Assembly (NCBI GenBank): GCA_029953675.1 | Contig: JAMWBK010000008.1 | Location: forward strand, 2,046,001 to 2,110,000 | From: Rhodosorus marinus CCMP1338 | Lineage: Eukaryota; Plantae; Rhodophyta | Reading direction: 5' to 3' | Length of the DNA stretch: 64,000 nt | Shown here: in pieces, positions 1 to 64,000 of the stretch | Position numbering within the stretch: position 1 is the stretch's first letter | Layout of the letters: each line of letters begins with the position of its first letter | Made by a program: the position numbers and the translations under genes | Notes under the pieces: model-generated | Seen by the model: only the letters and a program-made list of their open reading frames with translations | What the model was told of the DNA's origin: nothing | Databases searched by the model: none

Positions 1-1336
1 GATCGCCGCCAAGGCCGACGAGATGACGCTGCAGCGCTGCACCAGGGGCACACTCTTGGATGAACCCCTCGATCTTGAAGCGGCTCCCGACAGGGATTTA
101 GTTCGTGCCCAGCTCGCTCTACCGTTGCGATTAGGGGGATTTGGCGTCGCAGACCGTGGGCTCGTCTGCTGGCCTGCGGCGATCGCCTCCCGGGCAACCG
201 CGCTCCGTACCTTGGGGGGGTGACTTTCCGGATACAAAGTGCCTGCCTTTTGGCTCGATCACTGACTAACGAGGACCCAGTGACCCTTCCGCCCCAGTTT
301 TTGACGATCTATGATGGTCTACAACACACGTTCTGGAAGTGCAACGCCGTGCCGGACGAGAATCGATCCCGTTTTCGCTCCTGGCGGGAACTTCTATGGG
401 GACGAACTGAGGCGATTGAGGACTTTCCCATCGACAGAGTTCTTGCCGAGGAAGGAGAAGCTAGCCCCGGGTCACCTGTTGCAGATTACCCAGGTCTGAG
501 CCGATTGTGGAGCTCCCGCACTGATGTAGTTCAACATAGCCTCACCTGGGGCCAACACAGTGCCGCTCACGCAATCTTGCTCAACTCTCCGCTCACACCG
601 CCTACCATCGCCGCTCGCCTCCGCGGAATGGGAGGCCATCTCTTGCACCTGTGGTTAACCACTTTGCCTTCGTCGCCGGGTCACCGGCTCGATGATTTCC
701 AGTTCCGCTCCGCCGCACGGATTTACGCAGATTTGGAACAAGCACCGTGGCAATCTAATCGGCCGTCTTTCTGTTAAGGATGTGAGAGCCGGGTTGACGC
801 TTGTGGCTACCCCTTCTTGGGTTCATACGGACTGTTGCGAGGTCTCCGTACGAGGCGCCACACTCGTCTGAAGTACATCCTAAGCGAATGTTTAACTCGG
901 GTAGGGCATACGGTTGAGGTGGAATCGGAACTACCCAGATCGGTCTCGGACACGGCGCCGGCCCGCTGCCTCGCAGATCTCCTCGTCTCAGACCCTGCCG
1001 CCCGACGCTCAGCATAGGTTGACCTCGCGCTTACATGGACTGGACTGGACTTTACTAGCATACCCTGCGGCCAGAGCCCATTTCACTGCTGCCGCCCGCC
1101 GCCGAGGGGCAGCCGCTTCGGCCTTCCGACGAGTGAAGGAACGACCGTATGCTGAGAATATGGCCAATACGTTTTACGCCGAGGGTCGTTCCCACCGGTT
1201 CCACCTTGTCATTGTGGAAAGCATTGATCAAGTGGATAAGTCGGGTTTGGAGTGGTTGCGGGAAGGTTTCGCTGAGCATCCTACTGAGTACTTGGCGCTT
1301 TTACGGCGTTTGAGTGCCGCCCTGTGGCGATATTCT
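1..1336 (+). pseudogene. Degenerate CRE-like non-LTR retrotransposon ORF2 3' half (older F1/F2-type copy); continues at 6208-6390 beyond nested copy A
   Basis: ORF pieces 23-223, 220-777 and 914-1363 align with the C-terminal half of intact ORF2 at 8777-11833 (LPLRLGGFG, WSSRTDV, RFH..IVES) but with stops and frameshifts. Sequence resumes at 6216 (agcagcatgcttgccgagg). Confidence 0.9.
1037..1062 (-). mobile_element. Tail-only F1 insertion (extreme 5' truncation)
   Basis: ggactggactggactttactagcata is the reverse complement of the F1 terminus tatgctagtaaagtccagtccagtcc, inserted inside the older ORF2 between ttacat and ccctg. Confidence 0.75.
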
Positions 1337-1399
1337 GGACTAGACGTTGCTGGACATTACTAGCATAGCCTGAAGCGCTACGCAAGGCGTGAAGATGAA

Positions 1400-4300
1400 C
1401 TAATAACTAGGGAGGGAAGCATGCAACCCCAGGCGCCGATGGCGCCCCTCGGAAAGCATGTGGCTGGAATATCGCCAAAGGGAGACACTTAAACACCTCA
1501 AGAGCGCCAAATATTCAGTAGGATGCTCAGCAAAACATTTCCGCAACCACTCTAAACCCGACTTATCGACGTGACCAAAGCTTTCCACAATGAATGGCTG
1601 GAACCGGTGAGAGCGACCCTCAGCGTAAGGCAGACTGGCCATGCTCTCAGCATACCGTCGTTCCTTAACTCTTCGAAGGGCTGAAGCCGCGGCCCCCCGG
1701 CGGCGGGCGGCTGCGGTGAGGTGGGCGCTGGCCACGGGGCAGGTAATCGCAAGGTCCACATATGTTGAGCGTCTGGCAGCAGCGTCGGAGACGAGGAGAT
1801 CGGCTATACAACGGGGCGGTGCAGAGTCCGAGATTGATCTGGGCAGTTCCGACTCAACCTCAACCGTATGCCCTATCCGAGTCAAAATTCGCTGAGGATG
1901 TACTTGAGGCGAGTGTGACGCCTCGTACGGAGACCTCTCAACAGTCCGCAGGAACCCAGGAAGTGGTAGCCACAAGCGTCAATCCGGCTCTCACATCCCT
2001 GACAGAAAGACGGCCGATTAGAGTGCCATGGAGACTGTGGCAAACCGAGATAGATCCGTGCGGCAGAACGGAACTGGAAAGCATCGAGCCGATGACTCAA
2101 TGACGACGGTAGAGTGGTTAACTACAAGTGAGAGAGGTGGCCTCCCATGCCGCGGAGACGAGCGGCAGTGGTAGGCGGCGTGAGAGGAGAATTGAGCATG
2201 ACTGTGTGAGCGGCACTGTGTTGGCCCCAGGTGAGGCTATGTTGAATCACATCAGTGCGGGAGCTCCACAATCGGCTCAAACCCGGGTAGTCTGCCACAG
2301 GTGACCCGGGGCTAGCCTCTCCGTCATCGGCAAGAACTCGGTCGAGGGGACAATCCTCAATCGCTTCAGCTCGTCCCCATAACAGCTCCTTCCAGGAACG
2401 AAAGCGGGACCGATTCGCGTCCGGCACGGCGTTGCACCTCCTGAACGCGTGTTGAAGACCATCATAAATTGTCAAAAGCGGGGGCGGCAGGGTCACTGGA
2501 TCCTCGCTGGTCAAAGCTCGAGACAAGAGGCAGGCACTTCGCATCTGGAAGGTCACCAACGTTCGCCGCGCGGTAGCCCAGGAAGCAACCGCCGCTGGCG
2601 AGCATACCAGCCCACGGTCTGCCACGCCGAATCCCCCTAATCGCAACGGCGCGAATCAAGTCGCTGTCGGGAGCAGCTTCAAGATCGAGGGGCTCATCCA
2701 AGAGCGTTCCCCAGTGTTGCAGGGTCATTTCGTCGGCTTTAGCCGCGATCCACGAGCCCCAAGCTGGAGGCAGGCTGCGCAACCAGTAGTTGAGTCTGGG
2801 ACCGGCACAAAAGCGGGAAAGCAAGCAGGCCGATTGCAGCATGCTGTCGGGTAGGTGCTCAATGGCGTCGGTGAGTTGCTTGTGCCGTGCCAAAACTCGC
2901 TCGCAGGATGCTTGGACAAAGTTGTCAGTCCCCAATCCGACACCGTGGTGTACAAACCCTTCACGTTCGCTGATTAGTCGGAGAATGGGTGGCAGAGAGG
3001 TCAGCGACACGTCCCTCGGGGGGAGAAAGCGACATTTTTCTGTTTCCACAGTCAAACCGACGCGACGTGCAATCGCTTCGATCTCGGTCAGCCCCCTAGC
3101 CAGCGTCTCAGGGGTGCCCAGCAATGTTACGTCATCGTGGTACGCGCAGATTAGAAGATCCGAGACCTCAGTCGAAAGACGTAAAAGTACGATTTGTAGG
3201 GCACAGGCATGAAGAAGAGGTCCGCAAGGGTCGCCTTGTTGGACGCCAGTATGTGCTTGAAAAACAGTGCCCTCCGTTGTCAAATAGGGGAGTCTCTCCT
3301 CTCCGTAAATACCCGATAGAAACGGCCACGCCTCCGGAAACACCCGTCGGAGCACCTCTAGTGCATGCGTCCGCGACACGCTGTTGAATGCGTTCCGGAA
3401 ATCAACCACCAAGACTCCCTACTCCGGCCTACTGGCGCGTTCTAGCTCGATCCCATGGGTGATCAGTTCGCAACCCCCAGAAAATCCCACCCCTACTTGC
3501 AAGGGCGGCATAAAAGCTGTGACGCGCTGGCGAAGGCGCTGGCATAGCCACCTCCCGGCTAACTTCCGTAGGCTCTCCACCATCCCGATCGGCCGGAGAC
3601 GCGGGTGGGCCGGCTGGTCGTCAGGTTTCGTGAGCAAGCAAAGCTGTGCCTGCCGGAGATGTTCCCATTGCGCAGACGCACGCGATACGCCCTGGAACAA
3701 CTTGTTAAGGATCCTCAGAAGCGCGCTCTGGCCAGGCTGGCTCAGGGCCTGCAATAGCTCTGTTCTTAGTCCGGAGGGTCCGGGACAGCGTCCCCGACGC
3801 GAGGTACGAAGCAAATCCTCCAGGTCAGACTCACTGAGCGTCAGATCGATGCGAAACCTGGCCAACTCCGGACGGTTCAAGAATACCTCGAATTCAGGGG
3901 ACAAGTCTACGTCGGACTCAGGGAACAAAGACGACACCGTCTGGGCGAGACTATCATCGTAGGGGAGGACAGGCGCCTGGCCCTCCAAAACCCGCGCCGC
4001 TCGACTTAAATCGCCCACTGCTACCAATTTCTGTACTCGACACTGTGCCATGCCGAGTCGACGGGCGGATGGTGCTGACGACGCCAAATAGCTGCGCTGT
4101 AGTACTTCGAAGTCTCCCTTCAAGAACAGGGCCAGTCGGTCTCGTACTCGCCATCTGCGCTCCGATGTGTGAATGGGGGCCAGAAACAGGCGCGGCATGA
4201 CCCCCAGGAAAACCCAAATGACTGTGTCCCGAATGTTGCGAGCCAGGCTCGTGAAGATGAAATCGAGAATGGTTCCAGCTACTAGAAGGTCTCCACGAGG

Positions 4301-4441
4301 AAGGACGACTGGGGGAATGCCCCCACGGAGGGGAAGCGAGCCTCCTTCCAAAGAAATCCACAGCCGGAGCCAACTCCGAAAACGCGTACGCCAAATGCCC
4401 CAGTCTCCGCCCTCCTTCAGGACATAAAACTGTAGATCCAT
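1400..4441 (-). pseudogene. F1 copy A ORF2 (RT + CCHC + RLE), broken by a nonsense codon and frameshifts
   Basis: Split into ORFs 3419-4441, 2462-3412, 2122-2646, 1882-2100 and 1400-1975, all colinear with 8777-11833. Confidence 0.92.
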
Positions 4442-4472
4442 AGGCTGCGACCTCGCAGCCGTGCCTGGAGCG

Positions 4473-5882
4473 CTAATCGTGCTTCTCCCCCTTAGACCCG
4501 GGGGAGTCGGTCCTCGCTCTCTTACCTCCTATCCGCACCAAAGTGGTGAGCCGCCCACTCCGCGAGGCTCGCGGAACGGATCCCGCGGGCTTCAGCAAAG
4601 TAACCTGGGCGCCCTCCACCGCCATGCCCTCAGTCTGCTCCCCTGCCTCACCACTCTCGCTGGAAGTGGTGCTGGACGCAGAGCCCTCCAAAATCCCCAA
4701 CCGCTGCAGCTCTGTCTTGTAGCGCGAAGTCAGCACAAGTCGCCTCTCCAGATCGAAGAAACTGGAAACCGCCATGCGCAGGTGACGAGGGCCCGACCGG
4801 AACCGCGCCAACAAGATCCTCTCAAGGCGCTGAATCCGTAGCCAATGGATCGCTGCCGCCTTCACGCTGCTCTCATGCTCAGAGAGCCCTGCCGTTTCTC
4901 CCGGAGACAGGAAATTGCCCGAGAAACGGTCAAAATCGAAGTGCAAAACCACCTGCGGGTTGCAGCGCAGCCACCGGGCGCTCTCAGGCCACTGCTCGGT
5001 AGGCTTCGCCAGCAAGGCCTCCAGGTACTTGGCGGCGGTTGCGGAGACCAAAAACAGCACATCGCGGTCCTCATAGTTTGCGAAGAAGAAATCACCCCGG
5101 CTGCACCCCAACGATTCCGCAAAAGTGTCCCGGAAGTCTCGCGTAGACGGAACCTGGCCTCGTGTAGTCTGGGGCCGGACATTTCGCACCCACAGAAATT
5201 GGAGAGTGGTCTCCACAGGTCCATCCTGAGGCTCGCGAGATGGTAGGAAACGGAGCATGGCCGCCGTACGTGTGGCAGTGGTGCCCTTCCGCAAGACTGA
5301 TGCGTACGAAGCGCCCCCCTTGCGGCCACCACGTGCCCCCGCAGTAGCCGGGAGCTGGTGACCACCTGAGGGCTGGTCCAAGATAGGGAAGTCCACAGCT
5401 GCAGTTTCCTCCACACCGGTTGCCGCACAGTCACCACCACCATTGCCTCGAGTCCCCGAGCGCTGAAGCGCGTTTTGGCCCGGCCTGCCGCTCCCCAACG
5501 TCGTACTTTCCCGCGCAGAAGCAACAGCCCTCGCCTGTCCCGGGACAGGTTCATGTTGATTGACCTGATGTTGACTGCCTTCAGCCAACGCTGCCATTCT
5601 GGTGCAATTCAAATTCTCGTCCGAATTTGAATTTGACCTGGCCAGCAATCCCGATTCCAGCCCACCTAGCTTCTGGGTGAGCTGAGGGAGCACTCCACGA
5701 TCACTCGCAGCCGTGATCAGGCTGGTGACAGCGGAGATAAGTGCACGCGCCTGGGTGCCAGAAGCGCCTTCCAAGTCAACCTCGGAAGAAAACGTGCCGC
5801 AGCTGAGGCGAACACGGAGTCCCCCACCTGGCAGTGCCTCCTTGGGAGGAGGCTCCGTCGAGCGCGGAGATATCCCTACCAT
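4473..5882 (-). CDS. F1 copy A ORF1, 469 aa from the first ATG, function unknown
   Basis: Open frame (track ORF 4473-6113 starts at TTG; first ATG at 5882, MVGISPRSTEPP), nearly identical to ORF1 of copies B and C. Confidence 0.8.
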   Translation of the reverse strand: MVGISPRSTEPPPKEALPGGGLRVRLSCGTFSSEVDLEGASGTQARALISAVTSLITAASDRGVLPQLTQKLGGLESGLLARSNSNSDENLNCTRMAALAEGSQHQVNQHEPVPGQARAVASARESTTLGSGRPGQNALQRSGTRGNGGGDCAATGVEETAAVDFPILDQPSGGHQLPATAGARGGRKGGASYASVLRKGTTATRTAAMLRFLPSREPQDGPVETTLQFLWVRNVRPQTTRGQVPSTRDFRDTFAESLGCSRGDFFFANYEDRDVLFLVSATAAKYLEALLAKPTEQWPESARWLRCNPQVVLHFDFDRFSGNFLSPGETAGLSEHESSVKAAAIHWLRIQRLERILLARFRSGPRHLRMAVSSFFDLERRLVLTSRYKTELQRLGILEGSASSTTSSESGEAGEQTEGMAVEGAQVTLLKPAGSVPRASRSGRLTTLVRIGGKRARTDSPGSKGEKHD

Positions 5883-6215
5883 CCTGAGGGAATGCGCAAA
5901 GGAAACGTTGCACCACCAATATGAAACCGCACCGAGAGAATAATCGACCAAACCCAACCCAAATAGGAAAGGCCCCGCAACACACCCACCCGGAAGACAG
6001 AAGTAGTTGCAAATGCAAACGACGCACCGCGGAAAATCGAGGGGAAGGCGTACCAGAGGAAGCGCTTCCCGTAAACGAACACGCTCGCGACCGAAAAAGA
6101 AACAAAACCCCAATCCTCAGCCAGACCACAGCTATCTGAGCACGAGACCAGTGTGTCTTGTCTTGGAGTATCCCTCACTAGTATGCCGGTGAGTTTGGCT
6201 TATATAGGATATTCT

Positions 6216-7045
6216 AGCAGCATGCTTGCCGAGGCGCGCCATCGGCGCCTGGGTTTTCAAATGCATATTGGTCTCCCTGCACTGTCCGAAGATACCCGTC
6301 TATCAAACTAGGCGATAAATCTCTTCCCTCTCATCAAGCTTCCCTTCCTAGTTCTTAGTTCCTTTTCACGCCTTGCGTAGCGCCTCAGTAAAGCACAGTT
6401 AAGGCTAACGCTTGTGGCTGCCACTTCTTGGGTTCAATGAGGACTGTTGTGAGGTCTCCGCACGAGGCGTAACACTCGTCTTGGCGCTTTTACGGCCTTT
6501 GAGTGTCGCCCTGTGGCGACATTCTAGCAGCATGCTTGCCGAGGCGCGCCATCGGCGCCTGGGTTTGCACGCTTCCCTCCCCAGTTCTTAGTTCCTTTTC
6601 ACGCCTTGCGTAGCGTTTCAGGCTAGGCTAGTGCCCTTGCGATTACCTGCCCCGTGGCCAGCGCCCACCTCACCGCAGCCGCCCGCCGCCGGGGGGCCGC
6701 GGCTTCAGCCCTTCGAAGAGTTAAGGAACGACGGTATGCTGAGAGCATGGCCAGTCTGCCTTGCGCTGAGGGTCGCTCTCACCGGTTCCAGCCATTCATT
6801 GTGGAAAGCTTTGGTCACGAGGATAATTCGGGTTTAGAGTGGTTGCGGAAATGTTTTGCTGAGCATCTTACTGAATATTTGGCGCTCGTGAGGCGTTTAA
6901 GTGTCTCCCTTTGGCGATATTCCAGCGACATGCTTTCCGAGGCGCGCCTTCGGCGCCTGGGGTTGCATGCTTCCCTCCCTAGTTATTAGTTCATCTTCAC
7001 GCCTTGCGTAGCGCTTCAGGCTATGCTAGTAAAGTCCAGTAAACG
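6216..7045 (+). mobile_element. Stack of three F2/F1 3'-end fragments between copies A and B
   Basis: Terminal motif cacgccttgcgtagcg occurs three times (about 6368, 6599 and 6998). The last fragment, 6633-7045, encodes the RLE C-terminus (ORF 6654-6989) and ends tatgctagtaaagtccagtaaa. Confidence 0.88.
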
Positions 7046-7335
7046 CGAACGCTGGCCACCGAGTGAGTCAAGAAGTCCTAGTCTGGGGTGGTTGTTGTCG
7101 AGGATTGGGGTTTTGTTTCTTTTTCGGTAGCGAGCGTGTTCGTTTACGGGAAGCGCTTCCTCTGGTACGCCTTCCCCTCGATTTTCCGCGGTGCGTCGTT
7201 TGCATTTGCAACTACTTCTGTCTTCCGGGTGGGTGTGTTGCGGGGCCTTTCCTATTTGGGTTGGGTTTGGTCGATTATTCTCTCGGTGCGGTTTCATATT
7301 GGTGGTGCAACGTTTCCTTTGCGCATTCCCTCAGG

Positions 7336-8745
7336 ATGGTAGGGATATCTCCGCGCTCGACGGAGCCTCCTCCCAAGGAGGCACTGCCAGGTGGGGGACT
7401 CCGTGTTCGCCTCAGCTGCGGCACGTTTTCTTCCGAGGTTGACTTGGAAGGCGCTTCTGGCACCCAGGCGCGTGCACTTATCTCCGCTGTCACCAGCCTG
7501 ATCACGGCTGCGAGTGATCGTGGAGTGCTCCCTCAGCTCACCCAGAAGCTAGGTGGGCTGGAATCGGGATTGCTGGCCAGGTCAAATTCAAGTTCGGACG
7601 AGAATTTGAATTGCCCCAGAGTGGCAGCGTTGGCTGAAGGCAGTCAACATCAGGTCAATCAACATGAACCTGTCCCGGGACAGGCGAGGGCTGTTGCTTC
7701 TGCGCGGGACAGTACGACGTTGGGGAGCGGCAGGCCGGGCCAAAACGCGCTTCAGCGCTCGGGGACTCGAGGCAATGGTGGTGGTGACTGTGCGGCAACC
7801 GGTGTGGAGGAGACTGCAGCTGTGGACTTCCCTCTCTTGGACCAGCCCTCAGGTGGTCACCAGCTCCCAGCTACTTCGGGGGCACGTGGTGGCCGCAAGG
7901 GGGGCGCTTCGTACGCATCAGTCTTGCGGAAGGGCACCACTGCCACACGTACGGCGGCTATGCTCCGTTTCATACCATCTCGCGAGCCTCAGGATGGACC
8001 TGTGGAGACCACTCTCCAATTTCTGTGGGTGCGAAATGTCCGGCCCCAGACTACACGAGGACAGGTTCCGTCTATGCGAGACTTCCGGGACACTTTTACG
8101 GAATCGTTAGGGTGCAGCCGGGGTGATTTCTTCTTCGCAAACTATGAGGACCGCGATGTGCTGTTTTTGGTCTCCGCAACCGCCGCCAAGTACCTGGAGG
8201 CCTTGCTGGCGAAGCCTACCGAGCAGTGGCCTGAGAGCGCCCGGTGGCTGCGCTGCAACCCGCAGGTGGTTTTGCACTTCGATTTTGACCGTTTCTCGGG
8301 CAATTTCCTGTCTCCGGGAGAAACGGCAGGGCTCTCTGAGCATGAGAGCAGCGTGAAGGCGGCAGCGATCCATTGGCTACGGATTCAGCGCCTTGAGAGG
8401 ATCTTGTTGGAGCGGTTCCGGTCGGGCCCTCGTCACCTGCGCATGGCGGTTTCCAGTTTCTTCGATCTGGAGAGGCGACTTGTGCTGACTTCGCGCTACA
8501 AGACAGAGCTGCAGCGGGCGGGGATTTTGGAGGGCTCTGCTTCCAGCACTACTTCCAGCGAGAGTGGTGAGGCAGGGGAGCAGACTGAGGGCATGGCGGT
8601 GGAGGACGCCCAGGTTACTTTGCTGAAGCCCGCGGGATCCGTTCCGCGAGCCTCGCGGAGTGGGCGGCTCACCACTTTGGTGCGGATAGGAGGTAAGAGA
8701 GCGAGGACCGACTCCCCCGGGTCTAAGGGGGAGAAGCACGATTAG
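7336..8745 (+). CDS. F1 copy B ORF1, 469 aa from the first ATG
   Basis: Open frame with ATG at 7336. Low-complexity Ser/Gly-rich ends and a central segment (LQFLWVRNVRP...DFFFANYEDRDVLFLV) that is also conserved in F2. Confidence 0.82.
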   Translation: MVGISPRSTEPPPKEALPGGGLRVRLSCGTFSSEVDLEGASGTQARALISAVTSLITAASDRGVLPQLTQKLGGLESGLLARSNSSSDENLNCPRVAALAEGSQHQVNQHEPVPGQARAVASARDSTTLGSGRPGQNALQRSGTRGNGGGDCAATGVEETAAVDFPLLDQPSGGHQLPATSGARGGRKGGASYASVLRKGTTATRTAAMLRFIPSREPQDGPVETTLQFLWVRNVRPQTTRGQVPSMRDFRDTFTESLGCSRGDFFFANYEDRDVLFLVSATAAKYLEALLAKPTEQWPESARWLRCNPQVVLHFDFDRFSGNFLSPGETAGLSEHESSVKAAAIHWLRIQRLERILLERFRSGPRHLRMAVSSFFDLERRLVLTSRYKTELQRAGILEGSASSTTSSESGEAGEQTEGMAVEDAQVTLLKPAGSVPRASRSGRLTTLVRIGGKRARTDSPGSKGEKHD

Positions 8746-8776
8746 CGCTCCAGGCACGGCTGCGAGGTCGCAGCCT

Positions 8777-11700
8777 ATGGATCTACAGTTTTATGTCCTG
8801 AAGGAGGGCGGAGACTGGGGCATTTGGCGTACGCGTTTTCGGAGTTGGCTCCGGCGGTGGATTTCTTTGGAAGGAGGCTCGCTTCCCCTCCGTGGGGGCA
8901 TTCCCCCAGTCGTCCTTCCTCGTGGAGACCTTCTAGTAGCTGGAACCATTCTCGATTTCATCTTCACGAGCCTGGCTCGCAACATTCGGGACACAGTCAT
9001 TTGGGTTTTCCTGGGGGTCATGCCGCGCCTGTTTCTGGCCCCCATTCACACATCGGAGCGCAGATGGCGAGTACGAGACCGACTGGCCCTGTTCTTGAAG
9101 GGAGACTTCGAAGTACTACAGCGCAGCTATTTGGCGTCGTCAGCACCATCCGCCCGTCGACTCGGCATGGCACAGTGTCGAGTACAGAAATTGGTAGCAG
9201 TGGGCGATTTAAGTCGAGCGGCGCGGGTTTTGGAGGGCCAGGCGCCTGTCCTCCCCTACGATGATAGTCTCGCCCAGACGGTGTCGTCTTTGTTCCCTGA
9301 GTCCGACGTGGATTTGGCCCCTGAATTCGAGGTATTCTTGGACCGTCCGGAGTTGGCCAGGTTTCGCATCGATTTGACGCTCAGTGAGTCTGACCTGGAG
9401 GATTTGCTTCGTACCTCGCGTCAGGGACGCTGTCCCGGACCCTCCGGACTAAGAACAGAGCTATTGCAGGCCCTGAGCCAGCCTGGCAAGAGCGCGCTTC
9501 TGAGGATCCTTAACAAGTTGTTCCAGGGCGTATCGCGTGCGTCTGCGCCATGGGAACATCTCCGGCAGGCACAGCTTTGCTTGCTCACGAAACCTGACCA
9601 CCAGCCGGCCCACCCGCGTCTCCGGCCAATCGGGATGGTGGAGAGCCTACGCAAGTTAGCCGGGAGGTGGCTATGCCAGCGCCTTCGCCAGCGCGTCACA
9701 GCTTTTATGCCGCCCTTGCAAGTAGGGGTGGGATTTTCTGGGGGTTGCGAACTGATCACCCATGGGATCGAGCTAGAACGCGCCAGTAGGCCGGAGTGGG
9801 GAGTCTTGGTGGTTGATTTCCAGAACGCATTCAACAGCGTGTCGCGGACGCATGCGCTAGAGGTGCTCCGACGGGTGTTTCCGGAGGCGTGGCCGTTTCT
9901 ATCGGGTATTTACGGAGGGGAGAGCCTCCCCTACTTGACAACGGAGGGCACTGTTTTTCAAGCACATACTGGCGTCCAACAAGGCGACCCTTGCGGACCT
10001 CTTCTTCATGCCTGTGCCCTACAGCTCGTACTTTTACGTCTTTCGACTGAGGTCTCGGATCTTCGAATCTGCGCGTACCACGATGACGTAACATTTCTGG
10101 GCACCCCTGACACCCTGGCTAGGGGACTGACCGCGATCGAAGCGATTGCACGTCGCGTCGGTTTGACTGTGGAAACAGAAAAATGTCGCTTTCTCCCCCC
10201 GAGGGACGTGTCGCTGACCTCTCTGCCACCCACTCTGCGACTAATCAGCGAACGTGAAGGGTTCGAACACCACGGCGTCGGATTGGGGACTGACAACTTT
10301 GTCCAAGCATCCTGCGAGCGAGTTTTGGCACGGCACAAGCAACTCACCGACCCAATTGAGCACCTACCCGACAGCATGCTGCAATCGGCCTGCTTGCTTT
10401 CCCGCTTTTGTGCCGGTCCCAGACTCAACTACTGGTTGCGCAGCCTGCCTCCAGCTTGGGGCTCGGGGATCGCGGCTAAAGCCGACGAAATGACGCTGCA
10501 ACACTGGGGAACGCTCTTGGATGAGCCCCTCGATCTTGAAGCTGCTCCCGACAGGGACTTTGTTCGTGCACAGATCGCTCTACCGTTGCGATTAAGGGGA
10601 TTCGGCGTCGCAGACCGTGGGCTGGTATGCTCGCCAGCGGCGGTTGCTTCCTGGGCTACCGCGCTGCGAACGTTGGTGACCTTCCAGATGCGAAGTGCCT
10701 GCCTCTTGGCTCGAGCTTTGACCAACGAGGATCCAGTGACCCTGCCGCCCCCGCTTTTGACAATTTATGATGGTCTTCAACACGCGTTCAGGAGGTGCAA
10801 CGCCGTGCCGGACGCAAATCGGTCCCGCTTTCGTTCCTGGAGGGAGCTGTTATGGGGACGAGCTGAAGCGATTGAGGATTGTCCCCTCGACCGAGTTCTT
10901 ACCGATGACGGAGAGGCTAGCCCCGGGTCACCTGTTGCAGACTACCCGGGTTTGAGCCGATTGTGGAGCTCCCGCACTGATGTGATTCAACATAGCCTCA
11001 CCTGGGGCCAACACAGTGCCGCTCACACAGTCATGCTCAATTCTCCTCTCACGCCGCCTACCACTGCCGCTCGTCTCCGCGGCATGGGAGGCCACCTCTC
11101 GCACTTGTGGTTAACCACTCTACCGTCGTCATTGAGTCATCGTCTCGATGCTTTCCAGTTCCGTTCTGCCGCACGGATCTATCTCGGTTTGCCACAGGCT
11201 CCGTGGCACTCTAATCGGCCGTCTTTCTGTCAGGGATGTGAGAGCCGGATTGACGCTTTTGGCTACCACTTCCTGGGTTCCTGCGGACTGTTGCGAGGTC
11301 TCCGTACGAGGCGTCACACTCGCCTCAAGTACATCCTCAGCGAATATTTGACTCGGATAGGGCATACGGTTGAGGTTGAGTCGGAACTGCCCAGATCAAT
11401 CTCGGACTCTGCACCGCCCCGTTGTATAGCCGATCTCCTCGTCTCCGACGCTGCTGCCAGACGCTCAACATATGTGGACCTTGCGATTACCTGCCCCGTG
11501 GCCAGCGCCCACCTCACCGCAGCCGCCCGCCGCCGGGGGGCCGCGGCTTCAGCCCTTCGAAGAGTTAAGGAACGACGGTATGCTGAGAGCATGGCCAGTC
11601 TGCCTTGCGCTGAGGGTCGCTCTCACCGGTTCCAGCCATTCATTGTGGAAAGCTTTGGTCACGTGGATAAGTCGGGTTTAGAGTGGTTGCGGAAACGTTT

Positions 11701-11833
11701 TGCTGAGCATCCTACTGAATATTTGGCGCTCTTGAGGCGTTTAAGTGTCTCCCTTTGGCGATATTCCAGCGACATGCTTTCCGAGGCGCGCCATCGGCGC
11801 CTGGGGTTGCATGCTTCCCTCCCTAGTTATTAA
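8777..11833 (+). CDS. Non-LTR retrotransposon ORF2: reverse transcriptase + CCHC zinc knuckle + restriction-like endonuclease (CRE-clade-like)
   Basis: RT motifs RPIG, LQVGVG, VDFQNAFNSVSR, GVQQGDPCGP, AYHDD; CRE-type QIALPLRLRGFG; C-x2-C-x8-H-x4-C (CQGC...HFLGSC); RRH; IADLLV...YVDLAIT...KERRY; FIVESFG. Confidence 0.96.
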   Translation: MDLQFYVLKEGGDWGIWRTRFRSWLRRWISLEGGSLPLRGGIPPVVLPRGDLLVAGTILDFIFTSLARNIRDTVIWVFLGVMPRLFLAPIHTSERRWRVRDRLALFLKGDFEVLQRSYLASSAPSARRLGMAQCRVQKLVAVGDLSRAARVLEGQAPVLPYDDSLAQTVSSLFPESDVDLAPEFEVFLDRPELARFRIDLTLSESDLEDLLRTSRQGRCPGPSGLRTELLQALSQPGKSALLRILNKLFQGVSRASAPWEHLRQAQLCLLTKPDHQPAHPRLRPIGMVESLRKLAGRWLCQRLRQRVTAFMPPLQVGVGFSGGCELITHGIELERASRPEWGVLVVDFQNAFNSVSRTHALEVLRRVFPEAWPFLSGIYGGESLPYLTTEGTVFQAHTGVQQGDPCGPLLHACALQLVLLRLSTEVSDLRICAYHDDVTFLGTPDTLARGLTAIEAIARRVGLTVETEKCRFLPPRDVSLTSLPPTLRLISEREGFEHHGVGLGTDNFVQASCERVLARHKQLTDPIEHLPDSMLQSACLLSRFCAGPRLNYWLRSLPPAWGSGIAAKADEMTLQHWGTLLDEPLDLEAAPDRDFVRAQIALPLRLRGFGVADRGLVCSPAAVASWATALRTLVTFQMRSACLLARALTNEDPVTLPPPLLTIYDGLQHAFRRCNAVPDANRSRFRSWRELLWGRAEAIEDCPLDRVLTDDGEASPGSPVADYPGLSRLWSSRTDVIQHSLTWGQHSAAHTVMLNSPLTPPTTAARLRGMGGHLSHLWLTTLPSSLSHRLDAFQFRSAARIYLGLPQAPWHSNRPSFCQGCESRIDAFGYHFLGSCGLLRGLRTRRHTRLKYILSEYLTRIGHTVEVESELPRSISDSAPPRCIADLLVSDAAARRSTYVDLAITCPVASAHLTAAARRRGAAASALRRVKERRYAESMASLPCAEGRSHRFQPFIVESFGHVDKSGLEWLRKRFAEHPTEYLALLRRLSVSLWRYSSDMLSEARHRRLGLHASLPSY

Positions 11834-11871
11834 TTCATCTTCACGCCTTGCGTAGCGCTTCAGGCTATGCT

Positions 11872-12190
11872 AGTAAAGTCCAGTAAAGTCCAGTCCAGTA
11901 AAGTCCAGTAAAGTCAAGTAAAGTCCAGTCCAATAAAGGCATTAAAGCCCAGAAAAGCCCATAAAAGCCCAGTAATGCCAGTAATGCCCAGAAAAGGCCA
12001 GAAAAGCCCAGTACAGCCCAGTAAAGCCAGTAATGCCCAGAAAAATCCAGAAAAGTCCAGGAAGCCGAGGAATGCCAGTAAAGCCCAGTAAAGCCAGTAA
12101 AGCCAGTAAAAGCCAGTAAAGCCTAGTAAAGCCGATAACGCCCAGTAAAGCCAGTAACGCCCAGTAAAGTCTGGGTTTAGTAAAGCTAAG
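11872..12190 (+). repeat. Degenerate 9-10 bp tandem array (AGTAAAGTCC / AGTAAAGCC(C)), 3' tail of copy B
   Basis: Near-perfect AGTAAAGTCC units at the start, grading into variants (AGAAAAGCCC, AGTAATGCC, AATAAAGGC). Confidence 0.92.
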
Positions 12191-12435
12191 AAGACCCCAT
12201 AGCCGGGTAGAAGACTACTTTCTATAGGGGACAGCGCTTTAAGCAAATGCCTGAAATATGAGATGAATGACTTCCCCTCGCCCGTATGCTGGGCATCGAC
12301 TTCACACGCGATCTTCACCGTCGCATATACACACTACCTGTCCTTTGACGACGTCTAGGACGGCAAGCATCTGGGCAAGCAATACGTACATTTTCCAAGA
12401 GTGTCAATTAGAGGGAGAAGCGTTTGATGTAAGAG

Positions 12436-13797
12436 CTATCGAACTTGTCGCCTTACCAGTCCCTCTCCAGCTGGGCCACACTCCGATCCGATCATCTCTA
12501 TTTCAGCTTCAAAGATACAACGGTTGGGGAGGCGTGCCAAACTAAAGTCGAACTGCCCCTCGTTTAGGCCTTGCGTTTGATTGGGTTCCAGGGTTACCCA
12601 TTCTCCTAGCGTGTTCCCCAGATATGCAGGAATGCAATACCCGCAAATAACGCTGCCGATCCGTCCAACAACTCCCTCGGACGGAAGTTCTCCATAAAGG
12701 GAACTCACTGCCGACTTTCCAACATTCAGTGGGCCTGTAGCCGCGAACATCAGGGCGGGACTGCTCCTAAAGCTAACAAATTGTATTAGATTTCGCTGGA
12801 TCTCGAGGGAGGCCCTCACCGAGTACCTGATGTCAACCACTTCAGGATTTACGAACTCGACAGCAAAAGCGACTGAAGACGGCAACCCAGAGAGTTCTGG
12901 AACCGAAAACGTTGCAAACAAGCTTGAGCTCGAGTCCTCAATTAGCAAAGACGATGCTGGCCGACGGATAACCGTTTTTGCTTCCGCAGGCATGGGTGCC
13001 TCCGTAGATGTAGGTATCCCTTCGTAAACCGTCAGTTCGAGCTGGGACGGCAGGATCTCCTGTGCGCCCCGTAGAGGCGAAGCCACAAGTTGAACGGTTC
13101 CTCCATCAATGTCGATGCGGTTGATGCCGACATACAGCGGTTCCTCGCCGAGTTCTTTGCACGACAACTCGAGTCCGCATGTCAAGAACTCAGCATCCTC
13201 CCCGGCGCTGGGGTCGCATGCACTGATGGGTGAGGTGTCGGGGCAGCTTATTGTCGATGATGCTGGTGGGGAATCCGAGGCCTGTAATCTCACTGGTGTT
13301 GGGCTACGGTTCCCAACCAGGCTAGCAGTACGCACTTTGCCGTCCTCCATTCGAACCTTCGCTTCCCCCACGAGCAACAGGTTTCCACCTCCTCCGCTGC
13401 AGCAGTCACGCTCTGTCTGAATATCATCCAGGCATGCGTCTACTCTCACAGTGGTCGGCTCACTATCCAGAAACTTCCTCTTACGAGTGAACCGAGCGTT
13501 ATCGCTAGGAATATCTCGAAGCCATAGTCCAACTTTAGCTCGTCTAATCCCAAGTCCATCTCGGACGACAAAAGTGAACCTGAAACACTTCTCTCCTTTG
13601 TTAGGTCCCTGCGTCTTCACGACATCGCTACTGTTTACGAATCCCACCGCTGTACCGTCAACTTCAAGCCCATAGCACCCATGAGAAGCCGTGAATGAAG
13701 AAACAAGGGGATTAAAATAGTCGGCGCATGTGCTAGCCTCCCCGACGGTCAAGCCGACAATCCCGGCGACCAGGATTACTACCAACCCGTACTTCAT
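12436..13797 (-). CDS. Intronless secreted protein of unknown function, 453 aa
   Basis: ATG at 13797, hydrophobic signal-like N-terminus MKYGLVVILVAGIVGLTVGEAS, TAG stop. The Cys-containing N-terminal domain resembles those at 19369-20073 and 46200-46765. Confidence 0.85.
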   Translation of the reverse strand: MKYGLVVILVAGIVGLTVGEASTCADYFNPLVSSFTASHGCYGLEVDGTAVGFVNSSDVVKTQGPNKGEKCFRFTFVVRDGLGIRRAKVGLWLRDIPSDNARFTRKRKFLDSEPTTVRVDACLDDIQTERDCCSGGGGNLLLVGEAKVRMEDGKVRTASLVGNRSPTPVRLQASDSPPASSTISCPDTSPISACDPSAGEDAEFLTCGLELSCKELGEEPLYVGINRIDIDGGTVQLVASPLRGAQEILPSQLELTVYEGIPTSTEAPMPAEAKTVIRRPASSLLIEDSSSSLFATFSVPELSGLPSSVAFAVEFVNPEVVDIRYSVRASLEIQRNLIQFVSFRSSPALMFAATGPLNVGKSAVSSLYGELPSEGVVGRIGSVICGYCIPAYLGNTLGEWVTLEPNQTQGLNEGQFDFSLARLPNRCIFEAEIEMIGSECGPAGEGLVRRQVR

Positions 13798-14646
13798 GAA
13801 TATTCGTTCAACTAGGTCACCGAGTAATGAAGCTGCTCGCGTCTACACGCTACCTCGTACGTCCCCCACTGGCCACTGGCCTGACTCGGATTGTTACTTA
13901 ACAGTCATGTTTATATGCTCTTCAGCCTGGGCGTACTGAGGCCGTTGGCGAGTGTCAGATCAGCTCTGACAATCGGGTTTGTGCGTTAACCGACGACGAT
14001 CCATGTAGTGTTGAAGGCTTGATTGGGAACCGCTGATAAGAGAACGCAGTAGCAAGAAACAATTCATGGTTGCGCGACACTCTCCCATCTCCCAACGGCT
14101 TTTTTCTTTTTGATTGGATCGATAAGGAGTCAGGGGAGCAGACTTCCAAAGCTTCCAGAACGGTTTTTTTTCAGGCACAGTTTCACCTGGCTGATGTTGG
14201 AATTCTGGCTCTGGCATTGAATGTAGGTTACTTTTGAGTTTGACAGCCTGTCATTCTTAATTATTCCTTATGGCCGACAGATGCGATGAACCGTCGATTG
14301 GCGGCAAGTGGATACGATATTATGTCGAAAACCCAAGTGAATGAATGAATGGTTTAATAGTGACAGGGGAGTGAAGCAGAGAAGGGAGTATGAAGGACTT
14401 GCAGTAAAGGTAAAGGATGAAATTCTTGAGACGGATGAGTTCTTAAGTGGATTGTATCTATTGCTTATTGGTGTGAGCTTCACCGTCGAATCGTATAGAA
14501 CGATTAGCGGGAAGGAGTTTCACGAAAGCGGAATTGTTTATGTCGAACGCTCTCTCTCCAGCGATTTTGGAACGTCAAGTTGCATCAGATATTGCGTGTA
14601 GGATTCCATGAGCTCTTATATATTTTTCATTCCCGGGTGGGCCCTG

Positions 14647-15430
14647 CTCTCAGTGGCTCATGACCGTACCAGCCTTTCCGCCACTCACACTGTCGGATTT
14701 CGAAGTGCGTACTTCACTGCGCTTATACCTCGGCTTACATCAGCCCCCTTGGCCGTACGAGATGGGTTCGTCGTGCCCTCTCTGCTCTCAGACTGAAGAC
14801 AACGCAGATTTTGGCGCCCACCTGCTCGCTAGTTGCCCGGCGGTGAAAGGTGCTCGAACCCGCCGCCACACACGGATCTTGAACCTGTTATACCGGGAAC
14901 TTCGGCCTATAGTCCGGCAAGCCGGTCTGGAAATCGAACGTGAGAAACCTTTACCCGTCGCGGACTTTCAAAATGATGAACGCCGTGTAGCCGACCTGGT
15001 GATCACCTGTGACGACAGCCGCCGTACCACATACGTTGATCTTGCTGTTCCTAACCCTCAAGCTAGTCGTTATCTCCCGGCTGCGGGGGAGCGCCGTGGA
15101 TCTGCCGCCACCAGCATGAGACGCCGCAAAGAGATCAAATACGCGGGGGCTTTGTCTTCCCCTGGTGTTCGTGCTTCGGCATTAGCACATCGCTTGGTAC
15201 CCCTGATCATTGAGTGCTTTGGGTTCATGGACTCTGTTGGTTCTCGCTGGCTTCGGGAGTTGCTCCGCGAACGCCCTGACCGTCTTCAATCGTTGTTTAC
15301 CCGCTTAAGTTTCCTGCTGTGGCGCATGAATGCCGCTTTGATGTTGGAGGCGCGAGTACTTCGCCGCGCTTAGTCTTTTTTTCCCCTCGGGGTTTTTTTT
15401 TCAGCCTCCGATTAAACCATTCATTCGTTC
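14647..15430 (+). mobile_element. 5'-truncated F3 CRE-like element (CCHC + RLE), ATTC tail
   Basis: ORF 14660-15373: CPLC...HLLASC, RTRRH, VADLVIT...YVDLAVP...KEIKY, LIIECFG. Ends ccgattaaaccattcattcgttcg. Confidence 0.9.
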
Positions 15431-15436
15431 GATAAG

Positions 15437-16125
15437 AGCATGGTCGGTCTTCCCTGGGTAGAGGGGCCATTCTCATCGGTTCCAGCCTTCATTGTGGACA
15501 GTCTCCGGCGTATGGATCAATTCAAGATTGGAGTGGCTGCGAAAATGTTTGCTGACCATCCGGTTGAATATCTGGGATTCCTACGCCGTTTTTTAGTGTC
15601 GCTCTCTGGCGATTTTGTAACGGCATGCTCGCCGAGGCGAGCCATCGCCGCCTGGGTTTGCCCGCTTTTCTCACTAATTTCTATTCCCCTTTCACACTGC
15701 GCAGTGCTTCAATAAAAACCAACCGAGAAACTATTGTTAATTCATCAGAATCCTATACCTGGTCTACTTAGGATACGGTCGTCAGTTCAGTCAGCGACGT
15801 ACAGCAGCTGCAGCCCACAGGCGAAGAGCGGCAGAGGGGAGATAGGTACTTGACACCGCGCATGTGACAGCGAGATCCAGATATGCTGAGCGCACTGGCG
15901 AACGGGTCCGATGCCAGGAGATCTGTGATACATCTGGGCGGCGTGGTGGCCGAGGCTATTCTAGTAGAACGACCACCCCTTTTGAACATTTTCAGGAAAG
16001 AGGTTTCTTGATGTGGCGTATGAACACTGTTTTGATGTTGGCGGCCCGCCATCTTCGCCGTGCTTAGTCTTTCTTTCCCTTACAGGGTTTTTTTCTTTCA
16101 ACACCGAACTAAACAAAATTCATTC
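15437..16125 (+). pseudogene. Two decayed retroelement 3' ends (F2-like 15437-15680; F3-like 15830-16125)
   Basis: Degenerate matches to the ORF2 C-terminus and to the F3 terminus (gcttagtctttc...aaattcattc). Confidence 0.65.
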
Positions 16126-16327
16126 AGGAAAGAAACTATTGTCGGTTTCTTCAAGGGTTTTGTCTCGAGCTCCCACGCTGCAAAATATTTTTCTGTGGCT
16201 GCTTACGAACATAGCGTTGGCGCTATGCACAGGGCAGAAAGTGAACTAGGTACTGGGGACAAAAAAAGTGGTCAAGCTTGGCTAAGGCTGTTCTAAGAAG
16301 GTACATGCGCCCACTTTCACAGCCACA

Positions 16328-19300
16328 CTACCTCCGAGATTCTTCACTGCAGAAGCAGACACCTTCCGACCCTTCCACCAAAGCGTACTCCTGACCGAGT
16401 GGAAGGAAATGGGGACGAAGGACAGCATGTTAGTAGAAAACAAATTGCTGACGAGAATCTTCTCATTTCTCTTCTCAGACTGAATTTTGACCAGTTTGAG
16501 CGAAGCTTAGCTCCAAGATGGAAGCACTTACGCCTATGCCTGTAACCGTCCGACATTTCCCACCCACGTTGACCGTTTCCGCAAAATCGCACTTGCCAAT
16601 GTCAGACCTCGTGTTGGTTTGACAATTATCGAGCAGCACGCAAGCCCTATCTCCAACATAGCAAATGCACTTTGATGTGTCCTCAGGATCCTCCATGACA
16701 ACCTGAAGGTGACAGGGAATTGGTGCTGATTAGCAGGTGACCTCCAACCCACTGGAGGAAAGAACGATAACTTTCGCGGTCTGTGATTTTCTGCGGAAAT
16801 TGTGAAGTTTTGAATGCAGTTTCCCGTACACCTTGTTGTCCAGCGTTGTGGCAAGTATCGCCAATGTTGCCGTTGGTAGTTGTCCAGGCCCGGTTCCATC
16901 CGGAAAGGGACTCTATGTACGAGTAGCTGCACGTCCTCGCGGAACATTGGCACTGACCATCAAAATCATCGGAAATTGAGACTGGTTGGAGAACCTGAAC
17001 GGGTTCAGAGACGAGTAGGTACGGTATGAACTGTTCAGCAACAAAAAAAAAGAAGAAGTGATGAATCTTCCGAAGCAGCAGAAATGATGATCGTCATACT
17101 CCACTTCTGTCGTCGCGGGTACATCGATCTCCGATTCTAGCGACTGTACCGAACGTTGGCGTACAATCACCTGATGAGCAGTCCCAATTTTGACATTCCT
17201 GGAAGCACCTGCAGTCGCCCCTTGCGTCAACGCCAATGATCTAGTGCGAAGATATCCGGCCACAAACGTCACTAAAGTAAAATAGAACAACTTGGCTTTT
17301 CTGCAACCTAAAACGCGCCCGTCGCTCAAACTTACCCCACTGTTATCATCGCATGGGTCATCTGATACGCCCGTAAATTCTTCACATCTACTTCCTTCAC
17401 AACTCGAGCGAGTACACGTGTCGAGCAAACACTCCCCGTAGTAAAACAAGGCATTGGTGACCCTCACCGACTATTTCAGAGAAAATTACAATCCACAAGA
17501 CACCGCAAAGAATAGCTCAGGAAGATTGTTTCTTGGGACGGCCACAGGAATGCAGTACTGCTTATGATTCGCGATCTTTGTTTTCTGCTAAGCGCTTGGT
17601 TCTTACCCCATAGGCCAGCCCTTGAAAGCATTGGCCTGGCTCGCTCAATGATTGTGAGTAGTACCTTCCTAGAAGTTTAGTGATGACTATGCAATTTGTA
17701 CAAATACAAGAATTCTGCCACTCCGCGTTCACTAGGTGCTAGATCGGTGAAGACGGAAAGGGGTTAGGACAGGACACCTACAGGATTGCAATACCACGGT
17801 TTTTTCTGGCGCGAAAGTAACAGCCTTACATAATAACTTTCCCAGCAGCTCGAGCCGATGTCGACACAACCTGCATCAGGGTGATAACACTGTGTTTCGG
17901 ATAAACATTTTCCAGTACCCGTGTCAGTCGAAGAACAGTAGCATCCCCAATTCTCGTCTAGGCTTTGAAGCAGCACCTGCACGTTAAGTCATAGCATAAC
18001 ATAAGTCTATCACTGATAATATCCTTGCGGAAGAGGAGAAACCCCAACTTCTTCGAGCAAGCAAGCGATCATCATTTTGCTCACCCCCGAACCGTTATCA
18101 CAGGAATCGCCCGGCATAGCACCCGCATAACTGCAGTTCTCACCCTCTGGGCAGTAACAGGGGATTAAGGCGGTTATCGCGCACGTATTCCCTTTTTCAT
18201 CCGTCGGAACAAGCACCTGAAGAGATCCAAAAAAAAGAGGTGTGCCTGAAGAAAAATTAACTCCGAGCGTACTGCAGAGCTGCGTAGTTTAGTTGGCAAC
18301 GTACGCCCCGGCCTCCATAGCTAGAGGTGTGCATTGAGTAAGGCCTTCCCATATTATCAGAAATCGTCAGATCTGGCTTGATGATGCTGTAACTGCATAC
18401 TCGATTGATGTCTACCAGCGGCTTGCACAGGCAGATGCCTGCACTTTTCTCCCTCAGCACCTGTGGAGCAATCGAACGAGCGAAGGAAATAAATGGCAAA
18501 CTTAGAGAAACTGAAATCTGCTGGAGAATGATTGCTGCACGCCGATGCTAGCAATCAGTTAGTCCAAATAAATTGAAGCTTCACCACTAGAGGCCCCTTG
18601 GGGTGATAGGTGGATGTAACACGTACCCCAGGCACAGGGTTGGAAACACCCACGACGGTTACATCACATGCCATTCCACCGTAGCCCTTCTGCACGTTCA
18701 AGGGCTGGTTCACGGGATCAGGAAAGTACTCACAAGGAGCCGTACAAGAACATTCCACCTGTGGTAAGAAAAGAAATCCGAGAGGTTGGCTTTTTGTTAC
18801 CAGAACGTGATCTAGTTCTGGTGGTTGCTTCACTTACGCCATCGGCGTAGTATCCTCCATCCGGTAGTTCAATAGCAGACTGTTATATTCCGAAAGACAT
18901 GAAGGGCGGTCAAGGAGTGGTCAGGTTGGTGCTAATGGTATTTTGATAGTGAATGTTGCATATGTCATGATTTCTGGCACATACCCCAGGAGATCCCGCT
19001 GCGCTCATGCAGGTATTTCCAGCTCGTGTGTTGAAGTTTCCAGTGGCATCAGAGCTCTCGCATTTCACTCCGCTACCAACCTGGCAGATACACATAGTAG
19101 CTTCGTGCGCGACTCGTTCAACAGTTCCATTGTCCCCACATTCGTTTCCTGGATAAATCTCCTCATCGCAGCCTGGTTGTCCTTCTGAACCACATTCGTT
19201 GAAAACGCATGTCGTAGGTTTTTCCAACGGTTCGCATACACAATCAGCAGTAAACACAGGGCCCTTTTGGTAAGTCTGGACATTGTTTTGAAAGAATTGA

Positions 19301-20073
19301 AGACAGTAAGAACGATAAACCCATTCGTTCTAAACGTGCAAGTGCTTTTTTGTGTATAGAAGCCTCACTCCTTCATCCCCAAAGTGATTGCATGGTCTGT
19401 TGACCCTCTGCTGCACAAGACTGCAGTCGATAGGTCCGACCAAGCCCTGGGTGTCTGGACATTCTGTCCTAATGCAAGTATCCTTGGCGTCACAGTCAAC
19501 GTCCAGTTCACAAATTCGTACGGAACTGGAGCTTCGCTTTGCACAGGAACCGCCCGAGAAGTCTTCAGTAGCGGGGTAGGTGAACAGGTAACGTGGGAAC
19601 GTATTCGAATCGCGCCTTGGTCTAATCCAAGCTCTCCAAATGACCACGATGCCGTTCTCACAACAATCGTTCGTTGCGTTTTTTAGATTCATTTGCACAG
19701 TCCATTTTTGCTTCAGTTCTTTGAATGTTTTTGAATTGTACGCGTCTCGTGGGGAGGATGGAACCGCAGATTCCGAGCTATAGATCCCATAGCCGGCCCC
19801 TTTCATGAGGTAATCCTTTTGATCCATTTTAAACTTCATCAGCAGTTTGTTGTTGGTAAGGCCCAGACACACGGTTCCGAACTCCAGCGGGAACTCGCTA
19901 AGATCATAACCGTGAGAAAAGTTCGGCCTAGTCAACGGTCTGCACACTTCGCCTTCCACTCCCAACCACGGGTCATCCACCTTCAGCAAGACATCGCGAC
20001 ACGATTGGGCGGCGAAACAGGATGCGATTAAAATCATCACCTGAGCCACCCAAGAAATTGTCACCCTCACCAT
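16328..20073 (-). CDS. 13-exon secreted protein of about 803 aa: N-terminal domain plus about 11 Cys-rich modules
   Basis: Hand-built model, exons on minus strand: 20073-19369, 19275-18985, 18879-18838, 18758-18627, 18460-18305, 18216-18085, 17976-17830, 17738-17607, 17470-17336, 17240-17100, 16994-16830, 16702-16532, 16390-16328. All introns are GT-AG, 79-166 bp, phase 0. The spliced frame has no internal stop. Signal-like N-terminus MVRVTISWVAQVMILIASCFA. Individual acceptors (e.g. 16994, intron 4) are less certain. Confidence 0.82.
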
Positions 20074-20539
20074 GTTCGTGGAACCTCACAAACGGCTCCT
20101 CTGCGAGAAACAACCCCGTTTTCAATCAAAAAACGTCGTTCAAGACCAGTCTAACACATTTAAAACTAAAAACAGACGTAATCCTCAAAAATTCGTTGAA
20201 GATTTCTGTAGAGAAGTTGCGTCAACGTCAGATACGAAAAGATAAGACTCATATTTATCCTGTCACCACACACCATGCTCTCAAGCCTCGAGGCACAGTC
20301 CTTGGTAATCTACTTTGTCCCCAGCGCAAAAATCAGACCGTACAACATCACCAACACGAGATGGGCTTATTGAACTTCTTTGGCCAGTACGGTCGTTGGC
20401 TGACACTATTCTGAACTCCATATCTCGTTAAGAGTCTTTCAGGATTCTTAAACAAGGCCGGGACAAACGTGGTTTTGATGGTTCAGGGGCCCGGTTTTCC
20501 TCCACAGTGGTCCTTTTTGAGCCGCCCCGACCGGTTCTC

Positions 20540-21580
20540 CTTGTTGTTAACCCGTTTGAAGTTCTCCTGTGCGGTATGGACGCTTTGATGTTGGATGTGC
20601 GTGATTTTCGGTCTCCAGTAGTTTTTTAGCCCCTCGTGGGGTTTTCGGGTCTCCAAATAAACAACCTTAACAACGTATTTGTCTTACTCTTTCACGATTC
20701 TCGACCAAATCAAACAAACGTGGCTCTTGGATGATTCTGGAGACTCGTGCTTTTTCACCTGTCCTATTTTATTCCCCTCCGCCTTCTTTTTTTTGTCTCT
20801 GAATGAAGATGTTCCATTCTCAGCGTTGTGCGGCGCGGATGGGCAACGTGTAAACGTAGCGCCCGCCTGCTTCCCCCCTCGCCCGTCGCCTATAGTAGCG
20901 GTGTGACCGGGTTGACTCTTTCATTGGATTGGGGCCCAGGATCAGCTTACAGAACTCCGAAAGCAGCGCATTGCTTATAATCGAATGAATTCGTTTAATC
21001 GGAGGCTGAAAGAAAAAAACCCCGAGGGGAAAAAAAAGACTAAGCGCGGTGAAGATCACGCGCCTCCAGCATCAAAGCAGCTTTCATACGCCACAGCGAG
21101 AAACTTTAACAAGTAAACAACGACGACAGACGGTCAGGGCGTTCGTGGAACAATTCCCGAAGCCAACGAGAACCAGCGGAATCCATAAACCCAAACACTC
21201 AATGACCAGAGGTACCAGACTTTGAGCTAGAGCCGAAGCACCAATGCCTTGCGAAGGCGAGGCCCCCGCGTATTTCAAATCTTTGCGACGTCTCATATTG
21301 GTAGCGGCAAATCCACGGCGCTCGCCCGCGGTTTATTACTAAACAGCGGAGGGAAGAAACCCAATTTCGGATTGCACAAGAGAAGGACTGTCTGGTCAGA
21401 AACTGTCGTGAACTACTGAACATGTAAATCCATCACTCTACACTCCCGCGCCTTCTATGGTGGTTTTATTAGCATAGCCTGCTGCAGGGTGTAAAATGGA
21501 ACTAGGAACTAGGGAGAAAAGCGTACAATCCCAGCCTCGGTGGCGCGCGCCTTAGCGAGCACGCTGCTAGAATATCGCCT
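20540..21580. pseudogene. Cluster of decayed F3 3' ends (+ at about 20540-20680; - at about 20975-21320) and an F2 3' end (- at about 21460-21580)
   Basis: Recognisable termini: gtttaatcggaggctgaaagaaaaaaaccccgaggg at about 20994 and ttttattagcatagcc at about 21464. ORF 21084-21296 resembles the F3 C-terminus. Confidence 0.7.
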
Positions 21581-21815
21581 TCCGTAGTCTTGTTTTCCCC
21601 TCAGTTTTTCTTTTTCCAGTGTCCGAATAAGCACGTTCATTCATACAATCAAATCTGCCTTTACAAACAATTCTGTCCCCCCCCGCCCCCCGACCCGGGG
21701 TCCGTTTGTCAGCTAATCAGACAGGAGCGGTCTGAATATCTGAATCTTTCTGGAGCCTCCATAACGTACCACAAAGCACCTAGTACACATCGCTCCTTGG
21801 CGATAAGCTAGCACC

Positions 21816-21877
21816 ATGCTCCTGCCACGGCGAGCACGGCTACGGCGAGCTCGGCGTGCTCGCCGTGTCAGGAGCAT
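21816..21877. repeat. GC-rich hairpin with 23-bp arms (1 mismatch) and 16-nt loop
   Basis: atgctcctgccacggcgagcacg (21816-21838) versus cgtgctcgccgtgtcaggagcat (21855-21877). Confidence 0.85.
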
Positions 21878-22109
21878 ACGCAGGCCCAGGCGGCGGCGCC
21901 TTAATAAAGCCCCCTAGTTCCGTTTCCGCCCTGGGTGTAAGCGCTTGAGTGAATTTGTTTAAGTTAGTACGCCACTAGTAAGCTGCTCAAACAAGCCCTC
22001 TCATGGAAAACAAAATAAAATCTGAGTGTTCATCAAACAAGAGAAACTATTGAGTTCCTTGATGGAAACGCTTGCTTCTTTGCTAAATATAGAAACCGTG
22101 ATTGTACAA

Positions 22110-23010
22110 CGAAATGACTGAATTAATTTGTTTAATCGGAGACTGAAAGACAAAACACCTAGGGCAAGGTAACCCCAGAGAAAAGACTGCACTCGGGGAA
22201 GATCGCGTGGCTCCAAGATCTGAATGAATTTGGTTAATCAAAGCAGCGTTCACATTCATTCATATGCCACAGCAGGAAACTTGGATGGGTTCAATGCAAT
22301 TCTTGCTGATTCAGCCCCTACCTCACCCCCCGGGGGTTTGTACAGACAATTCCAAACCGAATCACGGAATTGGTGATGGATCGAGAACCCCTCTTGAGGT
22401 GGCAAACCGAGGTGTTTGTTCGGGTCAGAACCTCGATTCCCTCGCAGAATATCTGTGTTATTTTTTCATTGATTGAACGCATTTGTTTAGTCGGAGGCTC
22501 AAAGAAAAATACCCGGAGGGAATAAAATGACTAATCGCGGCGAAGGTCGCCCACTTCCAACATCGAACGAATGGTTTAATCGGAGGCTGAAAAAAAAAAC
22601 CCGAGGGGAAAAAAAGACTAAGCGCGGCGAAGTACTAGCGCCTCCAACATCAAAGCGGCATTCATGCGCCACAGCAGGAAACTTAAGCGGGTAAACAACG
22701 ATTGAAGACGGTCAGGGCGTTCGCGGAACAACTCCCGAAGCCAGCGAGAACCAACAGAGTCCATGAACCCAAAGCACTCAATGATCAGGGGTACCAAGCG
22801 ATGTGCTAGTGCCGAAGCACGAACACCAGGGGAAGACAAAGCCCCCGCGTATTTGATCTCTTTGCGGCGTCTCATGCTGGCGGCGGCAGATCCACGGCGC
22901 TCCTTCCAACATCAAAGCAACGTTCATACTCCACGGCAAGAAACTTAAACGGGTAAACAACGAGGACAGAAGGTCAGGGCGTTAGCGCAATAATTCCCTA
23001 AGCCAACGAC
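22110..23010 (-). mobile_element. Stack of about four F3 3'-end fragments
   Basis: Repeated termini gtttaatcggagactg (about 22130), gtttagtcggaggct (about 22485) and ggtttaatcggaggctg (about 22573). ORF 22618-22875 is the F3 C-terminus. Confidence 0.8.
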
Positions 23011-23067
23011 AGTAGAGCAGAATTCAACTACTGGTTATTACTGGCATAAACACCGCTTTTTTTTATA

Positions 23068-24778
23068 TGGTCTTAATTGGGCTTTATTAGCATAGCCTGA
23101 AGCGCTAAGCAAGGCGTGAGAGGGAACTAAGAACTAGGTAGGGAAGCGTGCAAACCCAGGCGCCTATGGCGCGCCTCGGCAAGCATGCTGCTCGAATATC
23201 TCCACAGAGAGGCACTTAAACGCCGCAAAAGTTCCAAAAAATCAACAGGATGCTCAGTAAAATATTTCCGCAACCATTCCACATCCGGCTTCTCCACGCG
23301 ACCAAAGCTTTCCACAACGAGAGGCTGGAACCGGTGGGAGCGACCCTCAGCGCGAGGCAAACTGGCCATACTCTCAGCGTACCGTCGTTCCTTCACTCGG
23401 CGAAGGACAGAAGCGGTTGCGCGCCGGCGGCGAGCAGCAGCAATGAGATGGGACCTAACCACAGGGCATGTTATCGCGAGGTTAACATATGCTGAGCGTC
23501 CGGCGGCAGCGTCGGAGACAAGAAGATCTGCGATACAGCGAGGCGGCGCCGTGTCCGAGACCGATCTGGGCAGTTCCGATTCCACCTCAACCGTATGCCC
23601 TTCCCGAGTCACATATTCGCTGAGAATGTATTTGAAGCGAGTGTGACGCCTCGTACGAACACCCCTCAACAGTCCGCATGAACGTAAGAAATGGTAACCG
23701 CAAGCATCGACCCGACTCTCACATCCCTGACAGAATGACGGCCCATTAGAGTCCCACGGAGCTTGTGGCAAACCCAGGTAGATCCGTGCAGCAGAGCGGA
23801 ATTGGAAGGCATCGAGACGGTGACCCAGTGACGAAGGTAGAGTGGTTAACCGCAAGAGCGATAGATTGCCTCCCATGCCGTGGAGGCGAGCGGCGGTGGT
23901 AGGCGGTGTGAGGGGAGAGTTGAGCACGATTGCGTGAGCGGCACTGCGTTGGCCCCAGGTGAGGCTATGTTGAATCACATCAGTGCGCGAGCTCCACAAT
24001 CGGCTCAAACCCGGGTAATCGGCAACCGGTGACCCGGGGCTAGCTTCACCCTCGTCGGCGAGCACTCTGTCGATGGGAGAATCCTCGATCGCATCCGTCT
24101 GTCTCCATAACAGCTCTTTCCAGGAGCGAAATCCAGATCGATTCTCGTCAAGCACGGCGTTGCACTTACTGAGTGCCTGTTGCAGACCATCATAAAGGCT
24201 CCGGAGGGGCGGCGGAGGGGTCGCAGGGTCTTCACTAGTTAGTGCTCGAGCCAAAAAATAGGCACTCCGCATCCGAAAGCTCACCAAGGTACGAAGCGCA
24301 GTAGCCCAGGAGGCGACCGCCGCAAGCGAGCATACGAGCCCACTGTCTGCTACGCCAAATCCACCTAATCGCAATGGTAGAGCGAGCTGAGCACGAATTA
24401 AGTCCCTGTTGGAGCAGATTAGACATCCAGCGGTTCATCCAAGAGCTTTCCCCAGTGTTTCAACATCATGTCGTCGGCCTTAGTGGCGATCCAGGCTCCC
24501 CAATGTGGTGGCAGGCTGCGCAACCAATAGTTGGGCCGGGGACCGGCGCAGAAGAGGGAGGAAAGCAAGCATGCAGATAGCTGCATGCTGTCCGGCAGAC
24601 TCTCAATGGCGTCGGTCAACTGGTTGTGTCTGGCCAAGACCCGTTCGCAAAAGTCTCGAACAAAATTGGCACTCCCCAAACTGACACCACGGTCCTCGAG
24701 GCCTTCACGTTCGCCGTAGTGTCGAAGACGAGAAGGCAAAGAGTCCATCGAAGCTTCACTCGGGGCGAGAAAACGTCT
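23068..24778 (-). mobile_element. 5'-truncated F2 element
   Basis: ORFs 23127-24374 and 24419-24748 are homologous to the ORF2 C-terminal half. Tail tatgctaataaagcccaattaagacc. Confidence 0.9.
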
Positions 24779-26125
24779 TTATTAGCATAGCCTGAAGCGC
24801 TACGCAAGGCGTGAAAGGGAACTAAGAACTAGGTAGGGAAGCGTGCAAAACCAGGCGCCGATAGCGCGCCTCGCCAAGCATGCTGCTCGAATATCGCCAC
24901 AGAGGGACACTTAACCGCCGCAAAAGTTCCAAGTATTCAACAGGACGCTGAGTAAAACATTTCCGCAACAACTTCAAACCCGACTTGTCCACGTGACGAA
25001 AGCTTTCCACAATGAAAGGCTGCAACCGGTGGGGGCGACCCTCAGCGCGAGGCAGACTGACCATACTCTCAGCGTACCGTCGCGTTCCTTCACTCGGCGA
25101 AGGGCGGAAGCGGCTGCCCCCCGGCGGTGGGCGGCAGCCGTGAGATGGGCGCTTGCCACAGGGCATGTAATCGCGAGGTCAACATATGCTGAGCGTCTGG
25201 CGGCACATCGGAGATAAGGAGATCTGCGATACAGCGGGGCGGTGGTGCCCTCTCCGAGACCGATCTGGTCAGTTCCGATTCCACCTCCACCGTATGCCCT
25301 ACCCGAGTCAAACATTCGCTGAGAATGTACTTGAAGCGAGTGTGACGCCTCGGACGAAGACCTCTCAACAGTCCATGAACCTAGGAAGTGGTAACCACAA
25401 GCATCGACCCGACTCTCACATCCCTGACAAGAAGACGGCCGATTAGAGTGCCACGGAGCTTGTGGCAAACACAGGTAGATCCATGCAGCAGAGCTCAACT
25501 GAAAGGCATCGAGACGGTGACCAAGGGACGAAGATAGAGTGGTTAACCACAAGTGGGATAGATTGCCTCCCATGCCGTGGAGGCGAGCGACGGTGGTAGG
25601 CGATGTAAAGGGAGAGTTGAGCAAGATTGTGTGAGCGGCACTGTGTTGGCCCCAGGTGAGGCTATGTGGAATCACATCAGTGCGCGAGCACCACAATCGG
25701 CTCACACTCGGGTAATCGGCAACCGCTGACCCGGGGCTAACTTCCCCCTCGTCGGCGAGTACTCTGTCGATGGGAGAGTCCTCGATCTCCTCCGTCCGTT
25801 CCCATAACAGCTCTTTCCAGGAGCGAAATCTAGATCGATTCTCGTCCGGCACGGCGTTGTCCCTACTGAGTGCCTGTTGCAGACCATCATAAATGCTCCG
25901 GAGAGGCGGCGGATGGGTCGCGGGGCCTTCACTAGTTAGTGCTCTAGCCGAAAGGCAGGCACTTCGCATCCGAAAAGTCACCAAGGTGCGGAGCGCGGTA
26001 GTCCAGGAGGCGACCGCCGCAGGCGAGCATACGAGTCAACGGTCTGCCACTCCAAATCCACCTAATCGCAACTGTAGGGCAATCTGAGCACGAATTAGGT
26101 CCCTGTCAGGAGCAGCTTCCAGCCG
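24779..26125 (-). mobile_element. Second 5'-truncated F2 element in tandem, frameshifted
   Basis: Ends tatgctaataaag directly against the previous copy. ORF pieces 24822-25166, 25090-25368 and 24974-25984. Confidence 0.88.
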
Positions 26126-26419
26126 TTCATCCAAAAGTACTCTATCTTAAGAAGACCGGTCTAGCCACCTGCCCAAGCGCTATCCCGTGTTGATCCCGTG
26201 GTGAAGGAAACGGGTAGAGTAGAGGACGATCAGCAGAATTCAAGCACCTCATAACAGTATATGACGTACCTGAGACAAGGGAAATACAGGGAAATACAAG
26301 GGGATGAGTAGGCACTCATGGACTTAAGAGTACCAGTACGGGGGTTCTGCTCCATTTCTGTCCTCCAGCGGTACGCATACTAGTCGCTTAACAGCGATGA
26401 GACCGTACTATTGGAACCC

Positions 26420-26700
26420 ATCGACGGGTGCCTGGTACTCGCGTTTGGAAGATGAAAAGAAGAACAACTGGGATTCATTACAAATGGCCGTCAGGGACAA
26501 CATGCTTCCGCTAATCGTCGTTGGGTCCTAGCCTTTTGGATCATCAGCAGGGAACATCGAGAGGGACGCACGATCCGAGACTATGTGAATGCGTTCGAAC
26601 GAGCGGTCGACGAACTCCGGAAGTATGATCCGGACTGGATATCCGCTATTGTGATAGTGCCGGCTTTCGTAAAAGGGTTAGTTGCAGTCGCCAAGCTCGA
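26420..26700 (+). pseudogene. Ty3/gypsy-like gag fragment (degenerate)
   Basis: Manual translation across a frameshift: AWYSRLEDEKKNNWDSL...GRTIRDYVNAFERAVDELRKYDPDWISAIVIVPAFVKGL, which matches the retrotransposon gag pattern W..L...W..L / Y...F / F..GL. Not in the ORF track. Confidence 0.55.
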
Positions 26701-27030
26701 AGTAGCTCTCTGGTTCTAGTTCATTTACTTCTTGCGTAACGTTAGTAAAAAAAAAAAAAAAAAAAAGTCTGGGGTTTTTAGGGTAGTTGTTGTCGAGGAT
26801 TGGGGTTTTGTTTCTTTTTCGGTCGCGAGCGTGTTCGTTTACGGGAAGCGCTCCCTCTGGTACGCCTTCCACTCGATTTTCCGCGGGGCGTCGTTTGCAT
26901 TTGCAACTACTTCTGTCTTCCGGGTGGGTGTGTTGCGGGGCCTTTCCTATTTGGGTTGGGTTTGGTCGATTATTCTCTCGGTGCGGTTTCATATTGGTGG
27001 TGCAACGTTTCCTTTGCGGATTCCCTCAGG

Positions 27031-28440
27031 ATGGTAGGGATATCTCCGCGCTCGACGGAGCCTCCTCCCAAGGAGGCACTGCCAGGTGGGGGACTCCGTG
27101 TTCGCCTCAGCTGCGGCACGTTTTCTTCCGAGGTTGACTTGGAAGGCGCTTCTGGCACCCAGGCGCGTGCACTTATCTCCGCTGTCACCAGCCTGATCAC
27201 GGCTGCGAGTGATCGTGGAGTGCTCCCTCAGCTCACCCAGAAGCTAGGTGGGCTGGAATCGGGATTGCTGGCCAGTTCAAATTCAAATTCGGACGAGAAT
27301 TTGAATTGCCCCAGAGTGGCAGCGTTGGCTGAAGGCAGTCAACATCAGGTCAATCAACATGAACTTGTCCCGGGACAGGCGAGGGCTGTTGCTTCTGCGC
27401 GGGACAGTACGACGTTGGGGAGCGGCAGGCCGGGCCAAAACGCGCTTCAGCGCTCGGGGACTCGAGGCAATGGTGGTGGTGACTGTGCGGCAACCGGTGT
27501 GGAGGAGACTGCAGCTGTGGACTTCCCTCTCTTGGACCAGCCCTCAGGTGGTCACCAGCTCCCGGCTACTTCGGGGGCACGTGGTGGCCGCAAGGGGGGC
27601 GCTTCGTACGCATCAGTCTTGCGGAAGGGCACCACTGCCACACGTACGGCGGCTATGCTCCGTTTCATACCATCTCGCGAGCCTCAGGATGGACCTGTGG
27701 AGACCACTCTCCAATTTCTGTGGGTGCGAAATGTCCGGCCCCAGACTACACGAGGACAGGTTCCGTCTATGCGAGACTTTCGGGACACTTTTGCGGAATC
27801 GTTAGGGTGCAGCCGGGGTGATTTCTTCTTCGCAAACTATGAGGGCCGGGATGTGCTGTTTTTGGTCTCCGCAACCGCCGCCAAGTACCTGGAGGCCTTG
27901 CTGGCGAAGCCTACCGAGCAGTGGCCTGAGAGCGCCCGGTGGCTGCGCTGCAACCCGCAGGTGGTTTTGCACTTCGATTTTGACCGTTTCTCGGGCAATT
28001 TCCTGTCTCCGGGAGAAACGGCAGGGCTCTCTGAGCATGAGAGCAGCGTGACGGCGGCAGCGATCCATTGGCTACGGATTCAGCGCCTTGAGAGGATCTT
28101 GTTGGAGCGGTTCCAATCGGGCCCTCGTCACCTGCGCATGGCGGTTTCCAGTTTCTTCGATCTGGAGAGGCGACTTGTGCTGACTTCGCGCTACAAGACA
28201 GAGCTGCAGCGGGTGGGGATTTTGGAGGGCTCTGCTTCCAGCACTACTTCCAGCGAGAGTGGTGAGGCAGGGGAGCAGACTGAGGGCATGGCGGTGGAGG
28301 ACGCCCAGGTTACTTCGCTGAAGCCCGCGGGATCCGTTCCGCGAGCCTCGCGGAGTGGGAGGCTCACGACTTTGGTGCGGATAGGAGGTAAGAGAGCGAG
28401 GACCGACTCCCCCGGGTCTAAGGGGGAGAAGCACGATTAG
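27031..28440 (+). CDS. F1 copy C ORF1, 469 aa from the first ATG
   Basis: Open frame, near-identical to copies A and B. Confidence 0.8.
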   Translation: MVGISPRSTEPPPKEALPGGGLRVRLSCGTFSSEVDLEGASGTQARALISAVTSLITAASDRGVLPQLTQKLGGLESGLLASSNSNSDENLNCPRVAALAEGSQHQVNQHELVPGQARAVASARDSTTLGSGRPGQNALQRSGTRGNGGGDCAATGVEETAAVDFPLLDQPSGGHQLPATSGARGGRKGGASYASVLRKGTTATRTAAMLRFIPSREPQDGPVETTLQFLWVRNVRPQTTRGQVPSMRDFRDTFAESLGCSRGDFFFANYEGRDVLFLVSATAAKYLEALLAKPTEQWPESARWLRCNPQVVLHFDFDRFSGNFLSPGETAGLSEHESSVTAAAIHWLRIQRLERILLERFQSGPRHLRMAVSSFFDLERRLVLTSRYKTELQRVGILEGSASSTTSSESGEAGEQTEGMAVEDAQVTSLKPAGSVPRASRSGRLTTLVRIGGKRARTDSPGSKGEKHD

Positions 28441-28471
28441 CGCTCCAGGCACGGCTGCGAGGTCGCAGCCT

Positions 28472-31400
28472 ATGGATCTACAGTCTTATGTCCTGAAGGA
28501 GGGCGGAGACTGGGGCATTTGGCGTACGCGTTTTCGGAGTTGGCTCCGGCGGTGGATTTCTTTGGAAGGAGGCTCGCTTCCCCTCCGTGGGGGCATTCCC
28601 CCAGTCGTCCTTCCTCGTGGAGACCTTCTAGTAGCTGGAACCATTCTCGATTTCATCTTCACGAGCCTGGCTCGCAACATTCGGGACACAGTCATTTGGG
28701 TTTTTCTGGGGGTCATGCCGCGCCTGATTCTGGCCCCCATTCACACATCGGAGCGCAGATGGCGAGTACGAGACCGACTGGCCCTGTTCTTGAAGGGAGA
28801 CTTCGAAGTACTACAGCGCAGCTATTTGGCGTCGTCAGCACCATCCGCCCGTCGGACTCGGCATGGCACAGTGTCGCCCGTGCCAGCTCGAGTACAGAAA
28901 TTGGTAGCAGTGGGCGATTTAAGTCGAGCGGCGCGGGTTTTGGAGGGCCAGGCGCCTGTCCTCCCCTACGATGATAGTCTCGCCCAGACGGTGTCGTCTT
29001 TGTTCCCTGAGTCCGACGTGGATTTGTCCCCTGAATTCGAGGTATTCTTGGACCGTCCGGAGTTGGCCAGGTTTCGCATCGATCTGACGCTCAGTGAGTC
29101 TGACCTGGAGGATTTGCTTAGTACCTCGCGTCGGGGACGCAGTCCCGGACCCTCCGGGCTAAGAACAGAGCTATTGCAGGCCCTGAGCCAGCCTGGCCAG
29201 AGCGCGCTTCTGAGGATCCTTAACAAGTTGTTCCAGGGCGTATCGGGTGCGTCTGCGCCATGGGAACATCTCCGGCAGGCACAGCTTTGCTTGCTCACGA
29301 AACCTGACGACCAGCCGGCCCACCCGCGTCTCCGGCCGATCGGGATGGTGGAGAGCCTACGGAAGTTAGCCGGGAGGTGGCTATGCCAGCGCCTTCGCCA
29401 GCGCGGCACAGCTTTTATGGCGCCCTTGCAAGTAGGGGTGGGATTTTCTGGGGGTTGCGAACTGATCACCCATGGGATCGAGCTAGAACGCGCCAGTAGG
29501 CCGGAGTGGGGAGTCTTGGTGGTTGATTTCCGGAACGCATTCAACAGCGTGTCGCGGACGCATGCGCTAGAGGTGCTCCGACGTGTGTTTCCGGAGGCGT
29601 GGCCGTTTCTATCGGGTATTTACGGAGGTGAGAGCCTCCCCTACTTGACAACGGAGGGCACTGTTTTTCAAGCACATACTGGCGTCCAACAAGGCGACCC
29701 TTGCGGACCTCTTCTTCATGCCTGTGCCCTACAGCTCGTACTTTTACGTCTTTCGACTGAGGTCTCGGATCTTCGAATCTGCGCGTACCACGATGACGTA
29801 ACATTGCTGGGCACCCCTGACACCCTGGCTAGGGGACTGAACGCGATCGAAGCGATTGCACGTCGCGTCGGTTTGACTGTGGAAACAGAAAAATGTCGCT
29901 TTCTCCCCCCGAGGGACGTGTCGCTGAACTCTCTGCCACCCACTCTGCGACTAATCAGCGAACGTGAAGGGTTCGAACACCACGGCGTCGGATTGGGCAC
30001 TGACAACTTTGTCCAAGCATCCTGCGAGCGAGTTTTGGCACGGCACAAGCAACTCACCGACCCAATTGAGCACCTACCCGACAGCATGCTGCAATCGGCC
30101 TGCTTGCTTTCCCGCTTTTGTGCCGGTCCCAGACTCAACTACTGGTTGCGCAGCCTGCCTCCAGCTTGGGGCGAGTGGATCGCGGCTAAAGCCGACGAAA
30201 TGACCCTGCAACACTGGGGAACGCTCTTGGATGAGCCCCTCGATCTTGAAGCTGCTCCCGACAGGGACTTAATTCGTGCACAGATCGCTCTACCGTTGCG
30301 ATTAGGGGGATTCGGCGTCGCAGACCGTGGGCTGGTATGCTCGCCAGCGGCGGTTGCCTCCTGGGCTTCCGCGCTGCGAACGTTGGTGACCTTCCAGATG
30401 CGAAGTGCCTGCCTCTTGGCTCGAGCTTTGACCAACGAGGATCCAGTGACCCTGCCGCCCCCGCTTTTGACAATTTATGATGGTCTTCAACACGCGTTCA
30501 GGAGGTGCAACGCCGTGCCGGACGCAAATCGGTCCCGCTTTCGTTCCTGGAGGGAGCTGTTATGGGGACGAGCTGAAGCGATTGAGGATTATCCCCTCGA
30601 CCGAGTTCTTGCCGATGACGGAGGGGCTAGCCCCGGGTCCCCTGTTGCAGACTACCCGGGTTTGAGCCGATTGTGGAGCTCCCGCACTGATGTGATTCAA
30701 CATAGCCTCACCTGGGGCCAACACAGTGCCGCTCACACAGTCATGCTCAATTCTCCTCTCACGCCGCCTACCACTGCCGCTCGTCTCCGCGGCATGGCAG
30801 GCAACCTCTCGCACTTGTGGTTAACCACTCTACCGTCGTCATTGAGTCATCGTCTCGATGCTTTCCAGTTCCGTTCTGCCGCACGGATCTATCTCGGTTT
30901 GCCACAGGCTCCGTGGCACTCTAATCGGCCGTCTTTCTGTCAGGGATGTGAGAGTCGGATTGACGCTTGTGGCTACCACTTCCTGGGTTCCTGCGGACTG
31001 TTGCGAGGTCTCCGTACGAGGCGTCACACTCGCCTCAAGTACATCCTCAGCGAATTTTTGACTCGGATAGGGCATACGGTTGAGGTTGAGTCGGAACTGC
31101 CCAGATCCATCTCGGACTCTGCACCGCCCCGTTGTATAGCCGATCTCCTCGTCTCCGACGCTGCTGCAAGACGCTCAACATATGTGGACCTTGCGATTAC
31201 CTGCCCCGTGGCCAGCGCCCACCTCACCGCAGCCGCCCGCCGCCGGGGGGCCGCGGCTTCAGCCCTTCGAAGAGTTAAGGAACGACGGTATGCTGAGAGC
31301 ATGGCCAGTCTGCCTTGCGCTGAGGGTCGCTCTCACCGGTTCCAGCCATTCATTGTGGAAAGCTTTGGTCACGTGGATAAGTCGGGTTTATAGTGGTTGC

Positions 31401-31543
31401 GGAAATGTTTTGCTGAGCATCCTACTGAATATTTGGCGCTCTTGAGGCGTTTAAGTGTCTCCCTTTGGCGATATTCCAGCGACATGCTTTCCGAGGCGCG
31501 CCATCGGCGCCTGGGGTTGCATGCTTCCCTCCCTAGTTATTAG
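28472..31543 (+). pseudogene. F1 copy C ORF2 with a premature stop near the C-terminus
   Basis: GAG>TAG at 31391-31393 removes the last 50 codons; RT, CCHC and RLE motifs are otherwise intact. Confidence 0.88.
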
Positions 31544-31586
31544 TTCATCTTCACGCCTTGCGTAGCGCTTCAGGCTATGCTAGTAA

Positions 31587-31797
31587 GGTTGCGGAAATGT
31601 TTTGCTGAGCATCCTACTAATATTTGGCGCTCTTGAGGCGTTTAAGTGTCTCCCTTTGGCGATATTCCAGCGACATGCTTTCCGAGGCGCGCCATCGGCG
31701 CCTGGGGTTGCATGCTTCCCTCCCTAGTTATTAGTTCATCTTCACGCCTTGCGTAGCGCTTCAGGCTATGCTAGTAAAGTCCAGTAAAGTCCAGTAA
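31587..31797 (+). mobile_element. F1 3' fragment inserted into the 3' end of copy C
   Basis: Copy C ends tatgct-agtaa, then ggttgcggaaatg... repeats the last about 185 bp and ends tatgctagtaaagtccagtaaagtccagtaaa. Confidence 0.9.
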
Positions 31798-31829
31798 ACA
31801 ATCAGCAACGACGTCCCCTCCTGGCCGGT

Positions 31830-32740
31830 TGCCCTAATTTGCTCAGCCCGACCGTGTACAATCCGGTTTAAAATGAAGATTACTCCACTAGCAAATTCCT
31901 TTCGTACAAAAAAGTTGTAAATGAAGAGTGGCTTTGTCCACCATCAGATTTATTCAGGCCTTGTCACGTGTTTACTCAGCCCGACCGTGTCTATCCACGG
32001 GCAAATAGGGATGGGAACCCCGAAGAAAGCCCATGGTATGCTAAATGAGAAGAGGAAGGCTCGGACGTGCTACCTGAAGCAGTATGCCTAGGATGTACTC
32101 AGATGTGAGCACGGATGGTTGGGATTTGCTGAGCGCGAAGAGCTTCAGGGTGCTCTGGCCGTAGCTGAAGAGCGGACTTGTCCCATGTTTGCTCAGCCCG
32201 ACAATAGATAACTCTCTTAAAACTAACAATGTTTCAATATTCGTACTTCAAATCGTTATGATTTGACGGGAAGAGTAGTGCTCCGGCCGGATTGCTTCTT
32301 GTTGCCCTTATTTGCTCAGCCCGAGCACGAAACAGATTCCGGACTTGCGGAAAGCTCGAAACTCGAAACGTAGCAAACTGGAAACTACTTTAGTTATCGA
32401 ATGCTCCAGATCCTTAATGTTTTGTATTTCCTTAAAAACGTAGTGCAAAGTGTCCTAACCTAAGCTCGAAGAATGTAAAAACTGGGGCTTCTTTCCCTCC
32501 CTTGCCTGTTTTAACACGTGCATAATTCAACGAAGAACGAGGAGACATGAATGCTTGTGTTCCCCTTTCAGGAGATACCAGTGGTTGTGCTTTCTCTTGA
32601 ATACTGCTTCACAATGAATGCATCATCCTAGTGAGAAACGCCCTGACGCTCTTCGCGCTCAGGGAAACCCAACCATCGGTGCTCACATCTGGGTATATCC
32701 TTAGCATACTGCTTCCGGTATCACTTCCAAGCTTGGCATC
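31830..32740. repeat. Unexplained repeat cluster: four TTT(G/A)CTCAGCCCGA motifs plus a diverged inverted repeat of about 100 bp
   Basis: Motif at 31838, 31971, 32188 and 32311. Segment about 32060-32155 is an imperfect reverse complement of about 32635-32735. Confidence 0.75.
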
Positions 32741-32819
32741 TCAGCGGCGGGGTTCCCCCCTCCTTTTCACAACTAAATCAGAGAACCCTCACCGCGCCTC
32801 CGCTCCCCACCCAAAATTC

Positions 32820-33119
32820 TGTTGAAACGGTCACGCGATGAACGGTGACGATACGCTCTCAGCATCTAGGAGGGTGATTCACACACGGTCACACATACGG
32901 TAGGACCGATGTGCGAACAGTATACGGTAGACAAACCATGTAGAGGTTCAAACAATTGAAGTAGTTTGAACAGTACAAGGTATCGATCTTTTGCACAGTA
33001 TAGTAGGATACTTAAGTGGTAGATATCGAACGCAAGGGTCAGGGAAAACAATAAAGAAACTATCGAAGTTTGGCTGACGGGACTTTGGTCAAGGTTGGGA
33101 ATCCTTGAAAATTCCAACA
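32820..33119 (+). repeat. 5' LTR (300 bp)
   Basis: tgttgaaacgg...ttccaaca; one mismatch seen versus the 3' LTR (tagtagga/tagtggga). Confidence 0.95.
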
Positions 33120-33135
33120 TGGTCTCATCGCTCGG
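33120..33135 (+). promoter_or_regulatory. Primer-binding site
   Basis: TGGTCTCATCGCTCGG immediately after the 5' LTR. TGG is complementary to tRNA CCA; cognate tRNA not identified. Confidence 0.7.
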
Positions 33136-33246
33136 TGCGATTTAAGACGTTGCTTGGTGCAACTTAAGGATATTGCTTGGTGCGATTCCGAGAGAGAAGT
33201 GTTTATTCTTTAAGGATTGGTTTTTAAAGATCGGGTTTTTCAGAGT

Positions 33247-36200
33247 ATGGCGGCGAGGACCAGGGGGAGTGTAGCAGAACATGACGCGCACCTGAAGGAC
33301 TTCGCGCTACCGTCAGTGTTCACCGGGGATCAGGATTCGTTCCGATCCTTCCGGAACTGGAGACACCAGGTAGAGTGCTACCTGACCGTCAAAGGTCTTA
33401 GGGATGTAATCGACAACCCTATAGACGCGACGGAAGCGGAGAGACAGTATGTCTCCGCGGTGTTCTCCAGAGTGCTGGATGGGCCGGCGCTGGACACAGC
33501 CTTTGCCTCTTCGAGAGAGGCAGCGCCAGAGCAAGTATGGGCGGCGCTTCGGGCTAGATATGAGCCCTCCTCCCGCGAGACGGCCGACAGCGTATGGGGT
33601 AAGGTGTATCGGCGCGAGATGCACACCAACGAGTCGCCCCGCTCTCTGGTGAACTGGCTACAAACCCAGTTTGCAGAGATCAGGGAGATAACGGGCGTGG
33701 CACCCACGGATGAAGAAAAACGTCGGGTCCTCCGGAAGATTTTGGAGGTGAGGGGCGACGAGTACGCGGAGTTCCTATTCTACGCGGCGAAGGATAAAAC
33801 TTTAGACTGGACGGGCTTCTGTAATGACTTCGAGGAGCTGGACCGACTTCGAGGATCCAAGCAATTCAAGCCTAAAACGGATTACAGCGCGCAACACGTC
33901 ACAACGGTGCAGAAGAAGAAGAAGAAGAAGACCCCCAGGGGATTTCTGTGTTACGGGTGCAAGAAACCCGGACACATCCGAGCCAACTGTCCTGAAGAGC
34001 AGGACAAGGAGGAAAATAGGCCGGAACCGCGAAGATTCCACGCAGGAATGACGGCGGTCAGAGCTCCAGCGAGGTTCGTGCTGGACTCTGGGGCAACGGA
34101 TCACATCTGCACTTCGGAGAGTGCATTCTCAGGTCCCACAAGGATGGTTGACAGTGACGTCACATTCGGGGACGGGACAACGAAGACACTCGGCAAGATG
34201 GGTACGGTCGATCTGAAGACGCTAAAAGGAGATATGTTGTCGCTGAAGGACACTATCTACCTTCCAGGCGGCTCATTGAATGTAGTCAGTCTTAGTAGAT
34301 TAATGGAAAACGGTTTCTCCATTAGATCTTTAGATGGAAAAACATTGACCATAGAAAAGGACGGTATCCAAGTTTTTAAAGCTACCGCCAAGTCTGGTCT
34401 TCTTTATACTGATTTGGAAATGAACCGGGACAGCAGACCAAAGACAGCAGCGCTATCGTTCCGCAGCAACGAAGACACGGATGCCATGGGTTGGCACAGG
34501 CGACTAGGACATCCTAGTGCCGGAGCTGTGAGGCAATTAGAAAAGAACGGCGAGATTCGCGTCAGCGACAAAGTACCAGAAAGGTTCGAGTGCACCAGCT
34601 GTGAAAAGGCCAAGATGACCGCAACGGGTGGAAGTGGACCACTCAGGAAGGCAACGATGCATGGCGAGTGCATCCACAGTGATATAGCGGGACCGTACCC
34701 AGAAGGAAGGGGAGGCCTGAAGTATATCGGCATTTTTGTGGACGAGGCGACGGGAATGCTGGGGGCGTACCCCCTGGAGCATAGAAGTTTGATAGATGAG
34801 GCTTTTCGGGAGCACGTTATGATTATGAAAACGCAACACGGAGCGAACGTGAAGAAACTGAAAAGCGACAACGCCCTGGAATACAAAGGCATGAAGCCGC
34901 TACTGCGTGACTTAGGCATTGGGTGGGATCCCTCTGCGCCATATACACCGTCTGGCAACGGGATGGCGGAGCGCATGGTCCGCACAGTCAAGGAGAGACT
35001 TAGAGCGAAGCTGTTTGGAAGCGGGTTGCCGGAAAACATGTGGCCGGAGGCATTACCAGTGGTGGTTGACAACATCAACCGAACGCCACGGAGTTTTCTA
35101 AGAGGAAAAAGCCCGGTGGAGTCAGTCACCATGAAGAAACCAGCAATGAGAGAGATATTCCCATTTGGCTGCGAAATCACTTACAAACGAGCTGGACCCG
35201 GAAAGCTGGGGAATTTGGAGAGCCGGTCGGCCAAGGGGATCCTCATGTGTGTTCGAGATTCCCATGTGGCACGCATCTACGACCCCGCGAATGGTGGATT
35301 CAGGGAATCACGACACTGGCGGGTGTTTGAGAACGTTTTCCCTGCAAAGGAGATGAGTGTCAACGGACTTGAAAGGGAGCAACGGAACCAGAGAGAGGTG
35401 TCCGTGAACTTGATGCGCAAAGGAGATTCGCTATATGACGTACCAGATCCGGAATCATGGAGTGAGGCGATGAATGGAGCATACGCGGAAGATTGGAAGC
35501 GCGCCGCATCGGAGGAGCTCGGCTCACTACGAGCAAATCAAACGTGGGAACTGATACCACGGGAAGAGGTCCCTAAGTCTGCGAGAATACTAGGGTCTAG
35601 ACTGATTCTCAAGGTGAAAAGAAACGGAGATGGATCAGTCCAACGTTTCAAGGCTCGACTTGTTGCGAGAGGTTTCGCACAAAGACAAGGGATCGACTAT
35701 GAGGAGGTATTCGCTCCTACAGTCGACTTCTCCAGCGTTCGAGTGCTCCTGACTATAGCAGCTGTGGAAAATCACGAAGTGGAGCAAGCTGATGTGAAAA
35801 CAGCGTACCTGAACGCGAGTTTGAACGAGGACCTCTATATGATGCAACCGCGAGGCCTGGAGGAGCCGGGAAGAGCGGAGCACGTGTGCCGCCTACGAAG
35901 AAGTATATACGGTTTGAAACAAGCGGGAAGAGAACGGCACAAGAAGCTCAGCAAAGACCTCGTCGCAGAAGGATTTCATAAACTACGTACCGAGAGTTGC
36001 GTCTACCGCAGAGAGAAGTGCCTGATCGCGGTATACGTGGATGATATGCTAATCATCGGGAGCCGTACGGAGGTGGAGACGGCGAAGCTGATGTTGTCCA
36101 ACTTATACGACATCAAACACCTAGGAGAGGCACGAGATTTCCTTGGTGTGAGAATCGAGCGAGACAGGAGGAAACAGGAAATCTACCTCTCGCAGGGAGA

Positions 36201-37032
36201 TTACATCCGTAAACTTACCACGACATACGGATTGAAGGGCTGCCGCACCATATCCACGCCATGCACCGTCACACCTTCTACTAAAGAGACATCGATGGAA
36301 ATGACCACATCACCATTTCAGGAGCTAACTGGATCCCTCCTTTTCCTAAGTACCAGAACGCGACCAGATATAAGTTTTGCAGTTGGCCAGATCGCGCGAA
36401 AAATGTCAGATTATCGACTTGGAGATTTTGAAAGAGCGCGGCGGATCCTGAGATATTTGGCGGGAACACAAGGCAAAGTCATGAAATTGGGCGGTGTTTC
36501 GAAAGTGGCTCCAGATGGCGAAGAACCGCCGCAGGATGGCGAACAGGGGGGATTCAGATATCAAGTTACCGGATATTCAGACGCGAGCTGGGCAAGCCAC
36601 GAAGACAGCAAGAGCACTACAGGGTCACTGATAATGATCAACGGATCGCCGGTGGCGTATAGGTCGTGGAAGCAGAGGGCCGTTGCTCAGTCGACGGCGG
36701 AAGCAGAATACCAGGCGTTAGGGGATATGTTGACGACCCAACGGTGGGTTCAGGAGCTCATCACTGAGACCGGGAGGAATACAAGCATGCCATTGGTGGC
36801 GTACACAGACAATGTGTCGTGTTTGCGATGGGCGACATCTGAAGATAGCAGGATGTCGCGTCACGTATCTGTTAAGCTGCAATACGCCCGTGAGAGATGC
36901 ACATCGGAAGAAGTGCAGCTAAGGTATCTGAGCACCGATGAGATGACAGCAGATATGCTAACCAAGGCGCTCACGAAGGAAAGGATGATGGCCCTTACAC
37001 CTGGCCTGGGTGTTGTAGATCGACCATCCTAG
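33247..37032 (+). CDS. Copia gag-pol polyprotein, 1261 aa from the first ATG
   Basis: Zn knuckle CYGCKKPGHIRANC; protease VLDSGAT; WHRRLGH..C..C; integrase HSDIAG...SDN...AER; RT KARLVARG, DVKTAYL, YVDD; RNase H YSDASWA...EAEY...DN...ADMLTK. Confidence 0.96.
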   Translation: MAARTRGSVAEHDAHLKDFALPSVFTGDQDSFRSFRNWRHQVECYLTVKGLRDVIDNPIDATEAERQYVSAVFSRVLDGPALDTAFASSREAAPEQVWAALRARYEPSSRETADSVWGKVYRREMHTNESPRSLVNWLQTQFAEIREITGVAPTDEEKRRVLRKILEVRGDEYAEFLFYAAKDKTLDWTGFCNDFEELDRLRGSKQFKPKTDYSAQHVTTVQKKKKKKTPRGFLCYGCKKPGHIRANCPEEQDKEENRPEPRRFHAGMTAVRAPARFVLDSGATDHICTSESAFSGPTRMVDSDVTFGDGTTKTLGKMGTVDLKTLKGDMLSLKDTIYLPGGSLNVVSLSRLMENGFSIRSLDGKTLTIEKDGIQVFKATAKSGLLYTDLEMNRDSRPKTAALSFRSNEDTDAMGWHRRLGHPSAGAVRQLEKNGEIRVSDKVPERFECTSCEKAKMTATGGSGPLRKATMHGECIHSDIAGPYPEGRGGLKYIGIFVDEATGMLGAYPLEHRSLIDEAFREHVMIMKTQHGANVKKLKSDNALEYKGMKPLLRDLGIGWDPSAPYTPSGNGMAERMVRTVKERLRAKLFGSGLPENMWPEALPVVVDNINRTPRSFLRGKSPVESVTMKKPAMREIFPFGCEITYKRAGPGKLGNLESRSAKGILMCVRDSHVARIYDPANGGFRESRHWRVFENVFPAKEMSVNGLEREQRNQREVSVNLMRKGDSLYDVPDPESWSEAMNGAYAEDWKRAASEELGSLRANQTWELIPREEVPKSARILGSRLILKVKRNGDGSVQRFKARLVARGFAQRQGIDYEEVFAPTVDFSSVRVLLTIAAVENHEVEQADVKTAYLNASLNEDLYMMQPRGLEEPGRAEHVCRLRRSIYGLKQAGRERHKKLSKDLVAEGFHKLRTESCVYRREKCLIAVYVDDMLIIGSRTEVETAKLMLSNLYDIKHLGEARDFLGVRIERDRRKQEIYLSQGDYIRKLTTTYGLKGCRTISTPCTVTPSTKETSMEMTTSPFQELTGSLLFLSTRTRPDISFAVGQIARKMSDYRLGDFERARRILRYLAGTQGKVMKLGGVSKVAPDGEEPPQDGEQGGFRYQVTGYSDASWASHEDSKSTTGSLIMINGSPVAYRSWKQRAVAQSTAEAEYQALGDMLTTQRWVQELITETGRNTSMPLVAYTDNVSCLRWATSEDSRMSRHVSVKLQYARERCTSEEVQLRYLSTDEMTADMLTKALTKERMMALTPGLGVVDRPS

Positions 37033-37038
37033 TGGCAT

Positions 37039-37053
37039 GAGAGCGAGAGGGAG
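37039..37053 (+). promoter_or_regulatory. Polypurine tract
   Basis: gagagcgagagggag directly before the 3' LTR. Confidence 0.85.
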
Positions 37054-37353
37054 TGTTGAAACGGTCACGCGATGAACGGTGACGATACGCTCTCAGCATC
37101 TAGGAGGGTGATTCACACACGGTCACACATACGGTAGGACCGATGTGCGAACAGTATACGGTAGACAAACCATGTAGAGGTTCAAACAATTGAAGTAGTT
37201 TGAACAGTACAAGGTATCGATCTTTTGCACAGTATAGTGGGATACTTAAGTGGTAGATATCGAACGCAAGGGTCAGGGAAAACAATAAAGAAACTATCGA
37301 AGTTTGGCTGACGGGACTTTGGTCAAGGTTGGGAATCCTTGAAAATTCCAACA
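37054..37353 (+). repeat. 3' LTR (300 bp)
   Basis: Direct repeat of 32820-33119. Confidence 0.95.
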
Positions 37354-38427
37354 AATTCAAAAAGGAAGCCAATTCACAAGGACTGCTTACACTGACAGCG
37401 CTAGGAGCTACCTACAAGAACTAGCGTAAGTAAACTCCGTTTGTTTCCATAAATTCTCACGCAACCGATTATTCCAAAACTAAGCAACCGAGACTGACTC
37501 TATATCAAAGGAAACTTCTAAATGTAGTACAGATATCTTTATGTTGAAACGAAAAAAACCACCCCCCAACCAAATTTGTGATCTAAAAACTGTGGGAAAA
37601 ATAAGCTGCATATGTGTGTTTTAATCGGGGCACGCGCTCTGCAACCCCCCCCTCCCCCCCTTACAAGGAGATAAAAAGACTCGTCAAGTAAATGCGAAAA
37701 ATTTTGGTCGTACGCGTGGCCTTTTCCTATCATTGGGGCGCTGAGGGCCGCTGCAAGAAGTTTATTCAATCAAACTCAGGTTGATTGACTCTGATCATAG
37801 TGATCGATTTTTCAATGAGATGATTGGTTTTTTGGGACAGCTTTTTCTGTGCAGCCAGGTTCAAATGGCGACCCTTGGGTGGAAGAAGGGGATGCTCTAT
37901 GCTTTGGCCCTCGCCTTGCACCCATTGGTTGTTGAGTGCGGAGATTCATAGACTCTCTAGACTCTCTTTGCCAGAAGGGCGCCCTGATCACCGGCTCTCT
38001 TCTCTTACTCCGTTGAATTGTCATTGTTGGTGCATGAATGCCGTCTTTCTATTGGAGCACGTGTGACCCGCTTTCTCCTGAACCTGTGGGAGCTAACAGT
38101 GATGTTTTAGCTCACCCCGAAAGTTGAACGAACAAGCAGAGGGCTAAAGCGTTTTGTGGAAAACCGACCTCGCTGGCCGAAGGCTGAAAATTATCCCTCC
38201 GAGGAAAAAAGGTGTCGTTTGTTTAAAGAAAATTGTAGAGTAAGTTATTTTGCAACTCAGCACTGTTAACAAAAACTGAACACCGGATGAGGAAACCAAG
38301 GAGGCTACGGAGGTGTCTGCTGCAGCGGACTGACTCTACACGAAAGCTATCAAACCCTCGAGGGTGCCAGAATAGGACTACTGAAGGCGATCATGCGCCT
38401 CCAAAGGTGGTGGGCAGAGGTTGAATC

Positions 38428-38584
38428 GAATGAATGAATGGTTTAATCGGAGGCTGAAAAAAAAACCCCGAGGGGAAAAAAAGACTAAGCGCGGCGAAGT
38501 ACTCGCGCCTCCAACATCAAAGCGGCATTCATGCGCCACAGCAGGAAACTTAAGCGGGTAAACAACGATTGAAGACGGTCAGGG
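38428..38584 (-). mobile_element. 157-bp F3 3' fragment
   Basis: Matches the F3 terminus with a gaatgaatgaatg tail; TSD GAATC at 38423-38427 and 38585-38589. Confidence 0.88.
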
Positions 38585-39030
38585 GAATCAGAGCCAAATG
38601 ACCCTGTGGAGATGGTGCAACTAGCAGTATGAGACAAGGGGTGAGGGACTAGTGGATCCGCATGGGTAGCCAGGGCTAGATTTAATAGGCGGGGCTAAAC
38701 TATGTCTAGTTTAGTTGAGGTTAGCGGTGATTTACGCGGGTAAAAGTGAAAGATGCAGGAATGGTAAGGGCTAGGGTGGGGAATCTGAATGAGTACGTGA
38801 TCAGGCCGACAAGCAACTCCCTGTGAGTTTTGTGAGGAATAGATTTTGGGAACCGTTCCGGGAGACCTCTTGTAAGGCTATATAAGGCCACGCTAGAGCT
38901 GAACTGGTGTGGTTATTTGTTCGCAAGGTCATTGTAACCAGAGTGAGAAAGAGTAAGGAGTCTGAGATCGAGTTCTTAAAAACGTTGTAGCGGATCTGCG
39001 TTTTGACGGGTTTTGAGTTTGAAGAAGAAA

Positions 39031-41091
39031 ATGATGTGGCGAGGAGCACTTGTGGCAGTATGGATGTTGGGACTCATGGGTATGTGCTCAGGCATACCTG
39101 TCGTGGACCCAACGTTGAAATTTGCTGAGAGACAGACTTGCCCACTACAAGGAATTTTTCCGGCCACCGTAGAGACAACTCTAGGGTGTACCACGTTGGA
39201 TGAGCTTCAGAACAAGCTGGTCGAAACTGTGAACAGGGTCGAATTTAATACCGGGACTCAGGTAGTTGACGATCTGGTGGACGCTGTGATGAAGGAAGCT
39301 GTTGTCAACTTGATTGATCCGGCGAACACCAGTGCTGGCATATCAGAAGACCTCTTGGGAAGTCCCATGTGCCTCGGAGATTTTGATGGAATCGAGATTT
39401 CAGATGAGGTGCATCTTGTTGACAGCGGCTGCGACGTGCTCCCACTTGGGGAAGAGGAGAACTGGACGATGATGGCGTTCAACCTACCCGCGATCTCTTC
39501 TATCTGCCCCAATCTACCCAAGACAGAAAGGATGTCGATGTGCTTCGCTTTTAGCTTGGATTGCAACGACTTACCCAGCGTCTCGATTGCACTCAACAAT
39601 AACTTGATTTCGTGTCTTTTGGGGAGCAAAGCTGCTCTAGCAGCCACTGGTGGTGTCAGTGGCGTACTTGCTGTAGGCGCACAGGCCTTTTTGGATAGCG
39701 TGTCGGCGGGAGTCTCATTGAGCAACACCTTTACTGCTGATAGAGAGGTTTACACTGGAAGGAACGGAGTTGAGACGTTGGCCCTCAAGGGCATATATCA
39801 CGATCGACTTGAGATGGCGATTTCTCCTGATATCTTCAAACTTCCTGAGATCATCTCAATCGGCGGTCTCCTAGAAAGAGTTGTGTCAGCAGAGGGCTCC
39901 GAACAGTCGTTCACCAACAGAATCGCTGTTTTCCAACCTGGAAATGACGACATTGGACAGGATATCCTCAACAGCGCCAAAGGCCTCAACCTCTCGGTTT
40001 TCATGCGTGGACAAATCGAGTATGCGATAGAGTTAGAGGAGATCACCAAGAACGTGCTTCCTGACATTCCTACACAAGAACTGAGCGAGTTCTCGGCGTT
40101 TGCGACGAGCTTCGAGCAGACTACTGAGTTGGGGACACGGATGCTACCAGGATTCTATCTGGGTGCAAACGCGAGTAATCCGGCACTCCAGGTCATCAAA
40201 GAACTTGGGCCGGCCATCCTCGACGCTTTAGAGGCCCCGCTGTCCTTCATGAGCATTGTTCCTGGTCTAAACCTTGACAGTGAGGTAACAGAGCTGCTTG
40301 ATAATATCGATGAGTTAGACACCGACGCCCTTGAGTTCGGCCTGGCGCTGAGCACTGAGGAGGTGCAGATCATGTTTGCAGCTGCGCTGACGTCCGCCGT
40401 AAATTTGAAGATTGAGTGTGTCTACGACTATAGCCGGGACAAGTTCAGCTGCAAGGTCCATGCGGGATCTGTCATAACGTTCCTTTCGGCAGCAGTGGAG
40501 ATCATTGCAGGGAGAGCAGCTTGGATTATGCGGGAGACGTCCGACTTCTTCGAGTCAGCGGGCGAGGTGGTAGCAGCTTCCGTGGTCGATGGCGCGGGGA
40601 GTGCCATCGCATTCAGCAACAAGACTGTACAGAGCACTGCTGCATTTTTGGAAACAGTATTTGATGAACTCTCCTCGGAGCTCCAGTCGTGGGTTACCTC
40701 GGGTGTGGTTCTTTGTGGAACAGAGATTGTTGAGGATGCGTTACAGTGCGGATCAGAGATCGTTACTGACGGCCTCGAGTGTGGATTTGAATTGGTCACA
40801 TCTGCTGCTGAATGCGGAACTGAATTTGTGACGAGCGCAGTACAATGTGGTACGGAGGTCGTCACCAGCGGAGCTCAATGTGGTTTTGACACGATTACAA
40901 GCGCATCCATATGCGGAGTTGAGACCATTGTCGGCTGCGTCATTAGCCTCTTCAGGGATTGTAAGAAAGCCAAGACCTGCGATGTCCCCAGAACTTGCAG
41001 CGTTCCTAAGTCCTGCAACGTACCCAAGACTTGTAACATCGAAAAAACCTGTGAAATCCCCAATTCTTGTGAGGTTCCCGTTGCTTGCTAA
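39031..41091 (+). CDS. Intronless secreted protein, 686 aa, with periodic Cys repeats at the C-terminus
   Basis: ATG at 39031, signal-like MMWRGALVAVWMLGLMGMCSG, acidic body. Seven 11-aa CG-x9 repeats (Cys codons every 33 nt, 40714-40912) followed by 6-aa Cx(V/I)(P/E)xx repeats (Cys codons every 18 nt, 40978-41086). Confidence 0.88.
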   Translation: MMWRGALVAVWMLGLMGMCSGIPVVDPTLKFAERQTCPLQGIFPATVETTLGCTTLDELQNKLVETVNRVEFNTGTQVVDDLVDAVMKEAVVNLIDPANTSAGISEDLLGSPMCLGDFDGIEISDEVHLVDSGCDVLPLGEEENWTMMAFNLPAISSICPNLPKTERMSMCFAFSLDCNDLPSVSIALNNNLISCLLGSKAALAATGGVSGVLAVGAQAFLDSVSAGVSLSNTFTADREVYTGRNGVETLALKGIYHDRLEMAISPDIFKLPEIISIGGLLERVVSAEGSEQSFTNRIAVFQPGNDDIGQDILNSAKGLNLSVFMRGQIEYAIELEEITKNVLPDIPTQELSEFSAFATSFEQTTELGTRMLPGFYLGANASNPALQVIKELGPAILDALEAPLSFMSIVPGLNLDSEVTELLDNIDELDTDALEFGLALSTEEVQIMFAAALTSAVNLKIECVYDYSRDKFSCKVHAGSVITFLSAAVEIIAGRAAWIMRETSDFFESAGEVVAASVVDGAGSAIAFSNKTVQSTAAFLETVFDELSSELQSWVTSGVVLCGTEIVEDALQCGSEIVTDGLECGFELVTSAAECGTEFVTSAVQCGTEVVTSGAQCGFDTITSASICGVETIVGCVISLFRDCKKAKTCDVPRTCSVPKSCNVPKTCNIEKTCEIPNSCEVPVAC

Positions 41092-41289
41092 GCATAGCCT
41101 TGAATCCGCCTCCCCTTGGGGCAAAACATATCATGTCCTGTAGCTGATTCCATCGGAAATAAACAGTCGATCTTGATTCTAAGAGCAAGTGCCAATCCAA
41201 CCTCCTTCCCCTCATGTGGTTGATGGTTTTTACTAGCATAGCCTGATTCCCTGGTGCGCCGGATGCGATGTAGTGCGACTAGACACCAT

Positions 41290-41701
41290 TCGTTGGGGGA
41301 CATGCCCTGTGGCAAGCGCCCATATCACGGCTGCCGCCCCCCGCCGGGGAGCAGCTGCTTCTGCCCTTCGCCGAGTGAAGGAACGACGGTACGCTGAGAG
41401 TATGTCCAGTCTGCCTCGCGCTGAGGGTCGCTCCCATCGGTTCCAGCCTTTCATTGTGGAAAGCTTTGGTCAAGTGGAGAAGTCGGGTCTGAAGTGGTTG
41501 CGGAAATCCTTTACTGAGCACCCTGTTGAATACTTGGAACTTTTGCGGCGTTTAAGTGCCTCTCTGTGGAGATATTCGAGCAGCATACTTGCCGAGGCGC
41601 GCCATAGGCGCCAGGGTTTGCACGCTTCCTTACCTTGTTCTTAGTTCCCTTTCACGCCTTGCGTAGCGCTTCAGGCTATGCTAATAAACCCAATAAAGAC
41701 C
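41290..41701 (+). mobile_element. F2 3' fragment
   Basis: ORF 41273-41644 is the RLE C-terminus; ends tatgctaataaacccaataaagacc. Confidence 0.88.
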
Positions 41702-41944
41702 AGTGAGGGATACTCCAAGACAATTAAAAGAGGGAGTCACATACACGAAAGATTGTTTGCTCACGCCTTCTGTTCCAAGAGCTAAAATAAGAGGAAGAGA
41801 TACACGTGGTAGTGGTGGTTTACGTACATACACTTAGGCGCTACGCAGGATGAATTGCGAATCAGCAGCCTACTAGGGAACAAAAAGTATGCACGCCTTG
41901 GCAGAGGGTAGGACGCTTCCGTAGAAGACTGCCTCAAACTTTAC

Positions 41945-42240
41945 AATATGCGGGGGCTTTGTCTTCCTCGGGCATTCGTGCTTCTGCTCTAGCTCATTGC
42001 CTGGCACCTCTGGTCATTGAATGTTTGGGTTTCTGGGTTCTGTTGGTTCTCGTTGGCTTCTGGAGGTGTTCCGCGAACGCCCTGACCGTATCTCCTCGTT
42101 GTTTACCCGTTTAGATTTCTTGCTGTGGTGTATGGACGCTGTTTTGATATTTGCAGGGGCGCGAATCCTCGACGCGCTTATTTTTTTTTTTTTCTCTAGG
42201 GGTCTTTTCTTCAGCCTCCAATTGAACGAATTCCTTCACA
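41945..42240 (+). pseudogene. Decayed F3-like 3' end
   Basis: gcgggggctttgtcttcc...ttcagcctccaattgaacgaattc resembles the F3 terminus. Confidence 0.7.
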
Positions 42241-43846
42241 CCTCAATACAGGTAATTCCATCGTCATGCGCATTTCAATAAAAATGCGATTGCCATCCGC
42301 CGTTGTCCGTACACAACGTTCTCCAAAAAAAAAAAAAAAGGTTGCGGAAAAAGGTGGCCGTTCAACCAAACCCAAAACCGTTGGGGAAAAAAGGCCGTTC
42401 CAAAAAGAATTAGAATGTGTAGGTGCGTGAGAAACCTAAATGGGTTATAAAATATATGAATTCATATATATATGTATTGCTTTTCGAGATAATAAATGAT
42501 ATCGTCCGAATTTTATTTTCAGACGGTCCGCAGTCGCAATAAATTGCAATATATTAATTCATTAGTGCAAGAAAAGCCTCTCGCTCTTAAAGGGATAGCC
42601 AACGACGCCTCCGGAGTGCGTGGTTAGGTGCCTTTGGGGGGGAGGACGAGGAAGCAGATCAGCGTCGAACTACGAGGAAAAGAGGTGGGACAAACGTTCT
42701 CGCTCAAGTAAAGTTTTCTATAAAATTTTGAGGAGGATCTTACTACACAGAAGTCTCGGTTATGTTTTTTGGGACGCCATGAGCACTTGCAAGCAGCCAC
42801 TAGGCAAGCCCCTCCTCCACTCTCCCCTCCCAATCCGCTCCAAATCCGAAGGGGGGGGGGGAGACACCGATTTAGTGTTGTACTCGCTCGAGAATTTTAC
42901 AGTTTTTTTCATTTCTATCACTCTTTGCGTTTTTAAACACTTTTTAACACTTTTTATCGCTGTGCATCTAATGTCGACTGACTCTGGAATCATCCATTTA
43001 CGTAGACCGCATCCAAAAACACACTCCAAGAGCCTGTTCAGAATAGATAAAAAGACATGCAGAGGTTCCCAAGAGCGCGGGAAGTTCACATAGATTGTGT
43101 TATTGGTAATCATTGTCCTCAGACTCCCACGAGCTCCCAACCCAATATAGACAGTGGTTTCTGAGCTTTCTTAAAGCATTTTGCTCGGTCCATAGTGTTT
43201 TACGCTTTTTACACTTCTTACACTTTTTTACAATTGTTTTGCCCTTTTTTGCTTTTTTTGCGCTGGTTTTTTTTTTTGTGGTACCCCTGCATGTGGGTGT
43301 ACCGGCCAATTAATCCAAATGGTATTCCTAGTAAGAGCGCTTTATGGGAAAGCCGGCGAAGGATTTAATGCAACATTGTAGAATATTATTCTGACAGAGC
43401 CATATAGAATTAGCAACTTGTCAAAATGCCTTTAGTTCTGGTCGTTACCCAGGAGTGGTTGTCTCGAGCTCCATGGAGGCTCGCTCTACTTTCCGTAGAA
43501 GGCTGTTGAAGCTTGCCGATTCCATATCTTCCAGATCCTATGGATTGGGGTGTGCCCCGCCCGTGATTTCAGAAGTGATCATGAATGCAGGACACAGGAC
43601 GAGAGGAGCTGCTTGGCTTGCGCCAAGAAGTAATCATGATTCAATGGCTTGTCCGGAGATGATTGATTTTTGACTAATGTTGATTGATTATTGGACGATT
43701 TATCGGAGACCGTCATCGGAACCAACGGACCTCTGTTCTTGAAAACTTATCAGACGGTCCATGGCGAGCCCTAAAAAACTTCATCCAGTATAAGGGGGGT
43801 TTGCAGAGGTGAGAGGCGGTTGTTGTTTAGTTTTCTTCACTATCAC

Positions 43847-43959
43847 TAGGGTTGTGCCAAGTGGGTCGGGTTTTTCGCTGCTAACGACCGAGATGTGGTT
43901 AAACAGGAGGGTTTAGAGGGGTAAACAGCGAAAAACCCATCCCCCTGGGCACAACCCTA
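43847..43959. mobile_element. 113-bp MITE-like element
   Basis: 34-bp terminal inverted repeats starting TAGGGTTGTGCC (30/34 match); flanks CTATCAC and CTGTCAC are a probable 7-bp TSD with one mismatch. Confidence 0.7.
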
Positions 43960-44081
43960 CTGTCACCACTCACACCCCTCGTCAGACCCTAGCTCAGTCT
44001 CATCACCACTCTTCAAAAACGTCAACAGCAGGGGGGTGGGAAACAAAATCCTTGAGATAGCAATACTGTAGTCAGGACCCA

Positions 44082-44226
44082 GTTGAGTAAATGAATGAAT
44101 TTATTTAATTTAGATTGACGATCGTATTTTACAGTGTATTGGTGAGGTGTACAAATTGATTGTTTTGCCAAATGAAAATTAAAGAAAGAAAGAACTTGTT
44201 TAGAGAATGATTTTGTGGAGAGGATG
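44082..44226 (+). repeat. Left copy of a 145-bp direct repeat flanking an F3 insertion (right copy 45771-45915)
   Basis: gttgagtaaatgaatg...gtggagaggatg at both positions; one mismatch seen. Confidence 0.93.
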
Positions 44227-45770
44227 TCCGGGCTTTCTCCAGTGCTCGTTGTTGCTGTTTCGGTATTGTTGCAGTCAGCGGTTAACCTATTGGCTTCGCT
44301 CACTTCCAACTCATTGGGGCCGGTGGTTGGCCACTCGTGCGGATGCTGAAAGTTTCCGTGACCTGGGGTATTTTCTCGATGAAGAGCTGAGCGCTCTGCC
44401 GCGACCCACCTGTGATGTTGTGCGCGCCCAGGTAGGCCTCCCATTGCGATTGGGGGGACTGGGCCTCTGAAATCGTGTTGTGGTCCAACCTGCAGCCGCA
44501 GTAGGGGCCTGGGGAACCGCACTTCCCACTTTGAGCAGCTTGGGTATCTCGAAGTTCCGCAATTTGATGGCGAGCCTCTCGCGGGGTGTCTTGCTTCCCA
44601 GCGTACCGGAAAGCGCCCAAGACTTGTTTCTGGAGCTCCAAACCGCCCTGAATTCCTGTACTAGTCTCCCCGAAACCGTTCAACCCCGTCTTCCTGACTG
44701 GCGAGCTGTATTTGACCGCTCTCGAGGCTCCGCCCCGGGGATTCGTCCTGCGCCTGAACCTGTTCTAGGGAGATTGACCCAGTGGTTGCCGCAGAAGAAG
44801 AAGTTCCAGTTGATCCTCCTGATGATTCCCAGCGCGCTGGGAGCCGAGCTCAAGCACGCACGGATGCGCTGCAAAATATCCTTTCTTGGGACTTGCACCG
44901 TGCTGCATATGGCCGACTCCTCGCACAGATGGTCTCATCTTCTCGCGCTCGCGCCCGCCTACGTAGTCTTGGAGGGGTTATTAGCTCTCAGTGGCTCATG
45001 ACCGTACCAGCCTTTCCGCCACTCACACTGTCGGATTTCGAAGTGCGTACTTCACTGCGCTTATACCTCGGCTTACATCAGCCCCCTTGGCCGTACGAGA
45101 TGGGTTCGTCGTGCCCTCTCTGCTCTCAGACTGAAGACAACGCAGATTTTAGCGCCCACCTGCTCGCTAGTTGCCCGGCGGTGAAAGGTGCTCGAACCCG
45201 CCGCCACACACGGATCTTGAACCTGTTATACCGGGAACTTCGGCCTATAGTCCGGCAAGCCGGTCTGGAAATCGAACGTGAGAAACCTTTACCCGTTGCG
45301 GACTTTCAAAATGATGAACGCCGTGTAGCCGACCTGGTGATCACCTGTGACGACAGCCGCCCTACCACATACGTTGATCTTGCTGTTCCTAACCCTCAAG
45401 CTAGTCGTCATCTCCCGGCTGCGGGGGAGCGCCGTGGATCTGCCGCCGCCAGCATGAGACGCCGCAAAGAGATCAAATACGCGGGGGCTTTGTCTTCCCC
45501 TGGTGTTCGTGCTTCGGCACTAGCACATCGCTTGGTACCCCTGATCATTGAGTGCTTTGGGTTCATGGACTCTGTTGGTTCTCGCTGGCTTCGGGAGTTG
45601 TTCCGCGAACGCCCTGACCGTCGTCAATCGTTGTTTACCCGCTTAAGTTTCCTGCTGTGGCGCATGAATGCCGCTTTGATGTTGGAGGCGCGAGTACTTC
45701 GCCGCGCTTAGTCTTTTTTTCCCCTCGGGGTTTTTTTTTTCAGCCTCCGATTAAAACCATTCGTTCGTTC
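44227..45770 (+). mobile_element. 5'-truncated F3 element (post-RT region, CCHC, RLE)
   Basis: ORFs 44207-44470 (QVGLPLRLGGLG), 44480-45001 and 44782-45711; tail ttaaaaccattcgttcgttc. Confidence 0.92.
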
Positions 45771-46199
45771 GTTGAGTAAATGAATGAATTTGTTTAATTT
45801 AGATTGACGATCGTATTTTACAGTGTATTGGTGAGGTGTACAAATTGATTGTTTTGCCAAATGAAAATTAAAGAAAGAAAGAACTTGTTTAGAGAATGAT
45901 TTTGTGGAGAGGATGAAAGAGCATGGCAAGAAGGGGTGAATGTACGAGTTGGAGCACTGTACATTGAAAGTTGTGTTGTGTTCTTCGCCGCACTTAGTCT
46001 TTTTTTCCCCTCGCGGTTTTTTCTTTCAGCCTCCGATTAAACCGTTCGTCGTACATTGAAAGTTGTGAAAGTGGAGATTGATTTTTGACGTTTTTCGTGC
46101 AAAAAAAAGGAGGGCAAACATATTGTCCAAAAACCGTTGGACGTGCTGCTACTCCTTCGAAGCGTACTTGCGGAGGCTCATTCTCCTGAAAAAATCCAA

Positions 46200-47788
46200 G
46201 CGAGGGAGCTTTATAGTGATGATGTGTAAAGGGTATTACCCTGGAGCTGGCGCTGTCGGTGGTGGTGGGGAGTATGTTGGAGAGGTGGAGAGGCCATCTG
46301 TTGAACCGGGAGCGAGGGGTTTGGGTTTGTTCTCTGTTCTTGCTTGGTATCATCAGTGTTGTATCAGTCTGTAGGACGTATTTACATCCCTGAACCGGTG
46401 GAATACCGCAACCGGAGGAATACTGCCAAGGTCGTGGTCAAGAGGGGCGAGCCGGAGGGCACTTAGTCATATGTCAAGACGAGATGGTGGCGGATGAGAT
46501 GGGATGTTCCGAAAATTCTTCTCTTTTTTTGGTCGGCCACGCCATTCTCAAGGGAGCACATGGCGAGGAGCTCAGGGCAGAGATCACTCCAGACGATACA
46601 TGCGAGCTCAGAGTCACCGATGGACCCGACGTTCCGGTATGTGAGCTTCCGGTTATGTGCGGCTGCGATCCTATCGGATTTTGCTTGCTAGACACTGCAA
46701 GCGAGCCGATTTGCATCTCCAAGGAAGAATACTTGCCATTGGGAAATTGTCTCGGCGATATCGTGGTGAGGACGCTTGCCCACCCCCTAGCCTTAATTCG
46801 GCTACACTACTCCTCGAACCGCGTTCTGAACGCGATTGCTGCCTTAACGATTTTTCCTGACAGATGCCGGACCCAGATACACAATTTTGCACCTGTGGTT
46901 GCGCGGCTGGCGAGGGAAACTGTCTCCACAACGGGGAATGCATTAAGCCGGACTTTACTGGACTTTACTAGCATAGCCTGAAGCGCTACGCAAGGCGTGA
47001 AGATGAACTAATAACTAGGGAGGGAAGCATACAACCCCAGGCGCCGGACTTTACTAGCATAGCCTGAAGCGCTACGCAAGGCGTGAAGATGAACTAATAA
47101 CTAGGGAGGGAAGCATGCAACCCCAGGCGCCGATGGCGCGCCTCGGAAAGCATGTCTTGCTATGCATTAAGCTTGCAGTGTACGGAAACAAAAACTGTCT
47201 GGCGGTGAGTAGCTACCTGTATTGATTACGGGGACTGGGAGTGGGTAAAATCGTGACTGATCTCTCGTGAACTCTCCCTTACCTCGCTCGAACTGCGCCA
47301 GTACTGCGCAGTGGGTCGTGCACACTGGAGGTCCTGGAGACGACATCATATTTGGTTCGGACGGGCCTGACCTAATCTACGCGTACGAGGGCAACGACAC
47401 TATTTATGGTTTGGGTGGAGATGACGAGATATTCGGTGGTGCAGGTGATGACTTAATATTTGGGGGCCAAGGTAACGACTTTATCGAAGGCGAAGATGGT
47501 ATTGACTCGATCTACGGCGAAGCTGGTAATGACGAGATTTTTGGCGGCGACAGGGATGACGAAAATTTTGGCGGCGCTGGGGATGACACAATTACGGGCG
47601 GTAATGGGGTGGACTATATTCTTGGCGGCGAAGGTGATGACATTATTCATTCTAATATGCTATGTGATGACATTTATGCCAATACTCGTGATGCCATGCT
47701 TAATGGCAGTACTGGGGATTAAGCAATGCTTCGTTGAGATGCCACCGACTTTCTGGATGATGACACGTTTGTGGATAATGGTGCTTAG
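46200..47788 (+). pseudogene. Disrupted multi-exon gene: shared N-terminal domain + CxC modules + RTX (GGxGxD) Ca-binding repeats
   Basis: Exon ending 46765 (donor GTGAGG). A 117-nt exon, 46864-46948 + 47173-47204 (MPDPDTQFCTCGCAAGEGNCLHNGECIKLAVYGNKNCLA), is split by an F1 insertion. Last exon from 47312 has 12 nonapeptides, in-frame stops at 47720 and 47735 and a probable original stop at 47786-47788. The 5' boundary is uncertain. Confidence 0.75.
46949..47161 (-). mobile_element. Two tandem F1 3' ends inside one TSD
   Basis: TSD ATGCATTAAGC at 46938-46948 and 47162-47172; fragments 46949-47045 and 47046-47156, plus 5 extra nt. Confidence 0.92.
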
Positions 47789-47939
47789 TAAAGCGATCTT
47801 TCTGCTAGCTGGAATATGACCACCCAATGGACTATCGTGAAATAAAACTCGAAATCTTCACGGGTGCTGATCTAATATAAAAAATTGCTGTTGTGGGAAA
47901 AAATCGGGATTCACATGCCCCACCCTCCGGGGTAGATGC

Positions 47940-48600
47940 TCGCCTTTGCCCTGTACCTTGGCCCTGTTCCGGAGCTTGAGCGGTAATCCGAGCTCCAAGT
48001 GCTTCCCCGTGATTCCGGCCTACCCGCGACTAGCGGACTTCGAGCTGCGAGTGGGAATACGTCTATATCTGGGTCTCCCCCCGCTTACCTGTCGAGCGGG
48101 AGGCACCGTATCGTGTTTTCGGTGGCATTGTGGCATCCAGCGATTTTGGTGCCCGTCTGTTGGCGTCCTGTGCGATGGGCAAGGCGGCCGTACTCGTCGC
48201 CTACGAACGCGACCAGCTTTTATTTCAATATCTAAGGTTACATGCGTTTGGTACGGAATGCGAGGTGGACGAAGAGGTTCCTTTGCCTGTTGCTCGGGCG
48301 CTTGATGATAATGATGAAACACCTGCCACCCAGCGTATGGCGGATTTGGTGGCCACTGACCTGGCTACTCGCTGGAGCGAGTGTCTTGATTTTTCTGTTC
48401 CTTGAACTCAGACTGCCCAATTTTTCCAACGCTTGCACAACATCTTGGTGCGGCCACTGGTTCAATGCACCGACTCAACGAGTTTCAGTACACTGACGCG
48501 CTGAATCATCCAACTTTTCAGGACTTGGCACTGTCTCATCGGTTTGCACCGCAGGTCATCAAATGCTTCGATCTCTTAGACATTGTTGCATCTCGCTGAC
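47940..48600 (+). pseudogene. Decayed CRE-like fragment of a further family (F4, related to F3)
   Basis: FELRVGIRLYLGLP; DFGARLLASC; RMADLVATD...LDFSVP across frameshifts. Confidence 0.7.
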
Positions 48601-48741
48601 TCCGTCGTGTTCACCACAATGCCCTCGGCGTGTTGACAGCCTCCTCACGGAGCTTTTCCTTCGCTGTCGCGTGCGTATACAGTTCTTCCACAGTGGGAGA
48701 CACTACTGAACTATTCTTTCCTTCACGACTGTATCACAATA

Positions 48742-51700
48742 TGGTGGTATTACTGGTCTTTATTTGGTCTTTATTGGGCTTTATTGGGTTTATTAGCATA
48801 GCCTGAAGCGCTACGCAAGGCGTGGAAGGGGACTAAGAACTAGGTAGGGAAGCGTGCAAACCCTGGCGCCTATGGCGCGCCTCGGCAAGCATGCTGCTCG
48901 AATATTTCCACAGAGAGACACTTAAACGCCGCAAAAGTTCCAAGTATTCAACACGATGCTCACTAAAACATTTCCGCAACCACTCCAAACCCGACTTCTC
49001 CACGTGACGAAAGTTTTCCACAATGAAAGGCTGGAACCGGTGGGAGCGACCCTCAGCGCGCGGCAGACTGGCCATACTCTCAGCATACCGTCGTTCCTTC
49101 ACTCGGCGAGGTGCTGAAGCAGCTGCCCCCCGGCGGCGAGCGGCTGCAGTGAGATGGACGCTAGCCACAGGGCATGTTATCGCGAGGTCAACATATGTGG
49201 AGCGTCTGGCAGCAGCGTTGGAGACAAGAAGATCTGCAATACAGCGAGGCGGCGCCGTGTCCGAGACCGATCTCGGATGTTCCGATTCCACCTCCACCGT
49301 ATGCCCTACCCGAGTCAAGCATTCGCTGAGAATGTATTTGAAGCGAGTGTGACGCCTCGTACGAAGACCTCGCAACAGTCCACATGAACCTAAGAAGTGG
49401 TACCCACAAGCATCTATCCGACTCTCACATCCCTGACAGAAAGACGGCCGATTAGAGTGCCACGGAGCTTGCGGCAAACCCAGGTAGATCCGTGCAGCGG
49501 AGCAGGCAGCGGAGTGAAAGGCATCGAGACGGTGACCCAGTGACGAGGGGAGAGTGGTTAACCACAAGTGCGATAGATTCCCTCCCATGCCGCGGAGTCG
49601 AGCGGTGGTTGGCGGGGTGAGGGGAGAGTTGAGCAAGATTGCGTGAGCAGCACTGTCTTGACCCCAGGTGAGGCTATGTTGAATCACATCAGTGCGCGAG
49701 CTCCACAATCGACTCAGACCCGGGTAATCGGCAACCGGTGACCCGGGGCTAGCTTCCCCCTCGTCGGCGAGTACTCTGTCGATGGGAGAGTTCTCGACCG
49801 CCTCAGTCCTTCCCTACAGCTCCTTCCAGGAGCGAAATTTGGAGCGGCTCTCATCCGGCACGGAGTTGCACTTGCCGAACGCCTGTTGCAGAGCATCATA
49901 CAGACTCAAAAGTGGTGGCGGCAGGGTCACCGGGTCTTCGCTCGTCAGTGCTTTAGCCAGAAGGCAGGCACTACGCATCCGAAAACTCACCAAAGTGCGA
50001 AGCGCGGTAGCCCAGGAGGCGACCGCCGCAGGTGAGCAGACGAGTCCACGGTCGGCCACGCCAAATCCACCTAAGCGCAACGGTAGGGCAATCTGGGCAC
50101 GAATTATGTCCCGGTCAGGAGCAGCATCAACATCCAGCGGTTCATCCAAGAGAGTGCCCCAGTGTTTCAAGGTCAGCTCGTCGGCCTTGGCGGCGATCGA
50201 CGAGCCTCAATGTGGTGGAAGGCTTCGTAGCCAGTAATTCAGCCGGGGAACCGGCACAAAAGCGGGAAAGCAGATATACCGATTGTAGCATGCTGTCCGG
50301 TAGGCGCTCAATGGCGTCGGTGAGCTGCTTATCTCTTGCTAACACTCGTTCGCAAGAGTCTCGGACAAAGTTGTCACTCCCCAAATCGACGCCATGGTGC
50401 TCGAGGCCTTCACGTTCGCCAATGAGTCGAAGACGAGGGGGCAAAGAGGCCATCGAAACTCCACTCGGGGCGAGAAAACGGCATTTCGTAGGCTCAACCA
50501 TCAGGCCTAATCTCTGTGCAATCGCTTCGATCTGGGTCAGCCCAAGAGCCAGGGTCTCAGGGGTGCCTAACAACGTGACGTCGTCGTGATAAGCGCAGAT
50601 ACGAATGTCCGGAACCGCAACCGCGAGACGTTGGAGAACGAGCTGCAAGGCACAGGCGTACAGAACAGGCCTACAAGGATCACCTTGTTGAACGCCAGTG
50701 AGTGCGTCAAAAACAGAGCCCGTCGGTGTCAAGTAAGAGAGGCTCCCCCCTCCGTAGATACCGGATAGAAACGGCCACGCCTCCGGGAATACCCTTCTAA
50801 TCACCTCCAAAGCATGCGTCCGCGAAACTCTGTTAAACGCGTTGCGGAAATCAACCACCAAAACACCCCAATCCGGCCGACTCGCGCGCTCCCGCTCAAT
50901 CGCATGAGTTATCAGCTGGACTTTACTGGACTTTACTAGGACTTTACTAGCATAGCCTGAAGCGCTACGCAAGGCGTGAAGATGAACTAATAACTAGGGA
51001 GGGAAGAATGCAACCCCAGGCGCCGATGGCGCGCCTCGGAAAGCATGTCGCTGGAAAATCGCCAAAGGGAGACACTTAAACGCCTCAAGAGCGCCAAATA
51101 TTCAGTAGGATGCTCAGCAAAACATTTCCGCAACCACTCTAAACCCGACTTATCCACGTGACCAAAGCTTTCCACAATGAATGGCTGGAACCGGTGAGAG
51201 CGACCCTCAGCGCAAGGCAGACTGGCCATGCTCTCAGCATACCGTCGTTCCTTAACTCTTCGAAGGGCTGAAGCCGCGGCCCCCCGGCGGCGGGCGGCTG
51301 CGGTGAGGTGGGCGCTGGCCACGGGGCAAGTAATCGCAAGGTCCACATATGTTGAGCGTCTGGCAGCAGCGTCGGAGACGAGGAGATCGGCTATACAACG
51401 GGGCGGTGCAGAGTCCGAGATTTATCTGGGCAGTTCCGACTCAACCTCAACCGTATGCCCTATCCGAGTCAAAAATTCGCTGAGGATGTACTTGAGGCGA
51501 GTGTGACGCCTCGTACGGAGACCTCTCAACAGTCCGCAGGAACCCAGGAAGTGGTAGCCACAAGCGTCAATCCGGCTCTCACATCCCTGACAGAACGACG
51601 GCCGATTAGAGTGCCACGGAGCCAGTGGCAAACCGAGATATATCCGTGCGGCCGAACGGAACTGGAAAGCATCGAGACGATGACTCAATGACGACGGTAG

Positions 51701-54700
51701 AGTGGTTAACCACAAGTGCGAGAGGTGGCCTCCCATGTTGGCCCCAGGTGAGGCTATGTTGAATCACATCAGTGCGGGAGCTCCACAATCGGCTCAAACC
51801 CGGGTAGTCTGCAACAGGTGAGCCGGGGCTAGCCCCTCCGTCATCGGCAAGAACTCGGTCGAGGGGACAATCCTCAATCGCTTCAGCTCGTCCCCATAAC
51901 AGCTCCCTCCAGGAACGAAAGCGGGACCGATTTGCGTCCGGCACGGCGTTGCACCTCCTGAACGCGTGTTGAAGACCATCATAAATTGTCAAAAGCGGGG
52001 GCGGCAGGGTCACTGGATCCTCGTTGGTCAAAGCTCGAGCCAAGAGGCAGGCACTTCGCATCTGGAAGGTCACCAACGTTCGCAGCGCGGTAGCCCAGGA
52101 GGCAACCGCCGCTGGCGAGCATACCAGCCCACGGTCTGCGACGCCGAATCCCCCTAATCGCAACGGTAGAGCGATCTGTGCACGAATCAAGTCCCTGTCG
52201 GGAGCAGCTTCAAGATCGAGGGCTCATCCAAGAGCGTTCCCCAGTGTTGCAGGGTCATTTCGTCGGCTTTAGCCGCGATCCACGAGCCCCAAGCTGGAGG
52301 CAGGCTGCGCAACCAGTAGTTGAGTCTGGGACCGGCACAAAAGCGGGAAAGCAAGCAGGCCGATTGCAGCATGCTGTCTGGTAGGTGCTCAATGGCGTCG
52401 GTGAGTTGCTTGTGCCGTGCCAAAACTCGCTCGCAGGATGCTTGGACAAAGTTTTCAGTCCCCAATCCGACGCCGTGGTGTTCGAACCCTTCACGTTCGC
52501 TGATTAGTCGCAGAGTGGGTGGCAGAGAGGTCAGCGACACGTCCCTCGGGGGCAGAAAGCGACATTTTTCTGTTTCCACAGTCAAACCGACGCGACGTGC
52601 AATCGCTTCGATCGCGGTCAGCCCCCTAGCCAGGGTGTCAGGGGGTGCCCAGCAGTGTTACGTCATCGTGGTACGCGCAGATTCGAAGATCCGAGACCTC
52701 AGTCGAAAGACGTAAAAGTACGAGCTGTAGGGCACAGGCATGAAGAAGAGGTCCGCAAGGGTCGCCTTGTTGGACGCCAGTATGTGCTTGAAAAACAGTG
52801 CCCTCCGTTGTCAAGTAGGGGAGGCTCTCCCCTCCGTAAATACCCGATAGAAACGGCCACGCCTTGGGAAACACCCGTCGGAGCACCTCTAGCGCATGCG
52901 TCCGCGACACGCTGTTGAATGCGTTCCGGAAATCAACCACCAAGACTCCCCACTCCGGCCTACTGGCGCGTTCTAGCTCGATCCCATGGGTGATCAGTTC
53001 GCAACCCCCAGAAAATCCCACCCCTACTTGCAAGGGCGCCATAAAAGCTGTGACGCGCTGGCGAAGGCGCTGGCATAGCCACCTCCCGGATAACTTCCGT
53101 AGGCTCTCCACCATCCCGATCGGCCGGAGACGCGGGTGGGCCGGCTGGTGGTCAGGTTCCGTGAGCAAGCAAAGCTGTGCCTGCCGGAGATGTTCCCATG
53201 GCGCAGACGCACCCAATACGCCCTGGAACAACTTGTTGAGGATCCTCAGAAGCGCGCTCTGGCCAGGCTGGCTCAGGGCCTGCAATAGCTCTGTTCTTAG
53301 TCCGGAGGGTCCGGGACCGCGTCCCCGACGCGAGGTACGAAGCAAATCCTCCAGGTCAGACTCACTGAGCGTCAGATCGATGCGAAACCTGGCCAACTCC
53401 GGACGGTCCAAGAATACCTCGAATTCAGGGGACAAGTCCACGTCGGACTCAGGGAACAAAGACGACACCGTCTGGGCGAGACTATCATCGTAGGGGAGGA
53501 CAGGCGCCTGGCCCTCCAAAACCCGCGCCGCTCGACTTAAATCGCCCACTGCTATCAATTTCTGTACTCGAGCCGGCACGGGCGACACTTTGCCATGCCG
53601 AGTCCGACGGGCGGATGGTGCTGACGACGCCAAATAGCTGCGCTGTAGTACTTCGAAGTCTTCCTTCAAGAACCGGGCCAGTCGGTCTCGTACTCGCCAT
53701 CTGCGCTCCGATGTGTGAATGGGGGCCAGAATCAGGCGCGGCATGACCCCCAGAAAAACCCAAATGACTGTGTCCCGAATGTTGCGAGCCAGGCTCGTGA
53801 AGATGAAATCGAGAATGATTCCAGCTACTAGAAGGTCTCCACGAGGGAGGACGACTGGGGGAATGCCCCCACGGAGGGGAAGCGAGCCTCCTTCCAAAGA
53901 AATCCACCGCCGGAGCCAACTCCGAAAACGCGTACGCCAAATGCCCCAGTCTCCGCCCTCCTTCAGGACATAAGACTGTAGATCCATAGGCTGCGACCTC
54001 GCAGCCGTGCCTGGAGCGCTAATCGTGCTTCTTCCCCTTAGACCCGGGGGAGTCGGTCCTCGCTCTCTTACCTCCTATCCGCACCAAAGTCGTGAGCCGC
54101 CCACTCCGCGAGGCTCGCGGAACGGAAACCGCGGGCTTCAGCAAAGTAACCTGGGCGTCCCCCACCGCCATGCCCTCAGTCTGCTCCCCTGCCTCACCGC
54201 TCTCGCTGGAAGTAGTGCTGGAAGCAGAGCCCTCCAAAATCCCCACCCGCTGCAGCTCTGTCTTGTAGCGCGAAGTCAGCACAAGTCGCCTCTCCAGATC
54301 GAAGAAACTGGACACCGCCATGCGCAGGTGACAAGGGCCCGACCGGAAGCGCTCCAACAAGATCCTCTCAAGGCGCTGAATCCGTAGCCAATGGATCGCT
54401 GCCGCCTTCACGCTGCTCTCACGCTCAGAGAGCCCTGCCGTTTCTCCCGGAGACAGGAAATTGCCCGAGAAACGGTCAAAATCGAAGTGCAAAACCACCT
54501 GCGGGTTGCAGCGCAGCCACCGGGCGCTCTCAGGCCACTGCTCGGTAGGCTTCGCCAGCAAGGCCTCCAGGTACTTGGCGGCGGTTTCGGAGACCAAAAA
54601 CAGCACATCGCGGCCCTCATAGTTTGCGAAGAAGAAATCACCCCTGCTGCACCCTAACGATTCCGCAAAAGTGTCCCGGAAATCTCGCATAGACGGAACC

Positions 54701-57400
54701 TGTCCTCGTGTAGTCTGGGGCCGGACATTTCGCACCCACAGAAATTGGAGAGTGGTCTCCACAGGTCCATCCTGAGGCTCGCGAGATGGTAGGAAACGGA
54801 GCATAGCCGCCGTACGTGTGGCAGTGGTGCCCTTCCGCAAGACTGATGCGTACGAAGCGCCCCCCTTGCGCCGCAGTAGCGGGGAGCTGGTGACCACCTG
54901 AGGGCTGGCCCAAGAGAGGGAAGTCCACAGCTGCAGTCTCCTCCACACCGGTTGCCGCACAGTCACCACCACCATTGCCTCGAGTCCCCGAGCGCTGAAG
55001 CGCGTTTTGGCCCGGCCTGCCGCTCCCCAACGTCGTACTGTCCCGCGCAGAAGCAACAGCCCTCGCCTGTCCCGGGACAGGTTCATGTTGATTGACCTGA
55101 TGTTGACTGCCTTCAGCCAACGCTGCCACTCTGGGGCAATTCAAATTCTCGTCCGAATTTGAATTTGACCTGGCCAGCAATCCCGATTCCAGCCCACCTA
55201 GCTTCTGGGTGAGCTGAGGGAGCACTCCACGATCACTCGCAGCCGTGATCAGGCTGGTGACAGCGGAGATAAGTGCACGCGCCTGGGTGCCAGAAGCGCC
55301 TTCCAAGTCAACCTCGGAAGAAAACGTGCCGCAGCTGAGGCGAACACGGAGTCCCCCACCTGGCAGTGCCTCCTTGGGAGGAGGCTCCGTCGAGCGCGGA
55401 GATATCCCTACCATCCTGAGGGAATGCGCAAAGGAAACGTTGCACCACCAATATGAAACCGCACCGAGAGAATAATCGACCAAACTCAACCCAAATAGGA
55501 AAGGCCCCGCAACACACCCACCCGGACGACAGAAGTAGTTGCAAATGCAACGACGCCCCGCGGAAAATCGAGGGGAAGGCGTACCAGAGGAAGCGCTTCC
55601 CGTAAACGAACACGCTCGCGACCGAAAAAGAAACAAAACCCCAATCCTCGACAACTACCAAAACGCCCAATACTTGTCAGCTCGCAACCCCCGGAAAATC
55701 CCACCCCGACCTGCAAGGGTGCCATAAAGGCGGTGACCCGCTGGCGAAGGCGCTGGCATAGCCACCTCCCAGCTAACTTCCGTAGACTCTCGACCGTACC
55801 GATCGGCCGGAGACGCGGGTGTGCCGGCTCGTGGTCGGGTTTCGTGAGCAAGCAAAGTTATGCCCGTCGCAGATGGTCCCAAGCGGTAGGCGCACCCCCT
55901 GCACCCTGGAATAGCATATTCAGGAGCTTCACCAGTGCGCTCTGGCCAGGCTTGCTCAAGGCCTGCAGTAGTTCCATTCGGAGCCCGGAGGGTCCAGGGC
56001 AGCGTCCACGCCGGGAGGTCCGGAGCAAATCCTCCAGATCAGAATCACGGAGCGTCAGGTCGATGCGAAACCTGGCCAACTCTGGACGATCTAAAAAGGC
56101 GTCGAAGTCGGGTAGCATGTCCACGTCGGACGAAGGGAACACGCTGACACAGTCTGGTCGAGACTCTCGTCGTAGGGGAGGACAGGCGCCTGGCCCTCCA
56201 GGACCCGTGCCGCTCGGCTGAGGTCGCCCACTGCTTTCTGTACTCGAGCCGTGACGGGCGAGACTGGTCCAGGCCGAGCCCGACGGACAGAGGGTTCCGA
56301 TGACGCCAAGTAGCTTTGCTGCAACACCTCAAATTCCCCCTTCAGGAACATGGCCAGTCGTTCCCGGACGCGCCATCTGCGCGCCGATGTGTGAGTGGGG
56401 GTCAGAATCAGGCGCGGCATGACTCCCAGAAATTGCCACGTGACGGTATCGCGAAAGTTACGTGCCAGACTCGTGAAAATGAAGTCCAGGATGGTCCCAG
56501 CCACTAAGAGCTCTCCTCGAGGTAGGACGACAGGCGGAATCCTGCCACGGAGGGGTAGGAAACCTCCTTCCATATCAATCCACCGCCGGAGTCAACTCCG
56601 AAAATGCGTCCTCCAGATGCCCCAGTCTCCGCCCTCCTTCAAGACATAAGACTGCAGGTCCATGGGCTGCGATCGCGCAGCCAAACCTGGGGAACTAATC
56701 GTGCTTCTCCCCCTTAGACCCGGGGGAGTCGGTCCTAATCCGTTTGGTGCTTTGCCCTCCTAAGGTTGTCAGACGGCCGCTCCTCGATGCTCGCAGTATA
56801 TTGCCTGCTGGGTTAGACGAATCGTTCGGGAGTCTCTCAACCGACATGCCCTCCGGCGCTCCCACTTCGCCACTATCACTGGAACTGGTACTAGAGGCAG
56901 ATCCATCTAACATCCCTAGCCGCTGAAGCGCTGACTTGTAGCCCGAGTTCAGCACGAGGCGCCGCTCCCGATCGAAAATGGTGGAGACGGCCGCGCGCAT
57001 GTGGCGTGGACCCGTCCGAAAGCGCTCCAACAAGATCCTCTCGATGCGATGAATGCGCAACCAATGAATAGCTGCCGCCTTCACGCGGCTGTCCTGCTCC
57101 GAAAGCCCTTCAGTCTGCCCTGGGGACAAGAACTGACCGGAGAACCGGTCGAACGCAAAGTGCATGGTGACCTTTGGGTGGCCACTAACCATCGTGCACT
57201 TTCGGGCCACTGCTCGGTGGGTTTCCCGAGCAACGCTTGAAGGTAAGTGGTGGCGTTCGCTGTGACGAGGAAGTGAACGTCGCGACCCTCCGTGTTGGCA
57301 AAAATAAAATCTTCACGACGACAGCCCAAGGATTCCGCAAAAACGTTCCGAAAATCGCGCAGACTCAGTACTTGGCCCCGGGTTGTCAACCCGTCTGTGC
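48742..57400 (-). mobile_element. Near-full-length F2 element interrupted by F1 copy D
   Basis: Tail at 48742-48793. ORF2 pieces 48833-50917 and 55677-56663 join in register (GFSGGCEL|ITHAIE). ORF1 homolog at 56695-57400. The 5' end is truncated and approximate. Confidence 0.88.
50918..55676 (-). mobile_element. Full-length F1 retrotransposon, copy D (frameshifts, small internal deletion)
   Basis: TSD TCAGCT at 50912-50917 and 55677-55682. ORF2 split (52638-53987, 52187-52585, 51606-52190, 51422-51736, 50987-51346); ORF1 split (54638-55654, 54019-55086). Confidence 0.93.
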
Positions 57401-58745
57401 GCAACAAGTTCCCAGAACTGACTCTTGTGGCTGTCCACGAAGACATTTCCTTGGTGGGCGACCTCGAACTGCTGAAAGGCGCTCTGAATTGGAGTCAAGA
57501 GGCTCTACCCAGGACAGGAGCGCATCTACAGGGATCCAAATGCATCCTCTACGCACGAAGGCTCGACACAAAACGACGTATCAACCTCGCTATTCCGGAC
57601 ATTCACGTGACGCGAGAAGGGACTACGCTATACTCTATTCCAATTGGTACGCGACAATACGCGGAGGCGACCGGCCGGGCAATATAAACACGGCATGGCC
57701 AGCAGGTGCAAGCTCTTCAACGTCTACCGGAGTGTGACTTACAACGTTAACCTGGCCATTTTCCGTTACTGTGCGGGAACGCGACTTGCATACCATACCA
57801 GAGGGCCAGCGTATCCACTAGGACGGACCACCGCCAGAGAAGCTGATGGAATCACTCTCTCGGAACTGGAAGGTCTATGTGTAGGTCTGAGACACCACCA
57901 GGATATAACCGAACTAGAGGCGAAAGTAGATGAACAGCAGATTCGACTACCATGCCGATAGGGAGGGCTTGGGTTTGCTATGCGAACCCTGATCCAACCA
58001 GTACGTTTCACGCGGGATGGAAGCAGAGCCTTCAGGAGAATATCACGGCATCGTGCTAACTGAGGCGACTCCTTTTGGACGGTTCTTCGCATCCTGGAGG
58101 AGATATGCCGGAGCAGATCCACTTCCCGTGGACCACGGACGAACTGCCAGTTCAACTTGTGGCGGCAAGCCAAGCTGTGCGGCTAAGGATCTCACCAAGA
58201 ACGAGTGAACGCATCAAGAGGCTAGCGGAATGGCAGGTATTAGGCGACTCGGTGAGAGGGACAGAAACCGATCCCGGGAGTACACGAGGACAGGACGGTC
58301 CCATCCAAAAAAACTCCCTCTAGCGAGTGCCACCGTCATGCGTTCGAGCTACTCACTGAGGATGCCAGCATTGAGGATGTAGACCGCGGACGAACCCGGT
58401 CTGCCTCAGGTTGTGGAGTATGGCTGCGGGACTGCTCCAACGTAGGACCGCGGAAGCTAAGTCGCGACGAGATGATCTGGAGCATGCGAATGCTGCTAGG
58501 TCTACCGCTGCCAGGTTTAACACGATCGTACCGATGTACGGTGTGTGAACAAACCACACGACTTCAAAGGGGTCCAGTGTTTGCATTATTTGTCGCACAT
58601 CATCAGCTATGCGAACTAAGCGTCACGATGAGCTAAACGCGGAGTTGAGCCGGTGGTTGCCTCTGTGGAATTTCACGGACTTGCAAGTGGAACCGCAGGG
58701 GTTCTTTAGGTATTCAGGGATACGTCCTGACATCGTAGGGAACTA
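57400..58745 (+). pseudogene. Decayed CRE-like ORF2 fragment of a divergent family (F5)
   Basis: LVAVHEDISLVG...GAHLQGSKCILY (RT motifs 5-7 like); QIRLPCR*GGLG; EPQGFFRYSGIRPDIVG (RLE PD motif). Confidence 0.7.
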
Positions 58746-60119
58746 TTGAAGATTGGAGTTCCTCCGGGTCCGTGCGCGGTTGGGTTAGCGCGGGGGGGGG
58801 ATGGCAATAACAAGGCACCGTTATTACCTCGTGGACATAATAAGGAATATAAGCTCGTGTCTAAAATTATACGGAATGCTGGACATGACTTTGAGCTTTT
58901 TCAAGACAGGGAACGTAGTTCGTGGTTTTGAGCAAGACCGAGATTGCTAGGACGAAACAGTCTAAGCAACCGCACCATTTGAAAGTCTTATCATGGTCTA
59001 TATCAAGCATATGTGGTTGTATGTCAAACTGAGATGGAATCTTCTCAAATCTTATCCATGTCAGGGCAAGCTCTGTCTATGTAGACCTAAATTGATCCAC
59101 CCTCAGTGAGTCTAAGACGGCTGGGTGAGTTGTTTAACCTCAACTCTGTCTTGTCCTAGTAACAGCAGCTGGGGGTCGGGGGAAAGTTTTAAATTTGGAA
59201 TTCTCTGGACTTCTATTAAAAGCTTCCGTTCCCAAAGTAGGTTTTTTATACATCCTTGGATAGAAACGCTTGGGACTTGCCACCCAAAAATTGACGTTGG
59301 ATGATTCTGTGCGGCCGCTCCGGTTTTGATGAGTGCACTAACAGAATTATCTGAACCCGGCCTCTATACCAGTGAGAGCGTCAGTTCTCTTCTTAGCTTG
59401 GAACTTGGAATACTGCATGATAAGGCAACAGGATTGAACGCCGCGGCACAGGTTGCGACGTCATCGCATCGATTGACCAGAGTGCTGCCCGTACAGATTC
59501 CATTCGAAAAACCGTTCTTGAAAAGAACATTTTCACGAGAAAAACTCTACCATCATGCAGCGCTTGTCCGCGCTTGTCCGCGCTGCATATGATGATCTTT
59601 TAGTTCGAAACGTATGTCCAGGTCTGAAGGAGACACCTCGGGACGGTGTCAGCTTTCCAATCTAAACGCTTCCCAAGCACAATATTCTACGTAATTCAAC
59701 AATTTCTTTTCCAAATATGCTCCAATCAAGTTTCCTCTTGTGGAGTGGGGGCGCTGCTTTGTTGTTCACTTAACGAATGAATTTGTTTAATCGGAACAAG
59801 AAAGAAAAAAAGCCTCTAGAGGAAAAAAAATCGAAGCGCGGCGAAGATCTAGGTTTTTGGATAGCGGCTCCAAGGGGTACCTTGACAAAGAACAAATTTT
59901 TTGTGAAGGTTTGGGTGGGTGGGGGGGGTGGTGTTGGTTTCATGGCGTGTGCATAAGGCGGCCCCCCAAAAATGGGACATCAGCAGTGAAATCTTAAGAT
60001 AGCATTTTCCTGATTTTTTGATGGACTCGTATTGAGTTGCTTTTGCGCACAAAACTTGTTGTTTGGGATTCAAATTCATTCAAAACCATGTTCCGCCTGA
60101 AATTGCAATTGAAATGGAT

Positions 60120-61050
60120 GGACTTACTGGTGTTCGTTTTACTGGTTTTTATTGGTTTTTATTGGTCTTTATTGGTTTTATTGGTCTTGGTCTTTATTGG
60201 TCTTTATTGGCTGAGGCGCTACGCAAGGCGTGAAAGGGAACTAGGAACTAGGTACGGAAGCGTGCAAACCCAGGTGCCGATGGCGCGCCTCGGCAAGCAT
60301 GCTGCTCGAATATCGCCACAGAGCATAGCCTGAAGCAACTACGCAAGGCGTGAAAGGGAATTAAGAACTAGGTAGGGAAGCGTGCAAACCCAGGCGCCGA
60401 TGTCGCGCCTCGGCAAGCATGCTGCTCGAATATCGCCACATAGAGGCGCTTAAACGCCGCAAAATTTCCAAGTATTCAACAGGATGATCAGTAAAGCATT
60501 TTTTCAGCAACCACTCCAAACCCGACTTCTCCACGTGACCAAAGCTTTCCACAATGAAAGGCTGGAACCGGTGGGAGCGACCCTCAGCGCGAGGCAGACT
60601 GGCCATACTCTCAGCATACCATTGATCTTTATTAGCATAGTCTGAAGCGCTGCGCACGGCGTGAAAGGGAGCTAAAAACTAGGTAGGGAAGCGTGCAAAC
60701 CCAGGCGCCGATGTCGCGCCTCGGCAAGCATGCTGCTCGAATATCGCCACAGACCGATACTTAAACCTCGCAAAAGTTCCAAGTATTCAACAGGATGCTC
60801 AGTAAAGCATGTCCGGGTTTTTATTAGAATAGCTTAAAAGGGCTAGTGGTTTTACTAACATAGCCTGATGCGCTACGCAACAGGTGAAGGAAACTGTGGA
60901 CTGGGGGGAAGAGCATGTAAACCCTGGCGGCGGTGGCGCACCTCGGCGAGCATTTTGCTAGAATACCGCCAGAGAGCGACACTTCAACACCGGAGAAGCA
61001 CAAGATGCTCTTCAGGATGTTCTAGCTTTGGGGGAGTCCATCTTTGGGGG
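60120..61050 (-). mobile_element. Tandem stack of 4-5 F2 3' ends preceded by a degenerate (TCTTTATTGG)n tail array
   Basis: Array at 60120-60210. Termini at about 60211, 60322 (joined exactly after TGCT), 60630, 60825 and 60855. Confidence 0.88.
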
Positions 61051-61269
61051 AAGACAACCATGCGGAAAGGTGTGCCGATCTGGCCACAACACAGAACTGG
61101 AACTGGACGAGATATTGGTTGGGCGGGGAAAAAGGTCTGGCTCCCTGGACAGGGGGTTCGGGTATGTTTAGAGTGCCCTGGGTAGCTGCAGAATAAAGGC
61201 TACGGAGGTAAGAGATGTGTACTAAATGTCATAGTACCTAATAAAGCCCAGAAAAGCAAGATAGGCTAG

Positions 61270-61580
61270 GCTAAGGAGATCCCCGAGCGGGGTAGTGAGC
61301 ACTTTGCGAACTCCAATCTGAGAACCGATCTCATGGCCATCCACCCTAGAGCTAGACACCTTCCCAATAGCAATGACAACAACGGCCATGCAACGAATCA
61401 CGCCTGGCGCTGGAAACTTGCCTACTACAAGGAGGCCCCGGCGACAGGAGATCCAGACGACAAACTCATTCCGATGGCCATCGAATCCTTCGGAATTCGA
61501 TGGGTCACCCCGGATTTTCTGCGACAAGGCTTTGGTCACATTCTAACCAATCCGGACGAGGTGAACAACGTGAGATCTTA
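61270..61580 (+). pseudogene. RLE C-terminal fragment of another divergent family (F6)
   Basis: ORF 61333-61581: IHP...WKLAYY...KLIPMAIESFG, typical of CRE-type C-termini. Confidence 0.55.
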
Positions 61581-61736
61581 AAATCAACGGAGTACTTTGG
61601 GCCGGGAACGTAGAGCTTGCGCGGTCTGCGTGTAGGTCAGTCGGATGAGCCACTGATTTCTTATTTTTTTTTTATCGTAGCTGAAGACCCTGGGGTGGAG
61701 GGTCAATCCCAATCATTTTGCCTTGCTAGTGATAGA

Positions 61737-63106
61737 CGCTCTTGGATGAGCCCCTCGATCTTGAAGCTGCTCCCGACAGGGACTTTATTCGTGCACAGAT
61801 CGCTCTACCGTTGCGATTAGGGGGATTCGGCGTCGCAGACCGTGGGCTGGTATGCTCGCCAGCGGCGGTTGCCTCCTGGGCTACCGCGCTGCGAACGTTG
61901 GTGACCTTCCGGATGCGAAGTGCCTGCCTCTTGGCTCGAGCTTTGACCAACGAGGATCCAGTGACCCTGCCGCCCCCGCTTTTGACAATTTATGATGGTC
62001 TTCAACACGCGTTCAGGAGGTGCAACGCCGTGCCGGACGCAAATCGGTCCCGCTTTCGTTCCTGGAGGGAGCTGTTATGGGGACGAGCTGAAGCGATTGA
62101 GGATTGTCCCCTCGACCGAGTTCTTGCCGATGACGGAGAGGCTAGCCCCGGGTCCCCTGTTGCAGACTACCCGGGTTTGAGCCGATTGTGGAGCTCCCGC
62201 ACTGATGTGATTCAACATAGCCTCACCTGGGGCCAACACAGTGCCGCTCACACAGTCATGCTCAATTCTCCTCTCACGCCGCCTACCACTGCCGCTCGTC
62301 TCCGCGGCATGGGAGGCAACCTCTCGCACTTGTGGTTAACCACTCTACCGTCGTCATTGAGTCATCGTCTCGATGCTTTCCAGTTCCGTTCTGCCGCACG
62401 GATCTATCTCGGTTTGCCACAGGCTCCGTGGCACTCTAATCGGCCGTCTTTCTGTCAGGGATGTGAGAGCCGGATTGACGCTTGTGGCTACCACTTCCTG
62501 GGTTCCTGCGGACTGTTGCGAGGTCTCCGTACGAGGCGTCACACTCGCCTCAAGTACATCCTCAGCGAATCTTTGACTCGGATAGGGCATACGGTTGAGG
62601 TTGAGTCGGAACTGCCCAGATCCATCTCGGACTCTGCACCGCCCCGTTGTATAGCCGATCTCCTCGTCTCTGACGCTGCTGCCAGACGCTCAACATATGT
62701 GGACCTTGCGATTACCTGCCCCGTGGCCAGCGCCCACCTCACCGCAGCCGCCCGCCGCCGGGGGGCCGCGGCTTCAGCCCTTCGAAGAGTTAAGGAACGA
62801 CGGTATGCTGAGAGCATGGCCAGTCTGCCTTGCGCTGAGGGTCGCTCTCACCGGTTCCAGCCATTCATTGTGGAAAGCTTTGGTCACGTGGATAAGTCGG
62901 GTTTAGAGTGGTTGCGGAAATGTTTTGCTGAGCATCCTACTGAATATTTGGCGCTCTTGAGGCGTTTAAGTGTCTCCCTTTGGCGATATTCCAGCGACAT
63001 GCTTTCCGAGGCGCGCCATCGGCGCCTGGGGTTGCATGCTTCCCTCCCTAGTTATTAGTTCATCTTCACGCCTTGCGTAGCGCTTCAGGCTATGCTAGTA
63101 AAGTCC
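61737..63106 (+). mobile_element. 5'-truncated F1 element
   Basis: ORF 61742-63058 is the open C-terminal 438 aa of ORF2; TSD AGTGATAGA at 61728-61736 and 63107-63115. Confidence 0.93.
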
Positions 63107-63117
63107 AGTGATAGAGA

Positions 63118-63971
63118 CAGTCATGCTCAATTCTCCTCTCACGCCGCCTACCACTGCCGCTCGTCTCCGCGGCATGGGAGGCCACCTCTCGCACTTGTGG
63201 TTAACCACTCTACCGTCGTCATTGAGTCATCGTCTCGATGCTTTCCAGTTCCGTTCTGCCGCACGGATCTATCTCGGTTTGCCACAGGCTCCGTGGCACT
63301 CTAATCGGCCGTCTTTCTGTCAGGGATGTGAGAGCCGGATTGACGCTTGTGGCTACCACTTCCTGGGTTCCTGCGGACTGTTGCGAGGTCTCCGTACGAG
63401 GCGTCACACTCGCCTCAAGTACATCCTCAGCGAATCTTTGACTCGGATAGGGCATACGGTTGAGGTTGAGTCGGAACTGCCCAGATCCATCTCGGACTCT
63501 GCACCGCCCCGTTGTATAGCCGATCTCCTCGTCTCTGACGCTGCTGCCAGACGCTCAACATATGTGGACCTTGCGATTACCTGCCCCGTGGCCAGCGCCC
63601 ACCTCACCGCAGCCGCCCGCCGCCGGGGGGCCGCGGCTTCAGCCCTTCGAAGAGTTAAGGAACGACGGTATGCTGAGAGCATGGCCAGTCTGCCTTGCGC
63701 TGAGGGTCGCTCTCACAGGTTCCAGCCATTCATTGTGGAAAGCTTTGGTCACGTGGATAAGTCGGGTTTAGAGTGGTTGCGGAAATGTTTTGCTGAGCAT
63801 CCTACTGAATATTTGGCGCTCTTGAGGCGTTTAAGTGTCTCCCTTTGGCGATATTCCAGCGACATGCTTTCCGAGGCGCGCCATCGGCGCCTGGGGTTGC
63901 ATACTTCCCCCCCTAGTTATTAATTCATCTTCACGCCTTGCGTAGCGCTTCAGGCTATGCTAGTAAAGTCC
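63118..63971 (+). mobile_element. Second 5'-truncated F1 element at the same target site
   Basis: ORF 63108-63923; flanked by AGTGATAGAGA at 63107-63117 and 63972-63982. Confidence 0.92.
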
Positions 63972-64000
63972 AGTGATAGAGATAATCTGGGGTTACGTAA

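Follow-up and report, generated by a model that had tools for sequence, protein, structure and literature searches.

Retrotransposons of the LINE class that carry a restriction-like endonuclease (RLE) are usually thought to persist because they home to multicopy genes of the host. Target specificity is found in most RLE clades, and in several RLE lineages it is directed at microsatellites (PMC4640811). In green algae, Zepp LINEs aim for copies already in place, and the resulting arrays consist mostly of 3' ends truncated on their 5' side (PMC8226300). The G+C content of these clusters exceeds that of the genome around them (PMC8226300, PMC3446292), and neither paper defines a short target motif for Zepp. 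McGurk and Barbash (bioRxiv 10.1101/158386) describe double insertions of site-preferring transposons, among them R1 and the P element, in which a TSD separates the two copies. Self-targeting LINE arrays and TSD-bearing double insertions are thus already described, and the locus presented here is compared with both.

The sample is a 64,000-nt window from Rhodosorus marinus CCMP1338 (GCA_029953675.1 JAMWBK010000008.1:2046001-2110000), the window being the whole stretch of DNA that was analysed; all positions are relative to it. Half of it is sequence of the families F1 and F2, a copia element and other repeats also being present, and the G+C content is 57-60% for the elements versus about 49-52% for the surrounding DNA. 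No further F1 or F2 copies were retrievable from any collection searched, and the best explanation is that the two families constitute a non-LTR retrotransposon lineage that had not been sampled before. The F1 element ends in ...GGCTATGCT, followed by a tail of the decamer repeat (AGTAAAGTCC)n. Its coding capacity is read from a single copy:

7044-11871, plus strand: F1 copy B, the one copy within the window whose two ORFs are both intact
8777-11833, plus strand: ORF2 of copy B, with an RT, then a CCHC knuckle, then an R2-like RLE

Copy B begins with about 37 extra or variable bases after an upstream tail, and its ORF1 spans 7063-8745. The RT of ORF2, located at about residues 200-480 with just ~200 residues N-terminal of it, is of the LINE type (Pfam RVT_1, E=1.7e-15). 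PDB sequence matches to ORF2 are R2 and L1 ORF2 chains, with R2 proteins at E=1.6e-12, and all seven of the seven best PDB fold matches of its AlphaFold model (pLDDT 77) are R2 proteins, with E down to 1.5e-7. The C-terminal CCHC knuckle (C818, C821, H831 and C836) is followed by H847, E868, D901 and K931; in alignments of distant homologues C818, C821, C836, H847, E868, D901 and K931 are invariant and H831 is nearly so. Sequence and model together show that these residues beyond the RT form a restriction-like endonuclease of the PD-(D/E)xK type, and the RLE of the original prediction is borne out by the CCHC knuckle, the invariant residues and the R2 fold matches. An APE is absent, as profile searches returned no Exo_endo_phos match in ORF1 or ORF2, and none even at E<=10 in ORF1, ORF2 residues 1-208 or the C-terminal part of ORF2; no DNA-binding domain, of the zinc-finger, Myb or any other type, was recognised in ORF1 or at the N-terminus of ORF2. 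With its LINE-type RT, its CCHC knuckle and RLE and no APE, the element qualifies as an RLE-encoding non-LTR retrotransposon; the nearest proteins among 5.8 billion share at most 34% identity and are unnamed.

In this domain order (RT, then CCHC knuckle and PD-(D/E)xK endonuclease, without APE) F1 resembles R2, CRE, NeSL-Utopia, R4-Dong and HERO, and it shares with R2 and other RLE elements 5' truncation, variable 5' junctions and sequence-biased integration. Unlike R2 and its kin, it has two ORFs, no recognisable zinc-finger/Myb N-terminus and, as target, a short degenerate motif instead of a host multicopy gene; F1 and F2 further differ from them by variable TSDs of 6-12 bp and by the decamer-repeat 3' tail. 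The following insertions bear on the target motif:

1337-6207, minus strand: F1 copy A, with ORF2 broken (tail 1337-1361, body 1362-6118, 89 extra 5' bases 6119-6207)
50918-55676, minus strand: F1 copy D, lacking 69 bp internally and with its ORFs broken
46938-47172, minus strand: tandem pair of short F1 3' fragments, 47056-47156 followed by 46970-47045, junction TGCT+AGTAAAGTC(C)
61728-63981, plus strand: double F1 insertion at one nick, with two F1 fragments and three TSD copies
26744-31798, plus strand: F1 copy C (26767-31581), then fragment t31587 (31587-31772), junction TGCT+AGTAA
1038-1062, minus strand: 25-nt micro-insertion, TATGCT+AGTAAAGTCC AGTCC AGTC, within an F2 ORF2

Copy A, whose TSD AGAATATC lies at 1329-1336 and 6208-6215 (empty site GCTGCT^AGAATATC), landed on the antisense strand of an older F2 copy (1-1336/6208-6388), in its 3' region. 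Copy D is flanked by AGCTGA at 50912-50917 and 55677-55682 (empty site GGTTGCG^AGCTGA) and sits in the ORF of an F2 copy (48795-50917 plus 55677-57387). The 46.9-kb pair is bounded by GCTTAATGCAT at 46938-46948 and 47162-47172; its strict nick is ACTGCAA^GC, which becomes TGCA^AG only after a 1-nt shift. At 61.7 kb, AGTGATAG(AG) recurs at 61728, 63107 and 63972, and the target is CCTTGCT^AGTGATAG. There are thus four independent F1 targets, GCTGCT^AG, CTTGCT^AG, GTTGCG^AG and CTGCA(A)^GC. Copy C had been put forward as a fifth, and every junction and TSD quoted in support of the five is present in its place; AGTAAA does flank copy C at 26744-26749 and 31793-31798, but as a TSD it is indistinguishable from tail sequence, so that only the other four reconstructions stand, the one at 46.9 kb with its 1-nt shift. 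A 20-nt A run precedes the 5' junction of copy C, and the flank upstream of it is weakly similar (p=0.02) to an old 3' end of the family.

The statistics are built on only four to six informative target sites, all from one window, with the window minus F1 as Monte Carlo background (200,000 draws). Scored strictly against TGCT^AG, the four F1 sites reach 17/24, including two perfect hexamers and one match of 5/6, a total never equalled in the draws. The upstream TGCT alone gives P=4.9e-4, and once two non-matching sites are included, P is 9e-4 (hexamer) and 8e-3 (upstream part only). Beyond AG(T), TSD and tail are alike at about 6 of 26 positions, which amounts to no similarity, and tail homology therefore does not account for the sites outside elements. 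Obligatory use of the motif, on the other hand, is contradicted by the TGCTAG sites outside element 3' ends (18 of 20 are empty), by the 1-nt offset at 46.9 kb, by the target of an F2 array (GAGGTGC^TT) and by two micro-insertions in the window, among them the one at 1038-1062, which has no TSD and lies at CAGGG^CATG. Of the proposed targeting of TGCT^AG, the enrichment is thus upheld and the strict requirement is not: F1 has a genuine but loose preference for TGC(T)^AG, and its sites share just YTGCN^AG, not the single defined sequence of a strict R2/CRE-type site-specific LINE. TGC is probably read by the endonuclease itself or by a DNA-binding part associated with it; the lack of a recognised DNA-binding domain in ORF1 and the ORF2 N-terminus counts against this. 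Since a 6-mer occurs about once per 1.9 kb, the motif alone would not focus insertions on element ends genome-wide. The microsatellite-targeting LINEs (Dong/R4, Togen and some HERO) resemble F1 in having a repeat tail, short-homology priming and insertions that add target-like repeat; unlike theirs, solo F1 insertions lie outside tail-like repeats, and their targets share a TGC upstream of the nick, beyond primer-tail pairing. Assignment to this group was rejected because target-repeat flanks occur only at older family tails (copies B and C), copies A and D and the 46.9- and 61.7-kb insertions lying outside repeats.

The double insertion at 61.7 kb reads, in order, TSD, a fragment from reference position 3475 to the end with one tail unit, TSD, a fragment from reference position 3991 to the end with one tail unit, and TSD. 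The two copies have different truncation points and differ at 5 of 855 positions; by our own arithmetic, two of about ten insertions would coincide in position and orientation within 64 kb with a probability of ~3.5e-4. Repeated use of this nick site, twice in all, is supported, and the second insertion could also have used GTCC^AGTGATAG. With a TSD between two independently truncated copies, joined tail to internal sequence, the locus is exactly like the tandems of McGurk and Barbash, with one difference: only the host target accounts for the repeat hits in their cases, whereas here the 3' end of the element is a second candidate site.

Further stacks, tails and fragments of the two families lie at these places in the window:

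6481-7043, plus strand: stack leading into copy B, an F2-like fragment and then the F1 fragment t6635
11872-12169, plus strand: composite tail array after copy B, with AGTAAAGTCC units in two F1-type blocks, both of which close with a short AGTCC
23016-26243, minus strand: F2 tandem pair (24784-26122, then 23089-24776), junction TGCT+AATAAAG
41225-41701, no single strand: F2 3' fragment (41300-41682, plus strand) with a two-unit tail, and an inverted piece
60137-60991, minus strand: array of four F2-type 3' fragments, with tail remnants of 41, 13 and 0 nt and then a ~75-nt tail

The tandem junctions at 31581-31586, 47045, 24779, 60322 and 6628 were confirmed and three more were found at 7043, 60621 and 60816, with the same orientation at all eight. 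Tail remnants at these junctions measure 0, 5, 5, 7, 9-10, 13, 16 and 41 nt. In five junctions they fit a TGCT^AG nick with a TSD of 0-10 nt, and those of 13, 16 and 41 nt are better explained by nicks deeper in the tail (GTCC^AG); by the remnants, a nick at the UTR/tail boundary is not separable from one elsewhere in the tail. The readable F1 tandem insertions lie at ^AG-type ends only, with none at the F2-type TGCT^AA ends in the window. Four of about ten F1 insertions lie no more than 16 nt from a 3' end of the family (chance ~1e-8, again by our own arithmetic), so that the expected excess over random insertion is there; the family's own 3' ends were hit in 3 of 12 cases versus 2 of 20 for other TGCTAG sites, which, judged from raw counts, is not clearly different.

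The stack upstream of copy B consists of an F2-like 3' fragment (6481-6629, ending in GGCT), AGTG(C), F1 sequence at 6635-7027 and the tail AGTAAAGTCCAGTAAA. With 1.27 private substitutions per 100 nt versus 0.42 for copy B, t6635 (6635-7027) is older than its downstream neighbour. The remainder of the composite tail behind copy B comprises about 25 degenerate AGWAAAGCCC units; the AGTCC closure is also seen in the solo tails of copy A and of the 1038-1062 micro-insertion, and the whole gives the impression of several displaced tails joined in series. The F2 pair is bounded by TTGAATTCTGCT as its TSD (23016-23027 and 26232-26243). Within the 60-kb array, the members differ in subfamily or age and share 70-90% mutual identity. 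On the minus strand at 41225-41246, an inverted 12-nt 3' end plus AGTAAAAACC lies 53 nt from the 5' end of the F2 fragment. Because array members are not all of one age or subfamily, growth by repeated insertions, and not by one template-jumping event, is indicated, and the evidence supports arrays that are non-random, same-oriented and accumulated over time. Such same-orientation 3'-end arrays, self-targeting and with elevated G+C (here 57-60%), are what Zepp and Zepp-like elements form in green algae. Zepp, however, is an L1-clade APE element of unrelated sequence with a poly(A) tail and clusters once per chromosome, whereas F1 and F2 are known here from one 64-kb window; membership of Zepp itself was rejected, as F1 is RLE-type and its tail a decamer repeat.

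We lean, with moderate confidence, towards a model in which an R2-type RLE starts target-primed reverse transcription (TPRT) at a biased nick and repeated hits stack truncated copies. The first nick, on the bottom strand, would be biased to YTGCN^AG, and the freed 3' end (CT-3') would pair over 2-3 nt with the AG or AGT opening an RNA tail unit; priming of this kind would explain why F1 tails end in phase (...GTCC) right before an AG-starting TSD. A variable second-strand cut, 6-12 bp downstream, would give rise to the TSD, which would restore a half-site at the 5' junction, the element's own end supplying TGCT^AG(TAAAG...). With the rebuilt half-site and this terminal TGCT^AG, an occupied locus would offer at least two more nick sites in the same orientation, and repeated hits over evolutionary time would stack 5'-truncated copies head-to-tail. 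In the tandems, the element's own 3' boundary, and not the tail in general, would be the site hit. Self-seeding, that is, the attraction of new copies by the element's own terminal hexamer, is plausible but unproven: the self-built landing arrays that had been predicted find support in the head-to-tail stacking beside older 3' ends, but the remnants of 13, 16 and 41 nt speak against the hexamer as attractant, and the terminal CTATGC may be conserved as the closure of a predicted 3' RNA hairpin and not as a target. It is doubtful that the cognate target is the element's own 3' UTR/tail boundary (TGCT^AGTAAAG), with generic TGCTAG sites as occasional seeds and landing arrays arising without a host repeat, possibly as centromere-like clusters. 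In a stronger form, the RNA 3' end (UGCU/AG) may guide the nick via bottom-strand pairing across the cut.

Template jumping is an established property of the R2 reverse transcriptase, and tandems could be made in single events by an RT that switches to the 3' end of another RNA; junctions would then reflect RNA 3' ends, and the TGCT^AG preference of the solo sites may exist without seeding arrays. Near-identity is what such events would leave, as in copy C and t31587 (identical save one indel over 192 nt) and in the 46.9-kb pair (1 of 86 positions differs), and no TSD is distinguishable in these junctions. The variation of junction position had been named in advance as a mark of template jumping, and the remnants do range between 0 and 41 nt in length; unlike target-primed tails, they do not keep to the phase of the tail unit. 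Template jumping may be the source of the near-identical F1-F1 pairs; as the origin of the tandems it is unlikely, given that fragments of differing subfamily and age are combined in the 60-kb array and in the 6.5-kb stack, that the composite tail after copy B suggests separate tails, and that it cannot yield a TSD between copies as at 61.7 kb.

It is also improbable, and slightly more so, that the decamer tail as a whole is the preferred target in occupied loci, after the manner of microsatellite-targeting LINEs, any ^AG unit boundary being nicked or primed there and TGCT being incidental. Five of the eight junctions keep at most 10 nt of tail, so nicks cluster at the tail start; solo sites are unlike the tail beyond AG(T), yet share the upstream TGC, and no tail-like arrays were found within the window away from element ends. 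What speaks for the tail is that copy B is preceded by AGTAAAGTCC AGTAAA, fitting a GTCC^AG nick with a 6-nt TSD, of the same length as in copy C, along with the F2 array remnants of 13 and 41 nt, the in-phase ending of every F1 tail before AG and the microsatellite specificity of several RLE lineages (PMC4640811). A repeat-rich, maybe heterochromatic or centromere-like region in which copies persist without targeting, with tandems from unequal exchange or slippage and a motif due to chance, would suit the many empty TGCTAG sites and a window that is half F-family, plus copia and other repeats, but is very improbable in view of the Monte Carlo statistics, the exact reuse of a nick with distinct truncations and three TSD copies, and partners that differ in 5' end point and subfamily, unlike the products of unequal exchange.

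If the preference is for AG microhomology only, the locus amounts to an ordinary accumulation of LINE fragments. If the model of biased nicking and stacking is true, a loose motif carried at the element's own end would provide RLE-type LINEs with another safe ground, their own dead copies, and would tie RLE elements to the self-nesting of Zepp-type clusters. F1 would then also offer a compact system for R2-like nick choice without a recognisable zinc-finger/Myb domain, relevant to R2-type retargeting.

Mapping by blastn with copy B (7037-11881) as the reference assigns about half of the 64 kb to some 25 pieces of a single LINE family. Ten of these, at 97-100% identity to B, constitute the F1 group: four long copies (A, B, C and D, of which B, at 7044-11871 on the forward strand, is the one with both ORFs intact) and six shorter 3' fragments named by position (t6635, t31587, t46960, t47046, t61736 and t63117). 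F2 and related sequences contribute about a dozen pieces at 75-86% identity to B (fragments of F2 or older type carry the prefix f), and two still older pieces lie at 15435 and 21465. The elements are G+C-rich (57-60%, versus ~49-52% in their surroundings). F1 copies end in ...GCGTAGCGCTTCAGGCTATGCT followed by (AGTAAAGTCC)n; F2 copies have the TGCT in common with F1 and continue with (AATAAAGMCC)n. An older sub-lineage (6375-6388, 60211-60224 and 15700-15711) ends in ...GCGCCTCAG or ...GCTTCA with the tail directly after and without the terminal GCTATGCT, so that not every member of the family has the TGCT end. At their 5' junctions the copies vary greatly, as A, B and D carry unrelated extra bases (89, ~37 and 16, respectively) and C has a run of 20 A (26747-26766) between the upstream AGTAAA and its 5' end. 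The 89 bases of A contain a TATA-like CTATATAAG and, at 6158-6179 on the reverse strand, a 22-mer (AGTGAGGGATACTCCAAGACAA) whose identical second copy (41702-41723, forward strand) directly follows the tail of the 41.3 kb F2 fragment; the flanks diverge on both sides, Rfam holds no match to the 22-mer, and capture of an RNA 5' end (e.g., a leader) or a shared target could account for it. A 75-bp insertion (6260-6334) splits the 3' region of the F2 copy hosting A. Searches for further copies found the exact ORF2 protein absent from the assembly index and the 22-nt 3' end without a match among metagenome contigs, and the contig of the best relative (L001) has no tail or array comparable to those of the window.

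Copy B encodes an intact ORF1 (560 aa), in which Pfam recognizes no domain, and an intact ORF2 (1018 aa; 8777-11833) with an RVT_1 domain; Pfam finds no DNA-binding domain in ORF1 or in the N-terminus of ORF2, and no APE domain was found. Among solved structures, the best sequence matches of ORF2 are R2 proteins (E=1.6e-12), with L1 ORF2p behind. The C-terminal pattern is C-x2-C-x9-H-x4-C followed by RH, E, (A)D, VD and K; in alignments C818, C821, C836, H847, E868, D901 and K931 are invariant among distant homologues, and H831 nearly so. When the last 318 residues were modelled with AlphaFold (mean pLDDT 77), the best seven fold matches in the PDB were all R2 proteins, with E down to 1.5e-7. 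This domain, residue and fold evidence makes the original description of the element as bearing a restriction-like endonuclease (RLE) correct. The closest proteins among 5.8 billion share at most 34% identity with ORF2; among them are two red algal proteins and one sponge protein.

Empty sites were rebuilt from the target-site duplications (TSDs), and every sequence quoted in the original prediction is present in the window.

Rebuilt F1 insertion sites, in element orientation (^, nick)
Copy A: GCTGCT^AGAATATC, TSD of 8 nt, in the antisense 3' region of an F2 copy
61.7 kb: CCTTGCT^AGTGATAG(AG), TSD of 8-10 nt, in sequence not recognizably of the family
Copy D: GGTTGCG^AGCTGA, TSD of 6 nt, within an F2 ORF
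46.9 kb: ACTGCAA^GCTTAATGCAT, TSD of 11 nt, the strict nick lying 1 nt off the reading TGCA^AG
Copy C: CGTT^AGTAAA, TSD of 6 nt, indistinguishable from the tail, at a weakly recognizable old family 3' end (p=0.02)

At A, 61.7 kb and D different bases precede the two TSD copies, which fixes the TSD boundaries unambiguously. When positions were drawn at random from the window minus F1, the strict match of four F1 sites to TGCT^AG (17/24 in total, with two perfect hexamers) was reached in 0 of 200,000 trials, and the upstream four bases alone give P=4.9e-4. Two sites do not match: the F2 tandem pair is bounded by a clear TSD of 12 nt, TTGAATTCTGCT (23016, 26232), at GAGGTGC^TT, where a TGCT fit needs a 1-nt shift and AG is absent, and a 25-nt micro-insert (1038-1062; TATGCT plus tail) sits at CAGGG^CATG with no TSD. 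With both added, the hexamer still gives P=9e-4 and the upstream bases give P=8e-3. The F1 target preference is real. TGCTAG occurs ~1 per 1.9 kb, both strands counted, at 32 sites in the window, of which 12 are element 3' ends; just two of the other 20 are occupied. No TSD was found for the F2 copy at 48795-57387, the 41.3 kb fragment, the 60-kb array or the oldest fragments (15435 and 21465).

Every F1 tail ends in phase (...GTCC or a short AGTCC unit) with the TSD directly after, which starts with AG (GG at 46.9 kb). In the mechanism proposed, the CT-3' end of the nicked strand would pair with the AG that opens a tail unit, which the in-phase ends fit; beyond AG(T), TSD and tail match at ~6/26 positions, the chance level. 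Such pairing cannot produce the upstream half of the preference, since the nick separates those bases from the primer.

At 61.7 kb two copies form a double insertion, laid out as TSD, a copy truncated at position 3475 of the copy B reference, TSD, a copy truncated at 3991, and TSD; site-preferring transposons that inserted twice are on record with the same structure, including a TSD in the junction (bioRxiv 10.1101/158386). With 5/855 positions differing, the two copies are separate insertions at one shared bottom-strand nick. Private substitutions are fewer in the upstream copy (1 in 1361, versus 3 in 845 downstream), a weak sign that the second hit fell on the 5' junction, where the site had been rebuilt (CTTGCT^AGTGATAG), and not on GTCC^AGTGATAG.

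Eight junctions join the tail of one copy to the interior of another, with the same orientation in all.

Tail-to-internal junctions and length of upstream tail kept
f60322 / f60211: 0 nt
C / t31587: 5 nt
f6481 / t6635: 4-5 nt
F2 pair 24777 / 23079: 7 nt
t47046 / t46960: 9-10 nt
f60627 / f60322: 13 nt
t6635 / B: 16 nt
f60851 / f60627: 41 nt

Insertion next to other copies' 3' ends exceeds random expectation in the window: of ~10 F1 insertions, 4 share the orientation of one of the ~20 family 3' ends and lie no more than 16 nt from it, for which our own arithmetic gives a chance of ~1e-8. The arrays point to growth by successive insertions and not by one template-jumping event, because the four members of the 60-kb array share just 70-90% identity, an F2-like fragment precedes the F1 copies in the 6.5 kb stack, private substitutions are three times as dense in t6635 as in B, its downstream neighbour, and the 300-bp tail after B reads as a composite, with two F1-type tails each closing in AGTCC and then an older GCCC-type tail. 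Such a composite is expected if later insertions displaced older tails downstream. A template jump within a single event may explain C/t31587 and the 46.9 kb pair, whose members are near-identical. Slippage duplication was dropped for the 191-bp repeat at 31395-31777, which has no flanking microhomology.

Whether successive insertion used the element's own 3' boundary is a separate matter. Nicking at this boundary, with a TSD inside or close to the range seen, suits five remnants (0-10 nt); the three of 13, 16 and 41 nt are better explained by nicking further into the tail, and B is at least as likely to have entered at GTCC^AG, with a 6-nt TSD, as at the boundary. TGCTAG is occupied at 3/12 own ends versus 2/20 other sites, rates that we judge not clearly different with such small counts. 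All readable F1 tandem insertions lie at ^AG-type ends and none at F2-type ^AA ends, which is consistent with AG-specific nicking and with AG priming alike. Among the flanks tested as old family 3' ends, only that of C is similar; those at 61.7 and 46.9 kb are not significantly so (p=0.1 and p=0.065). The terminal CTATGC is predicted to close a 3' hairpin with GCGTAG, the stem ending one base ahead of the tail, in a region of high conservation and almost no covariation that is mostly also the end of ORF2, and its conservation may have an RNA reason instead of a target role. A second, long hairpin is predicted around AGGCGC...GCGCCT; both belong to 11790-11871 and the equivalent 3' ends. Self-seeding arrays built on TGCT^AG were originally proposed, and this interpretation is partly supported: the target preference (Monte Carlo, window) and the sequential stacking stand, and the element's own hexamer would be a plausible cause of the arrays.

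The window has other features. At 41225-41299 an inverted 12-nt 3' end, its tail AGTAAAAACC included, points toward an F2 fragment whose 5' end (41300) is 53 nt away, and the pair may derive from priming at both nicks of one site; twin priming was dropped, the inverted piece being the extreme 3' end and not upstream sequence. Another repeat family (15370-15434, 22485-22651, 22880-23000 and 42080-42230), with the patterns …CGCGCTTA-T/A run-…CAGCCTCC… and AACGCCCTGACC…GTTGTTTACCCGTTTA…, lies beside several F-family copies. Right beside the 46.9 kb insertion lies an ORF (47267-47722, forward strand) in which Pfam recognizes four calcium-binding nonapeptide repeats of the RTX type (HemolysinCabind, E=1e-30), an unusual find where the surroundings look eukaryotic. 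A Ty1/copia element (33217-37032, forward strand) has a seemingly intact polyprotein ORF of 1271 aa, whose longer matches in the protein collection reach at most 35% identity, indicating a poorly sampled source lineage; one 39% match covers just 21% of the query. Rfam and tRNA scans of the whole window gave no matches.

RLE clades are mostly target-specific, with HERO mixed (PMC4640811). In green algae, Zepp LINEs target existing copies and form G+C-rich clusters, arrays mostly of 3' ends (PMC8226300, PMC3446292); a self-built landing array is thus known behaviour, although Zepp is APE-type, has a poly(A) tail and is unrelated to the present element. What appears to be new is the combination of an RLE, two ORFs, no recognizable DNA-binding domain, a decamer tail and, repeated at the element's own 3' boundary, a short degenerate nick motif.

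Follow-up and report, generated by a model that had tools for sequence, protein, structure and literature searches.

A Rhodosorus marinus gene with phase-0 introns inside the units of a predicted disulfide-rich repeat array

The window analyzed here is a stretch of 64,000 nucleotides from contig JAMWBK010000008.1 of Rhodosorus marinus CCMP1338 (GCA_029953675.1). It contains on the minus strand, at 16328..20073 from start to stop codon, the gene NDN08_006436, a nuclear gene of this unicellular red alga that had been annotated beforehand and is probably intact. With a probability of about 0.8, we assign to this intact gene a secreted protein of 803 aa composed of an N-terminal domain and 12 disulfide units, the array of which would have originated by old exon duplication.

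Gene model and features of NDN08_006436

In a bacterial-style list of open reading frames the gene appears as fragments only, and the preliminary description of this DNA had called it hidden. This does not hold, as GenBank already lists NDN08_006436 (KAJ8903121.1 / A0AAV8UNT7) with 13 exons and an identical span. The entry KAJ8903121.1 is labelled merely 'hypothetical protein'. The sequence of the locus (L003) is contained without any mismatch in the reverse complement of the window, and positions in the JAMWBK010000008.1 record are obtained by adding 2046000 to the window positions. We rebuilt the model from the letters of the window; it lies on the minus strand, begins with an ATG at 20073, and its stop codon ends at 16328. 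Splicing in the frame proposed earlier gave 803 aa with no internal stop, which confirmed the 13-exon stop-free frame with its 12 phase-0 introns. All 12 introns are of the GT..AG type and have lengths of 79-166 nt; their donors include GTGAGG, GTATGT, GTAAGT, GTACGT and similar sequences. Also the counts of three exons with 132 nt (exons 4, 6, and 8) and of 11 Gly-ending exons among the 12 non-terminal ones were reproduced, exon 7 being the one that ends with YY, and the early CxC and late G-x-x-C motifs were found as quoted. Beyond exons 1 and 2, exon lengths range from 42 to 171 nt. The features of the gene are as follows.

20005..20073, minus strand: signal peptide, approximately aa 1-23 (MVRVTISWVAQVMILIASCFAAQ), based on hydrophobicity, with the cleavage site inferred by eye
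19546..20004, minus strand: N-terminal domain of approximately 150 aa, predicted to be beta-rich; motifs EFGTVC and DCC-x-NG; conserved in all paralogs
20073-19369, minus strand: exon 1 of the rebuilt model, ending with ...GDEG
19369..19545, minus strand: Cys-rich tail of exon 1, aa 177-235, 7 Cys; the last Cys pair (C217, C228) is the first half of unit 1
18985..19275, minus strand: exon 2, 97 aa, 10 Cys; end of unit 1, whole unit 2, start of unit 3
18838..18879, minus strand: exon 3, a 14-aa micro-exon (SAIELPDGGYYADG); middle strand of unit 3 between two phase-0 introns
18627..18758, minus strand: exon 4, 132 nt, 4 Cys
18305..18460, minus strand: exon 5, 156 nt, 3 Cys; Cys 'b' lost in the clade of the window gene, together with Cys 'd' of exon 6
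18085..18216, minus strand: exon 6, 132 nt, 5 Cys
17830..17976, minus strand: exon 7, 147 nt, 6 Cys; matches exon 8 of NDN08_003742
17607..17738, minus strand: exon 8, 132 nt, 4 Cys
17336..17470, minus strand: exon 9 in the rebuilt frame, 135 nt, 5 Cys
17100..17240, minus strand: exon 10 in the rebuilt frame, 141 nt, 6 Cys
16830..16994, minus strand: exon 11 in the rebuilt frame, 165 nt, 4 Cys
16532..16702, minus strand: exon 12, 171 nt, 6 Cys
16328..16390, minus strand: exon 13 (EYALVEGSEGVCFCSEESRR, then stop); last strand pair of the final unit and the closing CxC

Ahead of the acceptor of exon 13 are a pyrimidine-rich stretch and the motif TACTAAC, which resembles a branch point. The micro-exon 3 has counterparts of 42 nt in the close paralogs and in NDN08_003742 and of 45 nt in NDN08_005578.

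The deposited model KAJ8903121.1 and the rebuilt model share 10 of the 13 exons exactly, and all differences are confined to exons 9-11. The deposited annotation, obtained with RNA-seq-guided BRAKER (genome paper PMC10250338), picked other splice sites here and has exons of 59, 70, and 201 nt, one phase-2 intron, and a product of 766 aa. Its exon 9 (17394-17336, 59 nt) is shifted in frame relative to the rebuilt one, its exon 10 covers 17240-17171 (70 nt), and its exon 11 begins at 17030, 36 nt upstream of the start in the rebuilt model. By this, 102 conserved Cys-rich residues are swapped for 65 unrelated ones. The rebuilt frame of exon 9 is conserved in P0002, P0004, and P0003 and in the cDNA-derived proteins P0010 and P0011. 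For the predicted junctions of exons 9-11, the frames of the preliminary description are therefore preferable to the deposited ones, as paralogs and cDNA-derived homologs agree with them. This provides a correction for the deposited NDN08_006436 model, and three further faulty models were flagged in the family.

The repeat unit and its comparison with named domains

From 61 units we derived the consensus C - x10 - G-x-x-C - x6 - G / V - x7 - G-x-C-x-C, with the intron at the slash. The array would be composed of 12 small disulfide-bonded units with a core of about 45 aa, real units reaching up to about 70 aa by variable loops, and with two disulfides per unit in the minimal form (4 Cys) and three in the larger form (6 Cys, n=3). 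In 11 of the 12 units an intron is found at the homologous position, after the residue following G-x-x-C and before a hydrophobic strand. The residue just before this intron is Gly in 10 of the 11 units and Tyr after exon 7. Exceptions to the pattern are unit 2, the sole intronless unit, in which GDNG-TVERV is read through within exon 2, and unit 3, which has one additional intron.

All proteins of the family stop 4-7 residues past a CxC, and the C-terminal motif G-x-Y/F-x-L-x-x-G-S-x-x-x-C-x-C is kept in the cDNA-derived P0010 and P0011. An AlphaFold model of a single unit (pLDDT 70) shows the conserved C-terminal half of the unit as a three-stranded beta meander. The strand with the Cys of G-x-x-C, the strand encoded by the start of the next exon, and the strand with the CxC form one sheet, and the exon boundary falls in a turn within it. 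Furthermore, Cys 'b' and Cys 'd' of unit 5, which are located on opposite sides of the intron, were lost together in the clade of the window gene. Because of this end-of-protein logic, the turn in the pLDDT-70 model, and the one correlated Cys loss, which together form the basis of the register, the predicted disulfide unit would extend from the Cys after one CxC through the next CxC, with the intron internal rather than between units. Exon period and unit period would then be equal, with registers offset by about a quarter of a unit. Of the earlier claim of one Cys-rich module per exon, the periodicity of one unit per exon stands, but not the exon as structural module, as the intron lies inside the predicted unit. 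A defensin-like cysteine-stabilised alpha/beta motif, considered because of the 'G-x-C ... C-x-C' pattern, was rejected: a C-x-x-x-C helix motif is missing, spacings of x4-x10 are found, and the model contains no helix.

The assertion that the module resembles no named domain was borne out by comparisons with Pfam, PDB profiles, Foldseek, and an EGF profile. Pfam gave no match at E<=10 for the protein, six sub-segments, and nine relatives, whereas canonical EGF domains used as positive control matched PF00008 at 2.6e-7 and 1.5e-13. A PDB sequence-profile search yielded no match, hhalign of the 61-unit profile against the EGF profile gave a probability of 3%, and two PROSITE EGF patterns are absent from the protein. 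A Foldseek comparison of the unit model with the PDB, a method that is weak for 57-residue queries, listed no EGF chain and had a best E of 4. TIL is a ten-Cys domain of roughly 55 aa; TIL (PF01826) gave no Pfam match, and the units have 4-6 Cys.

An alternative interpretation would take the units as highly diverged EGF-like domains, making the gene one more for an EGF-repeat matrix protein. Five members (P0001-P0004 and P0015) carry the UniRef name 'EGF-like domain-containing protein', the order G-x-x-C, hairpin, C-x-C, short loop, C loosely resembles C3..C4-x-C5..C6 of EGF, and the six-Cys units can be set in an EGF register. The same naming pipeline, however, called a sister protein '4Fe-4S ferredoxin-type', so the UniRef family names look like pattern hits. 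EGF has the spacing C1-x4-7-C2-x3-6-C3-x8-11-C4-x-C5-x8-14-C6 with the bonds 1-3, 2-4, and 5-6, and its fold consists of a two-stranded major sheet and a minor sheet. Here, C3-C4 would be 14-21 and C5-C6 2-9, the minimal unit has 4 Cys instead of 6, and since all proteins end at a CxC, an EGF register would leave C5 of the last unit without C6. Together with the EGF-clan Pfam models that were silent even at E<=10, where control EGFs score 1e-7 to 1e-13, with the 3% in hhalign, the empty PDB profile search, and the lack of EGF chains among the Foldseek results, this makes an EGF origin unlikely. Instead, the unit of about 45-70 aa may be an undescribed disulfide-rich fold limited to Rhodosorus/Stylonematophyceae, which with the N-terminal domain builds a lineage-specific matrix or adhesion family, a proposal to which we give slightly less than even odds. 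If true, the gene would be a clean non-animal example of an exon-duplicated array with the intron within the structural unit.

With EGF, laminin-EGF, and TIL domains the array shares tandem beta-rich modules of about 40-55 aa, two to three disulfides, a C-x-C, and secretion, and as in EGF-type arrays the length differs among paralogs of the NDN08_006436 family. Unlike EGF-type repeats, NDN08_006436 has no match in profile searches or, for the short unit model, in Foldseek, and its minimal 4-Cys unit ends with C-x-C. Phase-1 introns at both ends are classical for animal EGF modules (Patthy's 1-1 modules), whereas the introns here are of phase 0 and lie within the unit. Fibrillar collagen genes, a textbook case of tandem duplication of exon plus intron, have 54-bp exon units of phase 0 with a Gly codon first. 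NDN08_006436 resembles them in phase-0 symmetric exons that track the protein repeat and in Gly at the junction, but it lacks a Gly-X-Y repeat, the protein is unrelated, and Gly stands at the end of the exon, not at its start. The brown-algal ROCO LRR and NB-ARC-TPR genes also have one repeat per exon (Zambounis 2012; Teng 2024, PMC11378527). Their repeat exons have a uniform length of 72 bp and phase 2, are highly similar, reshuffled, and alternatively spliced, and encode intracellular proteins (PMC11378527). Common to both systems are an algal family, an own exon for each repeat, a single intron phase, and a variable repeat number. In contrast to the brown-algal exons, those of NDN08_006436 have 42-171 nt, phase 0, no mutual resemblance recognisable in the DNA, and fixed positions, and they encode a secreted protein.

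Family, selective constraint and origin of the array

The family comprises at least seven genes in the CCMP1338 genome, and two other strains contribute further transcripts. When 1.84 billion representative proteins were searched exhaustively with HMMER, seven clusters were found, all from R. marinus, and no relatives outside Rhodosorus; a search of a 5.8-billion-protein set with the unit profile gave zero matches but also missed the family members themselves. A description of the family was not found in a literature search. As far as can be predicted from sequence, these proteins form a genus-restricted orphan family of secreted proteins undescribed so far, which could become a new domain entry.

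Exon number and intron phase were compared in the paralogs. All introns have phase 0 in NDN08_004864/5 (12/12, 13 exons), NDN08_005578 (11/11, 12 exons), and NDN08_003742 (13/13, 14 exons), and intron positions and phases are retained in paralogs with 46% and 34% identity. Exon 7 of NDN08_003742 is an extra exon that encodes one extra unit and is absent from NDN08_006436. Paralogs with differing module numbers, which the preliminary description had suggested to look for, thus exist in NDN08_003742, where one exon more means one module more. With exon lengths, Cys residues, and intron positions kept in paralogs, the predicted gene model is far beyond what chance would give.

The array would have grown by tandem duplication of exon-plus-intron segments, giving one intron per unit. 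With breakpoints within introns, each event adds one whole unit, and the register is therefore irrelevant. This growth would be ancient, as units and introns are mutually dissimilar and only one difference in unit number was seen in the family. Each exon best matches its positional counterpart in the 34%-identical paralog, i.e., positional orthology is strict. Best local scores between introns and between exons at the DNA level lay inside the shuffled range, and a search for tandem repeats in the DNA found none; this loss of residual DNA similarity argues for ancient duplications. Introner-like elements, another possible source of the introns, were rejected because the pairwise local alignment of the 12 introns had a top score of 27, with 26 as the highest value after shuffling. 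That repeat proteins have symmetric exons is textbook knowledge, and the earlier reading of such exons here as signature of duplication and shuffling is supported for duplication by the extra exon of NDN08_003742, but not for shuffling, as the exhaustive profile search found the module in no other protein architecture, with the family confined to R. marinus, and as the units are positionally orthologous. What was found are symmetric exons of one phase, homologous intron positions, and a difference of a whole exon that equals a whole unit. Judged from these comparisons, the predicted layout with one intron per repeat and phase 0 throughout is what old exon duplication ordinarily leaves behind. 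It overturns no current idea and provides a tidy red-algal case of exon boundaries that do not coincide with those of the predicted structural units.

The region 15715..20518 on the minus strand belongs to a duplication: the NDN08_004865 locus has a second copy of this block, with 87.9% identity over 4.8 kb. Besides the gene, the block includes flanks of about 450 bp on the upstream side and about 600 bp on the downstream side, and retroelement fragments lie outside it. As the gene is located about 51 kb from the contig end, the window copy could be a decaying duplicate in a transposon-rich chromosome end that is open only through its youth. The dN/dS of 0.45-0.5 against the close paralogs is not low, the RNA-guided annotation missed the conserved frame in exons 9-11, and the Cys count of the mature protein is odd (67), which means that either one Cys is free or bonded between molecules or the gene has decayed slightly. 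The odd number is, however, common to all three close paralogs and therefore older than the duplication. Moreover, despite a dS of about 0.17, the 2,412 coding nt contain no stop, frameshift, or net length change, whereas 40 gap columns were found in 1.3 kb of introns. Exon lengths are identical in the close paralog, and the 12 gap columns within exons, all in exons 8 and 12, cancel each other, so that the net length change is entirely intronic. None of the 24 splice dinucleotides has been lost, and Cys retention is 68 of 68, compared to an identity of about 85% for other residues. We thus consider decay quite improbable, and the data argue for moderate purifying selection on the intact gene. 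Within the tandem pair NDN08_004864/5 dN/dS was 0.92, a value derived from few substitutions.

The preliminary description had also suggested a capacity for modular alternative splicing. On this reading, the symmetric phase-0 exons would serve as cassettes for exon skipping and give many isoforms per gene. All internal exons are multiples of 3 with phase-0 introns on both sides, so any skip would remain in frame, and due to the shifted register a skip would presumably still rebuild a chimeric yet complete unit; the brown-algal ROCO LRR exons have been proposed as such cassettes (PMC11378527). The transcript data, which are transcriptome assemblies of other R. marinus strains and concern family members, include P0010 and P0011 as full-length forms and P0005 and P0013 with a retained intron. 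No exon-skipped form is present among these four, i.e., the transcripts of other strains show intron retention and zero exon skips. In the deposited NDN08_000225 model most exons are missing although the DNA contains the complete gene; this model links parts of exons, however, and seems to be a prediction error. The units are also old and positionally fixed, in contrast to the near-identical and rapidly reshuffled ROCO LRR exons (PMC11378527). A role of the exons as splicing cassettes therefore appears highly improbable, and we retain old exon duplication as the explanation of their symmetry. With respect to the junctions themselves, P0010 and P0011 are colinear with the window protein over 10 of the 12, the P0011 assembly being out of frame around junctions 2-3. 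The alignment blocks of a cDNA contig of another strain (L006) with the NDN08_003742 locus break at the annotated exon boundaries.

N-terminal domain, secretion and possible function

The protein is predicted to be secreted due to its signal peptide. In a Kyte-Doolittle plot the top windows are all within residues 1-30, and there is no second hydrophobic segment. The N-terminal domain had no match in Pfam. A full-length AlphaFold model of the paralog P0002, based on three sequences, had a pLDDT of 31, too low for use as a whole, and contained predicted strands in the N-terminal domain with a pLDDT of 50-62 there; for the full-length model Foldseek gave only weak generic beta-sandwich matches (E>=0.05), from which we assign no domain. 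The predicted N-terminal domain is specific to the NDN08_006436 family. The protein contains 8.6% Cys and five N-glycosylation sequons and lacks a membrane anchor.

Red algae have small gene inventories, and their extracellular matrix proteins are poorly known, which makes a secreted multigene family a reasonable candidate for a component of the cell surface or mucilage. Because of the signal peptide, the lack of an anchor, the Cys content, the sequons, the purifying selection, and the genus-restricted multigene family, NDN08_006436 probably encodes a protein with a structural or adhesive role at the cell surface or in the mucilage matrix. The practical value of these results is modest but real. 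A relationship of the N-terminal domain to a neighbouring secreted ORF of 453 aa, suggested by a 'DCC' motif seen by eye, was rejected as not significant in BLASTP. The adjoining ORFs with signal peptides are indeed intronless, as had been described before.

Gene structure and the frames of exons 9-11

When exons were located by their peptides and the flanking bases then read, the gene model rebuilt from the window sequence was identical to that of the preliminary description: 13 exons on the minus strand, with the ATG at 20073 and the stop ending at 16328, joined by 12 introns of 79-166 nt, all with GT..AG borders and all in phase 0, into a frame of 803 aa without internal stops. A recount confirmed that three exons (4, 6 and 8) have 132 nt each and that Gly is the last residue in 11 of 12 non-terminal exons, the exception being exon 7 with YY; six of the downstream exons open with a GTN Val codon. 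All CxC and G-x-x-C module motifs that had been quoted were found in the protein, and a bacterial-style ORF list likewise showed only fragments of the gene. The gene is not hidden, as had been claimed, but already annotated, since GenBank carries it over the identical span as NDN08_006436 (KAJ8903121.1) with 13 exons (record position on JAMWBK010000008.1 = window position + 2,046,000; assembly GCA_029953675.1; exact sequence match). The R. marinus genome, for which gene prediction was performed with BRAKER2 and RNA-seq, has 8,392 genes and 24,821 introns, ~3 per gene (PMC10250338), so that 12 introns are many, but not exotic for this alga.

The deposited and the rebuilt model have 10 exons in common and differ only in exons 9-11. 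Here, GenBank has exons of 59, 70, and 201 nt and one phase-2 intron (minus strand, 17030-17394; acceptor 17394, donor 17171, acceptor 17030). In the deposited product of 766 aa, which includes a Cys-free out-of-frame stretch, 102 conserved Cys-rich residues are exchanged for 65 unrelated ones. Four lines of evidence favor the rebuilt frames: the deposited exon lengths of the close paralogs NDN08_004865 and NDN08_004864 are the same as in the rebuilt model (705, 291, 42, 132, 156, 132, 147, 132, 135, 141, 165, 171, and 63 nt), NDN08_005578, a paralog with 46% identity, retains these frames in exon 10 and over the greater part of exon 9, the homologues P0010 and P0011, derived from cDNA, retain them as well, and every Cys in exons 9 and 10 is conserved. 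Judged by sequence comparison, the rebuilt model appears superior to the deposited one. The window gene shares with its two close paralogs a change in exon 9 (17470-17336), where the CxC of the unit has been replaced by G-E-C-L-L (aa 591-595). As a result, the Cys count of the mature protein is odd (67), and one cysteine may be free or intermolecular.

Paralogs, transcripts and constraint

A search of 5.8 billion proteins gave only three matches, all hypothetical proteins of R. marinus, and HMMER, run exhaustively with a profile against 1.84 billion representative proteins, gave seven clusters, every one from this species. Additional paralogs in the genome are NDN08_003742, NDN08_005926, and NDN08_000225, and transcript-derived family proteins came from the strains MMETSP0011 and MMETSP0315. 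NDN08_003742 (34% identity to the window protein) is a paralog with a different module number, of the sort that had been proposed as a check. Its 14 exons are all phase 0 and its introns lie at matching places; one exon is additional and codes for an additional unit. The cDNA contig L006 contains an uninterrupted ORF of 848 aa and, aligned to the genomic locus of NDN08_003742, its blocks end at the annotated exon boundaries. This is real transcript evidence for the splice pattern of the family, but across strains and paralogs. The suggested modular alternative splicing found no support: the transcript-derived P0005 (MMETSP0011) and P0013/P0014 (JGI transcript contigs, L007) continue into an intron at the junction of units and stop early, which identifies P0005 and P0013 as intron-retention forms, and no exon-skipped transcripts were seen among the transcript-derived members from other strains. 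Intron retention thus occurs in the family, in other strains.

Two deposited paralog models deserve comment. That of NDN08_000225 (L008 4001-7908, JAMWBK010000013.1) joins four pieces into 355 aa and skips most exons; since P0011 (879 aa) aligns over the entire locus, the short product probably reflects a mis-prediction and not a truly short paralog. At NDN08_005578 (L002 ~9680-9736, JAMWBK010000001.1), a terminal-exon homologue, VWSLLEGSNAFCSCSAKS plus stop, lies past the deposited stop, preceded by a ..cacag acceptor and followed by a retroelement fragment; the deposited last exon is without family similarity.

Constraint was measured by comparing NDN08_006436 with NDN08_004865. Identity was 91.3% in exons (no net length change), 88.9% in introns (40 gap columns) and ~87% in the flanks, with dS 0.18 and dN/dS 0.45-0.5. 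All 68 Cys are kept, and ~15% of the remaining residues differ. The duplication covers a block of only 4.8 kb, set within retroelement debris. Together, these figures argue for a functional, fairly fast-evolving gene. A distance of 9.2 kb separates NDN08_004864 from NDN08_004865 (L004 10001-13775 and 22976 onward, JAMWBK010000012.1), tandem copies with 96% identity and a dN/dS of ~0.9, the latter from few substitutions.

The repeat unit, its register and the origin of the array

In agreement with the preliminary description, the module appears to be no named domain. Pfam gave no match at E ≤ 10 for the window protein, six sub-segments and nine relatives, while the same scan, as positive control, scored canonical EGF sequences at 1e-7 to 1e-13. 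Searching PDB sequences with the window protein and with the proposed module profile, built from 61 units, gave no match either, and hhalign of this profile against an EGF profile gave 3% probability. The UniRef name "EGF-like domain-containing protein" is automatic; the same pipeline names a sister protein "4Fe-4S ferredoxin-type".

The 61 aligned units have the consensus C-x10-G-x-x-C-x6-G/V-x7-G-x-C-x-C-x4-C (slash, intron). AlphaFold modelled a single unit from this alignment (pLDDT 70) as a meander of three strands, of which the first bears the Cys of G-x-x-C, the second corresponds to the opening residues of the following exon and the third bears the CxC. Foldseek of this model against the PDB gave a best match of E = 4. 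The notion of one module per exon is imprecise if exon and module are equated, as the intron appears to lie within the structural unit and not between units. All family proteins terminate 4-7 residues past a CxC, so that the array divides into complete units only if the CxC closes the unit. In the model, the exon junction lies in a turn inside a single sheet, and in unit 5 of the window clade the Cys "b" (before the intron) and "d" (after it) were lost jointly, which suggests that a b-d disulfide spans the junction. The shifted register leaves an origin by duplication intact, since exon-plus-intron duplication adds one unit in any register.

Of the proposed exon duplication and shuffling, only duplication was supported. 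The exon-by-exon score matrix of NDN08_006436 versus NDN08_003742 is strictly diagonal, and the exhaustive HMMER search found the module in no other protein architecture, both of which speak against ongoing shuffling. The array was built before the paralogs split and has been stable ever since. At the DNA level, comparison of introns with introns and exons with exons revealed no resemblance, and no tandem repeat was found. The shared length of the three 132-nt exons is thus coincidental; their NDN08_003742 counterparts have 126, 138, and 120 nt. The gene belongs to a known type, repeat proteins grown by exon duplication. Its closest algal analogue is the brown-algal ROCO family with one LRR per exon, which differs in intron phase, exon uniformity, turnover and cellular location (PMC11378527).

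The only hydrophobic stretch of the window protein is an N-terminal signal peptide, without a membrane anchor; the mature protein has 8.6% Cys, 10.3% Gly and five N-x-S/T sequons. The N-terminal domain is beta-rich in a low-confidence model, which shows weak, non-significant similarity to carbohydrate-binding-like and Ig-like sandwiches. The protein most likely serves this mucilage-coated unicell as a secreted component of its matrix or surface.

Genomic surroundings

The window, rich in transposons, stops ~7 kb short of the contig end and contains:

2462-6113 (-), 7063-11833 (+), 26800-31393 (+), and 52638-55654 (-): copies of one retroelement
23127-25984, 48833-50972, and 61742-63923: fragments of this retroelement
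14660-15373 (+), 15864-16067 (+), and ~20985-21300: short fragments of the ORF2 3' end of the retroelement (...WRMN..L.LEAR..RRA), directly flanking NDN08_006436 on both sides
33217-37032 (+): apparently intact Ty1/copia-type gag-pol ORF, 1,271 aa, with RVT_2, rve, and gag_pre-integrs
12436-13797 (-): annotated intronless 453-aa ORF
39013-41091 (+): intronless 692-aa ORF

The retroelement encodes ORF1 (546-560 aa, no Pfam match) and ORF2 (~1,018 aa with RVT_1); the paralogous loci are flanked by the same ORF2 3'-end repeats. Both intronless ORFs have a signal peptide and no Pfam match. A "DCC" motif in the 453-aa ORF is reminiscent of the N-terminal domain of the window protein, but BLASTP was non-significant. 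The C-terminus of the 692-aa ORF contains a series of 11-residue repeats of the type x-C-G-x-E-x-V-T-x-x-x, followed by 6-residue P-x-x-C repeats.
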